Below are positions 1 through 64,000 of a stretch of 64,000 nucleotides of DNA, piece by piece. The translations under genes were made by a program, and so were the position numbers. This DNA comes from Myxococcota bacterium. GTDB taxonomy: Bacteria > Myxococcota_A > Polyangia > Nannocystales > Nannocystaceae. How positions within the stretch are numbered: position 1 is the stretch's first letter; every line of letters starts with the position of its first letter. Under the pieces are notes generated by a model. It saw only the letters and a program-made list of their open reading frames with translations. It was not told the origin of the DNA and ran no database searches. The stretch covers positions 320,001 through 384,000 of the forward strand of contig JBCCHT010000001.1 in NCBI GenBank assembly GCA_039028615.1, written 5' to 3'.

Positions 1-841
1 CGACCCGAGCCTGCTGCTCTTGCGGAGCGAGGCTCGACTGATGCTCTTGATCGGCTTGGAGGTGGCCGTCGGCGGCGTCGCTGGCCAGAGCCTCGTGGGC
101 CTCCTGCGCCATCTTGTGCTCGCGATACTCGAGCTCGCGCATGGCCAGCAGGCTCTTGGTGCGCTCGTCGTCCTGCTGCGGCCGCTGGTTGACCTCGCTG
201 GGCTTGGTGTCGGGCGCCTCGCGGGCGAGCTTGCTCTCCCGGTCCTGGTCCTGGGCAATGACCGTCTCGCTGGCAGTCCCGACCTCCGGGTCTTGGCTGG
301 CCTCTTGCTGTGAGGCCTTGGTCTCGATGGAGTCTTGGTCGAGGTTGGTGACCTCGGCCCGCGTCTGCTCCTGGACGTCGCGGTTGATGTTCGACAGGTA
401 GTCGACGTCTTCGGGCGCGTCGTCCTCGTCGAGCACGTCGGGTTGCTCGACCATCTTGAGCGCCTCGAGCACGAAGTCGGGCGGGTTCTGCTGCTCGGGT
501 TCCGGCTCGGGCTCGGGTTCCGGCTCGGGCTCGGGGTCCGGCTCGGGCTCGGGTTCCGGCTCGGGCTCGGGTTCCGGCTCCTTTTCTTTCTTCTTTTTCT
601 TTTTCTTCTTCTCGGGCTCGGGCTTGACCGACTCGGGCTCCGGCTTCGGCTCGTCCTCGGGGGGCGGCGGCGGCTTGGGCCGCTCGGGATCGTCCCGCAG
701 GTCGAGGTAGGTGACCTCTTCGACTTCTGGAGCCGGCTCGGCCTCCATCAGCACGCCGATGCCGTAGAAGCCAGCCACATTGATCGCCGCCGAGACGAGC
801 ACGCACGAAGCGAGCACGACGATCGAGCGGCGACGGCGCAC
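1..841 (-). CDS. TonB-like energy transducer, Pro/Glu/Lys-rich (3' end runs off the window)
   Basis: Open minus frame absent from the ORF track because it has no stop in the window: GTG start, N-terminal hydrophobic anchor (RRRRSIVVLASCVLVSAAINVAGFYGIG), then a PKPPPP/KKKK/(EP)n linker and YLSNINRDVQEQTRA. The C-terminal domain is not visible. Confidence 0.6.
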   Translation of the reverse strand, partial: MRRRRSIVVLASCVLVSAAINVAGFYGIGVLMEAEPAPEVEEVTYLDLRDDPERPKPPPPPEDEPKPEPESVKPEPEKKKKKKKKEKEPEPEPEPEPEPEPDPEPEPEPEPEPEPEQQNPPDFVLEALKMVEQPDVLDEDDAPEDVDYLSNINRDVQEQTRAEVTNLDQDSIETKASQQEASQDPEVGTASETVIAQDQDRESKLAREAPDTKPSEVNQRPQQDDERTKSLLAMRELEYREHKMAQEAHEALASDAADGHLQADQEHQSSLAPQEQQARV

Positions 842-1043
842 GGTCACCCGATAAGGGTAGCCGACCCCCTGGGCCGTCACCAACGCCCGGGGATGACCGC
901 CGTGTAAAGGCTCCGTCATGGAGCCGTCCCCAACGTACGAAGGACGGCGCAGGGTTCGTCGTGCGCAAACGGCCGCCCTCCCCGACGGAGGTGCGGCCGT
1001 TGGTCATCGTCCCGGCGGGACGAATCGGGAGTCGTCGAGACGA

Positions 1044-1706
1044 TCAGTGCAAGCGGCGATAGACGCCGACGACCTTGCCGAGCACATCGACGGCGCGGAA
1101 CTCGTCGCGGTGCACGTAGATCGGGTTGAGGGTCGCGTTGGCTGGCTCCAGCCGGATGCGATCACCCTCGTGATAGAAGCGCTTGCAGGTCGCTTCGCCG
1201 TCGATCATGACGACGACGATCTCGCCTTCGTTCGCGGTGCTCTGCTTGCGGACGAAGATGTAGTCGCCGTCGAAGATGCCGGCCTCGATCATGCTCTCGC
1301 CGCGGACGACGAGACCGAAGACCTCCTTGGCCTTCACCGCGCCCAGGAAGTAGCGGTCGACCACGACGCGGTCGACCACGTTCTCCTCGGCGAGGATGGG
1401 CTCACCAGCAGCCACGCGACCCAAGATGGCGATTTCCATCTCTTCGCCCCGCTTGTTGTCGGTGGACTCCGACGAGGTCTTGGGCTGGTCGAAGTCGACC
1501 GGTCGCAGGGCGCGGCTCTTGAGCTCCTCGCGGATGAGGTAGCCCTTGCGCTCGAGCGCCTTGAGGTGGTCGTTGACGCCATTGGTGGACCGAATGCCCA
1601 TGTGCTCGCCGATCTCGCGTAGAGTCGGCGGATAGCCACGGTCAGAGAGACAGTCGGAAATGAATTGCAGCGCTTGCCGTTGCCGTTGGGTGAGGGCCGG
1701 TCGCAC
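1044..1706 (-). CDS. lexA: SOS repressor LexA
   Basis: LTQRQ...[10 protein letters not shown]...[11 protein letters not shown] winged helix, GRVAAGEP cleavage site, VRGESM (catalytic Ser) and ATCKRF (catalytic Lys). GTG at 1706 is preceded by AAGGAG. Confidence 0.97.
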
Positions 1707-1810
1707 GAGCGATCTCCTTGGTCGACGGGGGTGAACCGAGATCTCCGGGGTGAGGGAGATCGGACGCCGAGGCGCCACGGGAGCCAAAGGGGGGTGAGCG
1801 GGCGTACCGC

Positions 1811-1864
1811 CCACACGAACGTTCAGTTAGCGCACAGGGCGCCCTGCACTGAACACGTGTACTG
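1811..1864. promoter_or_regulatory. Two candidate LexA (SOS) boxes upstream of lexA
   Basis: CAGTACACGTGTTCAGT (minus, 1848-1864) matches 15/17 of the Myxococcus LexA consensus CTRHAMRYBYGTTCAGS as I recall it. A weaker inverted copy, CCACACGAACGTTCAGT, lies at 1811-1827. Confidence 0.65.
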
Positions 1865-2030
1865 CAATACTGCACCATTGGTCAAGGTTCGCCAAAAAAG
1901 TCGCAACATTGAGGCCCGCGAACGGCTCGACGCACCCGCGGTCGGCCCCTCGCGGAATGAACGGCGGCCGCTCGCGTGTCATGATCCCAGTGGCTGCGGC
2001 TCATTGCAGCCCCACGGAGACAGGAAGTTC

Positions 2031-2243
2031 ATGCCGCTCATCCTCCGCGCCATCATCACTGGCTTTGGCTACAAGCTCGGCGCCGAACTGGGTCGCTACG
2101 CGGCCACTCGCATCGGGCTCATCGAAAAGCCTCAGGCTCAGAAAGAAGAAGCGGCCGAAGATCTGCCCGACGGGATGCCGATGAATCCCGACGACGTCGG
2201 AGCCAACAAGAAGCGCCGCCGCGACGAAGAAGAGCCCAACTAG
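2031..2243 (+). CDS. Small hypothetical protein (70 aa)
   Basis: ATG after GGAGACAGGAAG; MPLILRAIITGFGYKLGAELG...; GC3-rich codons. Confidence 0.65.
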   Translation: MPLILRAIITGFGYKLGAELGRYAATRIGLIEKPQAQKEEAAEDLPDGMPMNPDDVGANKKRRRDEEEPN

Positions 2244-2300
2244 GGCCTTCACCTCGCGACGTGAAAAGAGCCCCCCTGTCCTGCCGCGAGGACGCGGGCG

Positions 2301-2699
2301 TCAGGGCTGCGGCTCTTCGTTGCTCTCGGGCTGGTCCGGCTCGTCGTCACCATCGCGCCGAATCTTGGCGATCTGCTTGGTGATCTCGGGCTGCGCCGGG
2401 CCGTCGCCGTTGCGCGAGAACTTCACCTGCATGCTGACGTCGATGGTCAGGCCCGCGATGACCTGCTGAAGCAGGTCGGCCACGTCCATTCCATCGAGGA
2501 AGCTCCGCGTCTCGGCCGATACGAGGCGAACGAGCTCGTCCTTGGTCGCCTGGGTGACTCCGGTGACCAGCCCCTGCCCCTTACGTAGAGCGGACTCGGG
2601 GTCGAGCAAGCCCGTGAGCTGCTCACCCAATCGGGAGAAGCGGCGCCGCTGCTCACGGCTGTCTTCGCTCCCCCGCGGATCGCCTTCGTCGTCCTGCAT
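2301..2699 (-). CDS. Hypothetical protein (132 aa)
   Basis: MQDDEGD...TKDELVRLVSAETRSFLDGMDVADLLQQVIAGLTIDVSMQVKF; typical codon usage. Confidence 0.7.
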   Translation of the reverse strand: MQDDEGDPRGSEDSREQRRRFSRLGEQLTGLLDPESALRKGQGLVTGVTQATKDELVRLVSAETRSFLDGMDVADLLQQVIAGLTIDVSMQVKFSRNGDGPAQPEITKQIAKIRRDGDDEPDQPESNEEPQP

Positions 2700-3206
2700 C
2701 GGCCGCGAACCTAGCAGCCTCGAGGGGGGCGCGCTGCACGGCGGCAACATCGCACAACGCGCCGCCCGGCCGCGGATGGGCCCATGATGCCGTCGCGAAG
2801 AAAAGAGGTGCGAAATCTCGTACACACCTGGACTTTTGCGCCCCAGGAGCCCTTTCCAACCGCTTTCGGAATGTGCTAGGCAGCGCCCCGCGTTCTTGAA
2901 CTGTTCCGACCTGGCCTTTTGAGACGTTTTTGGCCAACGGTCCATCCTCCCTTACCATCTCCGCACACTTACCTACATCGAACTACCTTTCGTCCTACCG
3001 ACGCACACGATGTAGACCCGCCGGAGTCCCAGACGGACCCCAAAAACGCCCACTCCCGATCCCAAGGTTCACATTCATGACCGCCTACTACATTGGTAAT
3101 CTCTGCGCCGCTCTCGTGACGGTGGGTCTTCTGGTCGGGACCCTCCGCTTCACTCGGCGCCTGAGCTGAGCCCGCGGCATCAAGAGCGGCCTTCGCGCTC
3201 GCTCTC

Positions 3207-4349
3207 GTGTCGTCCCGGGGCAAGCCCGCCCCCTCCTGCAGTCGACGGCAGCACGTGTCCGGTCATCGCAAACGCATCACCGGCGCCTTCATCATCCAAG
3301 GCGACAACATCGTGCCGGTCGCGCAGGAGCGACGACCTCGCAGCCGCTTCACGCTTCAGGATCTCCATGAGATCCGCCTGTTGCTTCGCGGCGACTCCCT
3401 CATCGACTGGCACCGCCTCGCCCTGAGTAGCGAGGAGGACGTCAAGCGACTCCTCCGAGTCAACGGCTTCGATCCCAACGACGCCGAGGACATGGTGCGG
3501 CTTGAGAAGCTCCGCGCCGAGGCCGTCCGCTACATCCGCGAGTCCCTCGGGCTTCGCGTCGACCCCGTGGTCGCCAGCGAGCTCCCGGCCATCGCCGTCC
3601 CCGCCCTCGCCTCGGGCCGCAGCAAGCATCAGCGCCATGCCTGCGTGCTGCTCAAGGTGATGCACATCATCTACCACCTCGATGCGCGGGAGCTCCGAAC
3701 CATCCTGCCCATCGCCGACGACGTGTTGTTCTCCGCCGTCGAGCAGAGCGTGGTGGAGCTGTTCGATCAGCTGCGCGAGAGCGGCGTGCCCGTGGTCGAG
3801 TTCGCCTGGTCGCGCAAGGTCAAGAACTCGCTCATCACCAAGCTGCTGGTCAAGCGCGAGTCGAACGCGGCGCGGGTCTTCGATCGCCTGCGCTTCCGCT
3901 TGGTCGTGGAGCGCGAGGCCGACCTGCTGCCCACGCTCAACCTGATGCTGCGGCGGTTCATCCCGTTCAACTACGTGGTGCCGGGTCAGACCGACAACAC
4001 CCTCATCGACTTGGCGCAGATCGAGCGCCGGGTCGCCCGCTCGCGCGACGTCACCATGGACCGGGTCGACGAGCGCGGCCCCGTCAACGAGTTCTCCGGC
4101 CAGAGCTACCGGGTCCTCAACTTCATCGCCGACCTCCCCGTCCGTGTCGACCGCCTGTTGGCCGACACCAAGGACGCCCACCTCGCCCCGCCGGGCAGCG
4201 TGGTGTTCGTGCTCGCCGAGTTCCAGGTCGTCGACCGCAAGCGCGCCGAGACCAACGAAGAGGGCGAGAGCTCGCACTCGCAGTACAAAAAGCGGCAGTA
4301 CCAGCGCGTCCGCGAGCGACTGCTCCGCGCGCCCAAAGACACCGGCTGA
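3207..4349 (+). CDS. TIGR04552-like conserved myxobacterial protein (start may be later)
   Basis: Motifs SLIDWHRL, SLITKLL, FDRLRFR, PFNYVVPGQ, NEFSG.SYRVLNF, EFQVVD and NEEGESSH..YK.RQ, recognised from memory. Confidence 0.75.
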   Translation: MSSRGKPAPSCSRRQHVSGHRKRITGAFIIQGDNIVPVAQERRPRSRFTLQDLHEIRLLLRGDSLIDWHRLALSSEEDVKRLLRVNGFDPNDAEDMVRLEKLRAEAVRYIRESLGLRVDPVVASELPAIAVPALASGRSKHQRHACVLLKVMHIIYHLDARELRTILPIADDVLFSAVEQSVVELFDQLRESGVPVVEFAWSRKVKNSLITKLLVKRESNAARVFDRLRFRLVVEREADLLPTLNLMLRRFIPFNYVVPGQTDNTLIDLAQIERRVARSRDVTMDRVDERGPVNEFSGQSYRVLNFIADLPVRVDRLLADTKDAHLAPPGSVVFVLAEFQVVDRKRAETNEEGESSHSQYKKRQYQRVRERLLRAPKDTG

Positions 4350-4353
4350 TCGC

Positions 4354-4770
4354 CTACTCGGCGGCCTCCGACGCGACGACCTCGATGGTCCAGACCACGC
4401 GGGCGCGGTGCGGTCGGCAGCGCTGCTCGTCGCAGCTGACGTACTCGACCATGCCTTCGACCTCGTAGAGGCCGGGATGCTCGGGGGCGACGAATCGCGC
4501 CCGCACGCGTAGCTGCTGGGCCTGGGCGTCGACCACGTCGCGAAACCCGAGGCGGTTGTCGAGCACGGTCACCGCCGACGATTCCAGGCGCACGAGCAGC
4601 GATTGCCCCGGCGGGACCTCGTCGAGGATGGTGACCGACAGCTCGCCGCGAGCCCCGGGCTCGACGGGCGGGACGGGGCTTTGCTGCACGCGGCCGTCGT
4701 AGCCGAAGCCCATGCGCTGCGCCGCCAACAGGGCCCCGAACGCGCGGGCGATGGCGGCGGGGCCGAGCAT
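4354..4770 (-). CDS. Hypothetical protein with C-terminal CxxxxC
   Basis: Follows the diguanylate cyclase on the same strand; beta-rich; YVSCDEQRC. Confidence 0.6.
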   Translation of the reverse strand: MLGPAAIARAFGALLAAQRMGFGYDGRVQQSPVPPVEPGARGELSVTILDEVPPGQSLLVRLESSAVTVLDNRLGFRDVVDAQAQQLRVRARFVAPEHPGLYEVEGMVEYVSCDEQRCRPHRARVVWTIEVVASEAAE

Positions 4771-4803
4771 CCCGGGATGATAGCCGAAGCTTCGCCGATG
4801 GCG

Positions 4804-7008
4804 TCAGCTGGCGTCGGACCAGCGACGGACGCAGTTGCGGCCGTGCTCCTTGCACCAGTACAGCGACTGGTCGGAGCGCTCGAGCAGCTCGTTGCGATCG
4901 TTGCCGTCGGCGGGGAACTCGGCCACGCCCATGGAGATGGTGACCTTGAAGCTGCCGTGCTCGGAGTTCATCGTCATCTCGCTGATCTCCTTGCGCAGCT
5001 CGTTGGCGAAGTGCTCCGCGCCGCGGCCGTCGGTGTCGGGGAGCACGAGCACGAACTCCTCGCCGCCGTAGCGAGCCACGATGTCGACGCGGCGGGAGCG
5101 ACCGCCGAACACGGCGGCCACACGGCGCAGGACCTCGTCGCCCACGGGGTGGCCGTAGGTGTCGTTGACGCTCTTGAAGTGATCGATGTCGGTGAGAATG
5201 ACGGCGTACTTCTGACCGGTGCGCTCGGCGAGCGCGTGCAGCTGGTCGAAGCGCTCGGAGAAGGCGCGGCGGTTGGTGAGCCCGGTGAGACCGTCGGTGG
5301 TCGCCCGCTCTTCCATGGACTGGTACATGCGAGCGTTCTGCACGCTGACGCCGACCTGATGGCTGATGACGCGCAGCATCTCGCGGATCTGGGCGGGGTA
5401 ATGCTGGGGCCGGGAGGCGGCCAGGGTGATGGCGCCGAGGACCTGCTCACCGCGCTGCAAGGGCAGGACGAGCAGGCTCTGCGCGCCGCGGAGCCGGGTT
5501 CGCGGGGTAAAGACCACGGTGTCGCCGTCGAGCAGGTCGCCGTTGGCAGGCATGTGGTGGCGATTTTTGATGGCGATGCCGAGCAGCGAACCGTCGCCGG
5601 AAAAGCGCGAGCCCTGGAGGCGCTCGGCCAGCTCCGTCCACGGAGTCGCGCCGTCTTCGGCTCCCTCGGCTACGTCGACGGCGACCACGTTGTGCTCGTG
5701 CCCCTCGTCGTCGGTCCGGGTGATGACCGCCATGTCGTAGCCCGCGATCTTGCGCAGCGCCTCGAAGGTCTTGCGGTGCACGTCCTCGACGGTCAGCGCC
5801 TCGTTGAACAGCTCCGACGCGCGATAGAACTGCTCCTGCTCGTACTTGCTGCGCTCGACCGCGGTGAAGACCCGCTCGTGCTCGACGACCCGCAGGATGT
5901 GGGCCGCCGCCTTGGCGAGCACGGCCTCTTCGTCCTCGGTGAAGGGCTGGTCGCCGATGCGGTCGGCACACAGGACACCGCGCAGGTTGCCGCCATCGAG
6001 CAGGGGCAGCACGCACAGGTCGGTGACCGGCGCGGGACCCTGGTAGTAGGGCGGCACGCGCTTGCCCCCCAGCGCCCGCAGTCGCAGGGGCTTGGGATCG
6101 GCGAGCACGGACGTCAGCAGGCCGGGGCCATCGATGACGCGCGACTGCACGACCAGGTCGCTGTCGGTCGACATCTCCTTGATCGACAGGCGAGGATGGC
6201 GACGCCCCTTGGCGTTGGGATCGGGATCCTCGCACCACAGCAGGGCACAGCTATGCAGGCCCAGGGCCGAGCGCTGCAGGTCCATGTTGTGGAACAGCTG
6301 CTCGTGGATGCCCTCGACCGCGGCGTGAGCCATGCGGAGTTCTTCTTGCTCGCGGCTGCGGGCGCGGCTTTCGGGGGGCAGCGCGGCCGAGATCAGCCGA
6401 AAGTCGCGGGCCTCCTGGCGGATGCGCTCGAGCGTGCTCTCGACCTCACGGTCGTGGCCCTGGCGCAGGCGCCGGACCAGGCTCGACAGCACCAGCAGGT
6501 TGCCCGCCGCGAAGAAGCCGATGAAGGTCAGGTGATAGGCGGGCAAGGCCCAGCCCTCGCGCGCGATGGTCCGCCAGCCCACCAGGCCCTCGAGCGCGAC
6601 CGTGGCCAGCAGCCACACCGCGGCGATGGCCCGATAGCGGTGCACGACCATGAGGAAGGACACCAGCGCGTAGACTAGCGGGTAGAGGAACGAGCGCAGC
6701 TCGCCCGTGGCCGCGATGAGGAAGTAGGTGGCGGTCAGCAGCAGAAGGCCGAGCTCCAGCTCGCCCCAGGCCGTGCCCGAGCCCGCCGCGACGCCGCGCT
6801 GCGGCCACAGCTCACGGGACACGGCCAGCATCAGGGTCAGCCCGAACATGGTGACCACCGCCAGCGGCAGCATCTGTCCCGACCACAGCGCGGGGCCGGA
6901 GACCAGGCCCATGCCCAGCAGCGGCCACAGGCCCAGCAAGACCAGCAGGGCCCATCGCTCGCCCAGCTGGCGGCGCACCAGGAACAGGCGCCGGGCGACT
7001 GCGCTCAC
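4804..7008 (-). CDS. Membrane diguanylate cyclase with two GAF domains
   Basis: N-terminal TM helices, GAF-like segments, TDGLTGLTNRR, DIDHFKSVNDTYGHPVGDEVL and RYGGEEF. Confidence 0.95.
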   Translation of the reverse strand: MSAVARRLFLVRRQLGERWALLVLLGLWPLLGMGLVSGPALWSGQMLPLAVVTMFGLTLMLAVSRELWPQRGVAAGSGTAWGELELGLLLLTATYFLIAATGELRSFLYPLVYALVSFLMVVHRYRAIAAVWLLATVALEGLVGWRTIAREGWALPAYHLTFIGFFAAGNLLVLSSLVRRLRQGHDREVESTLERIRQEARDFRLISAALPPESRARSREQEELRMAHAAVEGIHEQLFHNMDLQRSALGLHSCALLWCEDPDPNAKGRRHPRLSIKEMSTDSDLVVQSRVIDGPGLLTSVLADPKPLRLRALGGKRVPPYYQGPAPVTDLCVLPLLDGGNLRGVLCADRIGDQPFTEDEEAVLAKAAAHILRVVEHERVFTAVERSKYEQEQFYRASELFNEALTVEDVHRKTFEALRKIAGYDMAVITRTDDEGHEHNVVAVDVAEGAEDGATPWTELAERLQGSRFSGDGSLLGIAIKNRHHMPANGDLLDGDTVVFTPRTRLRGAQSLLVLPLQRGEQVLGAITLAASRPQHYPAQIREMLRVISHQVGVSVQNARMYQSMEERATTDGLTGLTNRRAFSERFDQLHALAERTGQKYAVILTDIDHFKSVNDTYGHPVGDEVLRRVAAVFGGRSRRVDIVARYGGEEFVLVLPDTDGRGAEHFANELRKEISEMTMNSEHGSFKVTISMGVAEFPADGNDRNELLERSDQSLYWCKEHGRNCVRRWSDAS

Positions 7009-7304
7009 GGCTGTCCTCCGCCGCTGCGCTCCACCTCGAACACCACCTCACCGGGCCGAACCAGGTTGAGGTCTTCGCGGGCGATGCGGGCGACCTCGCG
7101 AGGATCCTGCTTGAGCGCCACGATCTCGGCCCGCATGAGCCGAATCTCCTCTTTGAGCGCCTCGTTGGTGGTGAGGAGCTCCTCGCGCTCACGGGCCACG
7201 CGCTCAAGGTCCTCGGACTGGGCGGTGAGCTCGAGTCGCTCGGGCCAGTAGGCGATGACCCCCGCGACGAGTGCGGCTAGCAGAATGCGGTTGACCCAAT
7301 GCAT
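7005..7304 (-). CDS. ftsB: Septum formation initiator (FtsB/DivIC family)
   Basis: TM segment, coiled coil, IAREDLNLVRPGEVVF. Confidence 0.8.
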   Translation of the reverse strand: MHWVNRILLAALVAGVIAYWPERLELTAQSEDLERVAREREELLTTNEALKEEIRLMRAEIVALKQDPREVARIAREDLNLVRPGEVVFEVERSGGGQP

Positions 7305-7449
7305 CGGCGCGGCGCCAAGCTACCCATCGGCCCCGACCAGACCAAAAAACCCGCCACCCCGAAGCTTGTTTTGTCCTACATTTACACACCCTTATCCCCA
7401 GGCCCCGCGGCCGTAACCTGCCCGCAATGGGCGACGACTTCGCCACGCC

Positions 7450-8133
7450 ATGACCACGCCCGGAAGCGACTCTCCCACCCTCGATTTTTACTGGGGCAGC
7501 GGCAGCCCCTACGCCTGGCGCGCCATGCTCGCACTCGAGCTCAAGGGCCTGACCTACGGGTCCCACCTGCTCGAATTCTCCAAGAAGGAGCACCGCAGCG
7601 AGAAAATGCTGGCCCTCAACCCGCGGGGCAAGGTGCCCGTGCTCGTGCACGGGGAGACGGTCATGTACGAGTCGGTGGCCATCATGGCGTACCTGGACCG
7701 GGCCTTCTCCGAGCCACCGCTGTTCGGCACGACGGCGGCCGAGACGGGCCTGGTGTGGCGGCTGGTGTCGGAGCACGACGGCTACCTGGCGCCGCTGGGG
7801 CTGCGGCTGGCGCGGCCGATCTTCATGGGCAAGGTGGAGGAGAACCGCGAGGACATCGATGCGGCGATCGAGGAACTCAACAAGGAGCTGGGACAACTGA
7901 ACACCCGGCTGGTCTCATCGCCGTGGCTGGCGGGGGAGCGGGTTTCGGCGGCCGATGTGTTCTTTTGGGTGTCGCTGCAGCAGGTGATCCGGGCGGCGGG
8001 GAAGCCGAGCGCGAAGGACCTGAACCTCGGGGTCGATCCTCTGTCCGAGCGGTATCCCGAGCTGGCCGAGTGGAGCGAGCGTTTCGGTGCGCTGCCGGGT
8101 GTCGATCGCACTTGGCCTCCGCACTGGACTTGA
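7450..8133 (+). CDS. Glutathione S-transferase family protein
   Basis: SGSPYAWR, LNPRGKVPVL, YESVAIMAYL and WLAGERVSAAD. Confidence 0.93.
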   Translation: MTTPGSDSPTLDFYWGSGSPYAWRAMLALELKGLTYGSHLLEFSKKEHRSEKMLALNPRGKVPVLVHGETVMYESVAIMAYLDRAFSEPPLFGTTAAETGLVWRLVSEHDGYLAPLGLRLARPIFMGKVEENREDIDAAIEELNKELGQLNTRLVSSPWLAGERVSAADVFFWVSLQQVIRAAGKPSAKDLNLGVDPLSERYPELAEWSERFGALPGVDRTWPPHWT

Positions 8134-8157
8134 GCCGTGCTCGTCCTTCGGGTGGGA

Positions 8158-8447
8158 TGGGCCGACCTCGCGCCGCGAACTAGCGGCTGATTTGATGCGG
8201 TCTGCGGGGGCGTCGGGAGGGGGTCACTGCTTGGGCGATGCGTTGGTTTGCTTCGCGTGGGCTTGGTGAGTGTTCGAATGAACGGCTTGCCTGTTTTACG
8301 GCTGGAACCCTCCCCGGACGTGCTCGGCGGCCGAATTAGCCCAGTGGTTCTCGGCGGCTGTCGGCGGCCGCCTCCGCGCGACCGGGCCCCCTCCATCCTA
8401 CGCGGCTTCGCTTCAGCCCTCCCCCGGCGCTGACTCCCGAGCGGGCG
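8158..8447 (+). repeat. Left arm of a ~280-bp inverted repeat
   Basis: Near-identical reverse complement of 9323-9600, with one ~12-nt indel near the outer end. Confidence 0.92.
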
Positions 8448-8637
8448 GTGGCGTGGGTCCTGCTTGGGTGTTGGGAGGCTTCTCGGTCGTTTTTCGAGCT
8501 CTGCCTTTGCCAACACGGCGCTCATTCGAGGGGTTCGCTGCAAAGCTGCCGCCACGGTTTTTGACGAACTGATTCGAGGTCGTGAAGAGGATACGCGTCT
8601 CGGGCAGCGGTGCCGGCACTTCGACATTCAACGCAGA

Positions 8638-9275
8638 TTGCCGCCACGGGCTTGGCACTTCGCTCCAACACCGTTGGAGCGCCCCCTCTCAACCCACGCA
8701 CTTCTTTGTCGCAGCACCTCGACTCGAACACTCCACATCGGCACAAAAGTGCTCCAACCGTTGCAAGTTGCTGCCACGGGCTTGCCATTTCGCTTCAACA
8801 CCGCAGGCGCGCCCCCGCCTCAACCCGCGGTTCTTCGTCGCAGTACCTCGACCCGAGCATTGCCCATCGGCGTAGAAGTGCTCCAACCGTTACAGGTTGC
8901 TGCCACGGGCTTGCCATTCGCTTCAACACCACAGGCGCGCCCCCGCCTCAACCCGCGCACTTCTTCGTCGCAGTACCTCGACCCGAGCATTGCCCATCGG
9001 CATAGAAGTGCTCCAACCGTTCCAGGTTGCTGCCACGAGCTTCGCTCTTCGCTTCAACACCGCAGGCGCGCCCCCGCCTCAACCCGCGCCTCTTCGTCGC
9101 AGTACCTCGACCCAAGCATTGCCCATCTGCGTAGAAGTGTTCCAACCGTTGCAGGTTGCTGCCACGGGCTTGCCGTTTCGCTTCAACACCGCTGGCGCGA
9201 GCGCCTCAACCCCCGCACTTCTTCGGCCGAGCGCCTCGACCCGAGCATTGCCCATCGGCACAGAAATACTCCCAC
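8638..9275 (+). repeat. Five tandem non-coding 129/130-bp units
   Basis: GCCACG anchor at 8643, 8773, 8902, 9032 and 9161 (spacing 130, 129, 130, 129); units share CGCTTCAACACC...CCTCGACCCGAGCATTGCCCATC...GCTCCAACCGTT. Confidence 0.92.
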
Positions 9276-9322
9276 CACTGATGAGCACCCGCTCCCCCCG
9301 TTCAAGCAACCAAGCCCTCAAA

Positions 9323-9600
9323 CGCCCGCTCGGGAGTCGGCGTCGGGGGAGGGCTGAAGCGAAGCCGCGTAGGATGGAGGGGGCCCGGTCGCGCGGAGGC
9401 GGCCGCCGACAGCCGTCGCGAACCACTCGGCTAGTTCGGCCGCCGAGCACGTCCGGGGAGGGTTCCAGCCGTTAAACAGGCAAGCCGTTCATTCGAACAC
9501 TCACCAAGCCCACGCGAAGCAAACCAACGCATCGCCCAAGCCGTGACCCCCTCCCGACGCCCCCGCGGACCTCATCAATTCGTGGCGCCAGGTCGACCCA
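9323..9600 (-). repeat. Right arm of the ~280-bp inverted repeat
   Basis: Reverse complement of 8158-8447. Confidence 0.92.
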
Positions 9601-9610
9601 CGGAGCCCAC

Positions 9611-10036
9611 CTACCGCCCGTGCAAAATCCCCAACCGCTCGAGCCCACACCCCTTCGCCAAGTCCATCACCTTGACCACAAACTGATGCTCCGTAGCCGC
9701 ATCCGCCCGAATGTTGACCCCACTCGTATCCGAACTATTCGCCGCATTACAAAGCCGCGACTCCAGCTCCGCCTCATCGATGACCCGCCCATCGATCTCC
9801 ATCTTGCCATCCGCCCCCAGCGTGACCACGACCGACTTCGGGTCCTGCTTCACATTGGAGTTGTTCGCCTTCGGCAGCTTGACCTGAAACGACGGGTTGT
9901 TCTGAAACGTCGTCGTCAGCAGGAAGAAGATCAGCAGCTGGAACACGATATCGATGAGCGGCGTCAGCTCGACCACCGCCTGGCCTCGCTGCCGTCGGCG
10001 GGCTCGCAGCCCGGAGGCGCGCGCAGACAGGCTCAC
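9611..10036 (-). CDS. exbD: Biopolymer transporter ExbD/TolR
   Basis: ELTPLIDIVFQLLIFFLLT, IRADA and VVKVMD. Confidence 0.93.
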   Translation of the reverse strand: MSLSARASGLRARRRQRGQAVVELTPLIDIVFQLLIFFLLTTTFQNNPSFQVKLPKANNSNVKQDPKSVVVTLGADGKMEIDGRVIDEAELESRLCNAANSSDTSGVNIRADAATEHQFVVKVMDLAKGCGLERLGILHGR

Positions 10037-10707
10037 GCGTCGTCCTCCGACGCATCGGGGGCGGGCTTGCTCGGGGCCCGGGCTGCTCGCTGGGCGTCCT
10101 CGAGCAGGTCCACGATGCCCATCGCGTCCTCTTCCATGGCTACGATGAGCCGGTCGTTACGACCCTGCAGGAACTTGTAGGCGACCAACATGGGGATCGC
10201 CACGGTCAGGCCGGCCGCGGTGGTGATGAGGGCCTGCCAGATGCCCTGCGCGAACGCATCGGGCCGGACCGCGGGATACGACGCCACGAAGCCCTGGAAC
10301 ACCTGGATCATGCCGATGACCGTGCCGAGCAGCCCGATGAGCGGGCTGGCCGAGGCCACGGTGCCGACGATCTCCACGTTGCGATCGAGCTGAGCGACCT
10401 CGCGGTTGCCCACCTCCTCGACCGACTCCTTGATCTCTGCGCGGGTCTTGTCCTGGGCGTAGGCCCGCAGGGCAGCCGCCATGAGCAGGGCCACGCTGCT
10501 GCCGTTTTCCTCGCACAGAAGCTGCGACTCGGAGGTCTTGCCCTTCGAGACCATGGCGCGGATGCGATCGACGAACGCCCGCGGCAGCACCCGGGGCCGC
10601 TGCAGCGACCACAGCCGCTCCAGGAACACCGCCACGCCCACCACCGACACGCCGAGAATGACCCACATGAGCGGGCCGCCTTGCTCGAAGAGTTCCGATA
10701 GTTCCAT
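10033..10707 (-). CDS. exbB: MotA/TolQ/ExbB proton channel protein
   Basis: GGPLMW, SPLIGLLGTVIGMI and GIWQALITTAAGLTVAIP; overlaps the exbD start. Confidence 0.93.
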   Translation of the reverse strand: MELSELFEQGGPLMWVILGVSVVGVAVFLERLWSLQRPRVLPRAFVDRIRAMVSKGKTSESQLLCEENGSSVALLMAAALRAYAQDKTRAEIKESVEEVGNREVAQLDRNVEIVGTVASASPLIGLLGTVIGMIQVFQGFVASYPAVRPDAFAQGIWQALITTAAGLTVAIPMLVAYKFLQGRNDRLIVAMEEDAMGIVDLLEDAQRAARAPSKPAPDASEDDA

Positions 10708-10875
10708 GGTGTGCTCGGGCCGTACGTCGCAGACGATGGCCGCCGAGGGCCCAGCTACGACGACGGGAATGATGACTGGGGCGCTCCCGCGCGGCAAGGT
10801 CGCAGGGCCAGACCCCCGCCCCCGGCCTCGAATCCCGCCCGTGAAAACAACCTCGAAATTCCCGACGACATGGGG

Positions 10876-10904
10876 TTGACGAGGTGCCGGGGCCCTGATA
10901 ATCC
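10876..10904 (+). promoter_or_regulatory. Candidate sigma70-type promoter of tRNA-Ala
   Basis: TTGACG at 10876 and GATAAT at 10897 (15-bp spacer, short), ~45 nt before the tRNA. Confidence 0.5.
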
Positions 10905-10948
10905 TCCGCGCCCATCGAGCAGCACAACAGCTGTTACGGGGACTCCCT

Positions 10949-11024
10949 GGGGGAATAGCTCAGCTGGGAGAGCGTCGCGCTGGCAGCGCGAAGGTCAGGG
11001 GTTCGATCCCCCTTTCCTCCACCA
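10949..11024 (+). tRNA. tRNA-Ala (GGC)
   Basis: 76-nt cloverleaf: acceptor GGGGGAA/TTCCTCC with G3:U70, anticodon stem TCGCG/CGCGA around CTGGCAG, TTCGATC T-loop, encoded CCA. Confidence 0.98.
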
Positions 11025-11026
11025 AG

Positions 11027-11062
11027 AAGACGGCTTCGCGGGTCACTGCGGAGCCGTTTTTC
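11027..11062 (+). terminator. Intrinsic terminator after tRNA-Ala
   Basis: ACGGCTTCGCG-GGTCAC-TGCGGAGCCGT followed by a T run. Confidence 0.8.
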
Positions 11063-11237
11063 GTTGGTTCGCCCGGGTTTGCGCGGCCGCTCGAGGCGAC
11101 CGCCACGCCAGGCGCCGGAAGAGATCTGAGGGCTGCCCCCGCCGGCCCGAGGTCCCGCCGTGCCTGGGGGCTCACACGACAAACGCGAACGCGGACCGTG
11201 GTGACGGTCCGCGTTCGTGGGTGGTGGCGGCTTGCCG

Positions 11238-12182
11238 CTACGCGCCGACGCAGATGCCGACGTCCTCCAATCCCGGAGGAGCCGCTTCGGGCTCGAACCA
11301 GGCCTGGCACCCGGTACCGGCCGGACACTGCGACGCGGGGCCGCCGAGCTCGCAGAACGGGGTGCAGCACCCCGCACCGCCGCAACCGGGAATGGCGGCG
11401 CCGTTGATGCACGCCAACCCGGGAGCGCACGCATTGATGAACTCGCACGGGTCGAAGACGCCGCCGCCCTCGCCCGAAGCATCGAGCGCACAGATGAACG
11501 AGTCGTCGACGGGGTAGCAGGCCTCGTTCTCCGGGCAGTCTTGGAGCAGCGGATCGCAGACCGGGATGCAGACGGACAAGACGCCCTCGTTCTGGAAGCT
11601 GCAGGTGTCGTCGGGGCTCTCGCACAGCGGGTCACAGCCGCACAGCGGGATGCAGCGGCCATTGAGCGTCTGCGGGTCGACGTTCCAGCACATCGCCCCC
11701 TCGACGCAGTTGTCGATGCCGGATGCGACGGAGCCTTCGACGATGCACGGCTCACCGATGTCGGAGGGTGAGTCGGCGATGGGCGTGCAGTGGGTGCTGT
11801 TCCAGGCGCCTCCGCCGTCGTCCGCATAGGGCGTGCACTTTTCTCCCGCGGGGCAGTCCTGCGCGAAGGTATTGCACTCGCCACCGCTCATCATCTCGCA
11901 GGTGGGCACCTCGCCGGTCGAGGGGTCGTCGCCCATGGTCGACTCGCCATCGAGCGACGTGGTCGCGGTGGTCGTTGCCGTGGTGGTGGCCGGAGGCGTC
12001 GCGGTGGTGGTCGCCGTCGTGGTGTTGCCCGGGCCGTTGGAGGTCATGACGGGGTCGTCCGTCGCGGCCGCCGTGTCGCCCGACTCGTCCTCGGCGGGAA
12101 GCGGATCGGGGTCGAAACAACCGGAGGCGGGGAGCAGCACCATGGCCGCAACGGCCGAAAACAGAAGGGGGCGTAGATTCAT
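11238..12182 (-). CDS. Cys-rich myxobacterial lipoprotein
   Basis: Lipobox ASGC, Thr-rich linker, repeated Cys modules (QDCPAGEKCTPYA, CDPLLQDCP, GCCTPFC). Confidence 0.85.
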   Translation of the reverse strand: MNLRPLLFSAVAAMVLLPASGCFDPDPLPAEDESGDTAAATDDPVMTSNGPGNTTTATTTATPPATTTATTTATTSLDGESTMGDDPSTGEVPTCEMMSGGECNTFAQDCPAGEKCTPYADDGGGAWNSTHCTPIADSPSDIGEPCIVEGSVASGIDNCVEGAMCWNVDPQTLNGRCIPLCGCDPLCESPDDTCSFQNEGVLSVCIPVCDPLLQDCPENEACYPVDDSFICALDASGEGGGVFDPCEFINACAPGLACINGAAIPGCGGAGCCTPFCELGGPASQCPAGTGCQAWFEPEAAPPGLEDVGICVGA

Positions 12183-12288
12183 TGGCAGCGTCCAGACGTT
12201 AAGTCGTTTCAGAGTGTGCCACGGTTCTCGATTATTGAGGGAATGTCGGGGATTGCCTCGCATCCCCCATGCCCGCAAGATCTTCGAC

Positions 12289-13035
12289 GTGCGCGTTTTT
12301 GCCGTTGCGACTTTGTTCCTGCTCAGTGCCGCATGTTTTACCGATGCCCCGACAGAACCGACGACGGCGGGTGGAGGCAGCACGAGCGAAGAAGACCCCG
12401 CGACGACGACGGGCGACGGCGCCACGAGCATGCTGCCTGGGGGCGATTCCACGGGCGAAGCGTGCCCCGGCCAAGTCGACGAATGCGGGGTCTGTGACGG
12501 CCCGGGAGGCCCCTGCCTGGGCTGCACGGTGCCGCAGGCGAGCAACTACGACCCTCTCGCCGAGGTCAACAACGGCACCTGCACCTGCGAACCCAACGGC
12601 AACCCCATCGCGGACCAAGCCCAGCTCGAGCGCAACGCGAGCGCGGGGGGCATGGACGAGTGGCAGTCGTTCACCACGGGGCTCGGGGGCGGCCTGGTCA
12701 CCATCGAGATCGAGATGTCCTCTCCGCTGGGCACCCGCCCCTCCCCGGCCACGCTGTCGCTGCACGAGGGCGAAAGCCCGGCCGGCACCACGCTGGGGAG
12801 CATGGACATCACCATCGAGCCGACCCAGCTCGCCACGATGCAGAGCTTCGAGTTCCCCGAGCCCCTCCCGGTCGCGGCGGGCGAGGTCTACACCTTCCAC
12901 CTCGTGATCCCGGACCAGACCATCGGCTACCTGAGCACCAACAACGCCGACCCCTATCCGGGCGGGCGACAGGGCGTCGACCCGGGCAACGACATGGTCT
13001 TTCGTACCCAAGTGGTCGGCTGCGTGCCAGACTAG
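12289..13035 (+). CDS. Lipoprotein with Cys-rich linker and beta-sandwich domain
   Basis: Lipobox SAAC, DECGVCDGPG, GCTVPQASNYDPLA and WQSFT...DPYPGG...DMVFRT. Confidence 0.8.
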   Translation: MRVFAVATLFLLSAACFTDAPTEPTTAGGGSTSEEDPATTTGDGATSMLPGGDSTGEACPGQVDECGVCDGPGGPCLGCTVPQASNYDPLAEVNNGTCTCEPNGNPIADQAQLERNASAGGMDEWQSFTTGLGGGLVTIEIEMSSPLGTRPSPATLSLHEGESPAGTTLGSMDITIEPTQLATMQSFEFPEPLPVAAGEVYTFHLVIPDQTIGYLSTNNADPYPGGRQGVDPGNDMVFRTQVVGCVPD

Positions 13036-13047
13036 GCGGGCACGCCC

Positions 13048-13428
13048 ATGGCCGCCCTCAGCAAAGCTCGGGTGATCGAGTACCTGACGGAGTGCAGTCC
13101 CGACGAGCTCGACGAGATCATGGAGCAGCTCGAGGAACGCCTGGGTCTGGAGCGACTGGCTCCGCCCGGCCTGGACTGGCCGGACAACATGGGCGAGCCG
13201 CTCGACATGGGCATGCCGGAGGGCTTCGAGGTCGTCATGCTCGCGCCCGGTGGGGCTCGCGTTCAGGTCATGAAGGCCCTACGCGCGTCGAACTCTCTGT
13301 CGCTCAAGGAGGCGAAGGCCCTGGTCGAGGCGTGCCCCACGGTGGTGCGCGATGGCCTGCGCCGCGAAGAGGCGGTGGAGCTGCAGGCCGCCCTGCAGGC
13401 CGTGGGGGCGGAGGTCCAGATCCGATGA
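13048..13428 (+). CDS. Ribosomal protein bL12 (L7/L12)-like paralogue
   Basis: C-terminal FEVVM...VQVMKALR...LSLKEAKALVEACPTVVRDGL..EEA..L...L..VGAEVQIR; no rplJ/rpoB context. Confidence 0.8.
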   Translation: MAALSKARVIEYLTECSPDELDEIMEQLEERLGLERLAPPGLDWPDNMGEPLDMGMPEGFEVVMLAPGGARVQVMKALRASNSLSLKEAKALVEACPTVVRDGLRREEAVELQAALQAVGAEVQIR

Positions 13429-13706
13429 AGCGCTCAGCCGCGCTGCAGCTGCGCTTTTCGTGCACCGAAGACTGGGCGACCTTCCAGGGCGGCCCAGACA
13501 AACGCCACTGCGAGCGCTGCTCCAAGCACGTCCACGACCTGACGATGCTGCGCAAGAGCGAGGCCGAGGCGCTGTTCCGAGATCCGCCTCCCGAAGGGCT
13601 GTGCGTGCGCTACCGTCACGACGGCGCGGGGCGGATCCTGTTTCGCTCCGATCGCTACCCGGGTCGCTTCGCTTGGAAACGATTCCGGCGCCCGTCGCCG
13701 ACCTAG
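13425..13706 (+). CDS. Small Cys/His protein (93 aa)
   Basis: ATGA overlap with the previous gene; CTEDW...RHCERCSKHVHDL...GLCVRY. Confidence 0.75.
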   Translation: MKRSAALQLRFSCTEDWATFQGGPDKRHCERCSKHVHDLTMLRKSEAEALFRDPPPEGLCVRYRHDGAGRILFRSDRYPGRFAWKRFRRPSPT

Positions 13707-14344
13707 CGTCGGGTCACCGCGGCCACCATGCCGGGTCGGCGCCACAGCGCCGCGACGCCGCCCGAGAGCGCGACGATGAGCACCGAGACGTGGCCCGACC
13801 ACAAGTGCACGGGATGGGTGAGCGGACAGTGCAGGTGCAGGCCGACCATGGCCACCAGGGTCCCCGCAGCCAACAGCGCGAGGAACGACAGCGGCGAGCG
13901 ACCGCTGACGGTCAGCCAGCGCAGCAGGCCCACCACCACCAGGGTCATCGCGCCGCCCACGGTGAAGCACGCCAGCGCACGGGGCACGAAGTCGACGCCC
14001 ATGCCCAGCGTGGACTCGGGGTGTAGCGTGTGAGCGGAGGGCAAGAGCGCCACTCCCACCGCTCCGATCACGGTGAACACGAGCGCGGCGGGCAGGCTGC
14101 GTCGCCACCGAGACCCGCGGGCTCCCGGGCGCAGCGCGAGGTCGAGGGTGAGCACGGCCGGCAGGGCCAGCAACGCGAGGTCGAGCACGAGCCGCCAGGT
14201 GGGAAAGACGCTCAGATCGGCGCGCGGCCGCACGACGACGATGGCGACCTCGAGCGCAGTCGCGATCAGTAAGCCCAGGACCAATCGCACCGCGGCCGGA
14301 GCGCCCGCCACGACGACTCGAACATCATTGAGACGACGCATCAT
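13703..14344 (-). CDS. NrsF/DUF1109-like membrane anti-sigma protein
   Basis: Multiple TM helices with ACF..G and LHLHCP...HLWSGH. Confidence 0.65.
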   Translation of the reverse strand: MMRRLNDVRVVVAGAPAAVRLVLGLLIATALEVAIVVVRPRADLSVFPTWRLVLDLALLALPAVLTLDLALRPGARGSRWRRSLPAALVFTVIGAVGVALLPSAHTLHPESTLGMGVDFVPRALACFTVGGAMTLVVVGLLRWLTVSGRSPLSFLALLAAGTLVAMVGLHLHCPLTHPVHLWSGHVSVLIVALSGGVAALWRRPGMVAAVTRR

Positions 14345-17168
14345 CCGACCGTGAGCCGTATTCCGCGGGTGGCCCTTCGGTTACCGGATGCCGTCGATCG
14401 TCGAGCCACTGCCTCAGCTCGCGGCGCACCTGCTCGGCGTCGGAGTAATGAGCGATGCGCTCGAGGGTTCGCTCGGCGACGTCGCGGGCTTCGTCGGGAT
14501 GCCCGGCGCCCCATAGCGCTCGGGCGAGCAGGCCGCCGGTCTCGCCCACGGCCGGGCTGCCTTGGTAGCGCTGCCGTCGAATCTCCAGCGCCCGGGACAG
14601 CGACTCGATGGCCTCCTCGGGCTGCCCGAGCTCGAGCAAGGTTCGACCGCGGCCTTCGAGTCCTCGCGCCATGCGGGGATGCTCGGGACCCCCTGCCGCT
14701 TCGATGACCTCGAGACCGTGGTCGTAGGCCGCCAATGCGGCGGCGGGTCGACCCTGCGCCAGCTGCAGGTCACCCCGGAACACGGACACCGTGCCCAAGT
14801 CGACGCTGTGCTCGTCGTAGAGCCCTCGCAAGATGGCCTCGGCCGCGTCGAGCTTCTGCTCCGCCGCGCGGTACCGCCCTTGCCGGGTGTCGATGGCCGA
14901 CAAGTACACCTGCGGCATCGCGACCGCGGGGTGATGCTCGCCCCGCGCGGCGCGAGCCACCTCGAGGGCGCGGGAGAACAGCCGCGTCGCCTCGTCCGGC
15001 TGGTCCCGTTGCCACGCGATGATGCCGAGGTTGTGGAGCGGCGTGCCGAGCTGCGGGTGCTCCGGCCCCAACGACGCGCTGATCCGATCCACCGACTCGC
15101 TCCACAGGGCCACCGCTCGATCGCGCTGCCCGAGATAGAAGTGCGCCGCCGCCAAGTGGGTGAGGTCCTCGGCGATCTTCGGATGCGCGTCGCCGTAGAC
15201 GGCACGATCGTGGTCCAGGATTCGTTCGTCGAGCACCAGCGCGTCGGCGAATCGGCCCTGGCGGAAGGCGATCGCGGCCTCGAGCCCCTGCGGCGCCATG
15301 CGGAGCGGATCGTGCTCGGGGAGCGCGTCGGCAAAGGGCCGGGCCACGCGAGCCCAGATGAGCCCCTCGGCGTAGCGCTGGCGGTGATACCCGACCAGGT
15401 TGCCGAGCCCGGTCGCGGCAGCGACCGCAACGGAGGCGCGCTCGGTGGCCACCGCCAGATCGAAGGCTTCCTCGAAGGTCCGCATGGCGTCGTCGAGCTG
15501 CCCCTGCCCCTCCTGGGCCTTGGCCACGGTGACGCGCACCTCGGCGTGCACGGGCCCGACCGGCAGTTCCTCGAGCTCGGCCTGCAGCGCGACCAAGGGC
15601 TCGTAGGCGTCGCGATAGCGTCCCGCCGCGACCCGGGTTCGCAGCCTCGCCAAGCGCAGGCCGTGCGCGAGGGCAGCCTCCCCCATCGCGGCTTCGCCAT
15701 GGCCGTGCTCGCACTCGACCAGCCGGGGCAGCGCCTGCACGATTTGGGGCGCGGACTCCACCACCGAGGCCAGGGGCTCGTCCCCCGGGTCGGCCAACAG
15801 CGTCACCACCTCCTCGAACGACGCGAGCGTGCGCTCGAAGCACGCCGCTCGCTCCGCCCGCTCGCGCTCGCCGACCGCGGCCTCGACCCGCGCCGCCACG
15901 CACAGCTCGAGACGCGCCGACCTCCACGCCTCGGCATATTCATCGAGCGACGTCAGCGTGCGCTCGACCTGCTGCCGCGCGTAGGGCAGCGCCGCCTGCT
16001 CGTGCGCCTGCCGAACCTCGTCGCGGCGCGCGGCCGTCCAGGCCTCGCCGACCACGTCCCCCACCCCATCGCAGACCTCGGCGTCCTCGGTCAGCAGCAA
16101 CGGGACCAACAGCGCCGCGAAAACGATGGGCGTGGCCAGCAACATCACCACCCGGTCCGGCCATCGCTGCTCGCGCTCGAGCGCCTCGAGCAGGCTGTGC
16201 ATGTCGGGCCAGCGCTGCTCGGGCTCCGTCTCGAGTCCCCGGTCGAGCACGCGTCGCAGGCCCACTGGGACCCGAACCCCGCGGGGCGGCGGGCGTCGCT
16301 GGCCCTTCGAGATGCTCCACACCAGCTCGAACGCGCTCACGCCAGCAAAGGGCCGCTGCCCGAACAGGGCCTCCCACAGGGCCACGCAGTAGCTGAACAC
16401 GTCGCTGCGCGCGTCGATCTTGGCGCCCAGGATCTGCTCGGGAGCCATGTACGCGGGGGTCCCCACCAGCTGGCCGATGGCCCGCGCCGTCGTATGCGGT
16501 CGCACCACTCGCCCCGACTTCGTCGCCTCCGTCTCTTCGGTCTTGGCGAGGCCGAAGTCGAGCACCCGCGCATGGCCACCGTCATCGACCATCACGTTGT
16601 CCGGCTTGAAGTCGCGGTGGATGACCCCCGCCTCGTGGGCGGCCTGCAGCCCCCGCCCGGCCTCGATGAAGATACGCAGGATCTCGCGGTTCGATCGGGT
16701 GGTGGAGCGCAGCCAGGTGGTCAGGGTCTGGCCCGCGACCAGCTCCATCGCCACGAAGACCTGTCCCTCGTGGACCCCGACGTCGAACACGTGCACGACA
16801 TGGGGATGAGACACCCGGGCCAGGGCTCGGGCCTCGCGTTGCAGTCGACGTCGTCGCGCGTCGTCTCGCTCGCCGCGGCGCACGAGCTTGACCGCGACGT
16901 CGCGCTCGAGTTCCGCGTCGTAGGCTCGAAAGACGTCCCCCATCGCCCCCGAGCCCAAGCGCTCGTGGACCTCGAGGCGCCCGATGGTCGCCGGGGCCTG
17001 ACAGGGCTCGGTGACCGGCTCGCCCATCGCGATCTGGGGCAGCGTGGTCTCAGGCCCCGCCCGATCCACGGACGTGAAGGTCTGCATCTCGCTGGGCACC
17101 GCGGGCAGTCGCGACGGCACCGGTGCCTCCCCGTCGAACAACGTGTCGAGTTCGTGATCGACGCTCAA
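14325..17168 (-). CDS. Ser/Thr protein kinase with TM segment and TPR repeats
   Basis: [35 protein letters not shown] and LGPEHP-type TPRs; TTG start with AGGAG upstream. Confidence 0.93.
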
Positions 17169-17290
17169 GCCTCGACGCTCCTGAAACGGTATCCGTCTCG
17201 AACGAGCGGAGTTACGGGTGCAACGTTGTAAGGGAAAGATTCGTGGTCGCTCCCAGTACATGCACGTACATCTGATAGCCTGAAGCCACG

Positions 17291-17956
17291 GTGAGTTCGG
17301 ACGCACGACCCGACGACGACACCGAACCGGACGTCTCGGGCGCCTCGCCGTCCCTCGACCGAGGCGCGATTCCGCAACAGCCCCTCGGGCGATCGAGCAA
17401 GGCGATGATCCGCACCGCGCTCTTCGCCAATGCGAGCCGGGCTCGCGTTGGGCGCTTCGAGCTCCGCGGCAAGCTCGGCCAGGGCGGCATGGCCTCCGTG
17501 CTGCGAGCCTTCGACGAGACCCTCAATCGGGACGTCGCGGTGAAGCTGCTGCACCGCGACCTGAGCCGCGAACACAACAAACGCTTGCTTCGAGAGGCCC
17601 AGGCGCTCGCTCGCTTGTCGCATCCAAACGTAGTGCAGGTCGGCGAGAGCGACGGCGAGACCTTCATCGCCATGGAGTTGGTCCGCGGCAACCGTAGCGC
17701 CGCGACGGGCCACGCCGAGCGAGCCGTCGCGAGCGACGAAGGACACCAAGGACCGCCACATGCCGTGGCGGATGCCCGTTTCGTGCTCGCCCGCGCGCTG
17801 GGATCGGAACCGAAGCATGCGGAGCGAGCTCGAACGCTGGCCGCCCGAGTGCTCGAAGACCTGTCCAACGCCGGTCCCTCGGGAACCGGTCGCATCGGGC
17901 GGATCGAAGCGTGGCTCGCCTCGCAGGGGGTCCACACCACCACGGGTCCAGGGTAG
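17291..17956 (+). pseudogene. Internally deleted Ser/Thr kinase-TPR gene
   Basis: Kinase N-lobe ([37 protein letters not shown]) joins near 17689 directly to a C-terminal tail (ARFVLARAL...IEAWL); HRD, DFG and APE motifs are absent. Confidence 0.75.
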
Positions 17957-17967
17957 GCTGCGGGGCA

Positions 17968-18585
17968 GTGAAAACGGACGCAGAGCTGCTGTACGCCTGG
18001 CGCGACGGAGACGAGGTCGCGGGGGAACAGCTCTTCGAACGCTACTTCGACGCCGTCGGTCGGTTCTTCTTCAACAAGGCCAGCGGGGATCCCGAAGACC
18101 TGGTGCAGGAGACCTTCGCCTCGTGCGTACGGGGTCGCGACAACGTCCGCGACTTTCGCTCGTACCTGTTCGGCGTCGCCTACAACGTGCTGCGCGCGTA
18201 TATCCGTCGCAAGCAACGGCCCGATTCCTCGCCCAACGCGGACGAGGTCTCGGCGTGTGACCTGGGGCCCGGCCCTTCGACGGTCATGCATCGCCGCGAG
18301 GAGCAGCGGCTGCTGCTCGAAGGGCTCCGGCGCATTCCCTTCAACTATCAGATCGTGCTCGAGCTCCACTACTGGGAAGAGATGACCACCGCTCAGATCG
18401 GCGAGGCGTTGGGCGTGCCCACCGGGACGATCCGCAGCCGGCTGAAGATCGGTCGTCAGAAGCTCGAGCAAGCGCTAACGCGCGTATCCGCGCCCGCGGA
18501 CGTGCTCGACAGCACCATGAGCGACCTCGACGGCTGGGCCCGGAAGCTGCGGCGCTCGGTCGAGGACTCTTCGCCCTCGACCTGA
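17968..18585 (+). CDS. ECF sigma-70 factor
   Basis: DAELLYAWRDGD, EDLVQETF, FRSYLFGVA and VLELHYWEEMT...GTIRSRL. Confidence 0.93.
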   Translation: MKTDAELLYAWRDGDEVAGEQLFERYFDAVGRFFFNKASGDPEDLVQETFASCVRGRDNVRDFRSYLFGVAYNVLRAYIRRKQRPDSSPNADEVSACDLGPGPSTVMHRREEQRLLLEGLRRIPFNYQIVLELHYWEEMTTAQIGEALGVPTGTIRSRLKIGRQKLEQALTRVSAPADVLDSTMSDLDGWARKLRRSVEDSSPST

Positions 18586-18594
18586 GCGAGCCCC

Positions 18595-20613
18595 TCACTC
18601 CGCCAGCAGGTCCTCGATCAACGCGTCCATCTCGGTGACGTTGAACGAGTTCTTCACCGCCCGCACCACGAGGTTCTTGTCGATCACGATGTCGCGGGGA
18701 TACGGGTAGCCCACGCCCTCGGGGAAGGCGAAGTCGTACAGCGTGCCTTCGTCGGCGACCACGGGGAAAGTGATGCCCGTCTGCTCGAGGAACGCGGCCA
18801 CCTGCTCCGGCGGATCGCCGGGGTGGATGCCGAACACGATCACGTCCTCGTCCTGATACTTCTGCCAGATGGAGGTCTCGATGTCTGGTAACTCCAGACC
18901 GCAGATGGGTCAGAAGAGGGCGAAGTAGGCAAGGACGACCACCTTGCCCCGCAGCCCTTGCAGCTGGGGAGAACCAGTGGGGTCGAGGAACGCGAATTCT
19001 TCGGTCAGCGTGTCGCCGACGTCGATGCCGCTGGTGTCACGGGCGACCAGCGGAAGGTTGGTCGGGTTCTGGCTCGCATCGGGATCGTTGTTGTGCAGCC
19101 GCAGCGTACTCGTGCCGCCATCGGGTGGAGGCGGCTCGTAGACGATCTCGAGGGCCCGAGCCGACCGCGGCGGCACCCTCAGCCAGGACTTGTCGGTGGA
19201 AAAGGGCGGCTCCAGCTCGATGTCGAGCACGTCGAGATCGAGATAACCCCGGTTGCGCACCGCGAGCACGCGATCGGAGGGCTCGTCTTCGGAGAAGCCG
19301 AGCAGCTCCTCGTCGACCCACAGGTCGGGCGCGACGTAGCCCGGCCGGTACTCGACGACGTGCATCTTGGTCCACTCCCCCACGTAGAGGAAGCCGTCTT
19401 GGATCTCGACCGCCACGTCCTGCTCGAAGGAGGGAGAGGAGCGCACGCGCTCGGTGGCCAGTAGCTGCAGGGTCTCGCGATCGTGCACCGCCACGTGGCT
19501 CCACGCCGCGATCGCGATGATCTCGTCGTCCATCGACACGGCCTGCGCCGTCCCGCGGGTCTCGATGTGGCCCACGCCCAGCGGCGCGCTCGGGATGGAC
19601 ACGTCGACCACCTCGACGCCGTCGCCCCCGAGGGCCAGCAGCGCGCGGTCACCATCGACGAAGACGTCGCGGACCATGCCCGGGATCTCGAAGTGCCCCA
19701 CGTGCTCGGGCTGCAGCGGATCGGCCAGCGACAGCACTCGGATGCCGCCCACGCCATCGGCCACGTACAGGTGGTCGCCGTGCACCGCCGGCTTGGTGGC
19801 GTTGTCGAAACCGTCGATGACCTTCTCGAGCGCAGGGATGCCCTGGGCATCGGTCGTGTACACGCGCAGGCCACCGCCGTGCGCAGCCACGTACAGGTTG
19901 CCTTCGTGGTAGACCACGCCCTCGAACAGCACCGTCGGGTCCTGCTCCATCTCCATGAGCGAGGAGCCCTCTTCGTTGACCCGGAAGGCGGCGAGGAACG
20001 GGGTATCGACCCAGGTGTCGCCGTGGTGGGTGAAGTAGATGACCTGCGCGTCCCCCTGATCGGGCCCGAACGCGGCGTGCTGGCACCGCGCCGTGGCCGC
20101 TGCGATCACGAAGGGATCGTCATGGTTGGTGATGTTCTCGATGGTGGCGCCGAAGCCTCCGCAGGTGACCGCCAGGTCGCCCTGCACCTCGATGTCGACG
20201 ATCTCGGCGCCGGAGCCTCGCGCCCGGTGCACCAACGAGTCCCCCTCGGCGCAGCAGGTGCCCTCGAGGATCGGCGTCGCGTCGGCGCAGCCCCGGCCCT
20301 GCCCGCAGGGCAGGCACTCGAGCCCGGGACAGGCGTCTCCGCCCGGTGGCCCGGGGGGCGGAGGGCCCTGGCCATCGCCATTGCCCCCCGCGTCCTCGGC
20401 CCCTCCGGTGTCGCCCGCCGAGCCCCCCTCGGTCGCGGCACCGGTGCCCGAGCCCCCGTCCCCCGTTTGCGCCCCTGGGCCCCCACCCAGATCGCTCACG
20501 GAGCGGCAACCGGACGCCCCAAGGACCACGCTCGCCAACACCAGGGGCCACGCGGCAGCCCCGACGAAGCTCGGGGACGACCCCGAGCCCAGCCCATGTT
20601 CGTCGCCAGTCAT
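18595..20613 (-). CDS. Probable selenoprotein: LVIVD-type repeat lipoprotein + Ig-like domain + C-terminal TlpA/AhpC-like domain (UxxC)
   Basis: ORFs 18910-20613 and 18595-18843 are in frame across TGA 18910-18912: LRGKVVVLAYFALF-U-PICGLELPDIETSIWQKYQDEDVIVFGI; SECIS-like hairpin follows. Confidence 0.85.
18883..18899 (-). promoter_or_regulatory. Bacterial SECIS-like hairpin
   Basis: GUCUGG-AGUUA-CCAGAC; apical loop starts 16 nt after the UGA, with GU at loop positions 2-3. Confidence 0.75.
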
Positions 20614-20837
20614 GCGGACACTCCGACGCTCCGTGCAGGGCGTCGTGTCGCAAACGATCGACGAGCCGCAATGTTACCGAGGTCGGAAAATGCGAAATTC
20701 GCGCCAGACCTGATTTCGGGCGCACGGCGGGCAGCAAAGCCCGCCCGTCCCCGGCCCATCGGTCGTAACATCGGTTTGTGCGGTCCGTTTGGCGAACACC
20801 TCGCCCGGCTTCTTCGGCCGCGCCAAGGCTCACGACC

Positions 20838-21608
20838 ATGCGGCAGCAAATCCTCGGACTGGTGATGGCGAGCGCAGCATTCGGCTGTGCCCCGCCGCCC
20901 GTGATTCCCGGCAGCGACGACAGCGGGGCGCAGGCCTCTGACGACGGTGAGGGCGACTCCACCGAAGCCTCCGCCATGGACGGCGCACAGCTCGATCCCG
21001 CCTCCCTCGATCGCAGCACCGCGGCTGGGCCCTGCGGCTACCCCGGGCCGGGCGACGCGGGCTACGGCACCGACGTGGGCCAGCGCCTCGCCGACAGCGG
21101 CTCCTTCGAGCTCATCGACTGCGAGGGCAACTCCTTTTCCATCGCCGACTTCATGTGCGAGCGCGAGGGCGGGGGCTACAACGCGGGCGTCCTGCTCAAC
21201 CTGGGCGCCGGGTGGTGCGGCCCCTGCCAGGAAGAGACCCTCGAGTTTCCCGAGATCTACGAGGAGTACCACTCGCGCGGCATCGAGATCGTGCAGGTGA
21301 TGTTCCAGGACTGGGACGCGCAGGCCCCCACCCGCAGCTTCTGCACCGACTGGAGCGAGGGCCAGTGGCGCACGGGGGCCGACGGCTCGACCCAAGACGT
21401 CGGCGTGCGACTGCACTTCCCCGTGCTGCTCGATCAGATCAACGACTGGACCTCGATCTACTTGCAAGACCCGCAGTCGGCGACGCCGGTCAACATCCTG
21501 CTCGACGCCAACGGCAACATCCGCTGGAAGCTCGAGGGGCAGCAGCCCGAGCTCGACCTGCTGCGCGCCCAGTTCGACCTCGTGCTCGCCAACCCCTACG
21601 GAACCTGA
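20838..21608 (+). CDS. Thioredoxin-like (TlpA family) lipoprotein
   Basis: Lipobox AFGC; GAGWCGPCQEE, FPVLLD and TPVNILLD. Confidence 0.88.
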   Translation: MRQQILGLVMASAAFGCAPPPVIPGSDDSGAQASDDGEGDSTEASAMDGAQLDPASLDRSTAAGPCGYPGPGDAGYGTDVGQRLADSGSFELIDCEGNSFSIADFMCEREGGGYNAGVLLNLGAGWCGPCQEETLEFPEIYEEYHSRGIEIVQVMFQDWDAQAPTRSFCTDWSEGQWRTGADGSTQDVGVRLHFPVLLDQINDWTSIYLQDPQSATPVNILLDANGNIRWKLEGQQPELDLLRAQFDLVLANPYGT

Positions 21609-21611
21609 GGC

Positions 21612-22112
21612 ATGCGGCTCACCACCATCGCTCTGCTCGGCGCCCTGACGACCCTGGGCTGCGCCTCCTCGGGGGCGGGCCCCCGCGGTCTCGACATCGC
21701 CCTGCCCGGCCTCGACGGTACGCTGGTCACCCCCACCCCGGCGGCGGGCGACGAAATCTACGTGCTCGCGTTCTGGGCGACCTGGTGTCAGCCCTGTCAG
21801 CAGGAGCTCACCAAGCTCGACGCCTTGTACGCCGAGAAGAAGGGACGCGGCCTCGAGGTCTATGCCATCAACATCGACAGCCCCGACACCACCGCGCAGG
21901 TCGGGCCCTGGGTCGAGCGCGAGGGCTACTCGTTCCCGGTCTTGATCGATCGAGAGACCCAGGTGCTCACCCGCTACAACCCCCGCGGCGACATTCCCTA
22001 CTACGTGGTGCTCGACGCCACGGGGAAGATCCTGCACGACCACCAGGGGTACATGAGCGGGGACATCGACGAGCTGAGCGCGTTCCTCGACGGCGTGCTT
22101 CGGCCCGGCTAG
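21612..22112 (+). CDS. TlpA disulfide reductase family lipoprotein
   Basis: Lipobox TLGC; FWATWCQPC, FPVLID and IPYYVVLD. Confidence 0.93.
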   Translation: MRLTTIALLGALTTLGCASSGAGPRGLDIALPGLDGTLVTPTPAAGDEIYVLAFWATWCQPCQQELTKLDALYAEKKGRGLEVYAINIDSPDTTAQVGPWVEREGYSFPVLIDRETQVLTRYNPRGDIPYYVVLDATGKILHDHQGYMSGDIDELSAFLDGVLRPG

Positions 22113-22134
22113 CCCCCCACGGATCGTAGGTCTG

Positions 22135-24147
22135 GTGCTGCTCGAGGTCGCGACTGCTCTGATCCTCGCCTCGGGCTCGGCCGCGTCCACGGACGGGCCC
22201 ACCGAGATCGCGCCCGATGCGGACGCGGCGGAGACGAGCCCGTCGGAGCCGCCCACGGTCGCAGCCGCCGAGCGCACGGCCGAAGCCACCGAGGAGCCCG
22301 AGGACGCCACCGAGGCGCCTGCGGAGGCCACTGAGGACGAGGTCCCCGCCGAGCCCCCGAAGAGCGCTGCGCCGCCGTCCGAGCCGCCCAAGCGATCATG
22401 GCGCGACCGCACGCGCATTCCCTCGTCGCGGGTCGGCAACGCGATCATCCAGCCGTGGGTCCGCAGCACCACCTTCGTGCAGTGGTACCGGGAAAACTAC
22501 AACACGCAGCAATCGGACGATGGCTTCGTCGCGCTCGTGCAGCGCCTCGGGACCGGCACCGACGTTCGCCTGAAACAGGTCACGCTGGGCACCCAGCTCC
22601 GCCTCGATGGCCAGAAGATCTGGTTCCCCGACTCGCAAGATTGCTCGGGCGACTGCGTGCCCGTCGAGGACGACGTCCGGCTCGAGCGCTTCACCGTGTC
22701 GGCGGACACCCGCTACTTCTCCGTGCAAGGTGGTGACTTCCAGGCCTCGTTCGGCCGCGGCATGGGCCTGAGCGTGCGCAAGGTCGACCTCATCGGCGTC
22801 GACGCGACGATCAAGGGCGGCCGGGTCGATCTTCGTACCAAGCCGGTGCGGGTCACGGGCATCGCGGGCTTCGCCAACCGCCAGAACAGCGACTTCGCCA
22901 CCCGGCAGCTCATCGAAGACCCGGGCTATCCGGGGCAGTCCTATACCTTCTCGCCCGACACCGAGGACCGCGGCTGCAACGTCGACGGTGCCCTCGATCC
23001 CGACTTCGGCAACCCCCTGTGGACCATCTGCTCCGATCTCGTGGCCGGCGGGCGCGTCGAGGGCAGCCTGCCGGGCAAGGTCGAGGTCGGGGCGCATCAC
23101 GTCTATCTCGACTACGGCGACGAGGTCAGGGCGGGGGTGGTCGACGAGCACTCGCACCTCATCGGTGGCGACATCGCCCGGGCTCGCATCGCGGGCGTCT
23201 GGGACATGTTCGTGGGCGCGTCGGGGATCATCCGCAACCCGAACCTGCGCGGCACGCCGCTCGAGCCCCAGAGCTTTCGCGGCTACGGCATCTATGCCTC
23301 CAACGTGTTCGTGGCCGGCACCACCACCATCTTGGTCGAGGCCAAGCACTACCAGGACTACCTGCTCGCGCTGTCGCAGAACTCCCTGCTGCAATACGCG
23401 GAAAACCCCACCCTCGAGCGCGAAGACCAGCAGGTACCCGGCAACCAAAACGCCACTGGGGCTCGGCTCCGCGTGGACCATACCTGGCGCGACCTCGGCC
23501 TGACCGTGTTCGGCAGCTCGCTCGAGTACGCCTACTCCGAAGATGTCGGCACCTCGGCCTTTCGCTCCGACGGACGCCTCGCCACCCACAACTACGCGGG
23601 CGTCATCTGGCGGAAGAAGGGCACCGACTTCGTGCTCCAGGTCTCGGGTGGCTACCGCTACGAGCGGTTCCTCGATCCGCCCGTCGGCAGCCCGCTGCGC
23701 CGCCGCTTCCCGCACGCCGAATTCTACGTGACCATCCCGGTCGCCAAGGCCAACGGGCTCACCCACACGATGTCGGTCCGCGGCGAGGGGCGCTGGGAGA
23801 ACTTCCGTACGGTGGGCAGCGGCGAGGACTTCTTCCGCGGCCTGCTCACGGTGGGCTACAGCATGAGCCCCTGGTTTTCCGTATCGCTTCTGCAGGGCAT
23901 CGACACCGAGCTGCCGACCCCGCCGGGCGAGCCTTCGCTCACCGACGAAGAGTGTGAAGGCGGCGCGGGCTCGACCTGCCGCCCCCACCTGTGGCCCGGG
24001 GTTCAGGCGCAGATCAACCTGTTCGGCGCGAGCTTCCTGCGGCTATTCGCGGGACGACAGGTCGGCGGCCGCGTGTGCGTCAACGGCTCGTGCCGCACCC
24101 TCCCCGACTTCGAGGGCGTGCGCAGCGAGCTGGTGTTCTCGTTCTGA
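22135..24147 (+). CDS. Outer-membrane beta-barrel protein, DUF6029-like
   Basis: GDFQASFGRGMGL, EAKHY and C-terminal GGRVCVNGSCRTLPDFEGVRSELVFSF ending in Phe. Confidence 0.7.
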   Translation: MLLEVATALILASGSAASTDGPTEIAPDADAAETSPSEPPTVAAAERTAEATEEPEDATEAPAEATEDEVPAEPPKSAAPPSEPPKRSWRDRTRIPSSRVGNAIIQPWVRSTTFVQWYRENYNTQQSDDGFVALVQRLGTGTDVRLKQVTLGTQLRLDGQKIWFPDSQDCSGDCVPVEDDVRLERFTVSADTRYFSVQGGDFQASFGRGMGLSVRKVDLIGVDATIKGGRVDLRTKPVRVTGIAGFANRQNSDFATRQLIEDPGYPGQSYTFSPDTEDRGCNVDGALDPDFGNPLWTICSDLVAGGRVEGSLPGKVEVGAHHVYLDYGDEVRAGVVDEHSHLIGGDIARARIAGVWDMFVGASGIIRNPNLRGTPLEPQSFRGYGIYASNVFVAGTTTILVEAKHYQDYLLALSQNSLLQYAENPTLEREDQQVPGNQNATGARLRVDHTWRDLGLTVFGSSLEYAYSEDVGTSAFRSDGRLATHNYAGVIWRKKGTDFVLQVSGGYRYERFLDPPVGSPLRRRFPHAEFYVTIPVAKANGLTHTMSVRGEGRWENFRTVGSGEDFFRGLLTVGYSMSPWFSVSLLQGIDTELPTPPGEPSLTDEECEGGAGSTCRPHLWPGVQAQINLFGASFLRLFAGRQVGGRVCVNGSCRTLPDFEGVRSELVFSF

Positions 24148-24235
24148 GCATCACGCCGCCGTCACTGCGCGTCCTCGCTCCCCCACGGGGCCTTTGCTTG
24201 CGACGGGTGCTCCGGGCTGTCATCGTCATCGACGC

Positions 24236-24844
24236 GTGAGCGGGATTCTCGAGACCTGGCGTGCCTCGCTCGCGTGGCTGCTGCGCGAATACGAGACCCG
24301 GCGCGGTCGCTTCGCGACCTTCATCCCTCGCCTGTTCCTGTTCTTCGTGCTCCTCAACGCCTCGTGCTACTGGCTGGGCATCCTGGGGGCCTACCCGGAG
24401 AAGCTCGCGGGCGACGACGCCATGCACTACGTGTGGCTGCAGATCCCGGTGGGCGTGCTCGGGGCGGTCTTCGACACCGCGTCGTTCTTCGTCACCGTGG
24501 TGATCGTACGCCGGGCCCTGCGCAGTCGCGGCATCGTCGAGTACGTGGGACATCTATCGCTCGATGCGGTCATCGCCGTGCTCGCCACGCTGTGGGTCCT
24601 GCTCGTGTTCTCGGTGTCGGGGTGGATCCTCAGCGTCCTCGAGGCGCAGCCGGAGCTGCTCAGCGCGCGCAATGCCGAGTACGAGTCGCGGCTGGCCGAG
24701 GCGATCCGAAACCCGCGCGGAGAGTGGCGCAACATCTACTTCGGCGTCGTGATGGGCGTCTCGGCGTCGCTGCCCACCCTGGTCCACCTGGGGCTGTTCG
24801 CCCGGGCCGTGGTCCGTCGCCTGCTGGCGCCCGCTCGGGCCTGA
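24236..24844 (+). CDS. Hypothetical membrane protein
   Basis: About four hydrophobic helices; GC3-rich frame. Confidence 0.75.
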   Translation: MSGILETWRASLAWLLREYETRRGRFATFIPRLFLFFVLLNASCYWLGILGAYPEKLAGDDAMHYVWLQIPVGVLGAVFDTASFFVTVVIVRRALRSRGIVEYVGHLSLDAVIAVLATLWVLLVFSVSGWILSVLEAQPELLSARNAEYESRLAEAIRNPRGEWRNIYFGVVMGVSASLPTLVHLGLFARAVVRRLLAPARA

Positions 24845-24943
24845 GCCCGTTCCCGGCCCGAAACGACGCCTCGGCGGAAAATCGAAGTTCTTTTCGATTT
24901 CCTAGATCGAAGGGCGACGCAGGCCGTTGAGTACCCGGCCGCC

Positions 24944-25510
24944 ATGTCACTGCACCGCACCGCCCCCACCCATCGCCGCATCCACCACGTCCTGGGCCTC
25001 GGGGTCAGCGGGGCCGCCCTCGCCGGGCTCATCTACGTCGAGAGCGTCTCCGCTTCGACCGATGCTCCCCTGCCCGAGCCCGAAATCGAGGTCACCGAGT
25101 CCACCACCACCACGCAGCCCGCGTCGAGGGCCGTCCCGACCGTGGCGGCCCTCGACGTCGGGACGGCTGCCGCCCCCGTCGCAGTCGCGGTCGCCCCCGT
25201 GCCTGCCACGGCCACGGCCACGGCTCCGATGGCCGTGGCGACCACCGCCGCTGCCAACACCCAAGTCGCGGCCATGGTGACCATGCCGGACGTCGTGGGC
25301 ATGAAGGTCAACGAGGCCCGTCGCGAGCTCAAGAAGCTCGGCCTGGTGATGACCGTCCGCGACTCCTACAACGACAAGATTCCCATCGAGTATCAGCGCG
25401 ACTACAAGGTCCGCCGTCAGGCCGTCGACGCGGGCACGGCCCTGTCCGAGGGAACCTGGGTGCGCGTGGGCGCTCGACAGCGACGCATGCGGCTCCCCAT
25501 GGGGTACTGA
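24944..25510 (+). CDS. PASTA domain protein
   Basis: TM segment, Ala/Thr linker, MPDVVGMKVNEARRELKKLGL...VRRQ...AGT. Confidence 0.85.
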   Translation: MSLHRTAPTHRRIHHVLGLGVSGAALAGLIYVESVSASTDAPLPEPEIEVTESTTTTQPASRAVPTVAALDVGTAAAPVAVAVAPVPATATATAPMAVATTAAANTQVAAMVTMPDVVGMKVNEARRELKKLGLVMTVRDSYNDKIPIEYQRDYKVRRQAVDAGTALSEGTWVRVGARQRRMRLPMGY

Positions 25511-25511
25511 G

Positions 25512-26297
25512 ATGGTCGACTCGCTGGTCCGACTCGGGCTCTTCCTCGCCCTCACCGGGCTGGCCTTCGCCCCCCTCGAGCGCCTCTACGGCCGCCACCG
25601 TTCACCTCGGGCCGACCGCGCGACCGACCTGTGGTTCGCCACCGCCGGTCGCATGCTCGTGCAGCTCGGTCTCATCGTCATCGTGGGCACGGCATTGTTC
25701 GCGCTCGACGAGGTCGCGCTCGACACTCCGCTTTGGGCGTTTATCGACCACCGCGGCCTTCGCATGGCCATCGAGATCGGCACAGGCCTGGTGCTCTTCG
25801 AGCTGGCCGGCTACGCCTATCACCGCGCCGCCCATGCCGTGCCTGCGCTGTGGCGCCTGCACGAGGTCCACCACAGCTCCGAGCGCATGGACTGGCTGGC
25901 CTCGTTTCGTCAGCACCCGCTCGAGATCGTGCTGGTGACCCTCGTCCAGAACGCGCCGCTGGTATTGCTGGGCCTGCCGCTCGGCTCCCACGCCATCGTG
26001 TTGCTGCTGCTCGAGCTCAACACCGTGTTCGTGCACGCCGACCTGCGGCTGTCCCGAGGCTCGTGGATGCGATGGATCGCCTCGCCGCACTTTCACCATC
26101 GCCACCACCAACGCGACGGTGCTCCCGTCAACTTCGCCGCGATGTTCCCCTGGATCGATCGGCTCTTCGGGACCTACGTGCCCGACGAGACGGGCCCGAT
26201 CGGCCTGCCCACGCCCTGCCCCCACGGCTTCGTGGCGCTGTTGGTACGCCCCTTCAGCCTCCGGACTTCGCGTTCTTCTTGGCCTTCATCCGGCTGA
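25512..26297 (+). CDS. Sterol desaturase/fatty acid hydroxylase family
   Basis: YHRAAH, LHEVHHS, HAD and HFHHRHH His boxes. Confidence 0.92.
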   Translation: MVDSLVRLGLFLALTGLAFAPLERLYGRHRSPRADRATDLWFATAGRMLVQLGLIVIVGTALFALDEVALDTPLWAFIDHRGLRMAIEIGTGLVLFELAGYAYHRAAHAVPALWRLHEVHHSSERMDWLASFRQHPLEIVLVTLVQNAPLVLLGLPLGSHAIVLLLLELNTVFVHADLRLSRGSWMRWIASPHFHHRHHQRDGAPVNFAAMFPWIDRLFGTYVPDETGPIGLPTPCPHGFVALLVRPFSLRTSRSSWPSSG

Positions 26298-27183
26298 GCC
26301 GCAGCGCCATCTCGTAGTGTCGACGAGCGTCTTCGTCGCTCACCTCGCCGCCGCGGACCTCCACCGGCTCGTAGCCCAGACGCTCCAGGGTGGGATTGCA
26401 GTGCGCGGCCAGCATGCCGATGGCGGGCTCGGGCAAGCTCTTCCAGCGACCCACGCTCGAGTCGTCGATCGCCGCGCGCCCGTAGGTCTTCCAGTCGCCA
26501 AACCCGACCCGACCCGCGCCGTCCAGCGCTCGCTCGACCAGGCCGTCCTCCCAGGGCTCGCCCACGTGCTCGAGCACGCGACGCACCACCGCCTCGGGGT
26601 CGGCCACCAGGTCTTCGTAGCGCAGGTCGATCGCCATGGGATCCTCGGCCACCAGCGTGGCCACGCGCTCCGCCGTGTCGACCCAGGCCCGCCCCATCGC
26701 CTCGAGCGGCTGCGGGAAGCGCCTCAGGTAGTCGTGCAGCTCTTCGACATAGCCGCCGGTCTTGTCGACCAGGTCGCGCAGGCTGCAGGCCACGTCGAGG
26801 CCGTGCCGCTGGATGCACACGAAGTACACGTGCCCGCGGCAGAGCCGAGCGATGGCGTCGAGGTGAAAGGCATCGAAGGCCGTCTTCTCGGCCCATCGCG
26901 GCTTGCCTTGCGCCTGGGCGTGCTCATCGAGGAACCCGAACACCATCGCCCGCAGGCGGCCGAGCACGTCGTCTTCGGAGAAGCCCGCGAAGCTCAGTCC
27001 GCTCAGCACCCCGATGCGCAGGCCCTGGGCGAAGCGCTCCTCGTGGAGGAAGCGAGCCGCCGCGCTGAGCAGGTAGGTCTCGGGCGGGCAGCTCACCGCC
27101 GGGTGGGCGTCGAGGATCCGGCGCAGCAACGTCGTGCCGGACCGAGGTGTACCGACGATGACGATGCCCTTGCGCTCGGTCAT
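26254..27183 (-). CDS. Sulfotransferase
   Basis: GTPRSGTTLL (5'-PSB), WAEKT, RHGLDVACS and LRYEDLV. Confidence 0.92.
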   Translation of the reverse strand: MTERKGIVIVGTPRSGTTLLRRILDAHPAVSCPPETYLLSAAARFLHEERFAQGLRIGVLSGLSFAGFSEDDVLGRLRAMVFGFLDEHAQAQGKPRWAEKTAFDAFHLDAIARLCRGHVYFVCIQRHGLDVACSLRDLVDKTGGYVEELHDYLRRFPQPLEAMGRAWVDTAERVATLVAEDPMAIDLRYEDLVADPEAVVRRVLEHVGEPWEDGLVERALDGAGRVGFGDWKTYGRAAIDDSSVGRWKSLPEPAIGMLAAHCNPTLERLGYEPVEVRGGEVSDEDARRHYEMALRLSRMKAKKNAKSGG

Positions 27184-27425
27184 CCCTGCGCCTGAGCGGC
27201 TCCGAAGGCCAGGATCCGATTGACCGAGTCGAGGTTGTCGATGTCGATGTCCTCGGGCCCCAGGCGGCTGCCGGTGTGCTGCTCGAGGAAGCCGAGCAGC
27301 TCGACCATCGCAAACGAGTCGATGAGACCGGTGGAGAACAGCTCGTCGTCGTCTCCGACGTTGTCGAAGTTGGCCCGCGTCTTGGTCGCGAGGAACTCGC
27401 GGAGTACTTCTCGGGTCAGCGTCAT
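27180..27425 (-). CDS. Stand-alone acyl/peptidyl carrier protein
   Basis: GLIDSFAMVELLGFLE phosphopantetheine motif; ATGA overlap with the sulfotransferase. Confidence 0.9.
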   Translation of the reverse strand: MTLTREVLREFLATKTRANFDNVGDDDELFSTGLIDSFAMVELLGFLEQHTGSRLGPEDIDIDNLDSVNRILAFGAAQAQG

Positions 27426-27516
27426 GGCGGCCGGAGCCTACCAGCACGCTCGCGAAGTCGAGCAACCGCCTGATTTCACTGCACTAAAAGCGGCAGCGGG
27501 CCGAGCCCTGCCGCGC

Positions 27517-28539
27517 TCACTCGGACTCGACCGCCGCGATCACGTCGGCCACATAGCGAGGGTCGGTGCCCGCCGCAAAGTAGAGCACGCCGTCGAAACC
27601 CGACCGCCGCGAAGGACACGGGCGCTGAGGTCGACACCCCGGGTGCGGGTCACCACCGCTCGGAGGGTCGGGACGCTCGGGGCCCTCCGCACACGGCGGC
27701 GGCTCGGGAGGTGGGCACGGCTCGTCTGGATGCTCGGGTCGCTCCGGTCGGCACGGAGGGGGGCTCGGGCAGCACTCTGACTCGTCGTCCGACGATGAGC
27801 CCTCGGGGATCGGGTACCGGCCCGCGATGATTTCGCCGTCCGCCGCGTGAATGTCCAAGCCGCCGATGATGGGGCGACCGTCGCGGGTGATGCGACCGGG
27901 CACCTGATGACTCATGAGCGAGAGGTGACTCCGCCCCGAGCTGCCCAGCAGCGACCCCCGCTCCAGCGGCGTCAGCACCTGCTCGATCACCGTCTCCTGC
28001 GACCAACCATAGAGCCGACCGAAGTACTCGATCGCGCGCTGCCGATCGATGCACGCCACCTGAGCCTGGGGCAGGCGCTCGTGCTCCAAGCCCAGGCAGT
28101 GGCCGGTCATGTGGCGAACCACGCGAATGAGCTCGTAGTCGCTGGTGTGCTCGGTGAAGCCGCTCAGGTTCATCGTGGCTTCGCTCGTCGATGTGAACAG
28201 AATTTCGGTACCGATATAGGACCAGTGGCCCTCTCGACCCGATCGCGTAATGCGAATGTCACCGATGCCGCGGGTCTCGCAAAACCGCACATGGCCCCAG
28301 TCCGACCACGCGTTCATGTGCTCGAGGATTCGGTGCCGCAGCAGGCGACTCGGGTTGTCGAGAAACTCGACGCAAAAGCACATGCCCTCGAGCGGCCAAC
28401 AATGGGGCAGGCTCGGGTGCGCCCCAGGACATTGACCGTCTTTCGGCCTTTCATGCCCTTTCGAACGACCGCCCGGTCGCGCGTCGGCGGGCAAGCGCTT
28501 GGGCACGCAGGGTATGAACTCTCGCGATCGGCTACTCAT
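27517..28539 (-). CDS. M12/astacin-like metallopeptidase homologue lacking the catalytic Glu
   Basis: HMNAW, GHWSYIGT, TMNL and VVRHMTGHCLGLEHE (HExxHxxGxxH with E->M); SLMS Met-turn; Pro/Cys-rich tail. Confidence 0.8.
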   Translation of the reverse strand: MSSRSREFIPCVPKRLPADARPGGRSKGHERPKDGQCPGAHPSLPHCWPLEGMCFCVEFLDNPSRLLRHRILEHMNAWSDWGHVRFCETRGIGDIRITRSGREGHWSYIGTEILFTSTSEATMNLSGFTEHTSDYELIRVVRHMTGHCLGLEHERLPQAQVACIDRQRAIEYFGRLYGWSQETVIEQVLTPLERGSLLGSSGRSHLSLMSHQVPGRITRDGRPIIGGLDIHAADGEIIAGRYPIPEGSSSDDESECCPSPPPCRPERPEHPDEPCPPPEPPPCAEGPERPDPPSGGDPHPGCRPQRPCPSRRSGFDGVLYFAAGTDPRYVADVIAAVESE

Positions 28540-28642
28540 CGCCCAGCGTCCACCAGGCTAGAACCGAGACCGCCGACGCACCACTCCCCTTGCGGGGGGG
28601 CCACCACTCCGGGCCTCGACCGTCACTGGTACCGTAGCCAAC

Positions 28643-29680
28643 ATGAGCACCACCATGATCCAAGGCATAGACGTCAGCGATGCCCAAGGCACCATCGACT
28701 ACTCCGCGCTCAGCGGAGCAGGGTTTCGCTTCTGCATCGTCAAGGCGACCGAGGGTGCGGACTACCAGAGCAGCCGTTGGGTCTCCAATATGGAGGCGAT
28801 AGCTCAGCTCGACGCGGGTACCAATTTCTTCGCCGGGGCCTATCACTTTGGCCGCCCCGACAACCGCAGCGGGCAATCGGGCGGTGAGACCGAGGGCAAG
28901 TGGTTCAGCCAGGTCCTCAAACAAACCGCCGCGAGCGTGGGCTTTTCGCTCACCGAGAATTTCATCGAGCCCGTGCTCGACATGGAGAAGTACAACGAAG
29001 ACGGCGCGGAGCTGAACAACGCCTGGATTCAGGGGTTTCTCAACGTGCTCCAACAGGAGACGGGCCGCAAGGGCATGATTTATACGGGCCCCAGCTACTG
29101 GCGCTATCAACAGGGCAACACCGAGCAGTTCGCCCAAGCCGGTATCCCGCTATGGGAGGTCTCCTACAGCAGCCATGGCGCCGATCCCTCCGCCACCCCA
29201 CCTCGTTTGCCCACCGATACATCCAAATCAGTGTGGGACGCTACTTTATGGCAATGGAGCGGAGGCGGGGATTTCAATCACTATGGGACCGTCCCCGGGG
29301 TCCCCAGTGGGGTGGCGGATGTGGACCGGGTCATGGGTGACGAGTCCACGCTCATGACGCTCGCTGCGGCCGGCGGCTCCAGCTCGACCGGAAGTCAAAC
29401 TGGGGGTTCCACGCCACAGTGGAACACTCTGCCCGAAAACGACCTGCGCGATTTGAGAGGCCAGCACAGCAGCTTCACCGCCCGCGTACAGGGCCTGCTC
29501 CTTTCACAAGATTACGGACCCCATGGGCTCGTTGCCTCGAGTACCGGTCGACCCGATGGCATCAGTGGAGACAGTACCGAATCGGCACTGAGCTCGTTCA
29601 AGGGCAAGGTCGGTCTACCCGCCAACACCATGGTGGACCAAGAGACATGGTGGCAGCTCGTTCAGCATGGTCTCGATTGA
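28643..29680 (+). CDS. GH25 lysozyme with C-terminal peptidoglycan-binding-like domain
   Basis: GIDVS, IVKATEG, GAYHF, PVLDME, IYTG, LWQWS and ADVD; then VQGLL...DGISG..T..AL..F; no evident signal peptide. Confidence 0.92.
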   Translation: MSTTMIQGIDVSDAQGTIDYSALSGAGFRFCIVKATEGADYQSSRWVSNMEAIAQLDAGTNFFAGAYHFGRPDNRSGQSGGETEGKWFSQVLKQTAASVGFSLTENFIEPVLDMEKYNEDGAELNNAWIQGFLNVLQQETGRKGMIYTGPSYWRYQQGNTEQFAQAGIPLWEVSYSSHGADPSATPPRLPTDTSKSVWDATLWQWSGGGDFNHYGTVPGVPSGVADVDRVMGDESTLMTLAAAGGSSSTGSQTGGSTPQWNTLPENDLRDLRGQHSSFTARVQGLLLSQDYGPHGLVASSTGRPDGISGDSTESALSSFKGKVGLPANTMVDQETWWQLVQHGLD

Positions 29681-30017
29681 AAGGCGATGTAATCGGGCCC
29701 GAAAGACGTAGAAGGGCCGAGCAAAGACGCGCACAACCATCGTCGTGAAAGAACGCGAAGCAAGGGTCCTGGCGCGAGGCTGAAACGCAGGGCCCTTGCA
29801 GCGCGAAGGAGGATGCACGCCCGCGGCGAAGCGGTACGTCGAGGGCTACGAGGTTTTGTGATCCGTGCGGGCACGAGGGTCACTCCCTCGAAGGTGAACC
29901 ACCCGTTTGCACGAGCTCGACTCGCCGAAGTCATCGCGACGATGGCGAGTCGCGGAATCGGTCATCGACACTCGATGACGTCGCTCGCTGCACGCCAATC
30001 ACCCGTCGGATCGTGGT

Positions 30018-30041
30018 TCACATTCCTATCCGTCGGGCGTC
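30018..30041 (+). promoter_or_regulatory. ECF-type promoter motif TCACA-N15-CGTC upstream of the ECF sigma gene
   Basis: TCACA ttcctatccgtcggg CGTC ag. Confidence 0.75.
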
Positions 30042-30159
30042 AGCACATGTACTCTCAACGCCCGAGACGAGGAAGCCGACGTGTTGGTCGGGTCCCGTCT
30101 CGCGCTGGGTTCGCTCGCCCTCGGGCGTATTGAGTGGTCGCCGACCGGGTGCATGTTCA

Positions 30160-30792
30160 ATGATCACTGATGTCGCAACTCCTGCCTGGGCCGAGGCACC
30201 GACCCAACGCGAACAAGCGCGTCGCAAACGGGCCCTACGTAGGGAAAGGCGACGGAATTCGCGGAAAGAGACGGTCGAGCCCTCCGACCGTTGGCGTGCC
30301 TGGATCGACAATCGAGACATGCTCTACCGCCGCTGTCTCGGCTGGACCAACGGCAATATCACCGAGACCGAAGACCTGCTCGGACAACTGCTCATGCGAC
30401 TCCTTCGCGTCGAGCCTTCCGAGTTTGAACAGGTCAAGTCACCGCGCGCCTGGATGACTCGCATCCTCCGGCACCTGTATGTCGACTTGGTCCGCGGCAA
30501 CTCACGTGCCCACGCCCATGACCTCGAAGTCGAACGCATGCTCCACGGTGGTGGCGGCGGCGACCCGGCCAACGAGGTCTGGCGCGGAGAGCTTTCCGAA
30601 GCGCTCCAATGTGCCATCGACGAACTTCCCTCCTCGCTGCGCGAGCCTCTCATTCAGCGTCATATCGACGGGCTCGGCTACCAACAAATCGCGAGCTGTC
30701 ACAAAATTACCGTTCCCACGGCTCGCAAGCGCTGCCAGCTGGCTCGTGACCGCATTCGGCAGTCGCTCAAGAACACTCTGTCACCGACCTGA
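30160..30792 (+). CDS. ECF sigma-70 factor (candidate activator of the reb region)
   Basis: LYRRCLGWTNGNITETEDLL, PRAWMTRILRHLYVD, AIDELPSSLRE and YQQIA...TARKR. Confidence 0.88.
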   Translation: MITDVATPAWAEAPTQREQARRKRALRRERRRNSRKETVEPSDRWRAWIDNRDMLYRRCLGWTNGNITETEDLLGQLLMRLLRVEPSEFEQVKSPRAWMTRILRHLYVDLVRGNSRAHAHDLEVERMLHGGGGGDPANEVWRGELSEALQCAIDELPSSLREPLIQRHIDGLGYQQIASCHKITVPTARKRCQLARDRIRQSLKNTLSPT

Positions 30793-30798
30793 GGGCAC

Positions 30799-31989
30799 AT
30801 GAGCAACATCCGCGTAACGCTGGCCATTCACTGGGAAGGTCGTCACCTCGACGGCGTCAAGCACTTCGCACAAGACCGCAAGCGCCTGATCCCGGGAATC
30901 CCCGTCACTCACTTCGTCTCGGCCGCCTACTTTGCCCGCGGCGGTGACATCGAGGAAATCGTCAAAGCCATGCTCCCGGCGTTCGAGAGCAATGACGAAA
31001 TCGCGCTGCACGTGCCCGCCTGGCAGAGCATTCGCGGGGCGAGGCACGAGCCGAGCCGCTCGGTCATCGTCGGTGACGACCCCGAGCTGGTCGTCGAGTA
31101 CCCCGGCATCACGGCGCAGCCCGACCGCGGCTACACCTACCCGATTTCGGCGTACGAGAAGCCGTCGATCGAGTCCTTCATCGTCACCTCCAAGCTGCTG
31201 CTGCGGCCCCTGCTGCAGGCGGTGGTGCTGCGGCGCGGGCTGAACATCGAACGAGTACTGCGAGGCATCCGAGCCGGCCACGGCATGGCCTCCGACGTGT
31301 TCTTGGTCGCCGCCTGCAACTCCGGCTTCAAGTACGACGCGTCGGGGATGGACGCGGTGTGGGCCCGCGACTCGGCCGACCGCGCCGAAGCGGAGGCCAA
31401 GCGAGGCGAGCAACTCTTCGCTCCGCTATGGCGCCATTGGGCCGACCTTTGGGGCTCGACCGAACAGAACGAGCCGCACCTCAGCAACCACGGCATGCGA
31501 GCAGGCACGGGGGGCGCGGGCATCAACGCCAGCACGCAGCCCTTCTTCATCGCTCGCGCCGGCGGCTCGCAGCTGCTCGAGCTGCCGGTCAATGGCGGGG
31601 TCGTGCCCCCGGCGAGCCCGCAGCACGTCGCCGAGCTGCTCACCAATGCGCTCGAGTCTCCCCCGGGAGTCCCGCGGATCGTGAGCATCGCCCTGCGCCA
31701 GGAGACGGCCGAGCACAGCCTCGACGCACTGATGGCGGTCGAGGCCCTGCACTCCCAGCGCATCCGGTGGACCACCAACGTCGACCTGCTCGAGGCGTTG
31801 CTCGGCAAGCCGGCCATCGCCGAGCCCGAGCCCCAGCGCCCCTTCCAAGTCATCCGCGAGCAGATGGCCAAGCACCTCCCCATCAACGTTCCGCTCGCGC
31901 AGCACGGCGCACCTCCGCAGGCGCCGGCCGGGCCCGTCGCCCCGCCCGTCGTGATTCCGAGCATTCAGGTTCCGCAGATCAAGACCTGA
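30799..31989 (+). CDS. Polysaccharide deacetylase (NodB/CE4)-like protein, metal motifs degenerate
   Basis: VTLAIHWEG, PVTHFVS, EIALHVPAW, IRAG, GFKYDAS and LLELPVN. Confidence 0.55.
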   Translation: MSNIRVTLAIHWEGRHLDGVKHFAQDRKRLIPGIPVTHFVSAAYFARGGDIEEIVKAMLPAFESNDEIALHVPAWQSIRGARHEPSRSVIVGDDPELVVEYPGITAQPDRGYTYPISAYEKPSIESFIVTSKLLLRPLLQAVVLRRGLNIERVLRGIRAGHGMASDVFLVAACNSGFKYDASGMDAVWARDSADRAEAEAKRGEQLFAPLWRHWADLWGSTEQNEPHLSNHGMRAGTGGAGINASTQPFFIARAGGSQLLELPVNGGVVPPASPQHVAELLTNALESPPGVPRIVSIALRQETAEHSLDALMAVEALHSQRIRWTTNVDLLEALLGKPAIAEPEPQRPFQVIREQMAKHLPINVPLAQHGAPPQAPAGPVAPPVVIPSIQVPQIKT

Positions 31990-32066
31990 ACGCCCACCCC
32001 CCGTGCGGGGGGTGACCACAGCGCCTCGTTCGAGCGATTGTCGAAGCATCGCCCCGAGGGGGCGCG

Positions 32067-33734
32067 ATGTCGATGGCGGATGACGAGAGCACGGGGCACC
32101 GACTCGACCACGACTCCCTGCGGAGCGAGCTCGAGCAGGAAGTCGTGGCGATGAGCCTGTACCTCACCGGGGGCGGAGAGTCGCTGCCTCCCGAGGTCCT
32201 GCCCATCCTGCGAGCGCTGGACGACGGTGCGAAGGTCGTGCCCTTCTCGCACCTCGCCCCCGCCCACTCGGCCCTGGCCAACCTCGCTGCGCCCGCTTCT
32301 CCTCGCGCCCTCGTCGTCCTCAATCGCCACGGGGCCTTCGAGGGTCGACGCACCTACCGGCTGCTGCCGCTGTCGCGGGCCATGATGGCGGTGGCCGTCA
32401 TCTCGATGCTCGGCCTGGTGTTGGTCGGCACCTCTCCGCTCGTCGGGCCCGATCCGACCCTCGCCAACCCCACGCTGTCCTCGGGGCTGCCGCTGCTGGT
32501 CAATCAAGTCTTCTTCATGTTCGCGTCGGCGCTCGGCGCCGCCTTCCACGGCCTGTTCAGCCTCAACCGACACATCACCGAGGCCACCTACGACCCTCGC
32601 TACGACTCCAGCTACTGGACCCGGCTCGTCCTCGGCATCATCGCGGGCACCATCTTGTGTCTGGTGGTCAAGGTCCCCCCCGACAGCTCGCTGTACGGCG
32701 TCGGGCGTCACATCATCGCGCTCCTCGGCGGGTTCTCGGCCGGCCTCGTCCATCGCGTCCTCAATCGTCTCGTCTCCACCGTCGAAGGGTTGTTCGAGTC
32801 CGATCCAAAGAGCGCCCGACGAAAGAGCGAGGCCGTGGCCGGCATCGCGCAGCGAAACGCCCGCGACGAGCAACGGATCCAAGCCGCGTCGACGTTGCTG
32901 GACCTCCAGTCGAAGATCAGCGACGGAACGAGCGCCTCCGAGTTACGGGCTGAGCTGGGCAGAGCCGCCAATGCTCTCCGAGCGGGGTTCCCCTCTCCGC
33001 GCCCCCACCATGACGAGGGGAGCTCCGCGGACTCGCGCTCGGGTGAGCCCGACGAAACAGAGCCGAGCGCCTCACCCTCGGCACCGACGGATGACTCGAG
33101 CGCCGAGAGTGCCGACGCGCCCGTTGCCCCCGCTCCCGCCGCGGCCTCCCCAGCGGCACCCGTCGAGCCCGATCCGCCGGCCGCTCCCGCTTCGACCGCA
33201 CAGACTCACGCTCCCGCACCAGCCGCCCCTGCCCCTGCTGCACCCGTCTCTCCGCCTGCTCCCACGGCGCCCGTCGTCGCTCCCGCTCCCGCTCCTGCGG
33301 CCCCTGCTCCCGCTCCTGCGGCCCCTGCTCCCGCTCCTGCGGCCCCTCCCGTCGCTGCGCACGTTCCTGCGCCTGCGCCTGCTCCTGCTCCACCTCCCGT
33401 CGCTGCCCCCGTTCCTGCGCCTGCTCCTGCTCCACCTCCCGTCGCTGCCCCCGTTCCCGCGCCTGCGCCTGCGCCTACTGCACCTCCCGTCGCTGCGCCC
33501 GTTCCTGCGCCTGCGCCTGCTGCACCTCCTGTCGCTGCCCCCGTTCCCGCGCCTGCGCCTGCGCCTGCTGCACCTCCCGTCGCTGCGCCCGTTCCTGCTC
33601 CACCTCCCGTCGCTGCGCCCGTTCCTGCTCCGGCTGCACCTGCTGTCGCCGCCCCCGTTCCCGCGCCAACCGTTCAACCTGCTCCCGCTCCCGCCCCGAC
33701 CGCGGCCCCTGCTCCCACTCCTCACCAAACCTGA
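32067..33734 (+). CDS. Membrane protein (about four TM helices) with long Pro/Ala/Val-rich tail
   Basis: SALGAAF...YDPRY..SYWTRLVLGIIAG...ALLGGFSA; (PPVAAPVPAPA)n at ~33290-33720. Confidence 0.8.
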   Translation: MSMADDESTGHRLDHDSLRSELEQEVVAMSLYLTGGGESLPPEVLPILRALDDGAKVVPFSHLAPAHSALANLAAPASPRALVVLNRHGAFEGRRTYRLLPLSRAMMAVAVISMLGLVLVGTSPLVGPDPTLANPTLSSGLPLLVNQVFFMFASALGAAFHGLFSLNRHITEATYDPRYDSSYWTRLVLGIIAGTILCLVVKVPPDSSLYGVGRHIIALLGGFSAGLVHRVLNRLVSTVEGLFESDPKSARRKSEAVAGIAQRNARDEQRIQAASTLLDLQSKISDGTSASELRAELGRAANALRAGFPSPRPHHDEGSSADSRSGEPDETEPSASPSAPTDDSSAESADAPVAPAPAAASPAAPVEPDPPAAPASTAQTHAPAPAAPAPAAPVSPPAPTAPVVAPAPAPAAPAPAPAAPAPAPAAPPVAAHVPAPAPAPAPPPVAAPVPAPAPAPPPVAAPVPAPAPAPTAPPVAAPVPAPAPAAPPVAAPVPAPAPAPAAPPVAAPVPAPPPVAAPVPAPAAPAVAAPVPAPTVQPAPAPAPTAAPAPTPHQT

Positions 33735-33847
33735 ACCGTCGAGCGGTCTCGGGGCCCGAGACGTCGCGAGGCACGGCCTCGCGTCACAGCGGAACGAGAG
33801 CCCGAGTTGACGGCCCAACACCGCCACTGCGAACGTAGTAGGTGCCC

Positions 33848-34519
33848 ATGTCGATCCGTAGACAGCTCGAGAAGACGCTCCGCCAACACCTCGGGTTCGC
33901 GGAGGTCACGTGGCCGACGTTCGGCATGCAAGTCAAAGTAGGCGACGCCGCCCGCTCTGGACGCGACGGGTTCGAGTTCTCCGGCCTCGGGAACCTGCTC
34001 CAGCGCTACGACCTCGATCCCGAGCGCTACCAGCCCATGGAGGAGGCACCGAGCATCGACATCGAGTTCAGCCATCAGGTGAGTCGAAGCTCGAGCCTCG
34101 CGGCCCAGTACCGCGCCGGCCAGACCGACGTGAAGGTCGACCTGCACTTCGAAACCGACACCGCGTTCTATCTGTTCGTGCCCAAGGCTCGCATTCGAAG
34201 CCTGCGAGACGTCGACTCGCTGGCATCCGACCTCCACCGGGCCTCTCAATCGCAGGGGAACCGAGTCCGCCTTCGTGAGCGCATCGTCTACAAGACCATC
34301 GAAGCAGAAGGACCCGGAACTCTGCTGATGTCGCAAGGCCGCAACACTCGAGCGCAGCTGGGCGCCGACCTCGGGAAGAAAGGCGGCGTGCTCCAGCTCA
34401 GCGGAGCCTCGGGCAACGTCACGCAGCTCAACGTCGAGGGGCCCTCATCGGTCTTCGCCTTCGGCGTCTTCCGACTCGCCGTCGGCCGGCGACACTACGT
34501 CCTCGACCCCGTCGACTGA
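33848..34519 (+). CDS. Gasdermin-like pore-forming protein (223 aa, tentative)
   Basis: WP...VKVGD...F..LGNL; amphipathic hairpins IDIEFSHQVSRSSSLAAQ/VKVDLHF; IVYKTIEA; C-terminal VFAFGVFRL. Order resembles bacterial/fungal gasdermins; judged by eye only. Confidence 0.55.
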   Translation: MSIRRQLEKTLRQHLGFAEVTWPTFGMQVKVGDAARSGRDGFEFSGLGNLLQRYDLDPERYQPMEEAPSIDIEFSHQVSRSSSLAAQYRAGQTDVKVDLHFETDTAFYLFVPKARIRSLRDVDSLASDLHRASQSQGNRVRLRERIVYKTIEAEGPGTLLMSQGRNTRAQLGADLGKKGGVLQLSGASGNVTQLNVEGPSSVFAFGVFRLAVGRRHYVLDPVD

Positions 34520-35845
34520 CGGGGGCCGCGGGTCGACGGTCCGCCCGGGCATCGAGCTGAACGCCACCTGGTCCGCCTCGTCGTCGATGAGATAAGCGTA
34601 GGGCGTCGCGTCGATGTCGGCATAGACCGCCCGCAACCGCTCGCTCTGCTCCACCGTCGGCATGGCTTCGATCCGCTGCCGCCCGGTGCCGAAGTCGAAC
34701 ACGTAGCGATAGCGCTGGTAGTAGGCTCGCCGGGGCGTTCGCATCTCCACCGACCGCAGGCTCTCGCGCATGCACTCGTCGGTCGCGGCATCGCCGATGG
34801 TGTCCTCGGTGACCGAGACGTCGTCGAACACCATCGCGACATCGGGTTCCCCGACCAGCGTCCCTTCGAGCACCAGGCGTCCCTCGTCGCGCCCGCCCAG
34901 CGAGACGAGGCAATCGTTGAACACCTCCAGCTCTTCGGCGATCTGTCGGTTGGTGTCGACAATGAGCTCGAGCATGGCCGCCGCATCGGGATTACTCGGT
35001 ATGGGCAGCCCATAGCGAGCGAGCATCGCCCCGGGCTCGGGCTCGGGCTCGGACGACGCGGCCTTCGACTGGACGGCACGAGCCTCGACCCCACGCGCTC
35101 CCGAGACCTTCGCGGACGGAGGAGCAGCAGCCGAAGCGTCGACAGGATGGGGTGTTCCGGCCGTAGGCGGCGGAGTGGCGGCGCCATCCTCAGGCCCCGC
35201 AGCCGTGGTCGTGGCCGCGGACGACTCGTCCGCCGAGGAGTAGGTCCAGGCGATGGTGGTCGCAACGATGGCAGCGGCAGCGAGGCCGAGCTTGGCAGAG
35301 TTCATGGTGATGCTCGCAGTCTTCAGCGGAGAGGGCAGCCACCCCAGGGGCAGCCATGCGGACAAGCGTTCGAAGAGCGGCTCGGCCTCCACACCGAGCT
35401 CGCGACGAAGCCGAGCGACCGCGCGCGACAGCCGAGTCCGAGCCGTCGAGGGTCGCAGCCCCAGCTCGGCGGCCAGCTCCGGCGCGCTGCGTTCCTCGTA
35501 GTAGCGCCCCACCACCAGTCGCCGATCGGTCGGATCGAGGGCCCTCAGGGCCGCGGCCAGGCGCTGCAGCTGCTGCTCGAGCTGGGCGCGGGCCTCTGGA
35601 GTCGACACCGAACCCGACTCGGCCACTGCCTGCTCCCGTCGTCGCCGACGCTCTCGGCTGCGCCACCGAGAGACGGCCCGGTTGCGCATCACCCCTGCGA
35701 TCCACGAGCGGGGTGCACGAGCGTCGTCACCCGCCCGCCACGCGGCAATGCGTGCCTCCTGCACCAGATCATCGACATCGAACGCCCCGGGGGCGATCTG
35801 GTGCGCCATGCGGCGCAGGTCGCTCGTAGAAACCTCGGACTGCAT
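34445..35845 (-). CDS. ECF sigma factor fused to a TM segment and extracytoplasmic domain
   Basis: DDLVQEA, SWIAGVMRN and ELAAELGLRPSTARTRLSRA, then a TM helix and a domain with two Cys. Confidence 0.85.
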   Translation of the reverse strand: MQSEVSTSDLRRMAHQIAPGAFDVDDLVQEARIAAWRAGDDARAPRSWIAGVMRNRAVSRWRSRERRRRREQAVAESGSVSTPEARAQLEQQLQRLAAALRALDPTDRRLVVGRYYEERSAPELAAELGLRPSTARTRLSRAVARLRRELGVEAEPLFERLSAWLPLGWLPSPLKTASITMNSAKLGLAAAAIVATTIAWTYSSADESSAATTTAAGPEDGAATPPPTAGTPHPVDASAAAPPSAKVSGARGVEARAVQSKAASSEPEPEPGAMLARYGLPIPSNPDAAAMLELIVDTNRQIAEELEVFNDCLVSLGGRDEGRLVLEGTLVGEPDVAMVFDDVSVTEDTIGDAATDECMRESLRSVEMRTPRRAYYQRYRYVFDFGTGRQRIEAMPTVEQSERLRAVYADIDATPYAYLIDDEADQVAFSSMPGRTVDPRPPSVDGVEDVVSPADGESEDAEGEDR

Positions 35846-35971
35846 CTGCGGCTTCGTCACCTCCTGGTCGTCACCACCGAGCCGAGTGTCCCACGCCATC
35901 GAAAAAAAGATCGACAAGCGCCACCCCGGAAGTCCGGGATGGCGCCCATGACGCGCTCTTCGCGTCCAGGC

Positions 35972-37516
35972 TCAGCCCACGCTGGCCGATGCGCCCTCTA
36001 CCGCGCCCGCGTCCATCGGGCTGCACTCGCTCGGTGCATGGCAACACCGAGGCGACGCGGGGACCACGATGCCGCGCTCGCACATCGACGTGAAGTCGTT
36101 GCGCACCGCCTGCGCCAAAAAGTGCGACGAATCCCCGAACGGCACGAAGGACTCCGGCACCTCGATCGTCGTCGTGGACAGGATCCAGTTGTGAGGCTGC
36201 TTGGCCCACCGCTCCGGGGCCCCCGTGGGGTACATCGATGCGACGGGCCGTCCCGCTTGCTCGAACAGATCGAGCCACGCCTTCTGCCCCTCGCTGCCCA
36301 GCGTGATGATGGTGTTGGCGAGCACCAGCTCTGCGGACTGGACCACGCGAGCGAGGAAGCCCGGCTCGCTGAGCAGCGGCGGAGGCTCGGGCACGCCGGT
36401 GAAGACGTCGAGGAGCACGAAGTCGTAGTGCTGCCCTCCCGACTCGAACACGTCGCGTGCGTCCGCCTGCACGATCTCCAGCCGCCCTTGCCGACGCAGT
36501 CGAGCCAGCCGCGGAAAGTACTTCTGCGCCATGTCGATGAGTGCGCCGTCGATCTCGACCACACGCAGGGTCATCTCGGGGAAGTTGCTCAACAACGAGA
36601 TCGCTCCCGCGCCGCTGCCCAAGCCGAGCATCAAGCCGTGCCCCTTCGGGTGACGACACCCCGCGAGCAACCACCCGGTCGTGAAGGGGCTGTAGGCGAA
36701 GGGGCCCGGCTGGGGCTGGTCGTCGTCGGAGCTCAGGTACATCGCCCCCTGGCACTGCTTGCCGATGAACAGGGCCCGCATGTCCTCGTCCTCGAGCACC
36801 CGCAGCACGTCGAAGGTCCCTTCCGCCTTGCACAGCTCGCGCGCCACCGATCCCGGCGGCGCATTGTCTCCCCCCGACTGACGCAGGCGCGCCATGCAAA
36901 AGCGCGCCTCCTCGTGCCGACCGAACTTGCGCAGCAGCAGCCCTCGGTTGAGCCACGCGTTGGCCAGCTGAGGATGCACCGCCAGCGCGCGCTCGTAGTG
37001 CTCCAGGGCCTCGCTCGCGTCCCCCATGCGCTGACGGGCATAGCCGGCATTGAAGTGGCACTCCGGGCGATCGGGATAGCTCCTCGCGAGCGCTTCGGCC
37101 GAGATCACCGCTTCCGCGTCGTCGCCCCGGTGCAGCAGGCACAGCGTGTGCGAGAGCCCCTGCTCGAGCTCGGGCGGCGGCAGCAGGGTCTCGACCTCAC
37201 TGAGCGCCTGTACGGCCGGCATGCACTCGTGGTCCGCCTCGCGCAGCAGATCGTTGAGCACCACGAAGATCGGCATCGACAGGCCACACGAGCACGTGTG
37301 AGCGACCGTCGAGTACACCAAGGGCCCCAGCTCGTGACCGACCGGTCCCTCCTTCCAGCGACTCGCGAATCCGTCATCGATCCGCCCGCACGCCGGACAG
37401 GTATGATGCACCAGCATCTCCGCCAGCTGCTGCGAAGACGACGGCTGATAGGCCCCACGTAGGGAATAGCCCTGATCGATGGGGCGCGACTCGAGGATGG
37501 AATCGGACCACTTCAC
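35972..37516 (-). CDS. Cys-motif + TPR + spermidine-synthase-like methyltransferase
   Basis: CPAC...CSC, TPRs (HFNAG...ALAVHP..ANAWLNRG), LGLGSGAG, VEIDG, ADA and DFVLLDVF. Confidence 0.8.
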   Translation of the reverse strand: MKWSDSILESRPIDQGYSLRGAYQPSSSQQLAEMLVHHTCPACGRIDDGFASRWKEGPVGHELGPLVYSTVAHTCSCGLSMPIFVVLNDLLREADHECMPAVQALSEVETLLPPPELEQGLSHTLCLLHRGDDAEAVISAEALARSYPDRPECHFNAGYARQRMGDASEALEHYERALAVHPQLANAWLNRGLLLRKFGRHEEARFCMARLRQSGGDNAPPGSVARELCKAEGTFDVLRVLEDEDMRALFIGKQCQGAMYLSSDDDQPQPGPFAYSPFTTGWLLAGCRHPKGHGLMLGLGSGAGAISLLSNFPEMTLRVVEIDGALIDMAQKYFPRLARLRRQGRLEIVQADARDVFESGGQHYDFVLLDVFTGVPEPPPLLSEPGFLARVVQSAELVLANTIITLGSEGQKAWLDLFEQAGRPVASMYPTGAPERWAKQPHNWILSTTTIEVPESFVPFGDSSHFLAQAVRNDFTSMCERGIVVPASPRCCHAPSECSPMDAGAVEGASASVG

Positions 37517-37524
37517 GTTGGATC

Positions 37525-37579
37525 GACGCGCAACGGCCCTCATCGTGAAGGTTCTTCACAGCACCCGTGCCGGGTCGTC
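37525..37579. promoter_or_regulatory. Back-to-back TCAC(A/G)-N15-CGTC promoter motifs
   Basis: Plus: TCACA(37556)-N15-CGTC(37576). Minus: TCACG(37548)-N15-CGTC(37528). Confidence 0.7.
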
Positions 37580-37593
37580 CCTTGGAATGCACG

Positions 37594-37932
37594 ATGCCCA
37601 ACGACGGCGAAGACGTCTGCGTCCTTCCGCAGACCGAGATGATGCATCCCGACGAGTCGGATCTCCCGCGGAGGTTCGTATCGAGCGACGAGTTCTTCGG
37701 CTGGCTGCGCGACCATCTCGTGGAGGAAGGTCGCCTCACCGAGGCCGAGGAGGAGACCTGCGAGCTGCTGCTCCTGGGCCGCAACTACCTCGAGATCGCC
37801 GCCGCACGCCGCGTCTCCATCGAGACCATCAAGTGGCACGTCAAACGAATCCTGCGCAAGCTCGGCGTGGGCTCCACCCGAGAGCTTCTGTGGGTGGTCG
37901 GCTACCGAATCGACCGCAAGAGCCTGTCGTAG
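37594..37932 (+). CDS. LuxR-type HTH transcription regulator
   Basis: LTEAEEETCELLLLGRNYLEIAAARRVSIETIKWHVKRILRKLGV. Confidence 0.9.
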   Translation: MPNDGEDVCVLPQTEMMHPDESDLPRRFVSSDEFFGWLRDHLVEEGRLTEAEEETCELLLLGRNYLEIAAARRVSIETIKWHVKRILRKLGVGSTRELLWVVGYRIDRKSLS

Positions 37933-38074
37933 GGCCGGCGACGGAGAACTCGAGGCACGACGACGCCGCGGGAGCAAAGCGCTCGACCGCGGCGTCGATG
38001 ATGGATCCACGAAAACGCCGGCCAACGGGAGGCGCGACGTTCCACGGATGGAAGCGAGGCCTGGCGATGGCCAG

Positions 38075-38587
38075 CTACTCTTGCGGGGCTGGTGCTGGCG
38101 CGGGTGCAGGAGCCGGCGCGGGTGCAGGTGCTGGCGCGGGTGCAGGGGCTGGCGCCGGTGCAGGGGCTGGCGCGGGTGCAGGAGCTGGCGCGGGTGCAGG
38201 AGCTGGCGCGGGTGCAGGAGCCGGCGCGGGTGCAGGGGCGGGCGCGGGTGCGGGTGCGGGTGCGGGCTCCGGCTCGACCGGCGAGAGGGTCAAGATGCCC
38301 TCGACCTGGATCTTCGTGCAGCAACAGCACTGCGGATTGACGTAGAGTTCCGCCATCGCCACCCGATCGGTGGCCGTGGTGGTGGAGTAGTAGATCGCCT
38401 GCGCAAGGCTGAAGATGCCGTCTTCCACCGCCAGCGAGTCGTCTTCGTCGCTGTTGCGCGACCGCGGGTACACCACTTCGGCGGTCGTGCCATCGTCGTT
38501 GACGACGTTGAACTGGAGGCGGTTGTAGCGTCGGGCGCTCGCGATCAGGCCGGTGATCTGGATCTTCTTCGTGACCATGTCGTGCAT
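38075..38587 (-). CDS. Hypothetical protein with CCCC motif and long (Pro-Ala)n tail
   Basis: GC3-rich ORF; NPQCCCCTK; about 30 PA dipeptides. Confidence 0.8.
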   Translation of the reverse strand: MHDMVTKKIQITGLIASARRYNRLQFNVVNDDGTTAEVVYPRSRNSDEDDSLAVEDGIFSLAQAIYYSTTTATDRVAMAELYVNPQCCCCTKIQVEGILTLSPVEPEPAPAPAPAPAPAPAPAPAPAPAPAPAPAPAPAPAPAPAPAPAPAPAPAPAPAPAPAPAPAPQE

Positions 38588-38757
38588 CCTCGCGAGGGCT
38601 CCGCGACCCTACCGTGGGTCCTGCGGGCGCCTCGTGCTCGTCCACCATCGTACTTGGATGCGCACGATCAGCAGCCCCCCCTTTACGGGGGCTCGTGCGC
38701 ATCTTCGCTGGGCCCCCCTTGTGAGGGGTGGCCCCCTGACTCGTCGTCGCTACGATT

Positions 38758-39294
38758 TCATTCGGCGTCGGTATCGTCGGCAGCCGGTTTCGGCTGCATG
38801 CCGGGGAACTGCAGCGCGGGATAGCCGTTCAGGATGTGATCGGCCGCCCGGGTGATCATGCGGCGAGCCGGCCGATACCCGAACTCGGGATCGATCATGT
38901 CCTCAATGTACTCGTCGACCGCCGATGGTTCCGGCAACTTCGGTGCGCTCATCGTCCGCAGCGGCCCCAACGCGGTCAACAGGACCATCAGGTCCGCGCT
39001 CGACTCCAGCGAGAGCTCGGCGAGCTGTTTCTCGCGCGTTGCCACCTTCTCGAGCAGCGCGGTGAGTTCCGCCGCCAACCGCCGTAGCTCCTCGAGCTCG
39101 GCGATTTCGGCCGCGGTCACCCCCCCTGGCTCCACGGCCTCGGCGACCGTTCGGGCCGCCTCTGCGACCCGACTCCCCCCCGTCGTGCCGTCATCGGCCG
39201 TGGTGCCTTCGTCCGTGGCACTCGTATCGGCCTCGGCCGTCGAGTCGGTCGAATCCGTTTGCGGGGAACGGGATCTGTTGCGGGGTCGGGCCAC
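38758..39294 (-). CDS. Hypothetical protein with coiled coil
   Basis: GTG 8 nt downstream of the promoter motif; ELEELRRLAAELTALLEKV...IDPEFGYRPARRMITRAADHILNGYP. Confidence 0.65.
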   Translation of the reverse strand: MARPRNRSRSPQTDSTDSTAEADTSATDEGTTADDGTTGGSRVAEAARTVAEAVEPGGVTAAEIAELEELRRLAAELTALLEKVATREKQLAELSLESSADLMVLLTALGPLRTMSAPKLPEPSAVDEYIEDMIDPEFGYRPARRMITRAADHILNGYPALQFPGMQPKPAADDTDAE

Positions 39295-39302
39295 AAAACC
39301 CT

Positions 39303-39326
39303 GACGACGGTCTCCGCGGTTTGTGA
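39303..39326 (-). promoter_or_regulatory. ECF-type promoter motif TCACA-N15-CGTC
   Basis: Minus strand: TCACA aaccgcggagaccgt CGTC ag. Confidence 0.7.
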
Positions 39327-39336
39327 AGGAGTTGTG

Positions 39337-39753
39337 ATGGCTGATTTCGATTTCACCAAGATCCCCGAGATCGTCGCCGAGCGCCTGAACACCGTGGCGG
39401 CCGATTGTCAGCAGCGCGGGCAGGACATGTTCGAGAAGGCCCTCGCCGACCAGCGCACGCTGCTCGGTGAACTCGCCACCCCCGCACAACCGCTCATGAC
39501 CGCCACCGGGACGTTCGTGACCCGGTTGGCGAATCCGCCACCCAAGCCCAAGCCCAAGCCCGGTCAGGGCGGTGACGAACCCGGGCCCGAGCCTGCGCCA
39601 GCGCCCGCGCCCGCCCCAGCTCCCGCGCCAGCTCCCGCGCCCGAACCCGAGCCGGCACCTGCGCCCGCCCCAGCGCCCGAACCCGAGCCGGCACCTGCGC
39701 CCGCGCCCGCCCCAGCTCCCGAACCTGCGCCCGCGCCCGCGCCCGAAGGCTGA
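39337..39753 (+). CDS. Hypothetical protein with (PA/PE)n tail
   Basis: ATG after AAGGAG; MADFDFTKIPEIVAERL... Confidence 0.8.
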   Translation: MADFDFTKIPEIVAERLNTVAADCQQRGQDMFEKALADQRTLLGELATPAQPLMTATGTFVTRLANPPPKPKPKPGQGGDEPGPEPAPAPAPAPAPAPAPAPEPEPAPAPAPAPEPEPAPAPAPAPAPEPAPAPAPEG

Positions 39754-39764
39754 ACGAGTCCGGC

Positions 39765-39944
39765 ATGGCCAGCTGGAAACTCGTCGATGTTCCCGACTCC
39801 GCCTCCGAGTACGTGGGCGAGATCCTCGAAGACTCGGGCAAGGTCGCCAAGTCGAATCTCACCAAGGAAGCGTCTCGGATCAATGAAGTCGCGGACACCG
39901 CCAAGGCGGTGATCATCATCCAGATCCTCGAGGCGGCGGGATGA
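39765..39944 (+). CDS. 59-aa protein missing from the ORF track
   Basis: MASWKLVDVPDSASEYVGEILEDSGKVAKSNLTKEASRINEVADTAKAVIIIQILEAAG; fills the gap and overlaps the next gene by ATGA. Confidence 0.75.
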   Translation: MASWKLVDVPDSASEYVGEILEDSGKVAKSNLTKEASRINEVADTAKAVIIIQILEAAG

Positions 39945-40198
39945 GTGCCAAGACCACCGTCTCGCAATACGTGGTGACGCCCGCCAACGTGCAGGCGAAC
40001 ATCGACGCCGCGCTGTACGTCGCCAACCAGACCGAGATTCTGACGACGGCGTCCACGGTTGCCGCGGCCCTGCTCGCCGCCGGGGAACCTCAGGGTGCTC
40101 CGGTCCTGGCGATCGTGCCGGTGATCCAGAGCCAGGTGGCCGAGTTTCCGGCCGAGCTCGCGGCAGCAACGGCGATCGCCCAGGCTCCCTTCGCCTGA
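39941..40198 (+). CDS. Ala/Val/Thr/Gln-rich small protein (85 aa)
   Basis: MSAKTTVSQYVVTPANVQANIDAALYVANQTEILTTASTVAAALLAAG... Confidence 0.75.
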   Translation: MSAKTTVSQYVVTPANVQANIDAALYVANQTEILTTASTVAAALLAAGEPQGAPVLAIVPVIQSQVAEFPAELAAATAIAQAPFA

Positions 40199-40225
40199 GG
40201 CGAGGGGCGGCGATTTCGGCCGCGG

Positions 40226-40888
40226 TTAGTTTCCGTCCTTCGCCATCGCCTCGGCAAGCAGCTCTCGCTGCCTCGCCTGGACTTGGTTGAGCGCGACGAG
40301 TTCGAGCGTTCGTTTGGCAACGAGCACTCCGCGTTCGCCCTGGCTCGCACAATAGCGCTTCTGTTGGTTCGTAAGCGGCAGGCCATTAAGAGCCAACCGA
40401 GAGACAGCGTCGAGCAACTCGGTTTCGAGCAAGCTCTCGTACGATACCAATTCACGCCGTAGGTGTGCCGGGGGATCCCCTTCGCCGCGATACGCATCGA
40501 CATCGAAGCAGTTCCTCGCTTCCCCGCTCTGAAATACCTGGACTCGATAGCGAACCCGTCCGCCGTCCGGTACGAGTTTGAAATCGGCCAAGTGCGTCCA
40601 GCCATCGTCGTCGCGCTCCGTCGGTACGAGCACGAACCCAGACACCGCATACTCGTCCTTTCCCGGCAATGCGGGCGTAACCCTCACAGAGAGAGTAGCG
40701 TCGCCCCCTCGAACGTAGACCATGGGAACGACGCGGAACCCGGGCTCCACGTTGCCTAAATCTTCGGGGACCACTACGGAGCCTTCCTTCTCACACGCGA
40801 CCGAGGTCCACTTCCCCGCCTCATCGAGACACCAAAGGGCGCCGGCTTCCGCGTCGTACAGATGCCGAACGATAGCAAGGTCGCTCAC
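40226..40888 (-). CDS. Hypothetical protein
   Basis: 220-aa ORF; GTGA overlap with the upstream gene; more AT-rich codons than the flanks. Confidence 0.65.
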   Translation of the reverse strand: MSDLAIVRHLYDAEAGALWCLDEAGKWTSVACEKEGSVVVPEDLGNVEPGFRVVPMVYVRGGDATLSVRVTPALPGKDEYAVSGFVLVPTERDDDGWTHLADFKLVPDGGRVRYRVQVFQSGEARNCFDVDAYRGEGDPPAHLRRELVSYESLLETELLDAVSRLALNGLPLTNQQKRYCASQGERGVLVAKRTLELVALNQVQARQRELLAEAMAKDGN

Positions 40889-41538
40889 AGCGCACCTCCA
40901 AAATCTGCCATCCTCGACAGATTGCCGAGAACTCTATCTCCATCGCGACCTAATATCCTAAGGCGCCTAGCCAACAGATTTCCCGCCGGCTCCGGCGTTG
41001 CAGCAACGCGAAAATCCTCACCGACCCCCCCGGTGTCGGGCTCCACGACGGGCTCGGGCTCTTCCTCAATTAGAGTCCCCGGCAAACCCGCATGTGCATT
41101 TGACGAAGTCTCACGCAGACCCAAGAGGTGCGGATCCGCGAACAGGTTCTCTACATTCGCGTTTTCACCCAGAGAGCCATCGGGAAGCCCCTCAATACTC
41201 TCGACCGAGCGAAAGAGAACCTCGAACGTCCGATCGCCGATCGCGATTCTCACCGAGACCCCCTCATCCACGAAGCTGACTTCGATGTTGCCAAGCGATG
41301 GTGGCATTGCTGCGCTCGACATGCTCCAGGCTGTCGCGAATTCGCTCGAGGTCATACCGGTTGCCGGTAGGAAAGCTAGGTCGACATTGCCTCCCGTGAG
41401 TGAGTTGGGTAGCGGCGCTGGAACGTCGACGCTATTGGTTTGCGTAGTAGAGAAGGGTTCAAACCCCTCCCCCATTTGACCGAGAATGAGCCCGTTTTCG
41501 TCTACGCCCACAAACAGATCGTATTTCAACATCACCAT
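40885..41538 (-). CDS. Hypothetical protein
   Basis: 217-aa acidic ORF just downstream of the kinase; AT-richer. Confidence 0.65.
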   Translation of the reverse strand: MVMLKYDLFVGVDENGLILGQMGEGFEPFSTTQTNSVDVPAPLPNSLTGGNVDLAFLPATGMTSSEFATAWSMSSAAMPPSLGNIEVSFVDEGVSVRIAIGDRTFEVLFRSVESIEGLPDGSLGENANVENLFADPHLLGLRETSSNAHAGLPGTLIEEEPEPVVEPDTGGVGEDFRVAATPEPAGNLLARRLRILGRDGDRVLGNLSRMADFGGAL

Positions 41539-41555
41539 CGCATCTCACCGAGTCC

Positions 41556-44228
41556 TTACTTTCTCTGAGGTTGTTTCGTCATCGCTCTCAAATTCTGGAG
41601 ACTCTGCATCCGCCCCGACTTCTCGAACCACGACGCTGCATGGTCGAGCTCGGAACGACACTCCGTCGCCCGACCCAACTCGAGGAGCACACGGCATCGG
41701 GCGCTCGTGTTGTAAGCCAAGTTAGCCTCGTTCCCCGGGCTCATCTCAAGTAGCAGTTCGTGCTCGCGCCCGAGCTGCACCAGTGCCTCTTCGTAGCGTC
41801 CTACGCCCATCAATGCGAACCCGTAGTAGCGCCGCATGGACTGCCGTGCCCCTCGCTGCTGTCGGTCATGGGGTAGTTCACGAAGTGCTGCCCCCGCTCT
41901 TTCGCAGTAAGGCAACGCCGACGCATAGTCCCCCTTTCGCACGACGATTTCGCACTGTCGCCCCAGTGAGAACGCAGCGATCCGTGAGAAACGAATATCC
42001 CCGACTTGTGGAACCGCGAGTTCCTCGACCTTTCGATACTGGGCCATTGCGGGCTCCAAACGACCCGATTTCAAATACACCCGCCCCAGGCGGAGTTCGT
42101 CATGAACAGTGCTCGAGTGTTTGGGTCCATAGGTCCGATGCCTCAGCTCCAGGTTGTGCAAATACGAAGCGATCGCGTCATCGTACCGTTTCAAGTCGCA
42201 TAGCGCCGCGGCGTGATTGGACCGTGCGATAAGGGCCGCCAAGCTCTGATGTCCCTGACGAACGGAGAGCAACTCGTAGGCCCTTTGGGCGTGCCCGGCC
42301 GCCGCCTCTAAGTTCCGAAGTCGGAACTCCAGGTTCGACATCGCGGAGTGGTACTGCCCGGCGACCTCGCTGTACACCGCCCCCGCCCGCTGGAGCTTGA
42401 CCCTCCCCATCTTCCCGTAGCGCACGGCATCGTCGAGCTCGCCCCACATCAAGGTCACAACATCGATCAGTTCGGCGTAGGCCTCGGCCGCCAGCAGGTC
42501 ATCCCCGAGACGCTCGGCGAGCAGTGCAGACTCCTCGAGATGTTTCACCGCCGCTTCGGGGTCGTTGAAGAGAATCTCGAGCTTGCCGATCGAGAACGAG
42601 ACCTGAGCTGCAACGACGACATCCGAGGCTTTCTCCGCCCGCCCCCGCAGCGCCCGCGCTCGCGTCAGCGCCCGCTCGTCATCGCCTTCGAGCTGCAGCC
42701 GCCGCACCGCTTCGAGTTCCTCGATGAGCTCCGCGCTGGCCGAGCCGAACACGGGCCGCCCTTGCGGAGCGACGCACAGCTGCGGCGGGTGCAGGTTCCC
42801 AAAGGCTCCCTCGAGACCCTCCGCAGACTCCCGGCTCCGCACCACCTCGGCCGTCGTGTTGAACTCTCTGGCCCCCTGCCCCAAGCATGCGAGCGCCTGA
42901 GTGTGAGCGGCTCCAACGCTCTCGCCTCGTTGGGCAGCGCGGCAAAGCCCCTCGACCGTCTGTGTCCACGATTCGCTGTACCGCGCAGCGTTGTCGTCGA
43001 CGATGCTCCACGGGCTGACGGAAACGGCCGCGGCGGACTCGGGGGCACGAGGCGTCCACGCCTCGGGCGACCACCGGATCGCTAGCTCCTGCCCGGGCTC
43101 CAAACACGGGTCGACGGGAACCTCGACTTCGATCTTCTGCGCGCTCGCCACGAACGCCCAGGTGATGGCCGCGAGACTCACCGCGCTCGCCGTCAACCAG
43201 GGCCACCATGGCCGACGCGGCGTCAACTGAGCGATGAGTTCGTCCATCGCCCCGAAGCGATCGGAGGGCTGCAACGACAGCCCGCGGACGAGCGCGGCGA
43301 AGACCCGCGCCGAGCCCTTGAAGTTGGCCGGGCGACTGCCGAGCCCCACCGCGACGCGCTGTTGGTACTCGTCCGCGTCGCGACTCGCACCGAAGGGCAG
43401 GGTCCCCGTCAGCGCCTCGAACAGCGCCACGCAAAAGGAGAACTGATCGCTCTTCGCGGTGGTCGCCTTGCCGCGTAGTTGCTCGGGCGCGCAGTAGCCG
43501 GGAGTCAGGCCGACCGTGGCGCTACCTTCAATGGTCATCCCCACCATACGCCTCGGAGCGGTGGTCACCTGATCCAAGGCTTCTTTGGCCGCCGAGTCCA
43601 TCTCCTCCGCCTGCGCGAGGGCCAAACCGAAGTCCGCGACCTTGACCTCTCCCTCGCGACCGAGCAACACGTTGTGGGGCTTGAAGTCACGATGCACGAT
43701 GCCTTCGCGATGTGCCGCACCGAGGCCTCGCGCCGCATCGACGTATCGGGTGACGATCTCGTCGGCGCTCCGCTCGACCTTCCGCTGCCATTGCATGAAC
43801 GTCGAGCCTTCGACGTACTCCATGACCACGAAGGCCTGCGATCCGCCCATGCCCAGATCCACATCGTGGACCTGCACCACGTTCGGATGGGAGAGACGGG
43901 CGAGCGCAACCCCCTCTCGCACGAGGCGACGGCGCTGGCGAGGACTGGGCACGTTGACGATCTTCAGAGCGACCTGCCGCTCGAGCCAAGTATCCCGTGC
44001 CTCGAGTACGGTCCCCATCGCTCCGCGACCAGCGTGCCGAACGACCTCGTACCGATCGAGAAAGCGTTGCGGCGCCCCCTCCGTGGTGACTTCCTCACCG
44101 TGGACCTGTCGCTGCACCGCGGCCTGGACCTGCTCGAGCGCAAGCAGATCTGCCGCGTGATGCGGTAGTTCGCAGCCACGCGCGTCCGCGGAAGCCGGCT
44201 CCGACTCCCAAGTTGATTCGGTATTCAT
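41556..44228 (-). CDS. Ser/Thr protein kinase with TPR repeats
   Basis: GRGAMGTV, VALK, HRDFKPHN, DFGLA, TPGYCAPE, TM segment and TPRs. Confidence 0.93.
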   Translation of the reverse strand: MNTESTWESEPASADARGCELPHHAADLLALEQVQAAVQRQVHGEEVTTEGAPQRFLDRYEVVRHAGRGAMGTVLEARDTWLERQVALKIVNVPSPRQRRRLVREGVALARLSHPNVVQVHDVDLGMGGSQAFVVMEYVEGSTFMQWQRKVERSADEIVTRYVDAARGLGAAHREGIVHRDFKPHNVLLGREGEVKVADFGLALAQAEEMDSAAKEALDQVTTAPRRMVGMTIEGSATVGLTPGYCAPEQLRGKATTAKSDQFSFCVALFEALTGTLPFGASRDADEYQQRVAVGLGSRPANFKGSARVFAALVRGLSLQPSDRFGAMDELIAQLTPRRPWWPWLTASAVSLAAITWAFVASAQKIEVEVPVDPCLEPGQELAIRWSPEAWTPRAPESAAAVSVSPWSIVDDNAARYSESWTQTVEGLCRAAQRGESVGAAHTQALACLGQGAREFNTTAEVVRSRESAEGLEGAFGNLHPPQLCVAPQGRPVFGSASAELIEELEAVRRLQLEGDDERALTRARALRGRAEKASDVVVAAQVSFSIGKLEILFNDPEAAVKHLEESALLAERLGDDLLAAEAYAELIDVVTLMWGELDDAVRYGKMGRVKLQRAGAVYSEVAGQYHSAMSNLEFRLRNLEAAAGHAQRAYELLSVRQGHQSLAALIARSNHAAALCDLKRYDDAIASYLHNLELRHRTYGPKHSSTVHDELRLGRVYLKSGRLEPAMAQYRKVEELAVPQVGDIRFSRIAAFSLGRQCEIVVRKGDYASALPYCERAGAALRELPHDRQQRGARQSMRRYYGFALMGVGRYEEALVQLGREHELLLEMSPGNEANLAYNTSARCRVLLELGRATECRSELDHAASWFEKSGRMQSLQNLRAMTKQPQRK

Positions 44229-44242
44229 CAGAGGGTCTCAGG

Positions 44243-44896
44243 TCAAAGAAGTCGACGTGCCATGGTCGACAACAACTCGGCTAGCTCGTCGTCGCTGGCA
44301 ATTTCCCGACGCTTGGACGTCTCGCGCTCGCTGACGTTGCCGTAGGCGACCACGAGCTTCTTCTTGGCCATGCGAAGACGACTGGAAATGGTGCCCAAAG
44401 GCGCCCCCATGGCATCAGCAACCTCTTCTTGGCGCATGCCCTGCCAATACTTGAGCTGAATGACAGTCTGCTGGTCGATGGAAAGCTCGTCCATGGCTAG
44501 CAGCAAGATGTCGACGTGTTCCTGCATCTTGATCAAGGTGGAGGGGCCGGGGGAGAGGTCGGCCAGGGGTACGGATGCGATGTCTTCGACATCGCAGAAC
44601 GCCGATTTCCGCCGATAGAACCCGACCAGCATGTAACGAGCAATGCCGAATAGATAGGCGGCGAAACTTGCGACGTGGTCGAGGCCACGCCCTCGTCGTT
44701 GCTCCGCACACGCGACATAGGTCGCTTGCACGAGGTCTTGGACGTCGTGCTCGGAGGAGAGCTTGGACCGAAAATATCTCTGCAATGGTAGGAAGTGTCG
44801 CTTCATCAGCACATTGCCCGCCACGACGTCACCATTGCGCCACAGTGACAGCAACTCCTCGTCAGCAAGGGCCGTCTGTGCCTCCCCTCTTCCCAT
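44243..44896 (-). CDS. ECF sigma-70 factor
   Basis: DEELLSLWRNGD, DLVQATY, YLFGIAR and GTISSRLR; similar to 17968-18585. Confidence 0.92.
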   Translation of the reverse strand: MGRGEAQTALADEELLSLWRNGDVVAGNVLMKRHFLPLQRYFRSKLSSEHDVQDLVQATYVACAEQRRGRGLDHVASFAAYLFGIARYMLVGFYRRKSAFCDVEDIASVPLADLSPGPSTLIKMQEHVDILLLAMDELSIDQQTVIQLKYWQGMRQEEVADAMGAPLGTISSRLRMAKKKLVVAYGNVSERETSKRREIASDDELAELLSTMARRLL

Positions 44897-45147
44897 GTTC
44901 ACCGCCGATACCACGCGAGCAGGCTAGCATGATGGTCATCGACCGCTCGATCGTGAACATCGTTCGTCGTGAAGTTTATGCGAAATAAAAATTTGTCAGA
45001 CAGGACTACGCGGCGGCGTACATGCCACGCAGACCAATGTCGAAAGAGACACCAACTGCACTCGCGCCGACGATGGTTCGGGCGAGAGCCTCCGGTCGAC
45101 CCGGGACAGCCGAATCGACCGGAGTCAGTGCGACGTTGCGTCACACG

Positions 45148-45552
45148 CTACGAAATGGGCATGAACTCGAGCCATACCAACCTCGCCTCGATCCACTGCC
45201 AATCGGGACCCGAGGCCTGATCGTACTCGTAGCTGTATCCGTCTTCCATGCGGACGTCGGAGATGACGAGGTCGGCGGTCTCGCCCGAGTCGAGCCAGAC
45301 GGTGACCAGCAGATCACCCTCGAAGGGCTCGGACTCCACGTAGTGGACCCCGATACGGGCTTCGTCGGTGTTGTTGGCGTTCGAGGTCTCGACCGTACGT
45401 ACACCACACGTGGTGCAGATGGGGTCGGGATACTCGGGGTCGTCGTCCGGGCCGACGACCTCGGTGGGAATGGGGTCCGACGCTTGGGCAGTGCCCGGCG
45501 TCATGAGACCGAGGGGCAGCATCAGCAGCCCCGCAAGGGACTTCAGTTCCAT
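45148..45552 (-). CDS. Small secreted protein
   Basis: Signal peptide ending AQA-S; acidic mature part with CTTC. Confidence 0.7.
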   Translation of the reverse strand: MELKSLAGLLMLPLGLMTPGTAQASDPIPTEVVGPDDDPEYPDPICTTCGVRTVETSNANNTDEARIGVHYVESEPFEGDLLVTVWLDSGETADLVISDVRMEDGYSYEYDQASGPDWQWIEARLVWLEFMPIS

Positions 45553-45767
45553 CGCGATGTTCCAGTCGATGCGCAAACGGGAAGACCCGGGGGCCATCGA
45601 TGCGCAGGTCGACGAACCGGGTGGAAGCCGAGCAACGTGACTTCCACTCGGTTAGTGGGCAGGGCGCGGAAACAATTTGATCTCGGGATGACTTTCGTCG
45701 GGCGCGGCCGAGGCTCGATGTGTCATCCTCGGCCAGCGAGTTCACGACCCGCGCCGCGCCCCCAACG

Positions 45768-46523
45768 ATGACCAAGCGAACGCAGCCACGAAGCTGGGTG
45801 GAGCTTCCCCCCAAGACCATCGAGCGCGCACTCGATGGCGATCGAGCCGCATTCGAGGAGGTCTACACGCACTACTCGGGCATCGTCCGGGGTGCGGTCG
45901 CGTCCCGGATTCGCCGCTGGCCATCACTCTCGTCTCAGATGGAAGACATCCTGAGCGACATCTGGGTGCAGCTGCTCGCCGACGACCGCAAGGTCCTGCG
46001 CTACTACGATCCCGACCGCGGACCCTTCGGCTACTTCATCCGGCTCGTCGCGGCTACCAAGGTCTCCACCGTCTTGCGTCGGCAGGCTCGTCGAAGCGGA
46101 GCCGCAGCCACGATCGTCGATCTTCCCGTGGAATACGACGAAGAGATCGAGCGAGTGCTGATGCAGCGCGACTTCATCGAAGCGCTATGGGCCGAGGCCC
46201 AAACCACGCTCAAGGACGTCGACCAACAGCTGCTCACCCAAGTGCTCGTGCTCGGGCGGGAGACCAAGGAAGTCGCGGCCGAGCTCGGGCTCAAGCGAGA
46301 CGCCGCGTACCAGCGCATCAACCGACTTCGGCGTCGCCTCACGCAGATCGCTGAGCGGCTGCTGGCCGACGGCAGTGGCACCCGACGCTCGAGCCCCGAC
46401 TTCGCGGCGGCCGTGCTGATGCAGGCGCTCGTGGTCCTACCCACCCTCACCCTCGGCGCCCCTGGATCCACTGTCGGACGTTGTTTTAATCCCGACGTCA
46501 GCTCCGTGTCCCCGAAGGGCTAA
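45768..46523 (+). CDS. ECF sigma-70 factor
   Basis: GDRAAFEEVY, EDILSDIW, YDPDRGPFGYFIR and EVAAELGL...YQRINRLR. Confidence 0.88.
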   Translation: MTKRTQPRSWVELPPKTIERALDGDRAAFEEVYTHYSGIVRGAVASRIRRWPSLSSQMEDILSDIWVQLLADDRKVLRYYDPDRGPFGYFIRLVAATKVSTVLRRQARRSGAAATIVDLPVEYDEEIERVLMQRDFIEALWAEAQTTLKDVDQQLLTQVLVLGRETKEVAAELGLKRDAAYQRINRLRRRLTQIAERLLADGSGTRRSSPDFAAAVLMQALVVLPTLTLGAPGSTVGRCFNPDVSSVSPKG

Positions 46524-46532
46524 ATACGATCG

Positions 46533-47282
46533 ATGGTGCCCACCGACATTCTCGACGTCCTGGCCGCTCGCCAGACCTTGGCCACGACGCCGCGCGCGTG
46601 GTTCGATGCGGCCGAAGGGGAGATATCGATCGAGCGCGCCAGGGAGCTGGTGGCCGACCGGGAAGACCCTGCGCTCATCGAGCGCTCCGCGGCCCTGTTT
46701 CGCCCGGGAGACCCTCGGATCGAGCAACGACGGCTGCGCATGCTCGTGGGCGAGCACTTCCCCGTCCGTCGTCGTTCGTGGCGACAGCCGCTGCTCATCG
46801 GCGTGAGCCTGGCCGCCGCGCTGCTGTTGGTGCTGAACCTCGGCGATCCAGCCTCACGGGGCCCCGGCTCCGTCGCGTTGGCGCAGTACTCCATCGAGCT
46901 CGAACGCAGCGCCAAGACCCTGCGCGGGGACGAGCCCCCGTCCGTCGCGGTCTTTTTCGCCGACCGTCGGCTCCGAGCCACGCTGCGCCCGTGGACCGCA
47001 ATCACGACCCCCGTCGAAGCGGCGGCGTACGTCTGCGAGGCCGACGGCAGCCTGCGCCCCCTTCCCCTCCAGCCGCGAGCCTCCCACGACGGGGTGATCG
47101 TGGTCGACGACGCGATCGCCGATCTCGGCCTCGGGCTCGGGCTGGTCGATCTGGTGTTCGTCGTCGGCCCTCGCGGCGAGCTCCCCGTCCCCGAAGACTG
47201 CCGCGGCGACGCCCTGTTGCCCTCCCAAGACCATGCTCGAACGATTCGCACCCGCATCGAGATCCAGCCGCCGCCGGGCTAG
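46533..47282 (+). CDS. Single-TM protein, probable anti-sigma factor
   Basis: Lies between the sigma and CHAT genes; TM segment IGVSLAAALLLVL followed by ...TLRG. Confidence 0.6.
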   Translation: MVPTDILDVLAARQTLATTPRAWFDAAEGEISIERARELVADREDPALIERSAALFRPGDPRIEQRRLRMLVGEHFPVRRRSWRQPLLIGVSLAAALLLVLNLGDPASRGPGSVALAQYSIELERSAKTLRGDEPPSVAVFFADRRLRATLRPWTAITTPVEAAAYVCEADGSLRPLPLQPRASHDGVIVVDDAIADLGLGLGLVDLVFVVGPRGELPVPEDCRGDALLPSQDHARTIRTRIEIQPPPG

Positions 47283-49944
47283 CGCTGCGCTGGTCTGCGC
47301 GCTCGTAGCGAGCTGCAGCGGGGCCGAGAGCCCCGAGGCGGGGCCGCGCGCGGTCGACTCGCTCGAAGTCGACTATGGGCACTGCCTGGCCGTTCGCCAC
47401 GCCGAGGTTCCCACCTGCGTGCTCGAGAGCGACTCGCTGCGCCTGTGGCTGCGTCACCCCGATGCGGAGCATGCCACCGTCTACGTCGATGGCGTCGACA
47501 TCGAGCCCTCTCAGTTTCGTCACGAAGAACTCGTGGGTCTGGGCCTTCGGCTCACCCTCCCGGAGTCCGCTCGACACCTCAAGGTCGAAATCGACACCGC
47601 CAGCGGTGCACCCACGGCGTGGGAGCTCGAGCTGTCGCACGACGACCCGAACCCGTTGTTCGCCTCCGTCCGCACCGCCATCGACAAAGACCTCCAAAAG
47701 GGCGACACCGCGGCGGCCATCGCTCGACTCGACGACGTTCGCATCGCCTACCCCAACACCACCGAGACGCTCGATGTCGCGTTCGCGGCCGTGTTCTGGC
47801 TGGCCCGCGACGTCAATGCTCTCCCCCTGGCCGAGACCCTCCTCGACGACTACGCCCCGCTCGCCCGAAAGTCGCCCCAGGGGCGCGCGGAGCTGGCCAT
47901 CAATCGCGGCCTGCTGCACTGGTATCGCGGACGCCTCGACCAGGCCGCCATGGCCTACCGCGAGGCGGCTCAATACGCGCTCCGCTCCGAGGACTCGTAC
48001 CGCCAGATGGCCACGATTCCGATGTACGCCGACATGCTGGCGGAGCTCGGCTATCTCGGCGCAGCGATGCACTGGGTTCGACACACCGAGCGTCGGCTCG
48101 ACAAAGGCTCCAATTCGCCGGAGGTCATCGGGTCCGTGTCCCGCACCTTGGGCTGGATCGGCCTGCTCCTGAACGCCGCCGGTCGCGACGAGTCCGATCC
48201 CGGGCCCCACCTGTACGAAGCACTCGAGATCTTCGGTCCACGGGGCGCGGCACCCCGGCCCAAGAAAGTCGGCGGCGTGCGACTGGGGCTCGCCCGGCTC
48301 GCGCTCGATCGAGCTCGGCCTGGCGAAGCGCTCGCGCAGCTGGAGCAGATCGACCCCAAGAAGATCACGCCCGACGAGTACTCCCACGCCGTCGAGCTCG
48401 AGATTCGGGCGCGGCTCGAAGGCGGCGAGAGCACGCCCGAAATCGAGGCGCTCATCGAAGAATACGAAGACATCGCCTCTCGCTCGCATACCCCTCAGGT
48501 CGCGTGGACGGCCGCCGTCATCCGGGGGCGCCTCGCGGAAGTGGAAGGTCGGGTCGACGACGCGATCGAGCACTATCGCGACGCCGAAGCGCTGCGGGAC
48601 GAGGTCCTCACCCTCACTGTGTTCGGGGCGGGACGAAGCAATGCCGGCGCGCTCGATCCAGAAGCCACGGAGCGCTTGGTCACCCTGCTGCTCGATCGGG
48701 GCCGAGCCGAGGAAGCCCTGTGCACCGCCCGACTCGCCCAGGCGCGCACGGTGCAGACCCTCGTCATGCCCAGCTCGCTCAGCCGAGGCGAGCGGCGCGA
48801 CATCGAGGAGCAGACCCTCGCCTATATCGGGTTGGGCCAGCAGATCCACGACCTGGAGCGCTCCGGCCGTGAGCGCTCCGGCGAGCGGCTCGAGCGAGTG
48901 CGGCGAGAAGCGACCCAGCTGCGCCGAGAGCTCCAGCGCCAGGCCACCGCGCTCACGCTCGCGCGCGCCCAGCTCTCCGGTGGCCTCGAGTGCAGCGACC
49001 TGACGCCGCGGCAGCCGGGCGAGCTCATCGTGGCTCTTTATCCGCAGGGCCCCGACTGGGTGATGTTCGTGCTCGACGACGGCGCGCTGACGGTCCACCC
49101 GCTGGCCACCTCCGGGCGACTGTCGTCGCTGCCCACCGAACAACAGGCTGCGCTGCTCGTCGATCCCATCGCCGACCGTCTGCGAGCCGCCTCCCGGGTC
49201 CGCGTGCTCGCCACGGGCGATGCCAACCACGTCGACGTGCATGCGCTAGGGCTCGACGGCCAGCCCCTGGTCGCTCGCCTCCCCGTGCACTACGCAGCCG
49301 AGCTGCCCTCGAGCACGGCGTCCTCCGCTGTGTCCTCCGATCGACGACACGCGCTGCTGCTGGCCGATCCCACGCGCTCGCTGTGGGCGGCATCGAGCGA
49401 GGTTCGCACCGCGGGCGGGCTGCTGAGCGAAGCGGGGTGGTCGACCTCGCAGCCGAGCGACCCGGGCTCGCTCCTGCAGGTCATCGAAGAGCTCGAGACG
49501 GCCGACCTGTTCCACCACGCCGGACATGCGGACGCCGCCACCCCGACGAACGTGGCGAGCCTGTGGCCTCCCTACCAAGGAGGTGCGCCCGGCTGGCCCT
49601 CGTATCTGCAGCTCGAGCCCCCCGTACAGCTCGCGGTGCACGAGATCCTGCTGCTGTCCCACGCACCCCGCCACGTGGTGCTCAACGCGTGCCGTAGCGG
49701 GGTCGTCGACGTGCAGCACGCGGGCACGAGCCTCGCATTGGCGTTCCTGGCCGCGGGCAGCGAACAGGTCTTGGCCTCGCCCGAAGCCACCGAAGACCTG
49801 CTCGACGCCGAGCTCGGGCAGCGGCTGTACGAAGGCCTGACTCCCGGCGAGCCCCTCGACCTCGCCGTCCAGCTGCACCGGCTCATGGCACGACGCGTCG
49901 CGGCGGGCGACAGTGTGGGGCGACTACGGGTCTGGAGCCGTTGA
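47233..49944 (+). CDS. TPR-CHAT (caspase-like) domain lipoprotein
   Basis: Lipobox VASC, helical repeats, LFHHAGHA and VVLNACRSG dyad, LALAFLAAG. Confidence 0.88.
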   Translation: MLERFAPASRSSRRRASAALVCALVASCSGAESPEAGPRAVDSLEVDYGHCLAVRHAEVPTCVLESDSLRLWLRHPDAEHATVYVDGVDIEPSQFRHEELVGLGLRLTLPESARHLKVEIDTASGAPTAWELELSHDDPNPLFASVRTAIDKDLQKGDTAAAIARLDDVRIAYPNTTETLDVAFAAVFWLARDVNALPLAETLLDDYAPLARKSPQGRAELAINRGLLHWYRGRLDQAAMAYREAAQYALRSEDSYRQMATIPMYADMLAELGYLGAAMHWVRHTERRLDKGSNSPEVIGSVSRTLGWIGLLLNAAGRDESDPGPHLYEALEIFGPRGAAPRPKKVGGVRLGLARLALDRARPGEALAQLEQIDPKKITPDEYSHAVELEIRARLEGGESTPEIEALIEEYEDIASRSHTPQVAWTAAVIRGRLAEVEGRVDDAIEHYRDAEALRDEVLTLTVFGAGRSNAGALDPEATERLVTLLLDRGRAEEALCTARLAQARTVQTLVMPSSLSRGERRDIEEQTLAYIGLGQQIHDLERSGRERSGERLERVRREATQLRRELQRQATALTLARAQLSGGLECSDLTPRQPGELIVALYPQGPDWVMFVLDDGALTVHPLATSGRLSSLPTEQQAALLVDPIADRLRAASRVRVLATGDANHVDVHALGLDGQPLVARLPVHYAAELPSSTASSAVSSDRRHALLLADPTRSLWAASSEVRTAGGLLSEAGWSTSQPSDPGSLLQVIEELETADLFHHAGHADAATPTNVASLWPPYQGGAPGWPSYLQLEPPVQLAVHEILLLSHAPRHVVLNACRSGVVDVQHAGTSLALAFLAAGSEQVLASPEATEDLLDAELGQRLYEGLTPGEPLDLAVQLHRLMARRVAAGDSVGRLRVWSR

Positions 49945-51357
49945 CCGGCTCGACGACGGGCAGTCGTCGCATCCACAGTCACCGATCCCCCGACAACGCC
50001 CCTGCTCGCTGCCCGCCAATACCGCCTCGCGGCGCTGCTCGGCGCCCGGGTGGGTGGGTCCCGCCTCGTCCGAGCCCTGGGCCAGCAAGTCCAAGAGCGG
50101 ATCGAGCGAAGCCCCGAGCGCAGCCACGATCCTCCCCGCGCTGCGGTCGGCCCTCAGCTCGCGCTCGTGACTGGTCTGTGTGCCCGCACCAGACTCCGGC
50201 TCGTCTCGGATGTGACCCCACTCGTGACCGGCGATCCCGCGGATCAGGTCGCGCTGGCAATCCTCGTCGCCGCCACAGATCGCGTCGCTCGCCCGCTGCA
50301 TCCACGCCGGATTGACCAGGACGACGCTGCCCTCCCCTTCGACGTCGCCGACCCCGACGTTCGGCACCTGGTGGCTCTCGAGCACTCGCGGCGCCGGTTT
50401 ACCCTCGAGCACGGCGATGGCCGCGAACTCCCGGGCGAACCGTTCGCCCCAACTCTCGGGCGTGGGCGAGTGGGTCGTGCTCGGCACCTCCACGGACCAG
50501 CCCGGCACGGGCTCCTGCAGCACGGCCGGGCGGAGGCGATGGACTTCACCACGCGATGACAGACCCCATCGAGGTGACGGAGGGCCATCGCAACCCTCCA
50601 CCGTGACGGCATGCCGAGACGGCTGCTCGTGGGCGAAGACCGGCTCGGCCTCGACCATGGCCGGCACCACGATCAGCACCACATCGGGCGACGTCGTCGG
50701 CTCCACTCCGAGCGGATCGAGGTCGAGGTCCGCCTCCACCCACCCATCGATCGGCATTCGAGGTGGAGTCACGACCGGCTCCTCTTCTTCGATCTCCAGG
50801 ATCGCATGCGGCGAGATCGCGACCACCGTCTCGATCGGCGAGTCGGTCGGGACCTCGTCGACGTTCGAGCCCTGCTCCGCTCCAGCCTCTTCGCACCGCG
50901 GGGGGCTCGGAGCCACGACGAGCACCACCTGCGGCCGTACGTACTCGAGCTCCGGCCGAAGCCGAGGCGGCCGGGCCCGGCGATCGGGCGTGCGATCGGA
51001 GCATCGATCCACCGAACGACCTCGCCGATCACTGCCGCGCCGCGGCACCTCCACCACCAGCAGTCGAACCTCGGGAGGCGGCGCCCGGTCGTTGCGCGGC
51101 CGCGACGACACCCGCGGCGTAGTGGCCTCGTCGTTCGCTCGATCGGCCGCGAACGGAGGCTCACGGGGCTCCTCGTCGGCCTTCGGTTCGGTCTCGGTGG
51201 GCTCCTCGGGCTCTTCGGGCTCCACCGGTTCCCGCTCGGCCTCGTCCTTCGACGACGAAGCGGGCGCAACGACACCACGCCCTCGCCGATGCTCCCGGAT
51301 CTGTCGCCGCATTTCGACGATCAGACCGATGACCTCTGGCGACCACGCCTCCCCCAC
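49924..51357 (-). CDS. Pro/Glu-rich protein with C-terminal M48-like metallopeptidase domain
   Basis: IAGHEWGH, ERELRADRSAG and THPGAEQRREAV. Confidence 0.7.
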   Translation of the reverse strand: MGEAWSPEVIGLIVEMRRQIREHRRGRGVVAPASSSKDEAEREPVEPEEPEEPTETEPKADEEPREPPFAADRANDEATTPRVSSRPRNDRAPPPEVRLLVVEVPRRGSDRRGRSVDRCSDRTPDRRARPPRLRPELEYVRPQVVLVVAPSPPRCEEAGAEQGSNVDEVPTDSPIETVVAISPHAILEIEEEEPVVTPPRMPIDGWVEADLDLDPLGVEPTTSPDVVLIVVPAMVEAEPVFAHEQPSRHAVTVEGCDGPPSPRWGLSSRGEVHRLRPAVLQEPVPGWSVEVPSTTHSPTPESWGERFAREFAAIAVLEGKPAPRVLESHQVPNVGVGDVEGEGSVVLVNPAWMQRASDAICGGDEDCQRDLIRGIAGHEWGHIRDEPESGAGTQTSHERELRADRSAGRIVAALGASLDPLLDLLAQGSDEAGPTHPGAEQRREAVLAGSEQGRCRGIGDCGCDDCPSSSRSTAPDP

Positions 51358-51445
51358 CGCTCAGCCCCTCCGGGCGGCCTGATTCGGTCCGACCGGCGAC
51401 GGCATCACGCGGTGGCATTGCGAACCCACCCGGGTCCCCTGTCGA

Positions 51446-51640
51446 TCACGATCCACCTTGGAGATCGTCGATCGTCACGTTGGGCACAAAAACGACCGGA
51501 TTGCCCGGTACGACGATGCGAAACAACATCCCGCCGGGCACGGGCAGCACAAAGACCGCCGGGTCGATGCTCGCGACCGGGTTGCTGGACACCAGCTGGT
51601 TCCAAACGACATCAACCTTGATTTCCGGCTCGTTGATCAT
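51446..51640 (-). CDS. 64-aa hypothetical protein
   Basis: MINEPEIKVDVVWNQLV...LPVPGGMLFRI...VVFVP; ATG 11 nt downstream of the promoter motif. Confidence 0.7.
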   Translation of the reverse strand: MINEPEIKVDVVWNQLVSSNPVASIDPAVFVLPVPGGMLFRIVVPGNPVVFVPNVTIDDLQGGS

Positions 51641-51651
51641 CCCCTACCCAT

Positions 51652-51713
51652 GACGAACCGGGCCCGCCCTTGTGATGCGGGTCGGGGATTCACAACTGGC
51701 GCCCTCCGCCGTC
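51652..51713. promoter_or_regulatory. Divergent pair of TCACA-N15-CGTCAT promoter motifs heading the reb array
   Basis: Minus: TCACA(51675) agggcgggcccggtt CGTCAT. Plus: TCACA(51690) actggcgccctccgc CGTCAT. Confidence 0.78.
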
Positions 51714-51793
51714 ATACCCTCGTGCCGCCACGGGGCGGGCGAACTCTCCGGCTGCGCAAGGGCGTGCCGGGCCCTCAAGGGAGATAAGTCGCG

Positions 51794-52621
51794 ATGGCCG
51801 ATTCCTATGACCATGCTGCCCACCAACACTCGATCCAAGAACGGAAAGACGCCCTGAGTATAGGGGTAGACCTGGGCGCAGAAGAATCCGAGCAAGTACG
51901 CCGCCGGCTGAACGAAATCGCGCTGGGCGTGTCGGAAATCAACTCGGAGCTCCAAGAAGTCCGCGACCGACTGCCGCGGGATCGACTCCGCGCCCCGACC
52001 AGCCGACCCCGCACGGACCTCGGCCAAGCCCTCGCGGAGGGTCTCCGTCGAGACGCCGGAGTGCCCGAGTCCGATGCCAACTCCGCCGGCCGCAATGCGG
52101 CCGACCGCATCAAGGACTTCGCCCGCGACAACGACTCGGACATGACCGACCGGGAGCTGGCCAATGTGGTGCGAGGGATCGATCCGGACGGGATCAACAA
52201 CTCCGATGACTATGGCGACGCGGTCTACAACGCGGTGAAGGACGCGGTCCTGGAACCGGGCCGAGACCTGCCCCACCACATGCGCAACCTCGAGGAGGCC
52301 CGAGACATCCTCGCGGCCGCCGGCTCACCCAGCGGGGGCCGAAGAAGCTCCCCGTGCGACAAGCCGAACGAGCCCGATCTGCCGACCCTGGCCGCCCCTC
52401 CCCCCTCGGGTGCCAGCAGCGAGGTCCTGCGCGACGTCAGCCACCTGACCACGCTCCTGCTCGGCTCGAGCCCCGCCTTCGCCGAGGCCATGCGCTTCCA
52501 GAGCGACGCGGTCGCCTACTCGCTGGCCGCCCTCAACAAGGTGAGCGACATGCAGCGCCAAGACGCGCTCGGCCTCGCCATCACCGCCCGCGCGGCGGCG
52601 ACCAAGTTCGAGAATTCATAA
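51794..52621 (+). CDS. Protein with ~210-aa unknown N-terminal region and C-terminal Reb-like domain
   Basis: VSHLTTLLLGSSPAFAEAMRFQSDAVAYSLAALNKVSDMQRQ aligns without gaps to VTQVNTKILGDAPAQAMATLYQTAAATSGIALQNAVHAQNNQ of the neighbouring Reb proteins. Confidence 0.75.
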   Translation: MADSYDHAAHQHSIQERKDALSIGVDLGAEESEQVRRRLNEIALGVSEINSELQEVRDRLPRDRLRAPTSRPRTDLGQALAEGLRRDAGVPESDANSAGRNAADRIKDFARDNDSDMTDRELANVVRGIDPDGINNSDDYGDAVYNAVKDAVLEPGRDLPHHMRNLEEARDILAAAGSPSGGRRSSPCDKPNEPDLPTLAAPPPSGASSEVLRDVSHLTTLLLGSSPAFAEAMRFQSDAVAYSLAALNKVSDMQRQDALGLAITARAAATKFENS

Positions 52622-52674
52622 ACCCGTAACATCCACCCCTTCTCGATCCACATCCCAGCATTGAAAGCAGACCG

Positions 52675-53001
52675 ATGGCAGACTCCGTGAATCCTAAGGT
52701 CACCGACAGTGTCTCAGAGGTCAATACGCTGGTCCTCGGTGACGCCCCCGCCCAGGCGATGGCGACACTGTTCCAGACATCGGCCGCTTCGGCGGGGATT
52801 GCAATGCAAAATGCCGTCCACGCCCAGAGCAACCAACACGCCATCAACGTCGCGGCTACGGCGGAGGCGATTGCATTGTTGTTCAACAGCCCAACGGCCG
52901 CCTCGGCCCAGGCTGCCACCAAACTCGACGGAGCGCAGCTCCAGGTATTGGAACGGCTCACCTCGATCATCGAGGGCATGAACAACACGAATTCCCGCTA
53001 G
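52675..53001 (+). CDS. rebB: RebB-family R-body protein
   Basis: VNPKVTDSVSEVNTLVLGDAPAQAMATLFQ...MQNAVHAQ. Confidence 0.92.
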   Translation: MADSVNPKVTDSVSEVNTLVLGDAPAQAMATLFQTSAASAGIAMQNAVHAQSNQHAINVAATAEAIALLFNSPTAASAQAATKLDGAQLQVLERLTSIIEGMNNTNSR

Positions 53002-53126
53002 ACCCTCACAGTAATATTCGCGCCATTGCAACGAGGGTATTTGGATCTTCTTCGAGTCATCGCCTTGGGTGATATCCAAGACGGCGATCTTTGCTAGGCG
53101 CAATCAACGAGACAAGGAACGAAACA

Positions 53127-53453
53127 ATGGCAGATACCGTAGCACCGATGATCACCGACTCCATCACTCAGGTCAATACGAAGGTCCTGGGAGACGCCCC
53201 CGCGCAGGCGATGGGCACGCTATTCCAGACCGCCGGCGCCACTTCCGGCATCGCGCTGCAGAATGCCGTCCACGCCCAGAACAACCAGTATGCGCTGAAC
53301 AACGCGACCACCACCGAGGGTGTGAACCTGCTGTTCACCTCGCCCACGGCCGCGTCGGCCCAGGCCGCGACGAAGATCGACGCGGGCTTCGAGGGCGTCA
53401 TGTCGCGCCTCGACGGTCTCATCCTGAACTTTCGCAGCGTTTCTGGCCGATAG
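53127..53453 (+). CDS. rebB: RebB-family R-body protein
   Basis: ITDSITQVNTKVLGDAPAQAMGTLFQ...LQNAVHAQNNQ; AAGGA RBS. Confidence 0.95.
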   Translation: MADTVAPMITDSITQVNTKVLGDAPAQAMGTLFQTAGATSGIALQNAVHAQNNQYALNNATTTEGVNLLFTSPTAASAQAATKIDAGFEGVMSRLDGLILNFRSVSGR

Positions 53454-53467
53454 GCAGGATCCTCGCC

Positions 53468-53568
53468 GGGTTCCCTTCCTGGGGCCCCTATTGGCCGCTG
53501 CCTTGGTCATCGAGGCAGCGGCTCCCACCGGAGCCACCGGGCTCCACACTCGGGCGTGAACTCGAGCG
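53468..53568 (+). ncRNA. Structured intergenic element, copy 1 (four hairpins)
   Basis: Same hairpin order as 53967-54066, with compensatory changes. Confidence 0.5.
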
Positions 53569-53625
53569 GCACGGACCGTGTCCTCGTCACCTCCCTGAAC
53601 CACTGAACGAGAAAAGGACGAGACG

Positions 53626-53952
53626 ATGGCAGACACCGTTGCACCCATGATCACGGACTCGATTACCCAGGTCAACACGAAGATCCTGGGAGACGCCCCC
53701 GCCCAAGCGATGGGCACGCTATTCCAGACCGCGGCCGCGACCTCGGGCATCGCGTTGCAGAACGCGGTCCATGCTCAAAACAACCAGTACTCGATCAACA
53801 ACGCGGCAACCGTCGAAGGTGTGAACTTGCTGTTCACCTCGGCCACCGCGGCGTCGGCTCAGGCCGCGACCAAACTCGACGCCGGATTCGAGGGCGTGAT
53901 GGCCCGCATCACCGGCTTGGTCCAGAACTTCCAAACCGTCTCCGGTCGATAG
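53626..53952 (+). CDS. rebB: RebB-family R-body protein
   Basis: Close paralogue of 53127-53453. Confidence 0.95.
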   Translation: MADTVAPMITDSITQVNTKILGDAPAQAMGTLFQTAAATSGIALQNAVHAQNNQYSINNAATVEGVNLLFTSATAASAQAATKLDAGFEGVMARITGLVQNFQTVSGR

Positions 53953-53966
53953 CGGGGACACTCATC

Positions 53967-54066
53967 GGGCTCCGATCGCCGAGCCCTTCCAGGCCGCCGC
54001 TTCGATGGTCGGAGCGTCGGTCGCCAGGGGAGCCCTCGGGCTCCACATGGTCGTGAACAACCAGCG
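53967..54066 (+). ncRNA. Structured intergenic element, copy 2
   Basis: GGGCTC/GAGCCC hairpin, GGCCG-stem hairpin, GGAGCCC/GGGCTCC-ACA and a CGTGAA-containing hairpin. Confidence 0.5.
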
Positions 54067-54131
54067 ATAGGGGGCGCAATCTCTGCCCTCGCCGTTGACT
54101 CGCTCAACCCAACAAACGAAAAGGACAGACG

Positions 54132-54461
54132 ATGGCAGACACCGTTGCACCCATGATCACCGACTCGGTCACCCAGGTGAATACCAAGATCCTCGGTGAC
54201 GCGCCCGCTCAGGCGATGGCGACCCTCTATCAGACCGCCGCCGCCACCTCGGGCATCGCGCTCCAGAACGCGGTCCACGCTCAGAACAACCAGTACGCGC
54301 TCAACAACGCGGCGACCACCGAAGGCGTCAACCTGCTCTACACCTCGCCCACGGCCGCTTCGGCCGCCGCGGCGACGAAGATCGACGCCGGCTTCGAGGG
54401 CGTGATGGCCCGCCTCGACGGGCTCATCATCAACGCTCGAACCGTCGGCGGACGCCAGTAG
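54132..54461 (+). CDS. rebB: RebB-family R-body protein
   Basis: Close paralogue: ITDSVTQVNTKILGDAPAQAMATLYQ. Confidence 0.95.
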   Translation: MADTVAPMITDSVTQVNTKILGDAPAQAMATLYQTAAATSGIALQNAVHAQNNQYALNNAATTEGVNLLYTSPTAASAAAATKIDAGFEGVMARLDGLIINARTVGGRQ

Positions 54462-54577
54462 TCCGCTCGACCGTGGCGCGGGAGCCCGCAAGGAGCTCCC
54501 CGCCACCGCCATGGCGACCAGGGCCTCCCTGGTCGCCGACCCAAGTTTCAGGCTAGGCACGCGACGGAACCAACGAC

Positions 54578-54808
54578 ATGGCCGATAGTCCGACGACGGT
54601 GAACCCGCAAATTACCGATGCGGTCACCCAGGCCAACACCAAGGTGTTGGCAGAAGCGCCCGCGATGTCGGTCGCGCTCGTCTATCAGATGTTCGCGCAG
54701 AGCGTCGGCCTAGCCATCCAGAACTCGACCTCGAACCAACAGAACATGCAGGCCGTCGCCGGTGCGGCCACGGCGAAAGCCATCGAGAAGATCGCCTCGA
54801 TCTCGTGA
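54578..54808 (+). CDS. rebB: Short RebB-family R-body protein (76 aa)
   Basis: VNPQITDAVTQANTKVLAEAPAMSVALVYQ...IQNSTSNQQN. Confidence 0.93.
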   Translation: MADSPTTVNPQITDAVTQANTKVLAEAPAMSVALVYQMFAQSVGLAIQNSTSNQQNMQAVAGAATAKAIEKIASIS

Positions 54809-54824
54809 ACGATAGGAGCGCAGC

Positions 54825-55178
54825 GTGTCCGACGTAGTGAACCCGCAAGTCATGGATGCGGTGACGCAGGCCCAGCAGTTCGTCATCACCAACACCTCGA
54901 CCGGCTACGCGAATCAGGTCGTCCAGTCCAACGTCACGCACTCGGTCGGCCTGGCCATCGTCGATGCGACCGACTACGTCCGCAACGTGACCGCCGTGAG
55001 CACGGCCATCACCGGTGTCGCGCTCCGCAAGATGCTCGAGGACGTGAGCAACGTGCCCCAGGCGACCGCAGCGTTGACCGCCGCGATGACGGCGGTGGAG
55101 AACGCGACCAAGAATCTCGAATCAGTGGGCAAAGCCGCAGGCCAGGTGCTGTCGGCGTGGCCCGCGGGCGACGGTTGA
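54825..55178 (+). CDS. Divergent Reb-like/R-body accessory protein
   Basis: VNPQVMDAVTQ...VTHSVGLAIVDATDYVRNV; GGAG RBS. Confidence 0.8.
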   Translation: MSDVVNPQVMDAVTQAQQFVITNTSTGYANQVVQSNVTHSVGLAIVDATDYVRNVTAVSTAITGVALRKMLEDVSNVPQATAALTAAMTAVENATKNLESVGKAAGQVLSAWPAGDG

Positions 55179-55460
55179 GGAGGCCGCATTCGCCCGCATC
55201 CACCCCATGCCCGCCTGCGGGGCGGGTTCGGTGTGGCGATGGGAACGGGAAACCAGCCATACCGAACCCGCCCCCCTCCCTCGCGGGCAGGGCATCGACG
55301 TTCTCGGCGACCAAAACGGAGTTCATCCCCCGAAGCCGAACGGCCCCGCGAGCACGATCGAGGGTCGCATCGTGGCGGTGAAGGTACGCGATGATGACAC
55401 TCGTCGCGCGGGCGACCAACGAGTCCGCGCGAGCCAAGTGTTAGTGTCGAGACTCGCGTT

Positions 55461-58220
55461 TTGGATGATCTGCCAACGATTGCGGGAGTCGAGCCGCCCG
55501 AGTTCGAACCCCTGAGTGCTTCGGCGGCTGAACTCACCAGCGGGCAATCCATCGGCCGCTACGTGCTGATCAAGCAGGTCGGCTCGGGGGGCATGGGCGT
55601 CGTGTACTCGGCATACGACAGCGACCTCGATCGCAAGGTCGCCATCAAGCTCCTCCAGCAGCAGCCCGGACTCGGAGTCGAGCAGCCCTACGCTCGCATG
55701 GTCCGCGAGGCCCAAGCACTGGCACGCCTCGCTCATCCGAACGTGGTCGCGGTGTTCGAGGTGGGCGAATGGACGGGGGGACCCTACGTGGTGATGGAGT
55801 TCATCGACGGCCCCACCTTGGGTGCGTGGTGCAGCACCGGCCAGCGTTCGTGGCGAAAGACGCTCGAGATCTGCGTGCAGGCGGGTCGGGGCCTGGCCGC
55901 CGCCCATCGCCGAGACATCATCCATCGCGACTTCAAGCCTCACAACGTGCTCATCGGGGCCGAAGGTCGAGCACGGGTGGTGGATTTCGGGCTCGCGCGG
56001 GCACTGGGCGACCCGCCCGATCGCGCCCACGAAGGCACCGAGACGCCCGATCCCATCGTCTCGACCCGCCTGACCCAAACCGGCGTCATCGCCGGGACGC
56101 CGCCCTACTTGGCGCCTGAGCAGTTCTGGGGCGAGGCCCCCGATCCACGCACGGACCAGTACGCATTTTGCGTCACCGTGTGGGAAGCCCTCTACGGGCA
56201 GCGCCCCTTCCACGGTGACACGTACGACGAGCTCGAGACCAACGTCTGCGCGGGAGACATCGTGGAGCCACCCCGTCGTGACGTGCCCGCTCATCTGCAG
56301 CGAGTGCTCCGTCGAGGCTTCGCCCGCGACCGGGAGCGACGCTTCCCCTCGATGGATGCCTTGCTCGATGCCATCGAGCGCGACCCGTGGCGCGTCCGTC
56401 GTCGCTACATGGCAGGCGGCGCCGCGATTGCGAGCGTCGCAGCGTTGTCGGCCGCATTGGCGCGACAAGCCGAGACGCCGGCAGAAGCGGTCGATCCCTG
56501 CGACGACGGGCCGCAGCTGCTTGCCTCGGCCTGGGACGAGGAACGCGAGCAGTCCGTTCGAGCCGCGTTCGGCCGCATCGAAGCAGAGTTCGCTGCGACC
56601 AGCCTGCGCACGGTCACGCTGGGCCTGGACGACTACACCCAGCGTTGGCTGACCGAGTACCGCGACGCCTGCGAAGCCACTCGAGTCGACCACGAACAAT
56701 CGGAAGCCCTGCTCGAGCTCCGCATGGCTTGTCTCGAACGCAAGCGGGGCGCGCTCGAGGCGATGACCTCGTTGATGACCGACGCGGATCGCGACGTGGT
56801 GGCTCGCTCGATCCCCGCCGTACTCGCCCTCCCCTCTCCTGCAGACTGCGCTCGGACCCAGACCCTGCTGGCCCGCAACGCGGTCGAGGCCCCCGACGCT
56901 TCGAGGCTCGACCAGATCGAGCAGCACCACGAGCAACTCGAACGCGCACGCGCGCTCGGGCTCACCGGACAGGCCGACGAAGGCCTGACCATGGCGCAGG
57001 AGGTCTACGCGAGCGCGAACGCCATGGAGCACGGCCCGCTGAAGGCCGAGGCCGCGCTCATGGTCGGCATCCTGGCGGAGGAAGCGGGGCAGCCCCAGCT
57101 CGCCGCCGATCAGCTCGCCACCGCGGTCGAAGAGGCCATCGCCTCGGGCCACGACGAGGTCCTGGCATCGGCCACCGTTCGCCTGATCCGCCAGGTCGGC
57201 GTCCGCTTGTCTCGCTACGACGATGCAGAGCAGTGGGGGCGGCTCGCCACCGCGGCCGTACGACGCGTGGGAGGCGACTGTGACGACGCACTCGAGCTCG
57301 AGGCCAATCTCTGCTCCATGCGAAGCGACCGGGCGGACTGGACCTCGGCCATGCCCCACTGCAACGAGATGCTCGCCATGGCCACCGAACGCCACGGGCC
57401 GGAGCACCCCACCACCGCGCGGGCGAACCGGTTGCTGTCGCAGGTCATGCTCCGAGCGGGCGACTACGAACGCGCAGACGTGCTGGCCCGGCGTGCGCTC
57501 GAGTCGTTCCGTGCCTCCCACGGCATCGACCACCCTGACTATCCAATCATGCTCAGCGCGGTCGCGGTCGCATGTCATAACCGAGGGCGGGGAGCGGCCT
57601 GCATCCCCATGTTCGAAGAGACGGTGGATGCCATCCGCGTGTCCCGGGGGCCCGACCACCCCACCCTCGCAGACGCGATCAACAACCTGGCCATCCTGAT
57701 GCTCGAGCACGATCGACTCGACGAGGCGGAGAAGCACGCGTCGGAGTCGCTGCGGCTACGCCGGGCTCGCAGCGGCGACGACCACCCCGGCGTCGGGGCG
57801 GCTCATCGGGTCTTGGCCAGCATCGCGCTCGCCCGCGGCCACCTGGACGACGCCCTCGCGCACTCCGATCAGGCGGTGGTGATCACTCGAGCCACCCGCG
57901 GCGGAGACCACCCCGATCTGGTGGATGCGCTGAAGTCCCGGGCCGAGATTGCGCTCGCGCTGGAACGATTCGAACAGAGCATTGCGGATCTCCGGGCCGC
58001 CCACGACATGGGTATTCGCCTGAACATACCGAGCAGCGGTCGCGCGACGTTGGCCTTCGAGCTGGCCAAAGTCCTCGCCGCACACGAGCCCGGAGCGCTG
58101 GACCAGGCCCGGTCGTTGGCCCGACAGGCGCGAGGCAATGCCGAGTCCGCCGGACCGGATTCCCCCTTGCTCCCGAAGATCGTGGCCTGGCTGCAGGAGC
58201 ATCCTCCGAGCCGACCGTGA
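55461..58220 (+). CDS. Ser/Thr protein kinase with TPR repeats
   Basis: VGSGGMGVVY, VAIK, HRDFKPHN, DFGLA, GTPPYLAPE and GPDHP-type TPRs. Confidence 0.94.
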   Translation: MDDLPTIAGVEPPEFEPLSASAAELTSGQSIGRYVLIKQVGSGGMGVVYSAYDSDLDRKVAIKLLQQQPGLGVEQPYARMVREAQALARLAHPNVVAVFEVGEWTGGPYVVMEFIDGPTLGAWCSTGQRSWRKTLEICVQAGRGLAAAHRRDIIHRDFKPHNVLIGAEGRARVVDFGLARALGDPPDRAHEGTETPDPIVSTRLTQTGVIAGTPPYLAPEQFWGEAPDPRTDQYAFCVTVWEALYGQRPFHGDTYDELETNVCAGDIVEPPRRDVPAHLQRVLRRGFARDRERRFPSMDALLDAIERDPWRVRRRYMAGGAAIASVAALSAALARQAETPAEAVDPCDDGPQLLASAWDEEREQSVRAAFGRIEAEFAATSLRTVTLGLDDYTQRWLTEYRDACEATRVDHEQSEALLELRMACLERKRGALEAMTSLMTDADRDVVARSIPAVLALPSPADCARTQTLLARNAVEAPDASRLDQIEQHHEQLERARALGLTGQADEGLTMAQEVYASANAMEHGPLKAEAALMVGILAEEAGQPQLAADQLATAVEEAIASGHDEVLASATVRLIRQVGVRLSRYDDAEQWGRLATAAVRRVGGDCDDALELEANLCSMRSDRADWTSAMPHCNEMLAMATERHGPEHPTTARANRLLSQVMLRAGDYERADVLARRALESFRASHGIDHPDYPIMLSAVAVACHNRGRGAACIPMFEETVDAIRVSRGPDHPTLADAINNLAILMLEHDRLDEAEKHASESLRLRRARSGDDHPGVGAAHRVLASIALARGHLDDALAHSDQAVVITRATRGGDHPDLVDALKSRAEIALALERFEQSIADLRAAHDMGIRLNIPSSGRATLAFELAKVLAAHEPGALDQARSLARQARGNAESAGPDSPLLPKIVAWLQEHPPSRP

Positions 58221-58461
58221 TCCCGACTGCGCACCGAAGGCCACCTGCGCCAGCCGTGCGCAAGAGTCCGAGCCGAAATTCGTCGGTCATCGGGGAACGG
58301 CGACGCGCTGCCGATGCTGCATTCGAGTCGGCGAGATCATGCATTTTCGTCCAGAAACGAGCCGGCCGAATTGCACATGACACTGCGACTTCGGCATCGG
58401 CCTCCTCAGTTGGAACATATGCATGAGACGACGTTGAACGCCGCAGTGTCTGTGTCACGGT

Positions 58462-59490
58462 ATGCAGATGCGAGCGTTGAACCTAGTATCGGTTGGTCTG
58501 CTCGTGGTTGGCTGCACCCGAGCCAACCCCCTGTATGACATGGGCATCGACACGGCGGGCGACGGCTCGTCCGACACGGGCACGCCGGATATGGACTCCT
58601 CCGGTGTCGCGTCCGAAGACTCGTCGACCTCCATCGACCCCGATCCCTCCGCATCCTCGGGATTCCCGGACGACGGCGGCGATGGCGATGACGATGACGG
58701 AGGTGTCGAGCCCCTCGATGCGGGGACGGGCGCCCCTGCGGCGGGGCCCTGCGACCGCCTGGAGCTGCTATTCGTGGTCGATACCCACGGCTCGTCGGGC
58801 GCAGGACGCATGATGCTCAACCAGACCCTCGGCACGCTCGAGAACGTATTCTTGCGCAACCCGGCCCAGCCCTGGCACGACGACTTCCGCGTGGGCGTGG
58901 TGCGGGCCAGCGACCTCGCCTCCGAGGGACCGTGCGCGAACTTTGGCCTCCACACCATGGAGGTCCGCGACGGTGAGCCCTGCGGCAGCGCCGTGAGTCC
59001 GTGGGTCAGCCAGGCCGACGGAGACATAGCCAGTACCCTGTCGTGCCTGGTCACCACCGCCGATGCGCCAGCGTCCTCAGCCCCGCCTCCCGTCGCGCTC
59101 TCGGCTGCACGCGGGCTCGGGCTCGAGGTCCCCAGCGACCGCCTGAGCTCCGACCAGCTGGCGGTCTGCAACGATGGCTTCGTCCGCGAGTCGAGCCTCA
59201 AGGTGGTGGTCATCCTGAGCGCTCGCGACGAGGCGGCAGGCGACACCGGCTCCCCGGGCACCCCCGAGCAGTGGGCCGAGTGGTTCAATGACCTCCAAGT
59301 GCCGGCCGATGGCAGCCGCGTCGTGCTCGTGCCCATCGTGCCGCTCGGCGAGGGCCTCAACTGTGTGCAGAGCACGATCGTCCTCGACTGGGCGGAGCGC
59401 CTCAGTCACGACGTGCCGATCGATCTCTGTTCCCTCGATGAAGGCTGGGTCGAGCAGCTCAGCGCGGGCGTCGAAGCGGCCTGCGAGTGA
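58462..59490 (+). CDS. Lipoprotein with vWA-like domain
   Basis: Lipobox VVGC; LELLFVVDTHGS, FRVGVV and GFVRESSLKVVVILS. Confidence 0.7.
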   Translation: MQMRALNLVSVGLLVVGCTRANPLYDMGIDTAGDGSSDTGTPDMDSSGVASEDSSTSIDPDPSASSGFPDDGGDGDDDDGGVEPLDAGTGAPAAGPCDRLELLFVVDTHGSSGAGRMMLNQTLGTLENVFLRNPAQPWHDDFRVGVVRASDLASEGPCANFGLHTMEVRDGEPCGSAVSPWVSQADGDIASTLSCLVTTADAPASSAPPPVALSAARGLGLEVPSDRLSSDQLAVCNDGFVRESSLKVVVILSARDEAAGDTGSPGTPEQWAEWFNDLQVPADGSRVVLVPIVPLGEGLNCVQSTIVLDWAERLSHDVPIDLCSLDEGWVEQLSAGVEAACE

Positions 59491-61057
59491 CGCCGAGGAC
59501 CAGCAACATCAGCCCCCACGCCGCAGCCCCGGGCGATCCGCTCGCCCGACACTCGCAGATTCCGCCGCTGTTGCCGTCGTCCTGTGCGGGCTCGGTGGTC
59601 GTAGCGTCGGTGGTGCCGCCAGTCCCCTGGCCCTCGTCGACGCCATCGAGCGAGGTATCGAAGCCGTCGGCATGGGTCCCGCCGTCGTCGGGGGGCGTGC
59701 CCGTCTCGTCGGACCCCGTGTCCTCGCCGCCCGTCTCCCCGCCGCCGTCGTCTTTGGGGAACTCCTTGAACTCCGCCGCGATCGACCACCCCGGGTTGCC
59801 CGCGGGATCGAAGCCGTAGGCCCCAGCATCGACCATCGCGCCTCGGGACAGCGTGTTGAAGTCGTCATCCACGACGTGGGCCGGGTCGCCGGCATCCACC
59901 AGGCTGCCTCCCGCCGCCGGAAACACGTCGATCGGAGGCGCACCGCCGAAGTGACCGTCGATGAAGTCGGCGACCAGGTCTCCGTCGACGTAGCCGCTGC
60001 CGTCACCACCCGCTAGCCCACCCTGCCCCACGTTGCCGGCCAGCGTCAGCTCGCTGGCGTCGCCGCCTCGGATGAAGATGGCGCTGCCCGTCTCGGCATA
60101 GACCGCATTGTTGGCGATGGTCACCGGACCCACCTGGTCGCGCAGCGAGATGCCGTCGTTGGTCGCCTGCACGATGGTGTTGTGCACCACCACCAGCCCA
60201 TCGGGCGCCCCGCTCTGATGGGACTGCATCGCGATGCCGTTTTGGTTCGCCGACAGGATGATGTTGTTGCGAATCACCGCGTCCGCCGACGACTGGATCC
60301 CGTGATCGCCACAGTTCCACATCACGTTGCGCTCGACGACGTTGGCGGGGCCGTTGCCCACCGCGCTATAGGTCAGGATGCACGGGTAGTTGGTGTCGTG
60401 AATGACGTTGTCGGCGATGACGTTGCCGTAGCTGCCCTCCTTGAGCTCGATGCCATCGCCCTGCGTGATGGTGGCGGGGTTGTTGGTGTGGTGCACGTAG
60501 TTGCGCTCGATGACGCTATTGGCCACCTGGCAGCCGTTGTCGTTGCACCCGAGGTACATGCCCTCGCCCGTATTGTTCGTGTCGTGGATGTGGTTGCCCA
60601 CGATGTGCAGCGCCTCGTAGAGCACCCCGCCGTCGTTGGCCCGTAGCGCGACGTCGTTGGTGTCGTGGATCTCGCAGTCGGCGATGGTGAGATGATCGGC
60701 CGCCGCGATGCGCACCCCGGCCGAGCCCCCGGAAAACTCGATGCCTCGCACCTCCACCCAGGAGGCACCATCGATGTCCATGATGTTCTCCGACGCGTTG
60801 GGCCGATGCAGGTGCGGCACCGCCCCGTCGGCGGCCCGAATGATGATGGGCTCGGCCTCGGTCCCCGCAATATCGAAGCTGAAGCGCTCCTTCAGCACGT
60901 ACATGCCGTCGGCCAGCACGATCTCGTCCCCCGGCTGCGCCCCATTGATGACCGACTCGACGTCGTCCGCCGGGCCCACCTCGATCACCTCGGCCGCGGC
61001 GGAGCGCGACAGCCCCACCGCCAGTATCCCCACAAAAAACCCAAGCGTCCGCACCAT
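59459..61057 (-). CDS. Right-handed beta-helix protein with MYXO-CTERM-like tail
   Basis: AQPGDEIVLADG; IHDT/NNII beta-helix repeats; GICECR...AWGLMLLVLGVTRR. Confidence 0.85.
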   Translation of the reverse strand: MVRTLGFFVGILAVGLSRSAAAEVIEVGPADDVESVINGAQPGDEIVLADGMYVLKERFSFDIAGTEAEPIIIRAADGAVPHLHRPNASENIMDIDGASWVEVRGIEFSGGSAGVRIAAADHLTIADCEIHDTNDVALRANDGGVLYEALHIVGNHIHDTNNTGEGMYLGCNDNGCQVANSVIERNYVHHTNNPATITQGDGIELKEGSYGNVIADNVIHDTNYPCILTYSAVGNGPANVVERNVMWNCGDHGIQSSADAVIRNNIILSANQNGIAMQSHQSGAPDGLVVVHNTIVQATNDGISLRDQVGPVTIANNAVYAETGSAIFIRGGDASELTLAGNVGQGGLAGGDGSGYVDGDLVADFIDGHFGGAPPIDVFPAAGGSLVDAGDPAHVVDDDFNTLSRGAMVDAGAYGFDPAGNPGWSIAAEFKEFPKDDGGGETGGEDTGSDETGTPPDDGGTHADGFDTSLDGVDEGQGTGGTTDATTTEPAQDDGNSGGICECRASGSPGAAAWGLMLLVLGVTRRPLRRPR

Positions 61058-61092
61058 GGCCAAGACCATAGCGCTTCTGCGGGCCAGGCGGG

Positions 61093-62673
61093 CTACTTCA
61101 GCATGGCCCGCAGCGCGCCGCGATCGATCTTGCCGTTGTCGTTGAGCGGAAAACGCTCCACGACCCGAACCTCGCGCGGAACCATGTACTTGGGCAGACG
61201 CTCGGCGACGCGGTCGAGCAGCGCGTTGGCGTCGAGCTCACCGTTGTCGATGAAAGCCACCACCGCCTCCGCGCCGCCGCTGGCCGCTGGGGGCCAGCCG
61301 AGACACACGGCCTGATCCAAGCCACCTTCTTGCCGGAGCACGGCCTCGATCTCGCCCAGCTCCACCCGGTAGCCCCGCAGCTTGATCTGGGTATCGATGC
61401 GCCCCAAGAACAAAAGCGGCTCGTCACCGACCGGCCGTCGCACGAGATCACCCGTGCGATAGAACATCTCGGTCTCCCCCGGCAGCACCACGAACGCAGC
61501 CGCGGTGCGCTCGGGGTCTTGCCAGTAGCCCAGCGCGCGCTGAGGCCCGGTGAGGGTGAGCTCGCCGGACTCACCGGGCGCAACCTCGGCGAGCTGATCG
61601 TCGACCACCTTGACCCGCATGCCGGGGAACGGCCCGCCGATCGGCACGATGTCGCCCTTCGTCTGCGCGCGAGCCTCCTCGTCCCAGCGATAGGTCGTAC
61701 ACGCCAGGGTCAGCTCGGTCGGGCCGTAGAGGTTCTCGACCGTGGCCGAGGAGGCAGCCGCCCCGAACGCATCGGCGACGGGCACGGGCAGCGCCTCGCC
61801 GCAGAACAGCGCCCAACGCAGCCCCGGGAACGAGTCGGGCTCGAGGGTTCGGGTCTCCTTCATCAGCAGCGCCGTCGAGGGAACGGAGAACCACACGGTG
61901 AGCTTGGAGTCGACGACGTACTGCGCGGGCAACAAGCGCTGTCGCATGGTCGGGCAGCACAGGCACCCGCCCACCTTCCACGCCGCGAACAAGTCGAAGA
62001 CCGACAGGTCGAAGGTCACGTCGAACAGGTGCGAGAAGCGGTCCTCGGGGCCCAGCTGGTAGCGCTCGACCACCACGTCCAAGAAGCGGCAGATGTTGCG
62101 GTGCGCCACCATCACGCCCTTGGGCTGCCCCGTGCTGCCCGACGTGAACAGCAGGTACGCGATGTCGTCGGCGCTGACCTTCGGCGCCTCCCACTTCGAG
62201 GCCTCGAGCAGAGCGTCGGGGCCGAGCAGCGTGTGGCGCGGGGCTCCGGCCGCGAGCTGCTCGTCGACCTCGGCATCGAGCAACAGCACGGTCAGCGACT
62301 GCGGCACCGCCTCGAGCACCTCGGGCAAGCTCCGCATCCCCCCGCGGTCCACCACCAGCGTGCGGGCCTGCGAGCGCTCGAGCATCAGCGCAATCCGGGC
62401 GGGGGGGAATGAGGGCAGCATGGGCACGTAGCCGTGCCCGGCCAGCAGCGCCCCGAGGATCCCCGCGAAGCCCGACGCGGTGCGCTGCCCCAGCACCGCC
62501 GTCAGCGGAGGCCCCTGGTCATCATGGTGGGCGAGCACCGTCGCCGCGATCGAAGCCGCGCGCGCGTGCAGCTGCGTGTAGCTCAGCGTCTCGTTGCCGA
62601 GAACCAGCGCCGGGCGCTCGGGATGAGCGGCCACGGCATCGATGAAGACCTGGGGAAGGCTGGGCGTGCTCAT
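61093..62673 (-). CDS. Stand-alone amino-acid adenylation domain protein (DltA-like)
   Basis: YLLFTSGSTGQPKG, FDLSV, NLYGPTE, YRTGD, QIKLRGYRVELGEIE and NGKIDR. Confidence 0.93.
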   Translation of the reverse strand: MSTPSLPQVFIDAVAAHPERPALVLGNETLSYTQLHARAASIAATVLAHHDDQGPPLTAVLGQRTASGFAGILGALLAGHGYVPMLPSFPPARIALMLERSQARTLVVDRGGMRSLPEVLEAVPQSLTVLLLDAEVDEQLAAGAPRHTLLGPDALLEASKWEAPKVSADDIAYLLFTSGSTGQPKGVMVAHRNICRFLDVVVERYQLGPEDRFSHLFDVTFDLSVFDLFAAWKVGGCLCCPTMRQRLLPAQYVVDSKLTVWFSVPSTALLMKETRTLEPDSFPGLRWALFCGEALPVPVADAFGAAASSATVENLYGPTELTLACTTYRWDEEARAQTKGDIVPIGGPFPGMRVKVVDDQLAEVAPGESGELTLTGPQRALGYWQDPERTAAAFVVLPGETEMFYRTGDLVRRPVGDEPLLFLGRIDTQIKLRGYRVELGEIEAVLRQEGGLDQAVCLGWPPAASGGAEAVVAFIDNGELDANALLDRVAERLPKYMVPREVRVVERFPLNDNGKIDRGALRAMLK

Positions 62674-62687
62674 GCGATGGCGAGACG

Positions 62688-64000
62688 TTACCCGTTTGCG
62701 CGGCGGTAGGCGACGTAGGCCTCCATGAGCGCTCGGTAGAACATCTCGCCAATCACGATCTGGCCGCTGTGGGTCACGTGGCTGAGATCGCCGCTGACCA
62801 AGCGCGGGTTCTTCTTGTACCAGCGGCCCGCGGATCCCTCGCCGCCCATGGCCATGAAGGTGTCGAAGAATGCGCATCCTTCGGCCTTGGCGGCCTCTCG
62901 CTGCGCCTGGACCATCCGCGGCACCACGGGCAGGGACTCGATACGCACGCCCTTGCGCTGGCCGTGGTCGAGGGGCGACATCACCAGGCAATCCATGTCG
63001 GGACGCGCCGTTCGGACCCGTTGGATGACCTCGCGATACTCCTTGGTGTAGGTCGCCATGGTCACGTCCCGGATCATGTCGTTCCCGCCGAACATGAACA
63101 CGGCGAGCTGAGGCTGCCGCCGCTCCAGCTGAGCCTTCAGGTGCTCGGGGTCGAACTCGAGCAAGCGCCGCGTGAACGCACCGACCAGCGCCAGACCGTC
63201 CCAGACCACGCCGGGACCGTCGCGCTCGAGCGCCACCCCGAACACGCGCACCCGGCCGCCGCCCGACGCCCGCACGGTGAGTTCGTGGTACCCGTCTTCG
63301 ACCTCGATGGCGTGGAAGCGGTCTTCGAGGGTCTCGGACGCGGTGTCGATGTAGATCGGCTCCTGATCGTCGACGACCAGCTTGAGCTTGCCGCCCCGGG
63401 GCCGCGCCGCGTAGTACAGATCGAAGCGCGAGACGTGGCCGGAGCTGTGCTTTTTGTCGGGCGCGAAGGAACTCTGCGCCCCGCCCGACGAGTAGGTATT
63501 GGCCCCCGACAGCCCGTAGTGCCCGTCGCTACGGCACTTCTGGATGATGAAGCACAGACCCCAGTTGTCGTTGTGGTCGAACTCGACGCCCTTGTGGCGG
63601 TACGAGGTGTTGGGGGGCGCCATGGCGTGGAAGCCATGCCCGGCGTCGCCGAAGCGTGCTTGCAAGCGCTTGCGGATGGCCCCTGGGATCCCGTCGACGC
63701 CGATCGCCGAGTCACCCCAGTGCACCACCCGGGTGACCGCCCCTTCGAGCGAGGCATCGCTCCGAGCCAGCGACGCGAAGAAGCGATCGAGTTCCTTGCC
63801 CTCGAACAGCTCCAGCGACTGCTCGACCGTCTTTTCGTCGTCGGGGTGCGGCTCGTAGGCGGGCAGCGCATCGCCGGGCTCGACCTCCACCACCTCGCGC
63901 TCGGCGACGATGACGGGCTCGGGTCCCTCCTGGAGGGCCTCGCGGGCGATGTCGTCGACCCGCTCGACCTTCTCTTCCTTGGCGGCGACGACCGCCTGGT
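62688..64000 (-). CDS. SGNH/GDSL hydrolase-family protein (5' end outside the window)
   Basis: HWGDS, FGGND and GDLSH blocks; frame remains open to the window edge. Confidence 0.85.
   Translation of the reverse strand, partial: QAVVAAKEEKVERVDDIAREALQEGPEPVIVAEREVVEVEPGDALPAYEPHPDDEKTVEQSLELFEGKELDRFFASLARSDASLEGAVTRVVHWGDSAIGVDGIPGAIRKRLQARFGDAGHGFHAMAPPNTSYRHKGVEFDHNDNWGLCFIIQKCRSDGHYGLSGANTYSSGGAQSSFAPDKKHSSGHVSRFDLYYAARPRGGKLKLVVDDQEPIYIDTASETLEDRFHAIEVEDGYHELTVRASGGGRVRVFGVALERDGPGVVWDGLALVGAFTRRLLEFDPEHLKAQLERRQPQLAVFMFGGNDMIRDVTMATYTKEYREVIQRVRTARPDMDCLVMSPLDHGQRKGVRIESLPVVPRMVQAQREAAKAEGCAFFDTFMAMGGEGSAGRWYKKNPRLVSGDLSHVTHSGQIVIGEMFYRALMEAYVAYRRANG

Follow-up and report, generated by a model that had tools for sequence, protein, structure and literature searches.

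A putative promoter motif linking an ECF237-type sigma factor to R-body (reb) genes in a Myxococcota bacterium

R-bodies are protein ribbons, and their genes (reb) are widespread and usually silent. Recent surveys record neighbouring sigma factors but, in the portions available, leave the sequence that these recognise undefined (PMC13430693, PMC3583457). A 64,000-nucleotide stretch of a Myxococcota bacterium (contig JBCCHT010000001.1, positions 320,001 to 384,000; hereafter the window) carries the genome's only reb cluster (51794-55178), an ECF sigma factor gene, and repeated copies of a gapped motif, TCACA-N15-CGTC. The initial annotation took this motif to define a hidden regulon, raising the question of whether it is a promoter and, if so, which sigma factor reads it. 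The answer given here rests on the motif sites, on their retention at orthologous positions, and on their joint occurrence with one sigma family across phyla: TTCACA-N15/16-CGTC very probably constitutes the -35/-10 promoter of six island units, recognised by the ECF237-type factor of gene 30160-30792, which would co-activate its targets.

Motif sites in the window and the genome

Five exact copies of TCACA-N15-CGTC occur in the window, as first listed (30018+, 37556+, 39326-, 51675- and 51690+), and all five lie outside likely genes; 39326- falls within a long open frame (38758-39489), in which a conserved GTG at 39294 sets the gene downstream of the site. The proposed back-to-back pairs (37548-/37556+ and 51675-/51690+) were likewise borne out. 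The -35 element is corrected to TTCACA and the spacer to 15 or 16; an unselected T precedes TCACA at 17 of 18 sites. A matrix built solely from 33 sites of other genomes placed the five window sites at ranks 1, 3, 10, 11 and 16 genome-wide, and a scan for the sigma-70 consensus gave nothing above chance.

Shuffled windows contain a mean of 0.81 matches, with none of 100 reaching five, and against a genome background of 0.215 per 64 kb the window count has P ~3e-6. Of the 3676 five-plus-four words that the window contains at least five times with a gap of 15, 11 reach a smaller P, so that the single-window count could be a look-elsewhere effect. Genome-wide, spacer 15 yields 46 matches, whereas the remaining spacers between 10 and 21 yield 30-68 each; this is no excess, so the enrichment is a local one. 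What settles the question is the comparison between genomes; the window count by itself does not.

Such comparison also separated the three near copies. The site at 37548- has orthologous counterparts in the relatives G049, G050 and L010; 28601+ (score 2.6) has none before GH25 in G048 or G050, leaving GH25 without support as a regulon target; and 29861-, despite a score of 13.2, has none in three of three relatives (best 3.6-8.0). A further site, 51446+, falls where a small gene ends.

Table 1. Promoter sites and genes of the island, in window coordinates.
Feature	Position	Strand	Remarks
Promoter site TTCACA-N15-CGTC	30017..30041	+	142 nt 5' of ECF start; predicted autoregulatory
ECF sigma factor, 210 aa	30160..30792	+	Pfam sigma70 r2 and r4_2; reb-linked family, matches ECF237
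396-aa gene, predicted NodB/polysaccharide-deacetylase-like fold	30799..31989	+	6 nt 3' of ECF stop
TPR and spermidine-synthase-like methyltransferase gene	35972..37516	-	Starts at a GTG 8 nt past CGTC; mRNA predicted leaderless
Promoter site TTCACG-N15-CGTC (one mismatch)	37525..37549	-	Back to back with 37555
Promoter site TTCACA-N15-CGTC	37555..37579	+	5' of LuxR-type gene
Stand-alone LuxR/GerE-type HTH protein, 112 aa	37594..37932	+	Conserved in G049, G050, L010 and G059
Uncharacterised protein with Pro-Ala tail	38075..38587	-	Downstream of 38758-39294
Uncharacterised 178-aa protein	38758..39294	-	GTG 8 nt after CGTC in 4/4 genomes; predicted leaderless
Promoter site TTCACA-N15-CGTC	39303..39327	-	Top PWM match in genome
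Three small conserved island genes	39337..40198	+	39337-39753, 39765-39944, 39941-40198
Inserted block: Ser/Thr kinase, two other ECFs, CHAT protein	40226..49944		Outside regulon
Two uncharacterised genes	49924..51640	-	51446-51640 and 49924-51357; behind 51675 site
Promoter site ATCACA-N15-CGTC	51652..51675	-	Back to back with reb promoter
Promoter site TTCACA-N15-CGTC	51689..51713	+	Heads reb array; kept in G049, G048 and L010
reb array	51794..55178	+	Six RebB-domain genes (51794, 52675, 53127, 53626, 54132, 54578) and one Reb-like (54825)

Conservation in related islands and across phyla

Orthologous islands retain the sites in G049 (6/6), L010 (5/5 covered), G050 (4/4 covered) and G048 (two). 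Identity to the window sites is 74/75 for TCACA and 60/60 for CGTC, compared with 84/225 (37%) for the spacer, a comparison that is partly circular, the boxes having been chosen by the motif. Upstream of the sigma gene, where the 30017 site is present in five of five orthologues, an alignment of the five that was not guided by the motif left the boxes as the only invariant blocks. The 37525 site is exact in G049 and reads TTCACG in G050 and L010, and its partner at 37555 is kept in all three, with a spacer of 16 in G050. The 39303-39327 site, whose -35 element overlaps GAAGGA, a Shine-Dalgarno-like sequence belonging to the divergent gene 39337, is kept in the same three relatives, and in G059 this gene block is likewise preceded by a site; the 51652-51675 site is kept in G049 and L010. 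The conserved genes at 39337-40198 are without a motif site of their own.

The motif points towards genes from a distance that suits a start site, and in seven of eight orthologous cases the GTG start is found 8 nt past CGTC. RNA polymerase carrying the 30160 sigma factor would bind the TTCACA/CGTC site and begin transcription ~9 nt after CGTC, which would render the mRNAs of the genes starting at 37516 and 39294 leaderless, with GTG at their 5' ends.

Beyond the close relatives, 77 reb loci from many phyla were compared. Of the 12 loci from genomes with the sigma family, 11 have the motif ahead of reb genes (7/7 where the sigma gene sits in the locus, 4/5 where the genome carries it elsewhere), as against none of the 65 remaining loci. 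CGTT was allowed post hoc, after the data had been seen (strict CGTC gives 5/7 and 1/5, or 6/12), and the whole-genome sigma search covered 4 of the 65. Reversed and shifted control patterns gave 0/12. Family loci found blind carry an exact site in 12 of 13, the sole miss being a broken sigma gene (L165) with a decayed site at a distance of 56 nt, the same as in the intact L164; the spacer is 15 or 16 in 19 of 27 exact matches. Near-duplicates occur among the loci (L136/L137, L116/L118 and L167-L169). Counting the blind-found loci, the motif stands ahead of reb or sigma genes across unrelated phyla, over a GC range of 36-74%, and tracks the reb-linked sigma family in five groups of phylum or class rank; carriers of both include myxobacteria, proteobacteria and cyanobacteria.

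The probable cognate sigma factor and alternative readings

This tracking across phyla supports the initial assignment of 30160-30792 as the cognate factor. Among the genome's 86 ECF-like matches it is the sole member of its family, in which the recognition helix (xRKRxQxAR) is conserved; it also has an Arg-rich N-terminal extension, kept in close orthologues. It matches the description of ECF237, a group whose promoters are given as not conserved in the portions of the reference classification available (Casas-Pastor et al. 2021, PMC7826278). As described there, ECF237 genes adjoin several RebB genes and have no anti-sigma factor. Here the protein consists of the sigma70 r2 and r4 domains only, as expected of the group; six RebB matches lie 21 kb away, compared with ~7 kb in G049 and adjacency in G059 and G024; and its neighbours, several of which (30799 included) are of unrecognised family, contain no anti-sigma family in Pfam or NCBIfam. 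Every close orthologous locus, as well as G059 and G051 but not G024, has the 30799 gene following the ECF gene, and a complex prediction for the two proteins scored 0.21 against a mark of 0.32. In keeping with the published description, the collected family contains cyanobacterial proteins extended at the C terminus; a Thalassospira representative, like subgroup s4, carries an N-terminal extension of ~240 aa, with a glutamine amidotransferase encoded at position -3. In the tree, the factor groups with proteins that fit the s4 and s1/s5 descriptions, used as anchors in place of the paper's own accessions: a branch with support 84/99, recovered in 80% of bootstrap trees, sets 15 rows apart. The difference from the published group is the conserved promoter found here before reb genes and, in 16 of 31 family loci, before the sigma gene.

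The sites could be real promoters read by another sigma factor, whether ECF41-type or another ECF of the window, an explanation that we consider improbable. It draws on the experimentally mapped ECF41 promoter, TGTCACA-n16-CGTC, which is one base different and shares the core TCACA and CGTC, a near-equal spacer and a small, mostly local regulon (Wecke et al. 2012, PMC3426412); on the size of the genome's ECF complement, which includes one ECF41-like gene (C10:184940; 217 bits, below the 323 cut-off); and on a few family sites in Thalassospira and the order of Bordetella that begin GTCACA. However, T rather than ECF41's G precedes TCACA at nearly every site, the spacer is 15 in this genus, and the ECF41-like gene is without a 15/16-spaced site within ~3 kb. 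The described ECF41 targets are CMD, oxidoreductase or epimerase genes (PMC3426412) as opposed to R-body genes, and a domain search found none of the three among the sigma factor's neighbours. The large SnoaL-like C-terminal extension of ECF41 proteins is also missing, the 210-aa protein ending after region 4. As for the three other ECFs of the span (34445-35917, 44243-44914 and 45720-46523), they are missing from the G049, G050 and L010 islands, which keep the sites, as is the whole 40226-49944 block between the same flanking genes; they are thus disfavoured, and the motif follows the reb-linked family instead, standing before none of the 65 reb loci without it.

Less likely still is that TCACA is the half-site of a Crp/Fnr- or LuxR-type dimer, with the back-to-back pairs forming palindromic operators (TGTGA...TCACA). 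The pair at 37544-37560 reads CGTGA-N7-TCACA, which we take to be close to the CRP site consensus. In Azorhizobium and P. aeruginosa, reb genes are indeed under Crp/Fnr-family or cNMP-binding regulators, RebR and RcgA, but the RebR consensus, as given in the portion available, differs (PMC5527310); moreover, the half-site gap varies (7, 7, 6, 8 and 14, 14, 15), partnerless single sites exist (30018, 39326 and most sites in other phyla), and every TCACA retains CGTC 15-16 nt downstream. That the motif is a chance word picked by eye and retained through descent alone, as the 11 better-scoring gapped words and the missing genome-wide excess might suggest, is the remotest reading and is largely refuted by the reb-locus and blind-locus tests, by boxes fixed amid diverged spacers, and by the control patterns.

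Predicted regulon and comparison with known control of reb genes

Read by the 30160 sigma factor, the sites predict as likely targets the sigma gene itself, the reb array, the LuxR-type gene, the TPR-methyltransferase, small uncharacterised genes, and at least two distant operons. The distant operons are a PatA/PatG-like S8 protease operon (C39:82148), adjoined by a paralogue of the 38075-38587 protein, and a 1344-aa HEXXH protein pair (C7:38974); the supposed hidden regulon is mostly local, with only these two distant targets supported. Another distant high-scoring site, C67:13072, was rejected, being missing in four of four orthologues; other high-scoring genome sites are C1:410393, C9:87311, C36:29065, C27:178371, C1:699884, C5:182549 and C23:138666. 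A link to contractile injection systems was likewise discarded, as three sheath genes have no strong site before them, and a literature search for such a link found nothing. The array itself has no internal promoters between reb genes of the kind seen in Thalassospira.

The autoregulation put forward at the outset is predicted here, and does not generalise: 15 of 31 family loci, including all eight cyanobacterial ones checked, have no site before the sigma gene. In this island, that site together with the lack of a recognisable anti-sigma factor may create a positive loop, with an all-or-none ON state of some cells as a possible outcome, and the LuxR-type gene may add a second regulatory tier. 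A bolder reading, offered tentatively and doubtful as a whole, is that the family is a cross-phylum master switch of an anti-predator programme, locking itself on in a minority of cells without an anti-sigma factor and driving R-bodies with recurring partners: the PatA/PatG-like protease operon, the large HEXXH protein, the TPR-methyltransferase, and a second DNA-binding regulator. If so, the motif would mark the long-sought partners of R-bodies in any sigma-bearing genome.

The ECF regulon design is familiar, and the promoter is one base from that of ECF41. For a group whose promoter the reference classification gives as not conserved, a concrete consensus makes the sigma factor testable by reporter assay and R-body induction testable in culturable non-pathogenic hosts such as Thalassospira, which carries seven sites, and enables a search for co-regulated partners. 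It also draws attention to how myxobacteria control R-bodies, a pairing on which a literature search found work on another organism only.

A functional parallel is the reb cluster of P. aeruginosa PA14, in which a cluster-encoded sigma factor, FecI2 (PA14_27690), and a second regulator, RcgA, are needed for reb transcription; expression is stochastic (0.26% of cells), and FecI2 overexpression strongly raises rebB2 (PMC8322103, PMC4362757). The published FecI2 motif is AT-rich and iron-box-like by description. The second regulator is cNMP-binding in PA14, LuxR-type here and AraC-type in L166; a domain search of the island proteins found no cNMP-binding gene. In Azorhizobium caulinodans, reb operon control by PraR/RebR is similarly tight and dedicated, but operates through a repressor and a Crp/Fnr activator at palindromic sites, with no dedicated sigma factor described in the portion available (PMC5527310). 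In Rhodospirillum centenum, the ECF gene RC1_2001 lies two loci from a seven-gene reb operon, and cyst development induces it by ~3 log2 and the reb genes by 4-5.7 log2 (PMC4340629).

The motif in the window and in close relatives

The source genome comprises 12.3 Mb at 68% GC, with the window at C1:320001–384000, and a domain search of the 30–55 kb portion of the window revealed an island with an ECF sigma factor gene, a TPR/spermidine-synthase-like gene, a LuxR-type HTH gene, several unfamiliar genes, three further ECF genes, and the genome’s only reb (R-body) cluster, with six RebB-domain genes and one Reb-like gene. A window scan recovered all five exact copies of TCACA-N15-CGTC where the initial annotation had placed them, versus 0.81 expected from shuffles; the background in the rest of the genome is 0.215 per 64 kb. 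A genome-wide excess was not found (46 matches at spacer 15, 30–68 at other spacers), and the motif's P in the window was bettered by 11 of the 3676 gapped words comparable to it. As these two results weaken the window count, the case must rest on other genomes.

Features of the window and of other contigs (C) of the source genome
Position	Feature	Remarks
27517–28539 (-)	Gene weakly resembling M10/AbsR1	HEXXH motif absent; GC-poor stretch; paralogue on C32
28643–29680	GH25 muramidase	Adjoins island; likewise in G048, G050
30160–30792	ECF sigma factor	Exact site 30018 (+)
32067–33734	Island protein	Long Pro-Ala repeat tail
34445–35917	ECF	Absent from G049, G050, L010
35972–37516	TPR-methyltransferase	
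37594	LuxR-type gene	Exact site 37556 (+)
38075–38587	Island protein	Long Pro-Ala repeat tail
38758–39294	Island gene	Exact site 39326 (-)
39303–39337	-35 box of minus-strand promoter, also Shine-Dalgarno-like GAAGGA of divergent 39337 gene	Overlap kept in G049, largely in G050
39337–39753	Island protein, divergent gene	Long Pro-Ala repeat tail; no site of its own
40.2–49.9 kb	Block with two ECFs	Absent from G049, G050, L010
51640	Genes with a site	Exact site 51675 (-)
51722–51787	21-codon frame ending just ahead of first reb gene	Opens with GTG 8 nt past reb promoter CGTC (exact site 51690, +); GTG shared by L010, not by G049
C39:82148	Distant site	Ahead of S8 protease with PatG domains
C39:82179–85158	PatA/PatG-like proteins	
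C7:38974	Distant site	Ahead of 1344-aa protein with one HEXXH motif
C67:13072	Rejected distant target	Failed orthologue comparison
C9:198877–228497; C15:144519–166767	Contractile-injection-like clusters	No strong sites
C19:147573–149120	Lone sheath gene	No strong site

The 30160 ECF is present in 7 of 73 genomes of the taxonomic family, source genome counted, with 73–74% identity in three of five congeners and 32–38% in three other family genomes. Exact sites precede all six orthologous units in the relative G049, and sites accompany every unit covered in the metagenome contig L010 (5/5) and in G050 (4/4); G048 retains the ECF and reb sites, and L008 the ECF site. When five ECF upstream regions were aligned, the sole invariant runs were GTTCAC-A and CGTC. 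Fifteen orthologous site pairs are identical at 74/75 positions of TCACA, 60/60 of CGTC, 84/225 of the spacer and 43–45% of the flanks; since the motif was used to choose the boxes, it is the spacer and flank values that carry information. The base ahead of TCACA, which was no part of the search pattern, is T in 17 of 18 sites. At the TPR and 39294 genes a GTG lies 8 nt past CGTC in seven of eight cases and 9 nt in the eighth, a spacing that would fit leaderless transcripts beginning at this GTG. The near copies in the initial annotation fared differently: that at 37548 is conserved, and those at 28601 and 29861 are not conserved in relatives. The three other ECFs of the span were dropped as the cognate factor because G049, G050 and L010 lack them.

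The sigma family and associated sites across phyla

Of 86 ECF-like matches in the source genome, only the 30160 sigma belongs to this family, and in the tree a branch with support 84/99 sets fifteen family rows apart. A RebB search of species genomes confirmed 488 stretches among the matches listed, and the best 80 of these supplied 77 loci; the sigma family lies inside the stretch in seven, and elsewhere in the genome in five more, all cyanobacterial. Using TCACA-N15/16-CGT(C/T), 5–400 nt ahead of a reb gene, with CGTT admitted only after cyanobacterial sites had been seen, a site was found in 7/7 of the former, in 4/5 of the latter, whose genomes were picked for the sigma check partly because sites were already visible, and in 0/65 others. 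The strict CGTC version gave 5/7, 1/5 and 0/65, and reversed and shifted control patterns 0/12. Whole-genome searches of four of the 65 other genomes found the family in none, and no site stood ahead of reb in any of 5 + 9 reb clusters without an intact sigma nearby. Thalassospira loci each carry seven exact sites, ahead of sigma and of five reb units. Three filamentous cyanobacteria (G470, G471, G475) hold about 6–9 copies of the family per genome.

In a blind test, the family profile A4 matched 3/351 genomes in the Thalassolituus order, 4/301 in the Bordetella order and, in the class containing Thalassospira (401 genomes), 6 that were new. An exact site was present in 12 of these 13 loci; five of the loci contain reb genes within the stretch, each with such a site upstream of them (via an AraC gene in L166). 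In 11 loci, two near-duplicates excluded, 19 of 27 exact matches had spacer 15 or 16. The sole miss, L165, has a broken sigma gene and a decayed site, at a 56-nt distance equal to that in the intact L164. No reb genes accompany the sigma in the Bordetella-order stretches L167–L169 and L161; in L167 a 1043-aa gene follows the sigma and the sites, as do a tail-collar-domain gene and several paralogue-like genes of ~210 aa.

With starts set by eye, the sigma gene itself has a site ahead of it in only 16 of 31 loci, and none of the eight cyanobacterial loci among them has one. These counts could explain why the published ECF237 analysis (PMC7826278) saw no conserved promoter.

Candidate distant targets and neighbouring genes

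When a matrix was built from 33 sites, all of them outside the source genome, the five window sites ranked 1, 3, 10, 11 and 16 in the source genome. Sequence comparison supports the assignment of two distant sites, on C39 and C7, to the predicted regulon. Orthologues of the C39 target carry sites in G048 and G049, no counterpart turned up in G046, G047 or G050, and a paralogue of the 38075–38587 gene lies directly upstream of it. The C7 target has a G050 orthologue with a site at equal distance, and in G051 the C7-type gene pair sits within the sigma locus, behind a site.

PatA/PatG-like proteins adjoin reb genes in sigma-less loci, and follow sites in a cyanobacterial locus that has the sigma and lacks reb genes; the loci of these two kinds are L064, L065, L088/L096, L102, L103 and L175. 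TPR-methyltransferase homologues occur near reb clusters in Oscillatoria (L119 15166–16512), with a site about 1.1 kb upstream on the same strand, and in G613 (L254 3495–4952). GH25 genes lie within 10 kb of reb in 12 sigma-less loci of other phyla (L067, L072, L073, L074, L076, L082, L084, L087, L088, L089, L123, L251); the muramidase is a possible lysis partner for R-body release.

Proposed mechanism and comparison with known systems

The sites are conserved and tied to a sigma family whose alignment reveals a conserved recognition helix. The 30160-type sigma would recognise them, transcription would start near +9, the sigma would feed back positively on itself with no anti-sigma involved, and the LuxR-type gene would provide a second regulatory tier. 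The observation is confirmed, and we are highly confident in the initial reading, an ECF promoter with 30160–30792 as cognate factor, which is supported with corrections to parts of it.

The promoter and regulon are newly defined, the ECF group itself being known and unstudied; a literature search found no published report of this promoter for a reb-linked sigma. A 2020 study reportedly predicted ECF promoters from amino-acid rules. The FecI2 motif logo of PMC4362757 could bear on the novelty of the promoter.

The family resembles ECF237, as judged from that group’s description. The entry (PMC7826278) lists RebB neighbours, no anti-sigma and C-terminal extensions in two subgroups, matched by the tails of cyanobacterial members, and for subgroup s4 an N-terminus extended by about 220 aa and a glutamine amidotransferase at -3, both features of the Thalassospira member. 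Two further systems offer analogies to the island: in PA14, reb expression, which occurs in 0.26% of cells, requires both a sigma encoded by the cluster and a second regulator (PMC8322103), and the R. centenum reb operon is induced together with an ECF gene adjacent to it (PMC4340629).

Follow-up and report, generated by a model that had tools for sequence, protein, structure and literature searches.

The locus described here raises the question of how a predicted bacterial pore-forming protein with almost no inhibitory tail could be kept in check. To our knowledge, all characterised bacterial gasdermins (bGSDMs) are silenced by a C-terminal peptide and freed by a neighbouring protease. The window, which is the whole 64,000-nucleotide stretch of myxobacterial DNA that was analysed, carries a gene, here called gasA, for which the initial annotation had suggested a gasdermin-like product with almost nothing of such a peptide, no N-terminal cysteine and no adjacent protease, perhaps controlled by transcription instead.

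33848..34519, plus strand: gasA (P0001), a tail-less gasdermin-like protein of 223 aa, identified by its ORF, translation, AF2 model and Foldseek/VIA-align matches

The reading frame at 33848-34519 on the plus strand is uninterrupted and translates to 223 aa. The ATG at 33848 is kept in the alignment of two related loci; a GTG at 33842 offers an alternative start that adds two residues. The first part of the protein holds W22-P23, V29-K-V-G32-D33 and G48-N49-L50, and the later part IVYKTIEA (residues 146-153) and VFAFGVFRL (202-210), so that all the motifs quoted at the outset are present in the translation in the order given. Residues G32 and D33 are invariant in 18/18 aligned relatives, and hydrophobic and polar residues alternate in strands 63-76 and 94-101, as they do across the hairpin region at 157-196. 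A hydropathy scan found no hydrophobic helix in the product.

While gasA is a single copy in its own genome, seven more proteins with 51-74% identity to its product were found among 5.8 billion searched, and a single-protein search of 1.84 billion proteins returned three representatives at E up to 0.001. An orthologue with conserved synteny occurs in a Nannocystaceae MAG. With homologues at this level of identity and an orthologue in synteny, the gasA ORF is more than a chance reading frame. Scanning genome contigs for related loci yielded two, and scanning metagenomes yielded one 1.1-kb contig without gene context; the viral contigs scanned held no relatives of gasA. A search for longer or fused forms of P0001 found none, which is weak evidence.

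To characterise the fold, we used an AF2 model built from an 18-sequence alignment (pLDDT 86.9, pTM 0.83) for the structure searches, in place of an earlier model from eight close homologues only (pLDDT 58.9), for which the Foldseek matches were insignificant, with gasdermin pores leading the list. By Foldseek against the PDB, the matches listed through rank 21 (18 rows) were gasdermins only, with E-values from 1.8e-6 to 2.3e-3. By VIA-align against 48,161 chains, the best 14 matches were gasdermins and the first non-gasdermin followed at Z 5.8. The best match was 8sl0_A, the active Vitiosangium bGSDM (Z 10.9, rmsd 4.1, 165 aligned), with model residues 1-221 corresponding to residues 4-233 of the pore protomer. 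The inactive full-length Vitiosangium form, 7n51, scored Z 8.8, and the eukaryotic gasdermins TrichoGSDM and RCD-1, which consist of an N-terminal domain (NTD) only, scored Z 7.0-8.0. In the 7n51 alignment the last aligned residue of the model, 223, is matched to residue 256 of the chain, which, from the cleaved length, would lie within the inhibitory peptide.

Other comparisons point the same way. The ESM Atlas feature neighbours of the gasA product include clusters with Bact_GSDM (PF26164) in 11-12% of members, and its structural neighbours there include gasdermin clusters. A profile of the gasA family, searched against 177,635 PDB sequences, gave as its best match 7n50_A, named Gasdermin, at a marginal E of 0.04; the two align collinearly (31-198 with 33-209), and their GD motifs coincide. 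One relative, P0018, matches the PADLOC bGSDM model PDLC02986 over residues 13-196 (E 3.9e-4). P0001 itself matched neither PADLOC (bGSDM PDLC02986) nor NCBIfam (prok_gasdermin NF051890) at E up to 10, nor any family of the Pfam copy used, which is without PF26164, and found no match in a single-sequence search of the PDB. These two bGSDM models detected no canonical bGSDM in its own genome, and PDLC02986 had no match at E 1e-5 in a sample of 401 genomes from the phylum, a result that is uninformative, control genomes being equally blank. The absence of a curated-model match and the marginal E of 0.04 count against the gasdermin assignment. On the predicted structure, it is nonetheless well supported that gasA encodes a highly divergent bacterial gasdermin: the N-terminal-domain fold, a twisted β-sheet core bearing two hairpin-forming regions, is found with AF2, Foldseek and VIA-align. 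Of the expectations in the initial annotation, the gasdermin-like pore-domain fold is upheld by two independent aligners, the ESM Atlas and weak but collinear sequence links, and the AlphaFold and Foldseek comparison proposed there placed gasdermins at the top, not an unrelated fold; a protein without N-terminal cysteine was likewise foreseen, and P0001 has no cysteine at all.

Three copies of the gasA product were predicted to associate, with an ipSAE of 0.49 against 0.00 for the best control, contact agreement of at least 67% and partner pLDDT of at least 75. This mark is reached by 20/30 proteins solved as pairs and by 1/23 solved as single chains. The predicted trimer interface is head-to-tail, with residues 118-124, 148-149 and 62-71 set against 43-49 and 52-53. 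Gasdermin pores have already been solved, so the result may reflect memory of those structures.

The C-terminal end of the protein is where gasA departs from most of its relatives.

34448..34480, plus strand: last core β-strand of the gasdermin domain, residues 201-211 (SVFAFGVFRLAV region), DSSP strand 201-210 in the model and equivalent to the last strand of relatives
34481..34516, plus strand: residual tail codons, residues 212-223 (GRRHYVLDPVD), near-invariant in the clade and stopping where the acidic tail of relatives begins

By profile alignment, 11 residues (GRRHYVLDPVD) follow the last core strand; in the AF2 model, DSSP places the last long strand at residues 201-210 and another, short one at 217-220. 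Four short-tail loci share this length, whereas most other members extracted bear acidic tails of 27-79 residues, the exceptions being tails of 3 residues (L009) and 110 non-acidic residues (L025) and one 498-residue fusion. The gasA tail is 16-68 residues shorter than those of the acidic-tailed relatives and is without their acidic/aromatic motif, in keeping with the earlier claim of almost no inhibitory tail. In the tree, the short-tail clade has a support of 100/99 and is nested among tail-bearing clades. It is therefore well supported that the short-tail state is that of one derived clade and came about by tail loss. Nine distinct sequences make up this clade, all of them full length and free of indels; 65 columns are invariant, among them those of the core strands and of the GD motif that 7n50 also has. 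Their tails follow the motif G-x-R-x-Y-V-[LI]-D-P, and G213, R215, Y217, V218, D220 and P221 are invariant in eight sequences that are otherwise 51-74% identical. Residues 217, 219 and 220 fall within the protomer-protomer interface of the trimer model. Where bGSDMs have a cleavable C-terminal autoinhibitory peptide, gasA has 11 residues, against 27-79 in the acidic-tailed relatives, and like the NTD-only cleavage-independent gasdermins it is a single domain without an inhibitory C-terminal extension; the whole product corresponds to the fragment that is normally freed by proteolysis.

Most family members resemble classical bGSDM systems in their tails and surroundings, combining an acidic C-terminal extension with a nearby protease of the caspase-like (CHAT) or subtilase type. 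Among the 21 tail-bearing loci scanned, a CHAT or subtilase (Peptidase_S8) gene lies beside the family member or two genes off in nine, weak C25-like matches occur in two more, and ten have no protease. Some of the CHAT proteases carry fused STAND NTPase or SIR2 domains, an architecture known from intracellular suicide systems. In all 47 distinct family sequences, the short-tail clade included, the first 12 residues are free of cysteine, so the N-terminal palmitoylated cysteine of bGSDMs is missing from the family as a whole. One member, in G435, is fused to a PG_binding_1 domain, and the C-terminal 367 aa of this fusion had no sequence match in the PDB; a VanY gene lies two genes away from one relative.

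No such protease was found next to gasA. A Pfam scan of four genes on each side found no recognisable active protease gene, in agreement with the initial annotation save for a weak, degenerate M10-like ORF, and the scanned ORFs of two short-tail loci, that in the window and L005, included no protease family; at L006, those neighbours that gave a match are orthologous to genes in the window. The protease candidates in the window are as follows.

27517-28539, minus strand: weak Peptidase_M10-like ORF (E 0.005), with HMTGH in place of the expected HExxH (degenerate)
47233-49944: CHAT-domain ORF, 12.7 kb downstream of gasA

CHAT domains are matched 24 times in the 12.27 Mb of this genome, a density at which chance alone would put one within 13 kb in about 5% of cases. 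The CHAT gene 12.7 kb away counts against protease-free control. As a cognate protease we rejected it, since its product does not significantly resemble the CHAT protein encoded next to the relative P0016 (best E 0.072) and is one of 24 genome-wide. In the available text of Johnson et al. (bioRxiv 2021.06.07.447441), 43/50 bGSDMs have an adjacent protease and 7/50 do not.

The immediate context of gasA is instead a run of genes on the same strand.

30013..30792, plus strand: ECF-type sigma factor at the head of the run (Sigma70_r2, Sigma70_r4_2)
30799..31989, plus strand: orf396, cytoplasmic, its predicted fold resembling polysaccharide deacetylase/YdjC/DUF2334 (no more than a lead, from ESM Atlas structural neighbours at TM 0.51-0.65)
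32067..33734, plus strand: orf555, a membrane protein; residues 99-206 contain 3-4 hydrophobic segments, and the tail of ~270 residues is rich in Pro/Ala
30016..30041, plus strand: GTTCACA-N15-CGTC, a motif resembling an ECF promoter and conserved in three genomes upstream of the orthologous sigma genes
33746..33762, plus strand: stem-loop of 7 bp (GGUCUCG GGG CCGAGAC) just past the orf555 stop, from alignment and folding

Gene order and gaps bear out the earlier view that gasA ends a sigma-headed run: the sigma gene is followed after 6 nt by orf396, after a further 77 nt by orf555 and after 113 nt by gasA, an order maintained in G413 at locus L006. The true start of the sigma gene is probably near 30160, to judge from homologue alignments that begin at residue 40-50. 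Neither orf396 nor orf555 matched a Pfam family. The sigma gene and orf396 are paired in two genera. The GTTCACA-N15-CGTC motif occurs once within 28-36 kb of the window and at the same place in L006, and the 113-nt gap before gasA holds no ECF-like promoter motif; sigma-70-like sites were sought at 28400-36100 and none was found. The classical ECF pattern GGAAC-N14-19-CGTC has three matches in the window, fewer than expected by chance and none near the locus. The gene order and the position of the ECF-like motif, upstream of the sigma gene only, fit transcriptional control of the whole run from its head. The stem-loop recurs, with one compensatory pair, at the orthologous locus, its folding z-scores (-1.4 and -0.28) are not significant, and it could, on this weak evidence, be an attenuator or an RNA-stability element.

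Homologues of orf555 are present in 6/8 genomes of another genus, none of them beside a match to the family profile; in that genus the ORF preceding them resembles trypsin on visual inspection. A two-gene cassette of orf555 and gasA was considered, since both are missing from G416, and is weakened by these homologues. The other genus has both orf555 and the sigma-orf396 pair without a profile match beside them, so the linkage of gasA to the operon may be recent and not functional. A Pfam scan recognised no defence genes among the neighbours. Two flanking genes complete the locus.

28643..29680, plus strand: GH25 muramidase bearing a PG_binding_1 domain at its C terminus and lacking an N-terminal hydrophobic signal segment (Pfam E 4.7e-26; PDB muramidases down to E 2e-15)
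34445..35917, minus strand: 490-aa ORF, an ECF-sigma fusion, convergent with gasA; the 3′ ends of the two overlap by 75 nt

The GH25 gene adjoins the run in G000 and G413, and co-occurs with gasA at the locus in two genomes; at the G416 locus both are missing. The fusion ORF is absent from orthologous loci.

Taken together, we tentatively propose, with a confidence a little short of even, that gasA encodes a divergent bGSDM of a short-tail clade that forms pores once made and is controlled mainly at synthesis through the ECF-sigma operon, leading to self-lysis. In such a scheme the product would lack autoinhibition and would oligomerise and form pores immediately after synthesis. Its expression, as the fourth gene of an operon of sigma, deacetylase-like orf396, orf555 and gasA, would depend on the sigma factor and would be the main point of control, and the conserved stem-loop before gasA may damp read-through. 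Once expressed, the protein would permeabilise the inner membrane of the producer in a regulated self-lysis. The arrangement of the genes makes purely transcriptional control plausible. Against the proposal we count that a pore former active from the start would have to be very tightly repressed.

Alternatively, the product may still be gated after translation, by its tail acting as a latch, by a docking or cleavage site for a distant protease or by a partner such as orf555; in one variant, a partner holds it inactive until phage, envelope stress or a lipid change. Such gating seems to us somewhat unlikely. The near-invariant 11-residue tail and the pairing of residue 223 with residue 256 of the inactive Vitiosangium protein, presumably inside its inhibitory peptide, make a minimal latch or recognition site possible. 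The available text of PMC12547243 puts the C-terminal peptides of bGSDMs at a dozen to about 100 residues, and that of Johnson et al. (bioRxiv 2021.06.07.447441) highlights, in two structures, the final 16 and the final 30 residues as the autoinhibitory peptide. With peptides as short as a dozen residues, a short tail alone is no proof of lost inhibition, and the bGSDMs without an adjacent protease in the latter study, like the many CHAT genes of this genome, would accommodate an enzyme acting from afar. Against this, the gasA tail lacks the length and the acidic/aromatic motif of its relatives' tails, its residues 217, 219 and 220 lie in the protomer interface of the trimer model and not on the sheet face, the window's CHAT protein is not significantly similar to the one beside P0016, and orf555 homologues exist elsewhere without a family member alongside. 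That gasA is a relic or a repurposed fold, no longer pore-forming and serving for instance a structural or regulatory role, in which case tail loss needs no compensating control, we hold to be highly improbable. In its favour, the sequence is very divergent and matches no curated model, and the clade is rare among the 1.84 billion proteins searched; yet all nine sequences remain full length without indels, core strands and the GD motif are among their invariant columns, the hydrophobic/polar alternation persists and the homo-oligomer prediction passes.

Two further readings turn on the cell-wall enzymes nearby. A predatory myxobacterium might use the gasA product as an outward weapon, delivered together with the GH25 and the deacetylase-like enzyme by vesicles, contact-dependent transfer or some other non-classical route. 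The presence of both enzymes in the neighbourhood and the PG_binding_1 fusion of G435 speak for it, as do pyroptolysins, chimeras of gasdermin and cholesterol-dependent cytolysin (CDC) that, in the available part of a preprint (bioRxiv 10.64898/2026.10.05.756811), are solitary bacterial toxins which share with gasA a gasdermin fold without a partner protease. These were, however, selected at 325-400 aa, whereas the gasA product has 223 aa, a single domain, no CDC fusion and no extra Ig-like domain, and is nested among protease-linked bGSDM-like relatives. An N-terminal hydrophobic signal segment is missing from all three proteins, the scanned neighbours included no recognised secretion genes, and relatives adjoin CHAT proteases, some in the fusions typical of intracellular suicide; we find the weapon distinctly improbable. 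Unlikely, too, in our estimate, is that the protein acts as a pre-cleaved gasdermin forming the membrane-lesion part of a chromosomal autolysis module triggered by the ECF sigma factor in a social or predatory marine myxobacterium, its pores admitting the signal-less GH25 to the wall on induction. The GH25 here, the VanY gene near one relative and the G435 fusion fit such a gasdermin-as-holin role. The likeness is to a holin-endolysin cassette, in that a signal-less cytoplasmic GH25 with a PG-binding domain is encoded close to a protein predicted to make membrane lesions. Unlike a holin, a small helical membrane protein whose gene adjoins that of the endolysin within a single late phage or prophage transcription unit, the gasA product is a soluble β-rich gasdermin, and the GH25 gene lies 4.2 kb upstream, with a 330-480 nt gap and the sigma promoter motif between. 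We found no literature that pairs a gasdermin with holin and endolysin.

Returning to synthesis-controlled pore formation, the gasA product shares its fold and size class with the bGSDMs of Runella, Bradyrhizobium and Vitiosangium (7N50-7N52, 8SL0, 9A84), and the tails and nearby CHAT/S8 proteases of those systems recur among its relatives. It differs from them in escaping detection by their models, in lacking an N-terminal cysteine, in its 11-residue tail, in the lack of a neighbouring protease and in its place within an ECF-sigma operon. In having one pore-forming domain without an inhibitory C-terminal domain it resembles TrichoGSDM of Trichoplax and RCD-1 of Neurospora, for which the available text of PMC12547243 describes control independent of cleavage: TrichoGSDM is inactive as a disulfide-linked homodimer, and RCD-1 becomes active by the pairing of two incompatible alleles. 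Neither device applies to gasA, whose product has no cysteine and which has one copy in the genome, and both of those proteins are eukaryotic.

Cleavage-independent gasdermin activation is described for animals and fungi only in the available part of an October 2026 preprint (bioRxiv 10.64898/2026.10.05.756811), and we found no case of a cleavage-independent bacterial gasdermin in the literature. A holin-like autolysis role, if true, would be the first such pathway in bacteria. The locus also offers a natural experiment, with close relatives in genomes of the same genus and family that have both tail and protease set against a short-tail clade that has neither and is yet conserved. Comparing these clades could tell whether the 11-residue stub is inhibitory, whether transcription is the only restraint or whether another partner is in control. 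Beyond gasA itself, the family profile matches 23/61 genomes sampled in one myxobacterial order, often in 2-3 copies, and the family is a lineage-specific expansion in this Nannocystaceae-related order, a large group of gasdermins that current defence-system models miss.

The gasA gene encodes P0001, a protein of 223 residues, from an ATG at 33848 that is the first codon of a MSIRR start conserved in alignment with two related loci. Its own genome (12.27 Mb in 94 contigs, 96.7% complete) holds one copy. As the initial annotation had stated, gasA closes a sigma-headed plus-strand run, being the fourth of four same-strand genes (ECF sigma factor, orf396, orf555, gasA) separated by gaps of 6, 77 and 113 nt, and the motifs that had suggested a gasdermin pore domain are all present in the order described.

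Features of the gasA region
27517–28539 (−), degenerate M10-like ORF, 340 residues
28643–29680 (+), GH25 muramidase
30013–30792 (+), ECF sigma factor
30016–30041 (+), GTTCACA-N15-CGTC motif
30799–31989 (+), orf396
32067–33734 (+), orf555
33848–34519 (+), gasA
34445–35917 (−), 490-residue ORF with an N-terminal ECF sigma domain and a long extension, convergent with gasA
47233–49944 (+), CHAT-domain protein, 903 residues

The predicted fold of P0001 is that of a gasdermin, as the AlphaFold and Foldseek comparison proposed in the initial annotation bears out. A first AF2 model from 8 close sequences was poor (pLDDT 58.9); a second, for which distant relatives were added, three of them translated from genomes of the same phylum, had a pLDDT of 86.9 and a pTM of 0.83. 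Searched against the PDB with Foldseek, this model matched gasdermins in all 18 rows listed through rank 21 (E 1.8e-6 to 2.3e-3), comprising mammalian, Trichoplax and RCD-1 proteins and three bacterial crystal structures, with perforin and cytolysin folds ranked only beneath them. VIA-align, an aligner independent of Foldseek, placed 14 gasdermins at the head of 48,161 representative chains, led by the Vitiosangium bacterial gasdermin (bGSDM) oligomer 8sl0_A (Z 10.9, rmsd 4.1, 165 residues aligned); the top-scoring non-gasdermin reached Z 5.8. Structural neighbours in the ESM Atlas include gasdermin-C (TM 0.54) and a Bact_GSDM cluster (TM 0.59), and PF26164 is carried by 11–12% of members among the feature neighbours. 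Sequence links to bacterial gasdermins are weak but consistent. P0001 itself had no match in Pfam (a copy without Bact_GSDM, PF26164), PADLOC or NCBIfam. The family profile, searched against 177,635 PDB sequences, found as its best match chain 7n50_A, named Gasdermin (E 0.04), profile positions 31–198 aligning to chain residues 33–209 with a GD motif common to both, and the relative P0018 matches the PADLOC bGSDM model over nearly its entire length (E 3.9e-4). We take the gasdermin fold as established, with high confidence, and P0001 is predicted to descend from bacterial gasdermins and to work like them.

Homologues are scarce in general databases. A word-indexed search of 5.8 billion proteins returned 8 including the query, an exhaustive single-protein search of 1.84 billion gave 3 representatives at E up to 0.001, and a profile search added five proteins of 254–269 residues. 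A phylum-wide sample of 401 genomes yielded only 4 family matches; in a 401-genome phylum sample, distinct from the order-level one, the PADLOC bGSDM model found nothing at E 1e-5, control genomes being equally blank. Within the order, 23 of 61 genomes gave a profile match (22 of 60 if the source genome is set aside; 44 matches in total), among them all four further genomes sampled from the genus. The family is thus an expansion in this myxobacterial order, often with 2–3 copies per genome.

Family genes were extracted and aligned to the profile, with loci L002–L004 excluded as duplicates of L007–L009. The near-absence of a C-terminal tail, claimed from the sequence, is borne out: 11 residues (GRRHYVLDPVD) follow the last core strand, and among extracted members a tail of this length is found only in the window, genome G413 (whose protein is identical to that of the Nannocystaceae MAG locus L006), L005 and L010. 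A long-branch member in G148 has 3 residues and L025 an odd, non-acidic tail of 110; the remaining members, apart from one fusion protein, carry Asp/Glu-rich tails of 27–79 residues with a Trp/Phe motif. In a midpoint-rooted maximum-likelihood tree of 48 rows (47 different; sequences trimmed to 300 residues; identical rows L022, P0005 and P0007 removed), all nine short-tail rows form a single clade (support 100/99), whose sister, P0009 (216 residues), likewise ends soon after the last strand in the alignment. Together they nest among tail-bearing clades and, since tails are present on both sides, loss of the tail is the parsimonious reading of these sequences. The absence of an N-terminal cysteine, likewise claimed from the sequence, also holds: P0001, scanned whole, has neither a cysteine nor a hydrophobic helix, and no family sequence has a cysteine within its first 12 residues.

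Model residues 1–221 span residues 4–233 of the active Vitiosangium pore protomer (Z 10.9, rmsd 4.1), while the match to inactive full-length 7n51 is poorer (Z 8.8, rmsd 5.9) and pairs model residue 223 with chain residue 256. From these alignments, P0001 appears to be about the length of a released gasdermin fragment, its model leaning towards the active shape; its last residues could lie at the place of part of the inhibitory peptide. A three-copy prediction gave an ipSAE of 0.49 against 0.00 for the best control, with between-run contact agreement of at least 67% and partner pLDDT of at least 75; of proteins solved as pairs, 20 of 30 reached this mark, and of those solved as single chains, 1 of 23 did. 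Stub residues 217, 219 and 220 are part of the predicted interface, which runs head-to-tail. The prediction supports self-association as a likeness rather than as binding, and the pass may reflect memorised structures, because gasdermin pores have already been solved.

Tail-bearing relatives show the classical bGSDM arrangement. Flanking ORFs, chosen crudely by GC3 and mostly within 1.5 kb, were scanned with Pfam at 21 tail-bearing loci; eight further member loci stand outside this count. A CHAT protease occurs in 7 of the 21, as the next gene downstream in L007, L034, L035, L037 and L038, and two genes away, fused to nSTAND1-WD40 or SIR2, in L052 and L053. Peptidase_S8 adjoins the gene in two (L027, L036), two have weak C25-like matches only (L051, L048), and these flanks gave no protease match in 10. 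In Johnson et al. (bioRxiv 2021.06.07.447441), 43 of 50 bGSDMs have an adjacent protease and 7 do not. In the short-tail clade, the neighbours examined in the window, L005 and L006 yielded no protease family. Those of gasA scanned with Pfam were the GH25 muramidase, sigma factor, orf396, orf555, the convergent 490-residue sigma fusion, a TPR-methyltransferase-like protein and a LuxR-type protein; matched L006 neighbours are their orthologues, and none of five L005 ORFs scanned had a Pfam match. The claim that no protease gene is adjacent therefore stands, with two more distant exceptions. The M10-like ORF 5.3 kb upstream (weak Peptidase_M10 match, E 0.005) has the zinc motif HMTGHCLGLEH, with Met where HExxH has its catalytic Glu, and is a possible pseudo-protease; the L006 locus gave no match to it. 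The CHAT-domain protein, 12.7 kb downstream, is one of 24 genomic CHAT matches and is not significantly similar to the CHAT protein next to the relative P0016. Two unannotated same-strand ORFs precede its gene (45720–47282, +).

The reading that we tentatively rank as most likely is that P0001 would be a gasdermin already in pre-cleaved form, its activity limited by synthesis from the ECF-sigma operon, so that expression would lead to self-permeabilisation. We consider it somewhat unlikely that P0001 is gated after translation, with a partner, a distant protease or the stub itself as the gate. Six positions of the stub, G-x-R-x-Y-V-[LI]-D-P, are invariant in sequences that elsewhere share 51–74% identity, from which we conclude that it has a function. 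That P0001 is exported as a predation weapon, acting alongside the muramidase, is improbable. The GH25 protein matches solved muramidases (E down to 2e-15) and has no signal-like segment. Least probable is a fold relic lacking pore function.

The boldest reading, which we consider unlikely, gives the gasdermin the role of holin in a chromosomal lysis module whose muramidase is the signal-less GH25. Three observations favour it: two genomes have GH25 and gasA together at the locus, and G416, a genome of the same genus, lacks both there; VanY is encoded two genes away from a relative; and another family member carries a fused PG-binding domain. This fusion (L054, G435:C128, 3114–5246 (−)) is one ORF of about 711–715 residues comprising a gasdermin-like domain, an acidic linker, PG_binding_1 (E 1.1e-9) and a last stretch of about 370 residues that matched neither Pfam nor PDB sequences.

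Unlike studied bGSDMs, which have an inhibitory peptide, a neighbouring protease and an N-terminal cysteine, P0001 appears to lack all three. It is alike in concept to TrichoGSDM and RCD-1, which lack an inhibitory C-terminal domain, but their control devices, as outlined in a review (PMC12547243), are absent from it; the same review mentions bGSDM tails as short as a dozen residues. An October 2026 preprint (bioRxiv 10.64898/2026.10.05.756811), as far as its account goes, describes cleavage-independent gasdermin activation only for animals and fungi. Literature searches covering bacterial gasdermin proteases and C-termini, cleavage independence, myxobacteria and holin-endolysin pairing gave no bacterial case. 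Identity with pyroptolysin, as described in that preprint, was rejected.

The order GH25, sigma, orf396, orf555, gasA, TPR-methyltransferase, LuxR is conserved in G413/L006 at 51–71% protein identity. The G416 locus has sigma, orf396, TPR-methyltransferase and LuxR without GH25, orf555 or gasA, and 3.5 kb upstream there is a tail-bearing paralogue whose neighbour has a weak C25-like match. The sigma-orf396 pair is present in another genus too, where 6 of 8 genomes carry orf555 homologues, none adjoining a profile match. Because gasA is lacking beside the sigma unit there and in G416, it seems to have joined an older unit at a later date. The 490-residue sigma fusion, whose 3′ end overlaps that of gasA by 75 nt, has no counterpart at the orthologous G413 and G416 loci, which makes it a recent insertion; it might conceivably act on gasA in antisense.

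The GTTCACA-N15-CGTC motif, conserved upstream of orthologous ECF sigma genes in three genomes (also at L006 4393–4418 and L051 about 12.9 kb), is a candidate autoregulated promoter, present once in the 28–36 kb part of the window. Its position suggests a sigma ORF start near 30160 and not at 30013. The 113-nt gap before gasA contains neither this motif nor a sigma-70-like site. It has a 7-bp stem-loop, which L006 retains with one compensatory base pair, although the folding z-scores fall short of significance. In L005 (~3620–3640) and L006 (~7943–7962), some 45–70 nt upstream of the gasA start, there is a second hairpin, CCCCTCG-N3-4-GAGGGG, that is missing at the corresponding place in the window.

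As a lead only, the modelled orf396 resembles polysaccharide deacetylases and YdjC proteins (Atlas TM 0.51–0.65). At L057–L060 (genus g256), a trypsin-type serine protease-like ORF, recognised by eye (TNRHVV, DLALLRI), precedes orf555 homologues; no gasdermin-like gene was detected there at E up to 10. Several ORFs of the neighbourhood (32870–33734 (+), 38075–38587 (−) and 39259–39753 (+)) contain long runs of Pro-Ala dipeptide repeats, which on the opposite strand read as Gly-Ala, the longest being the orf555 tail of about 270 residues.
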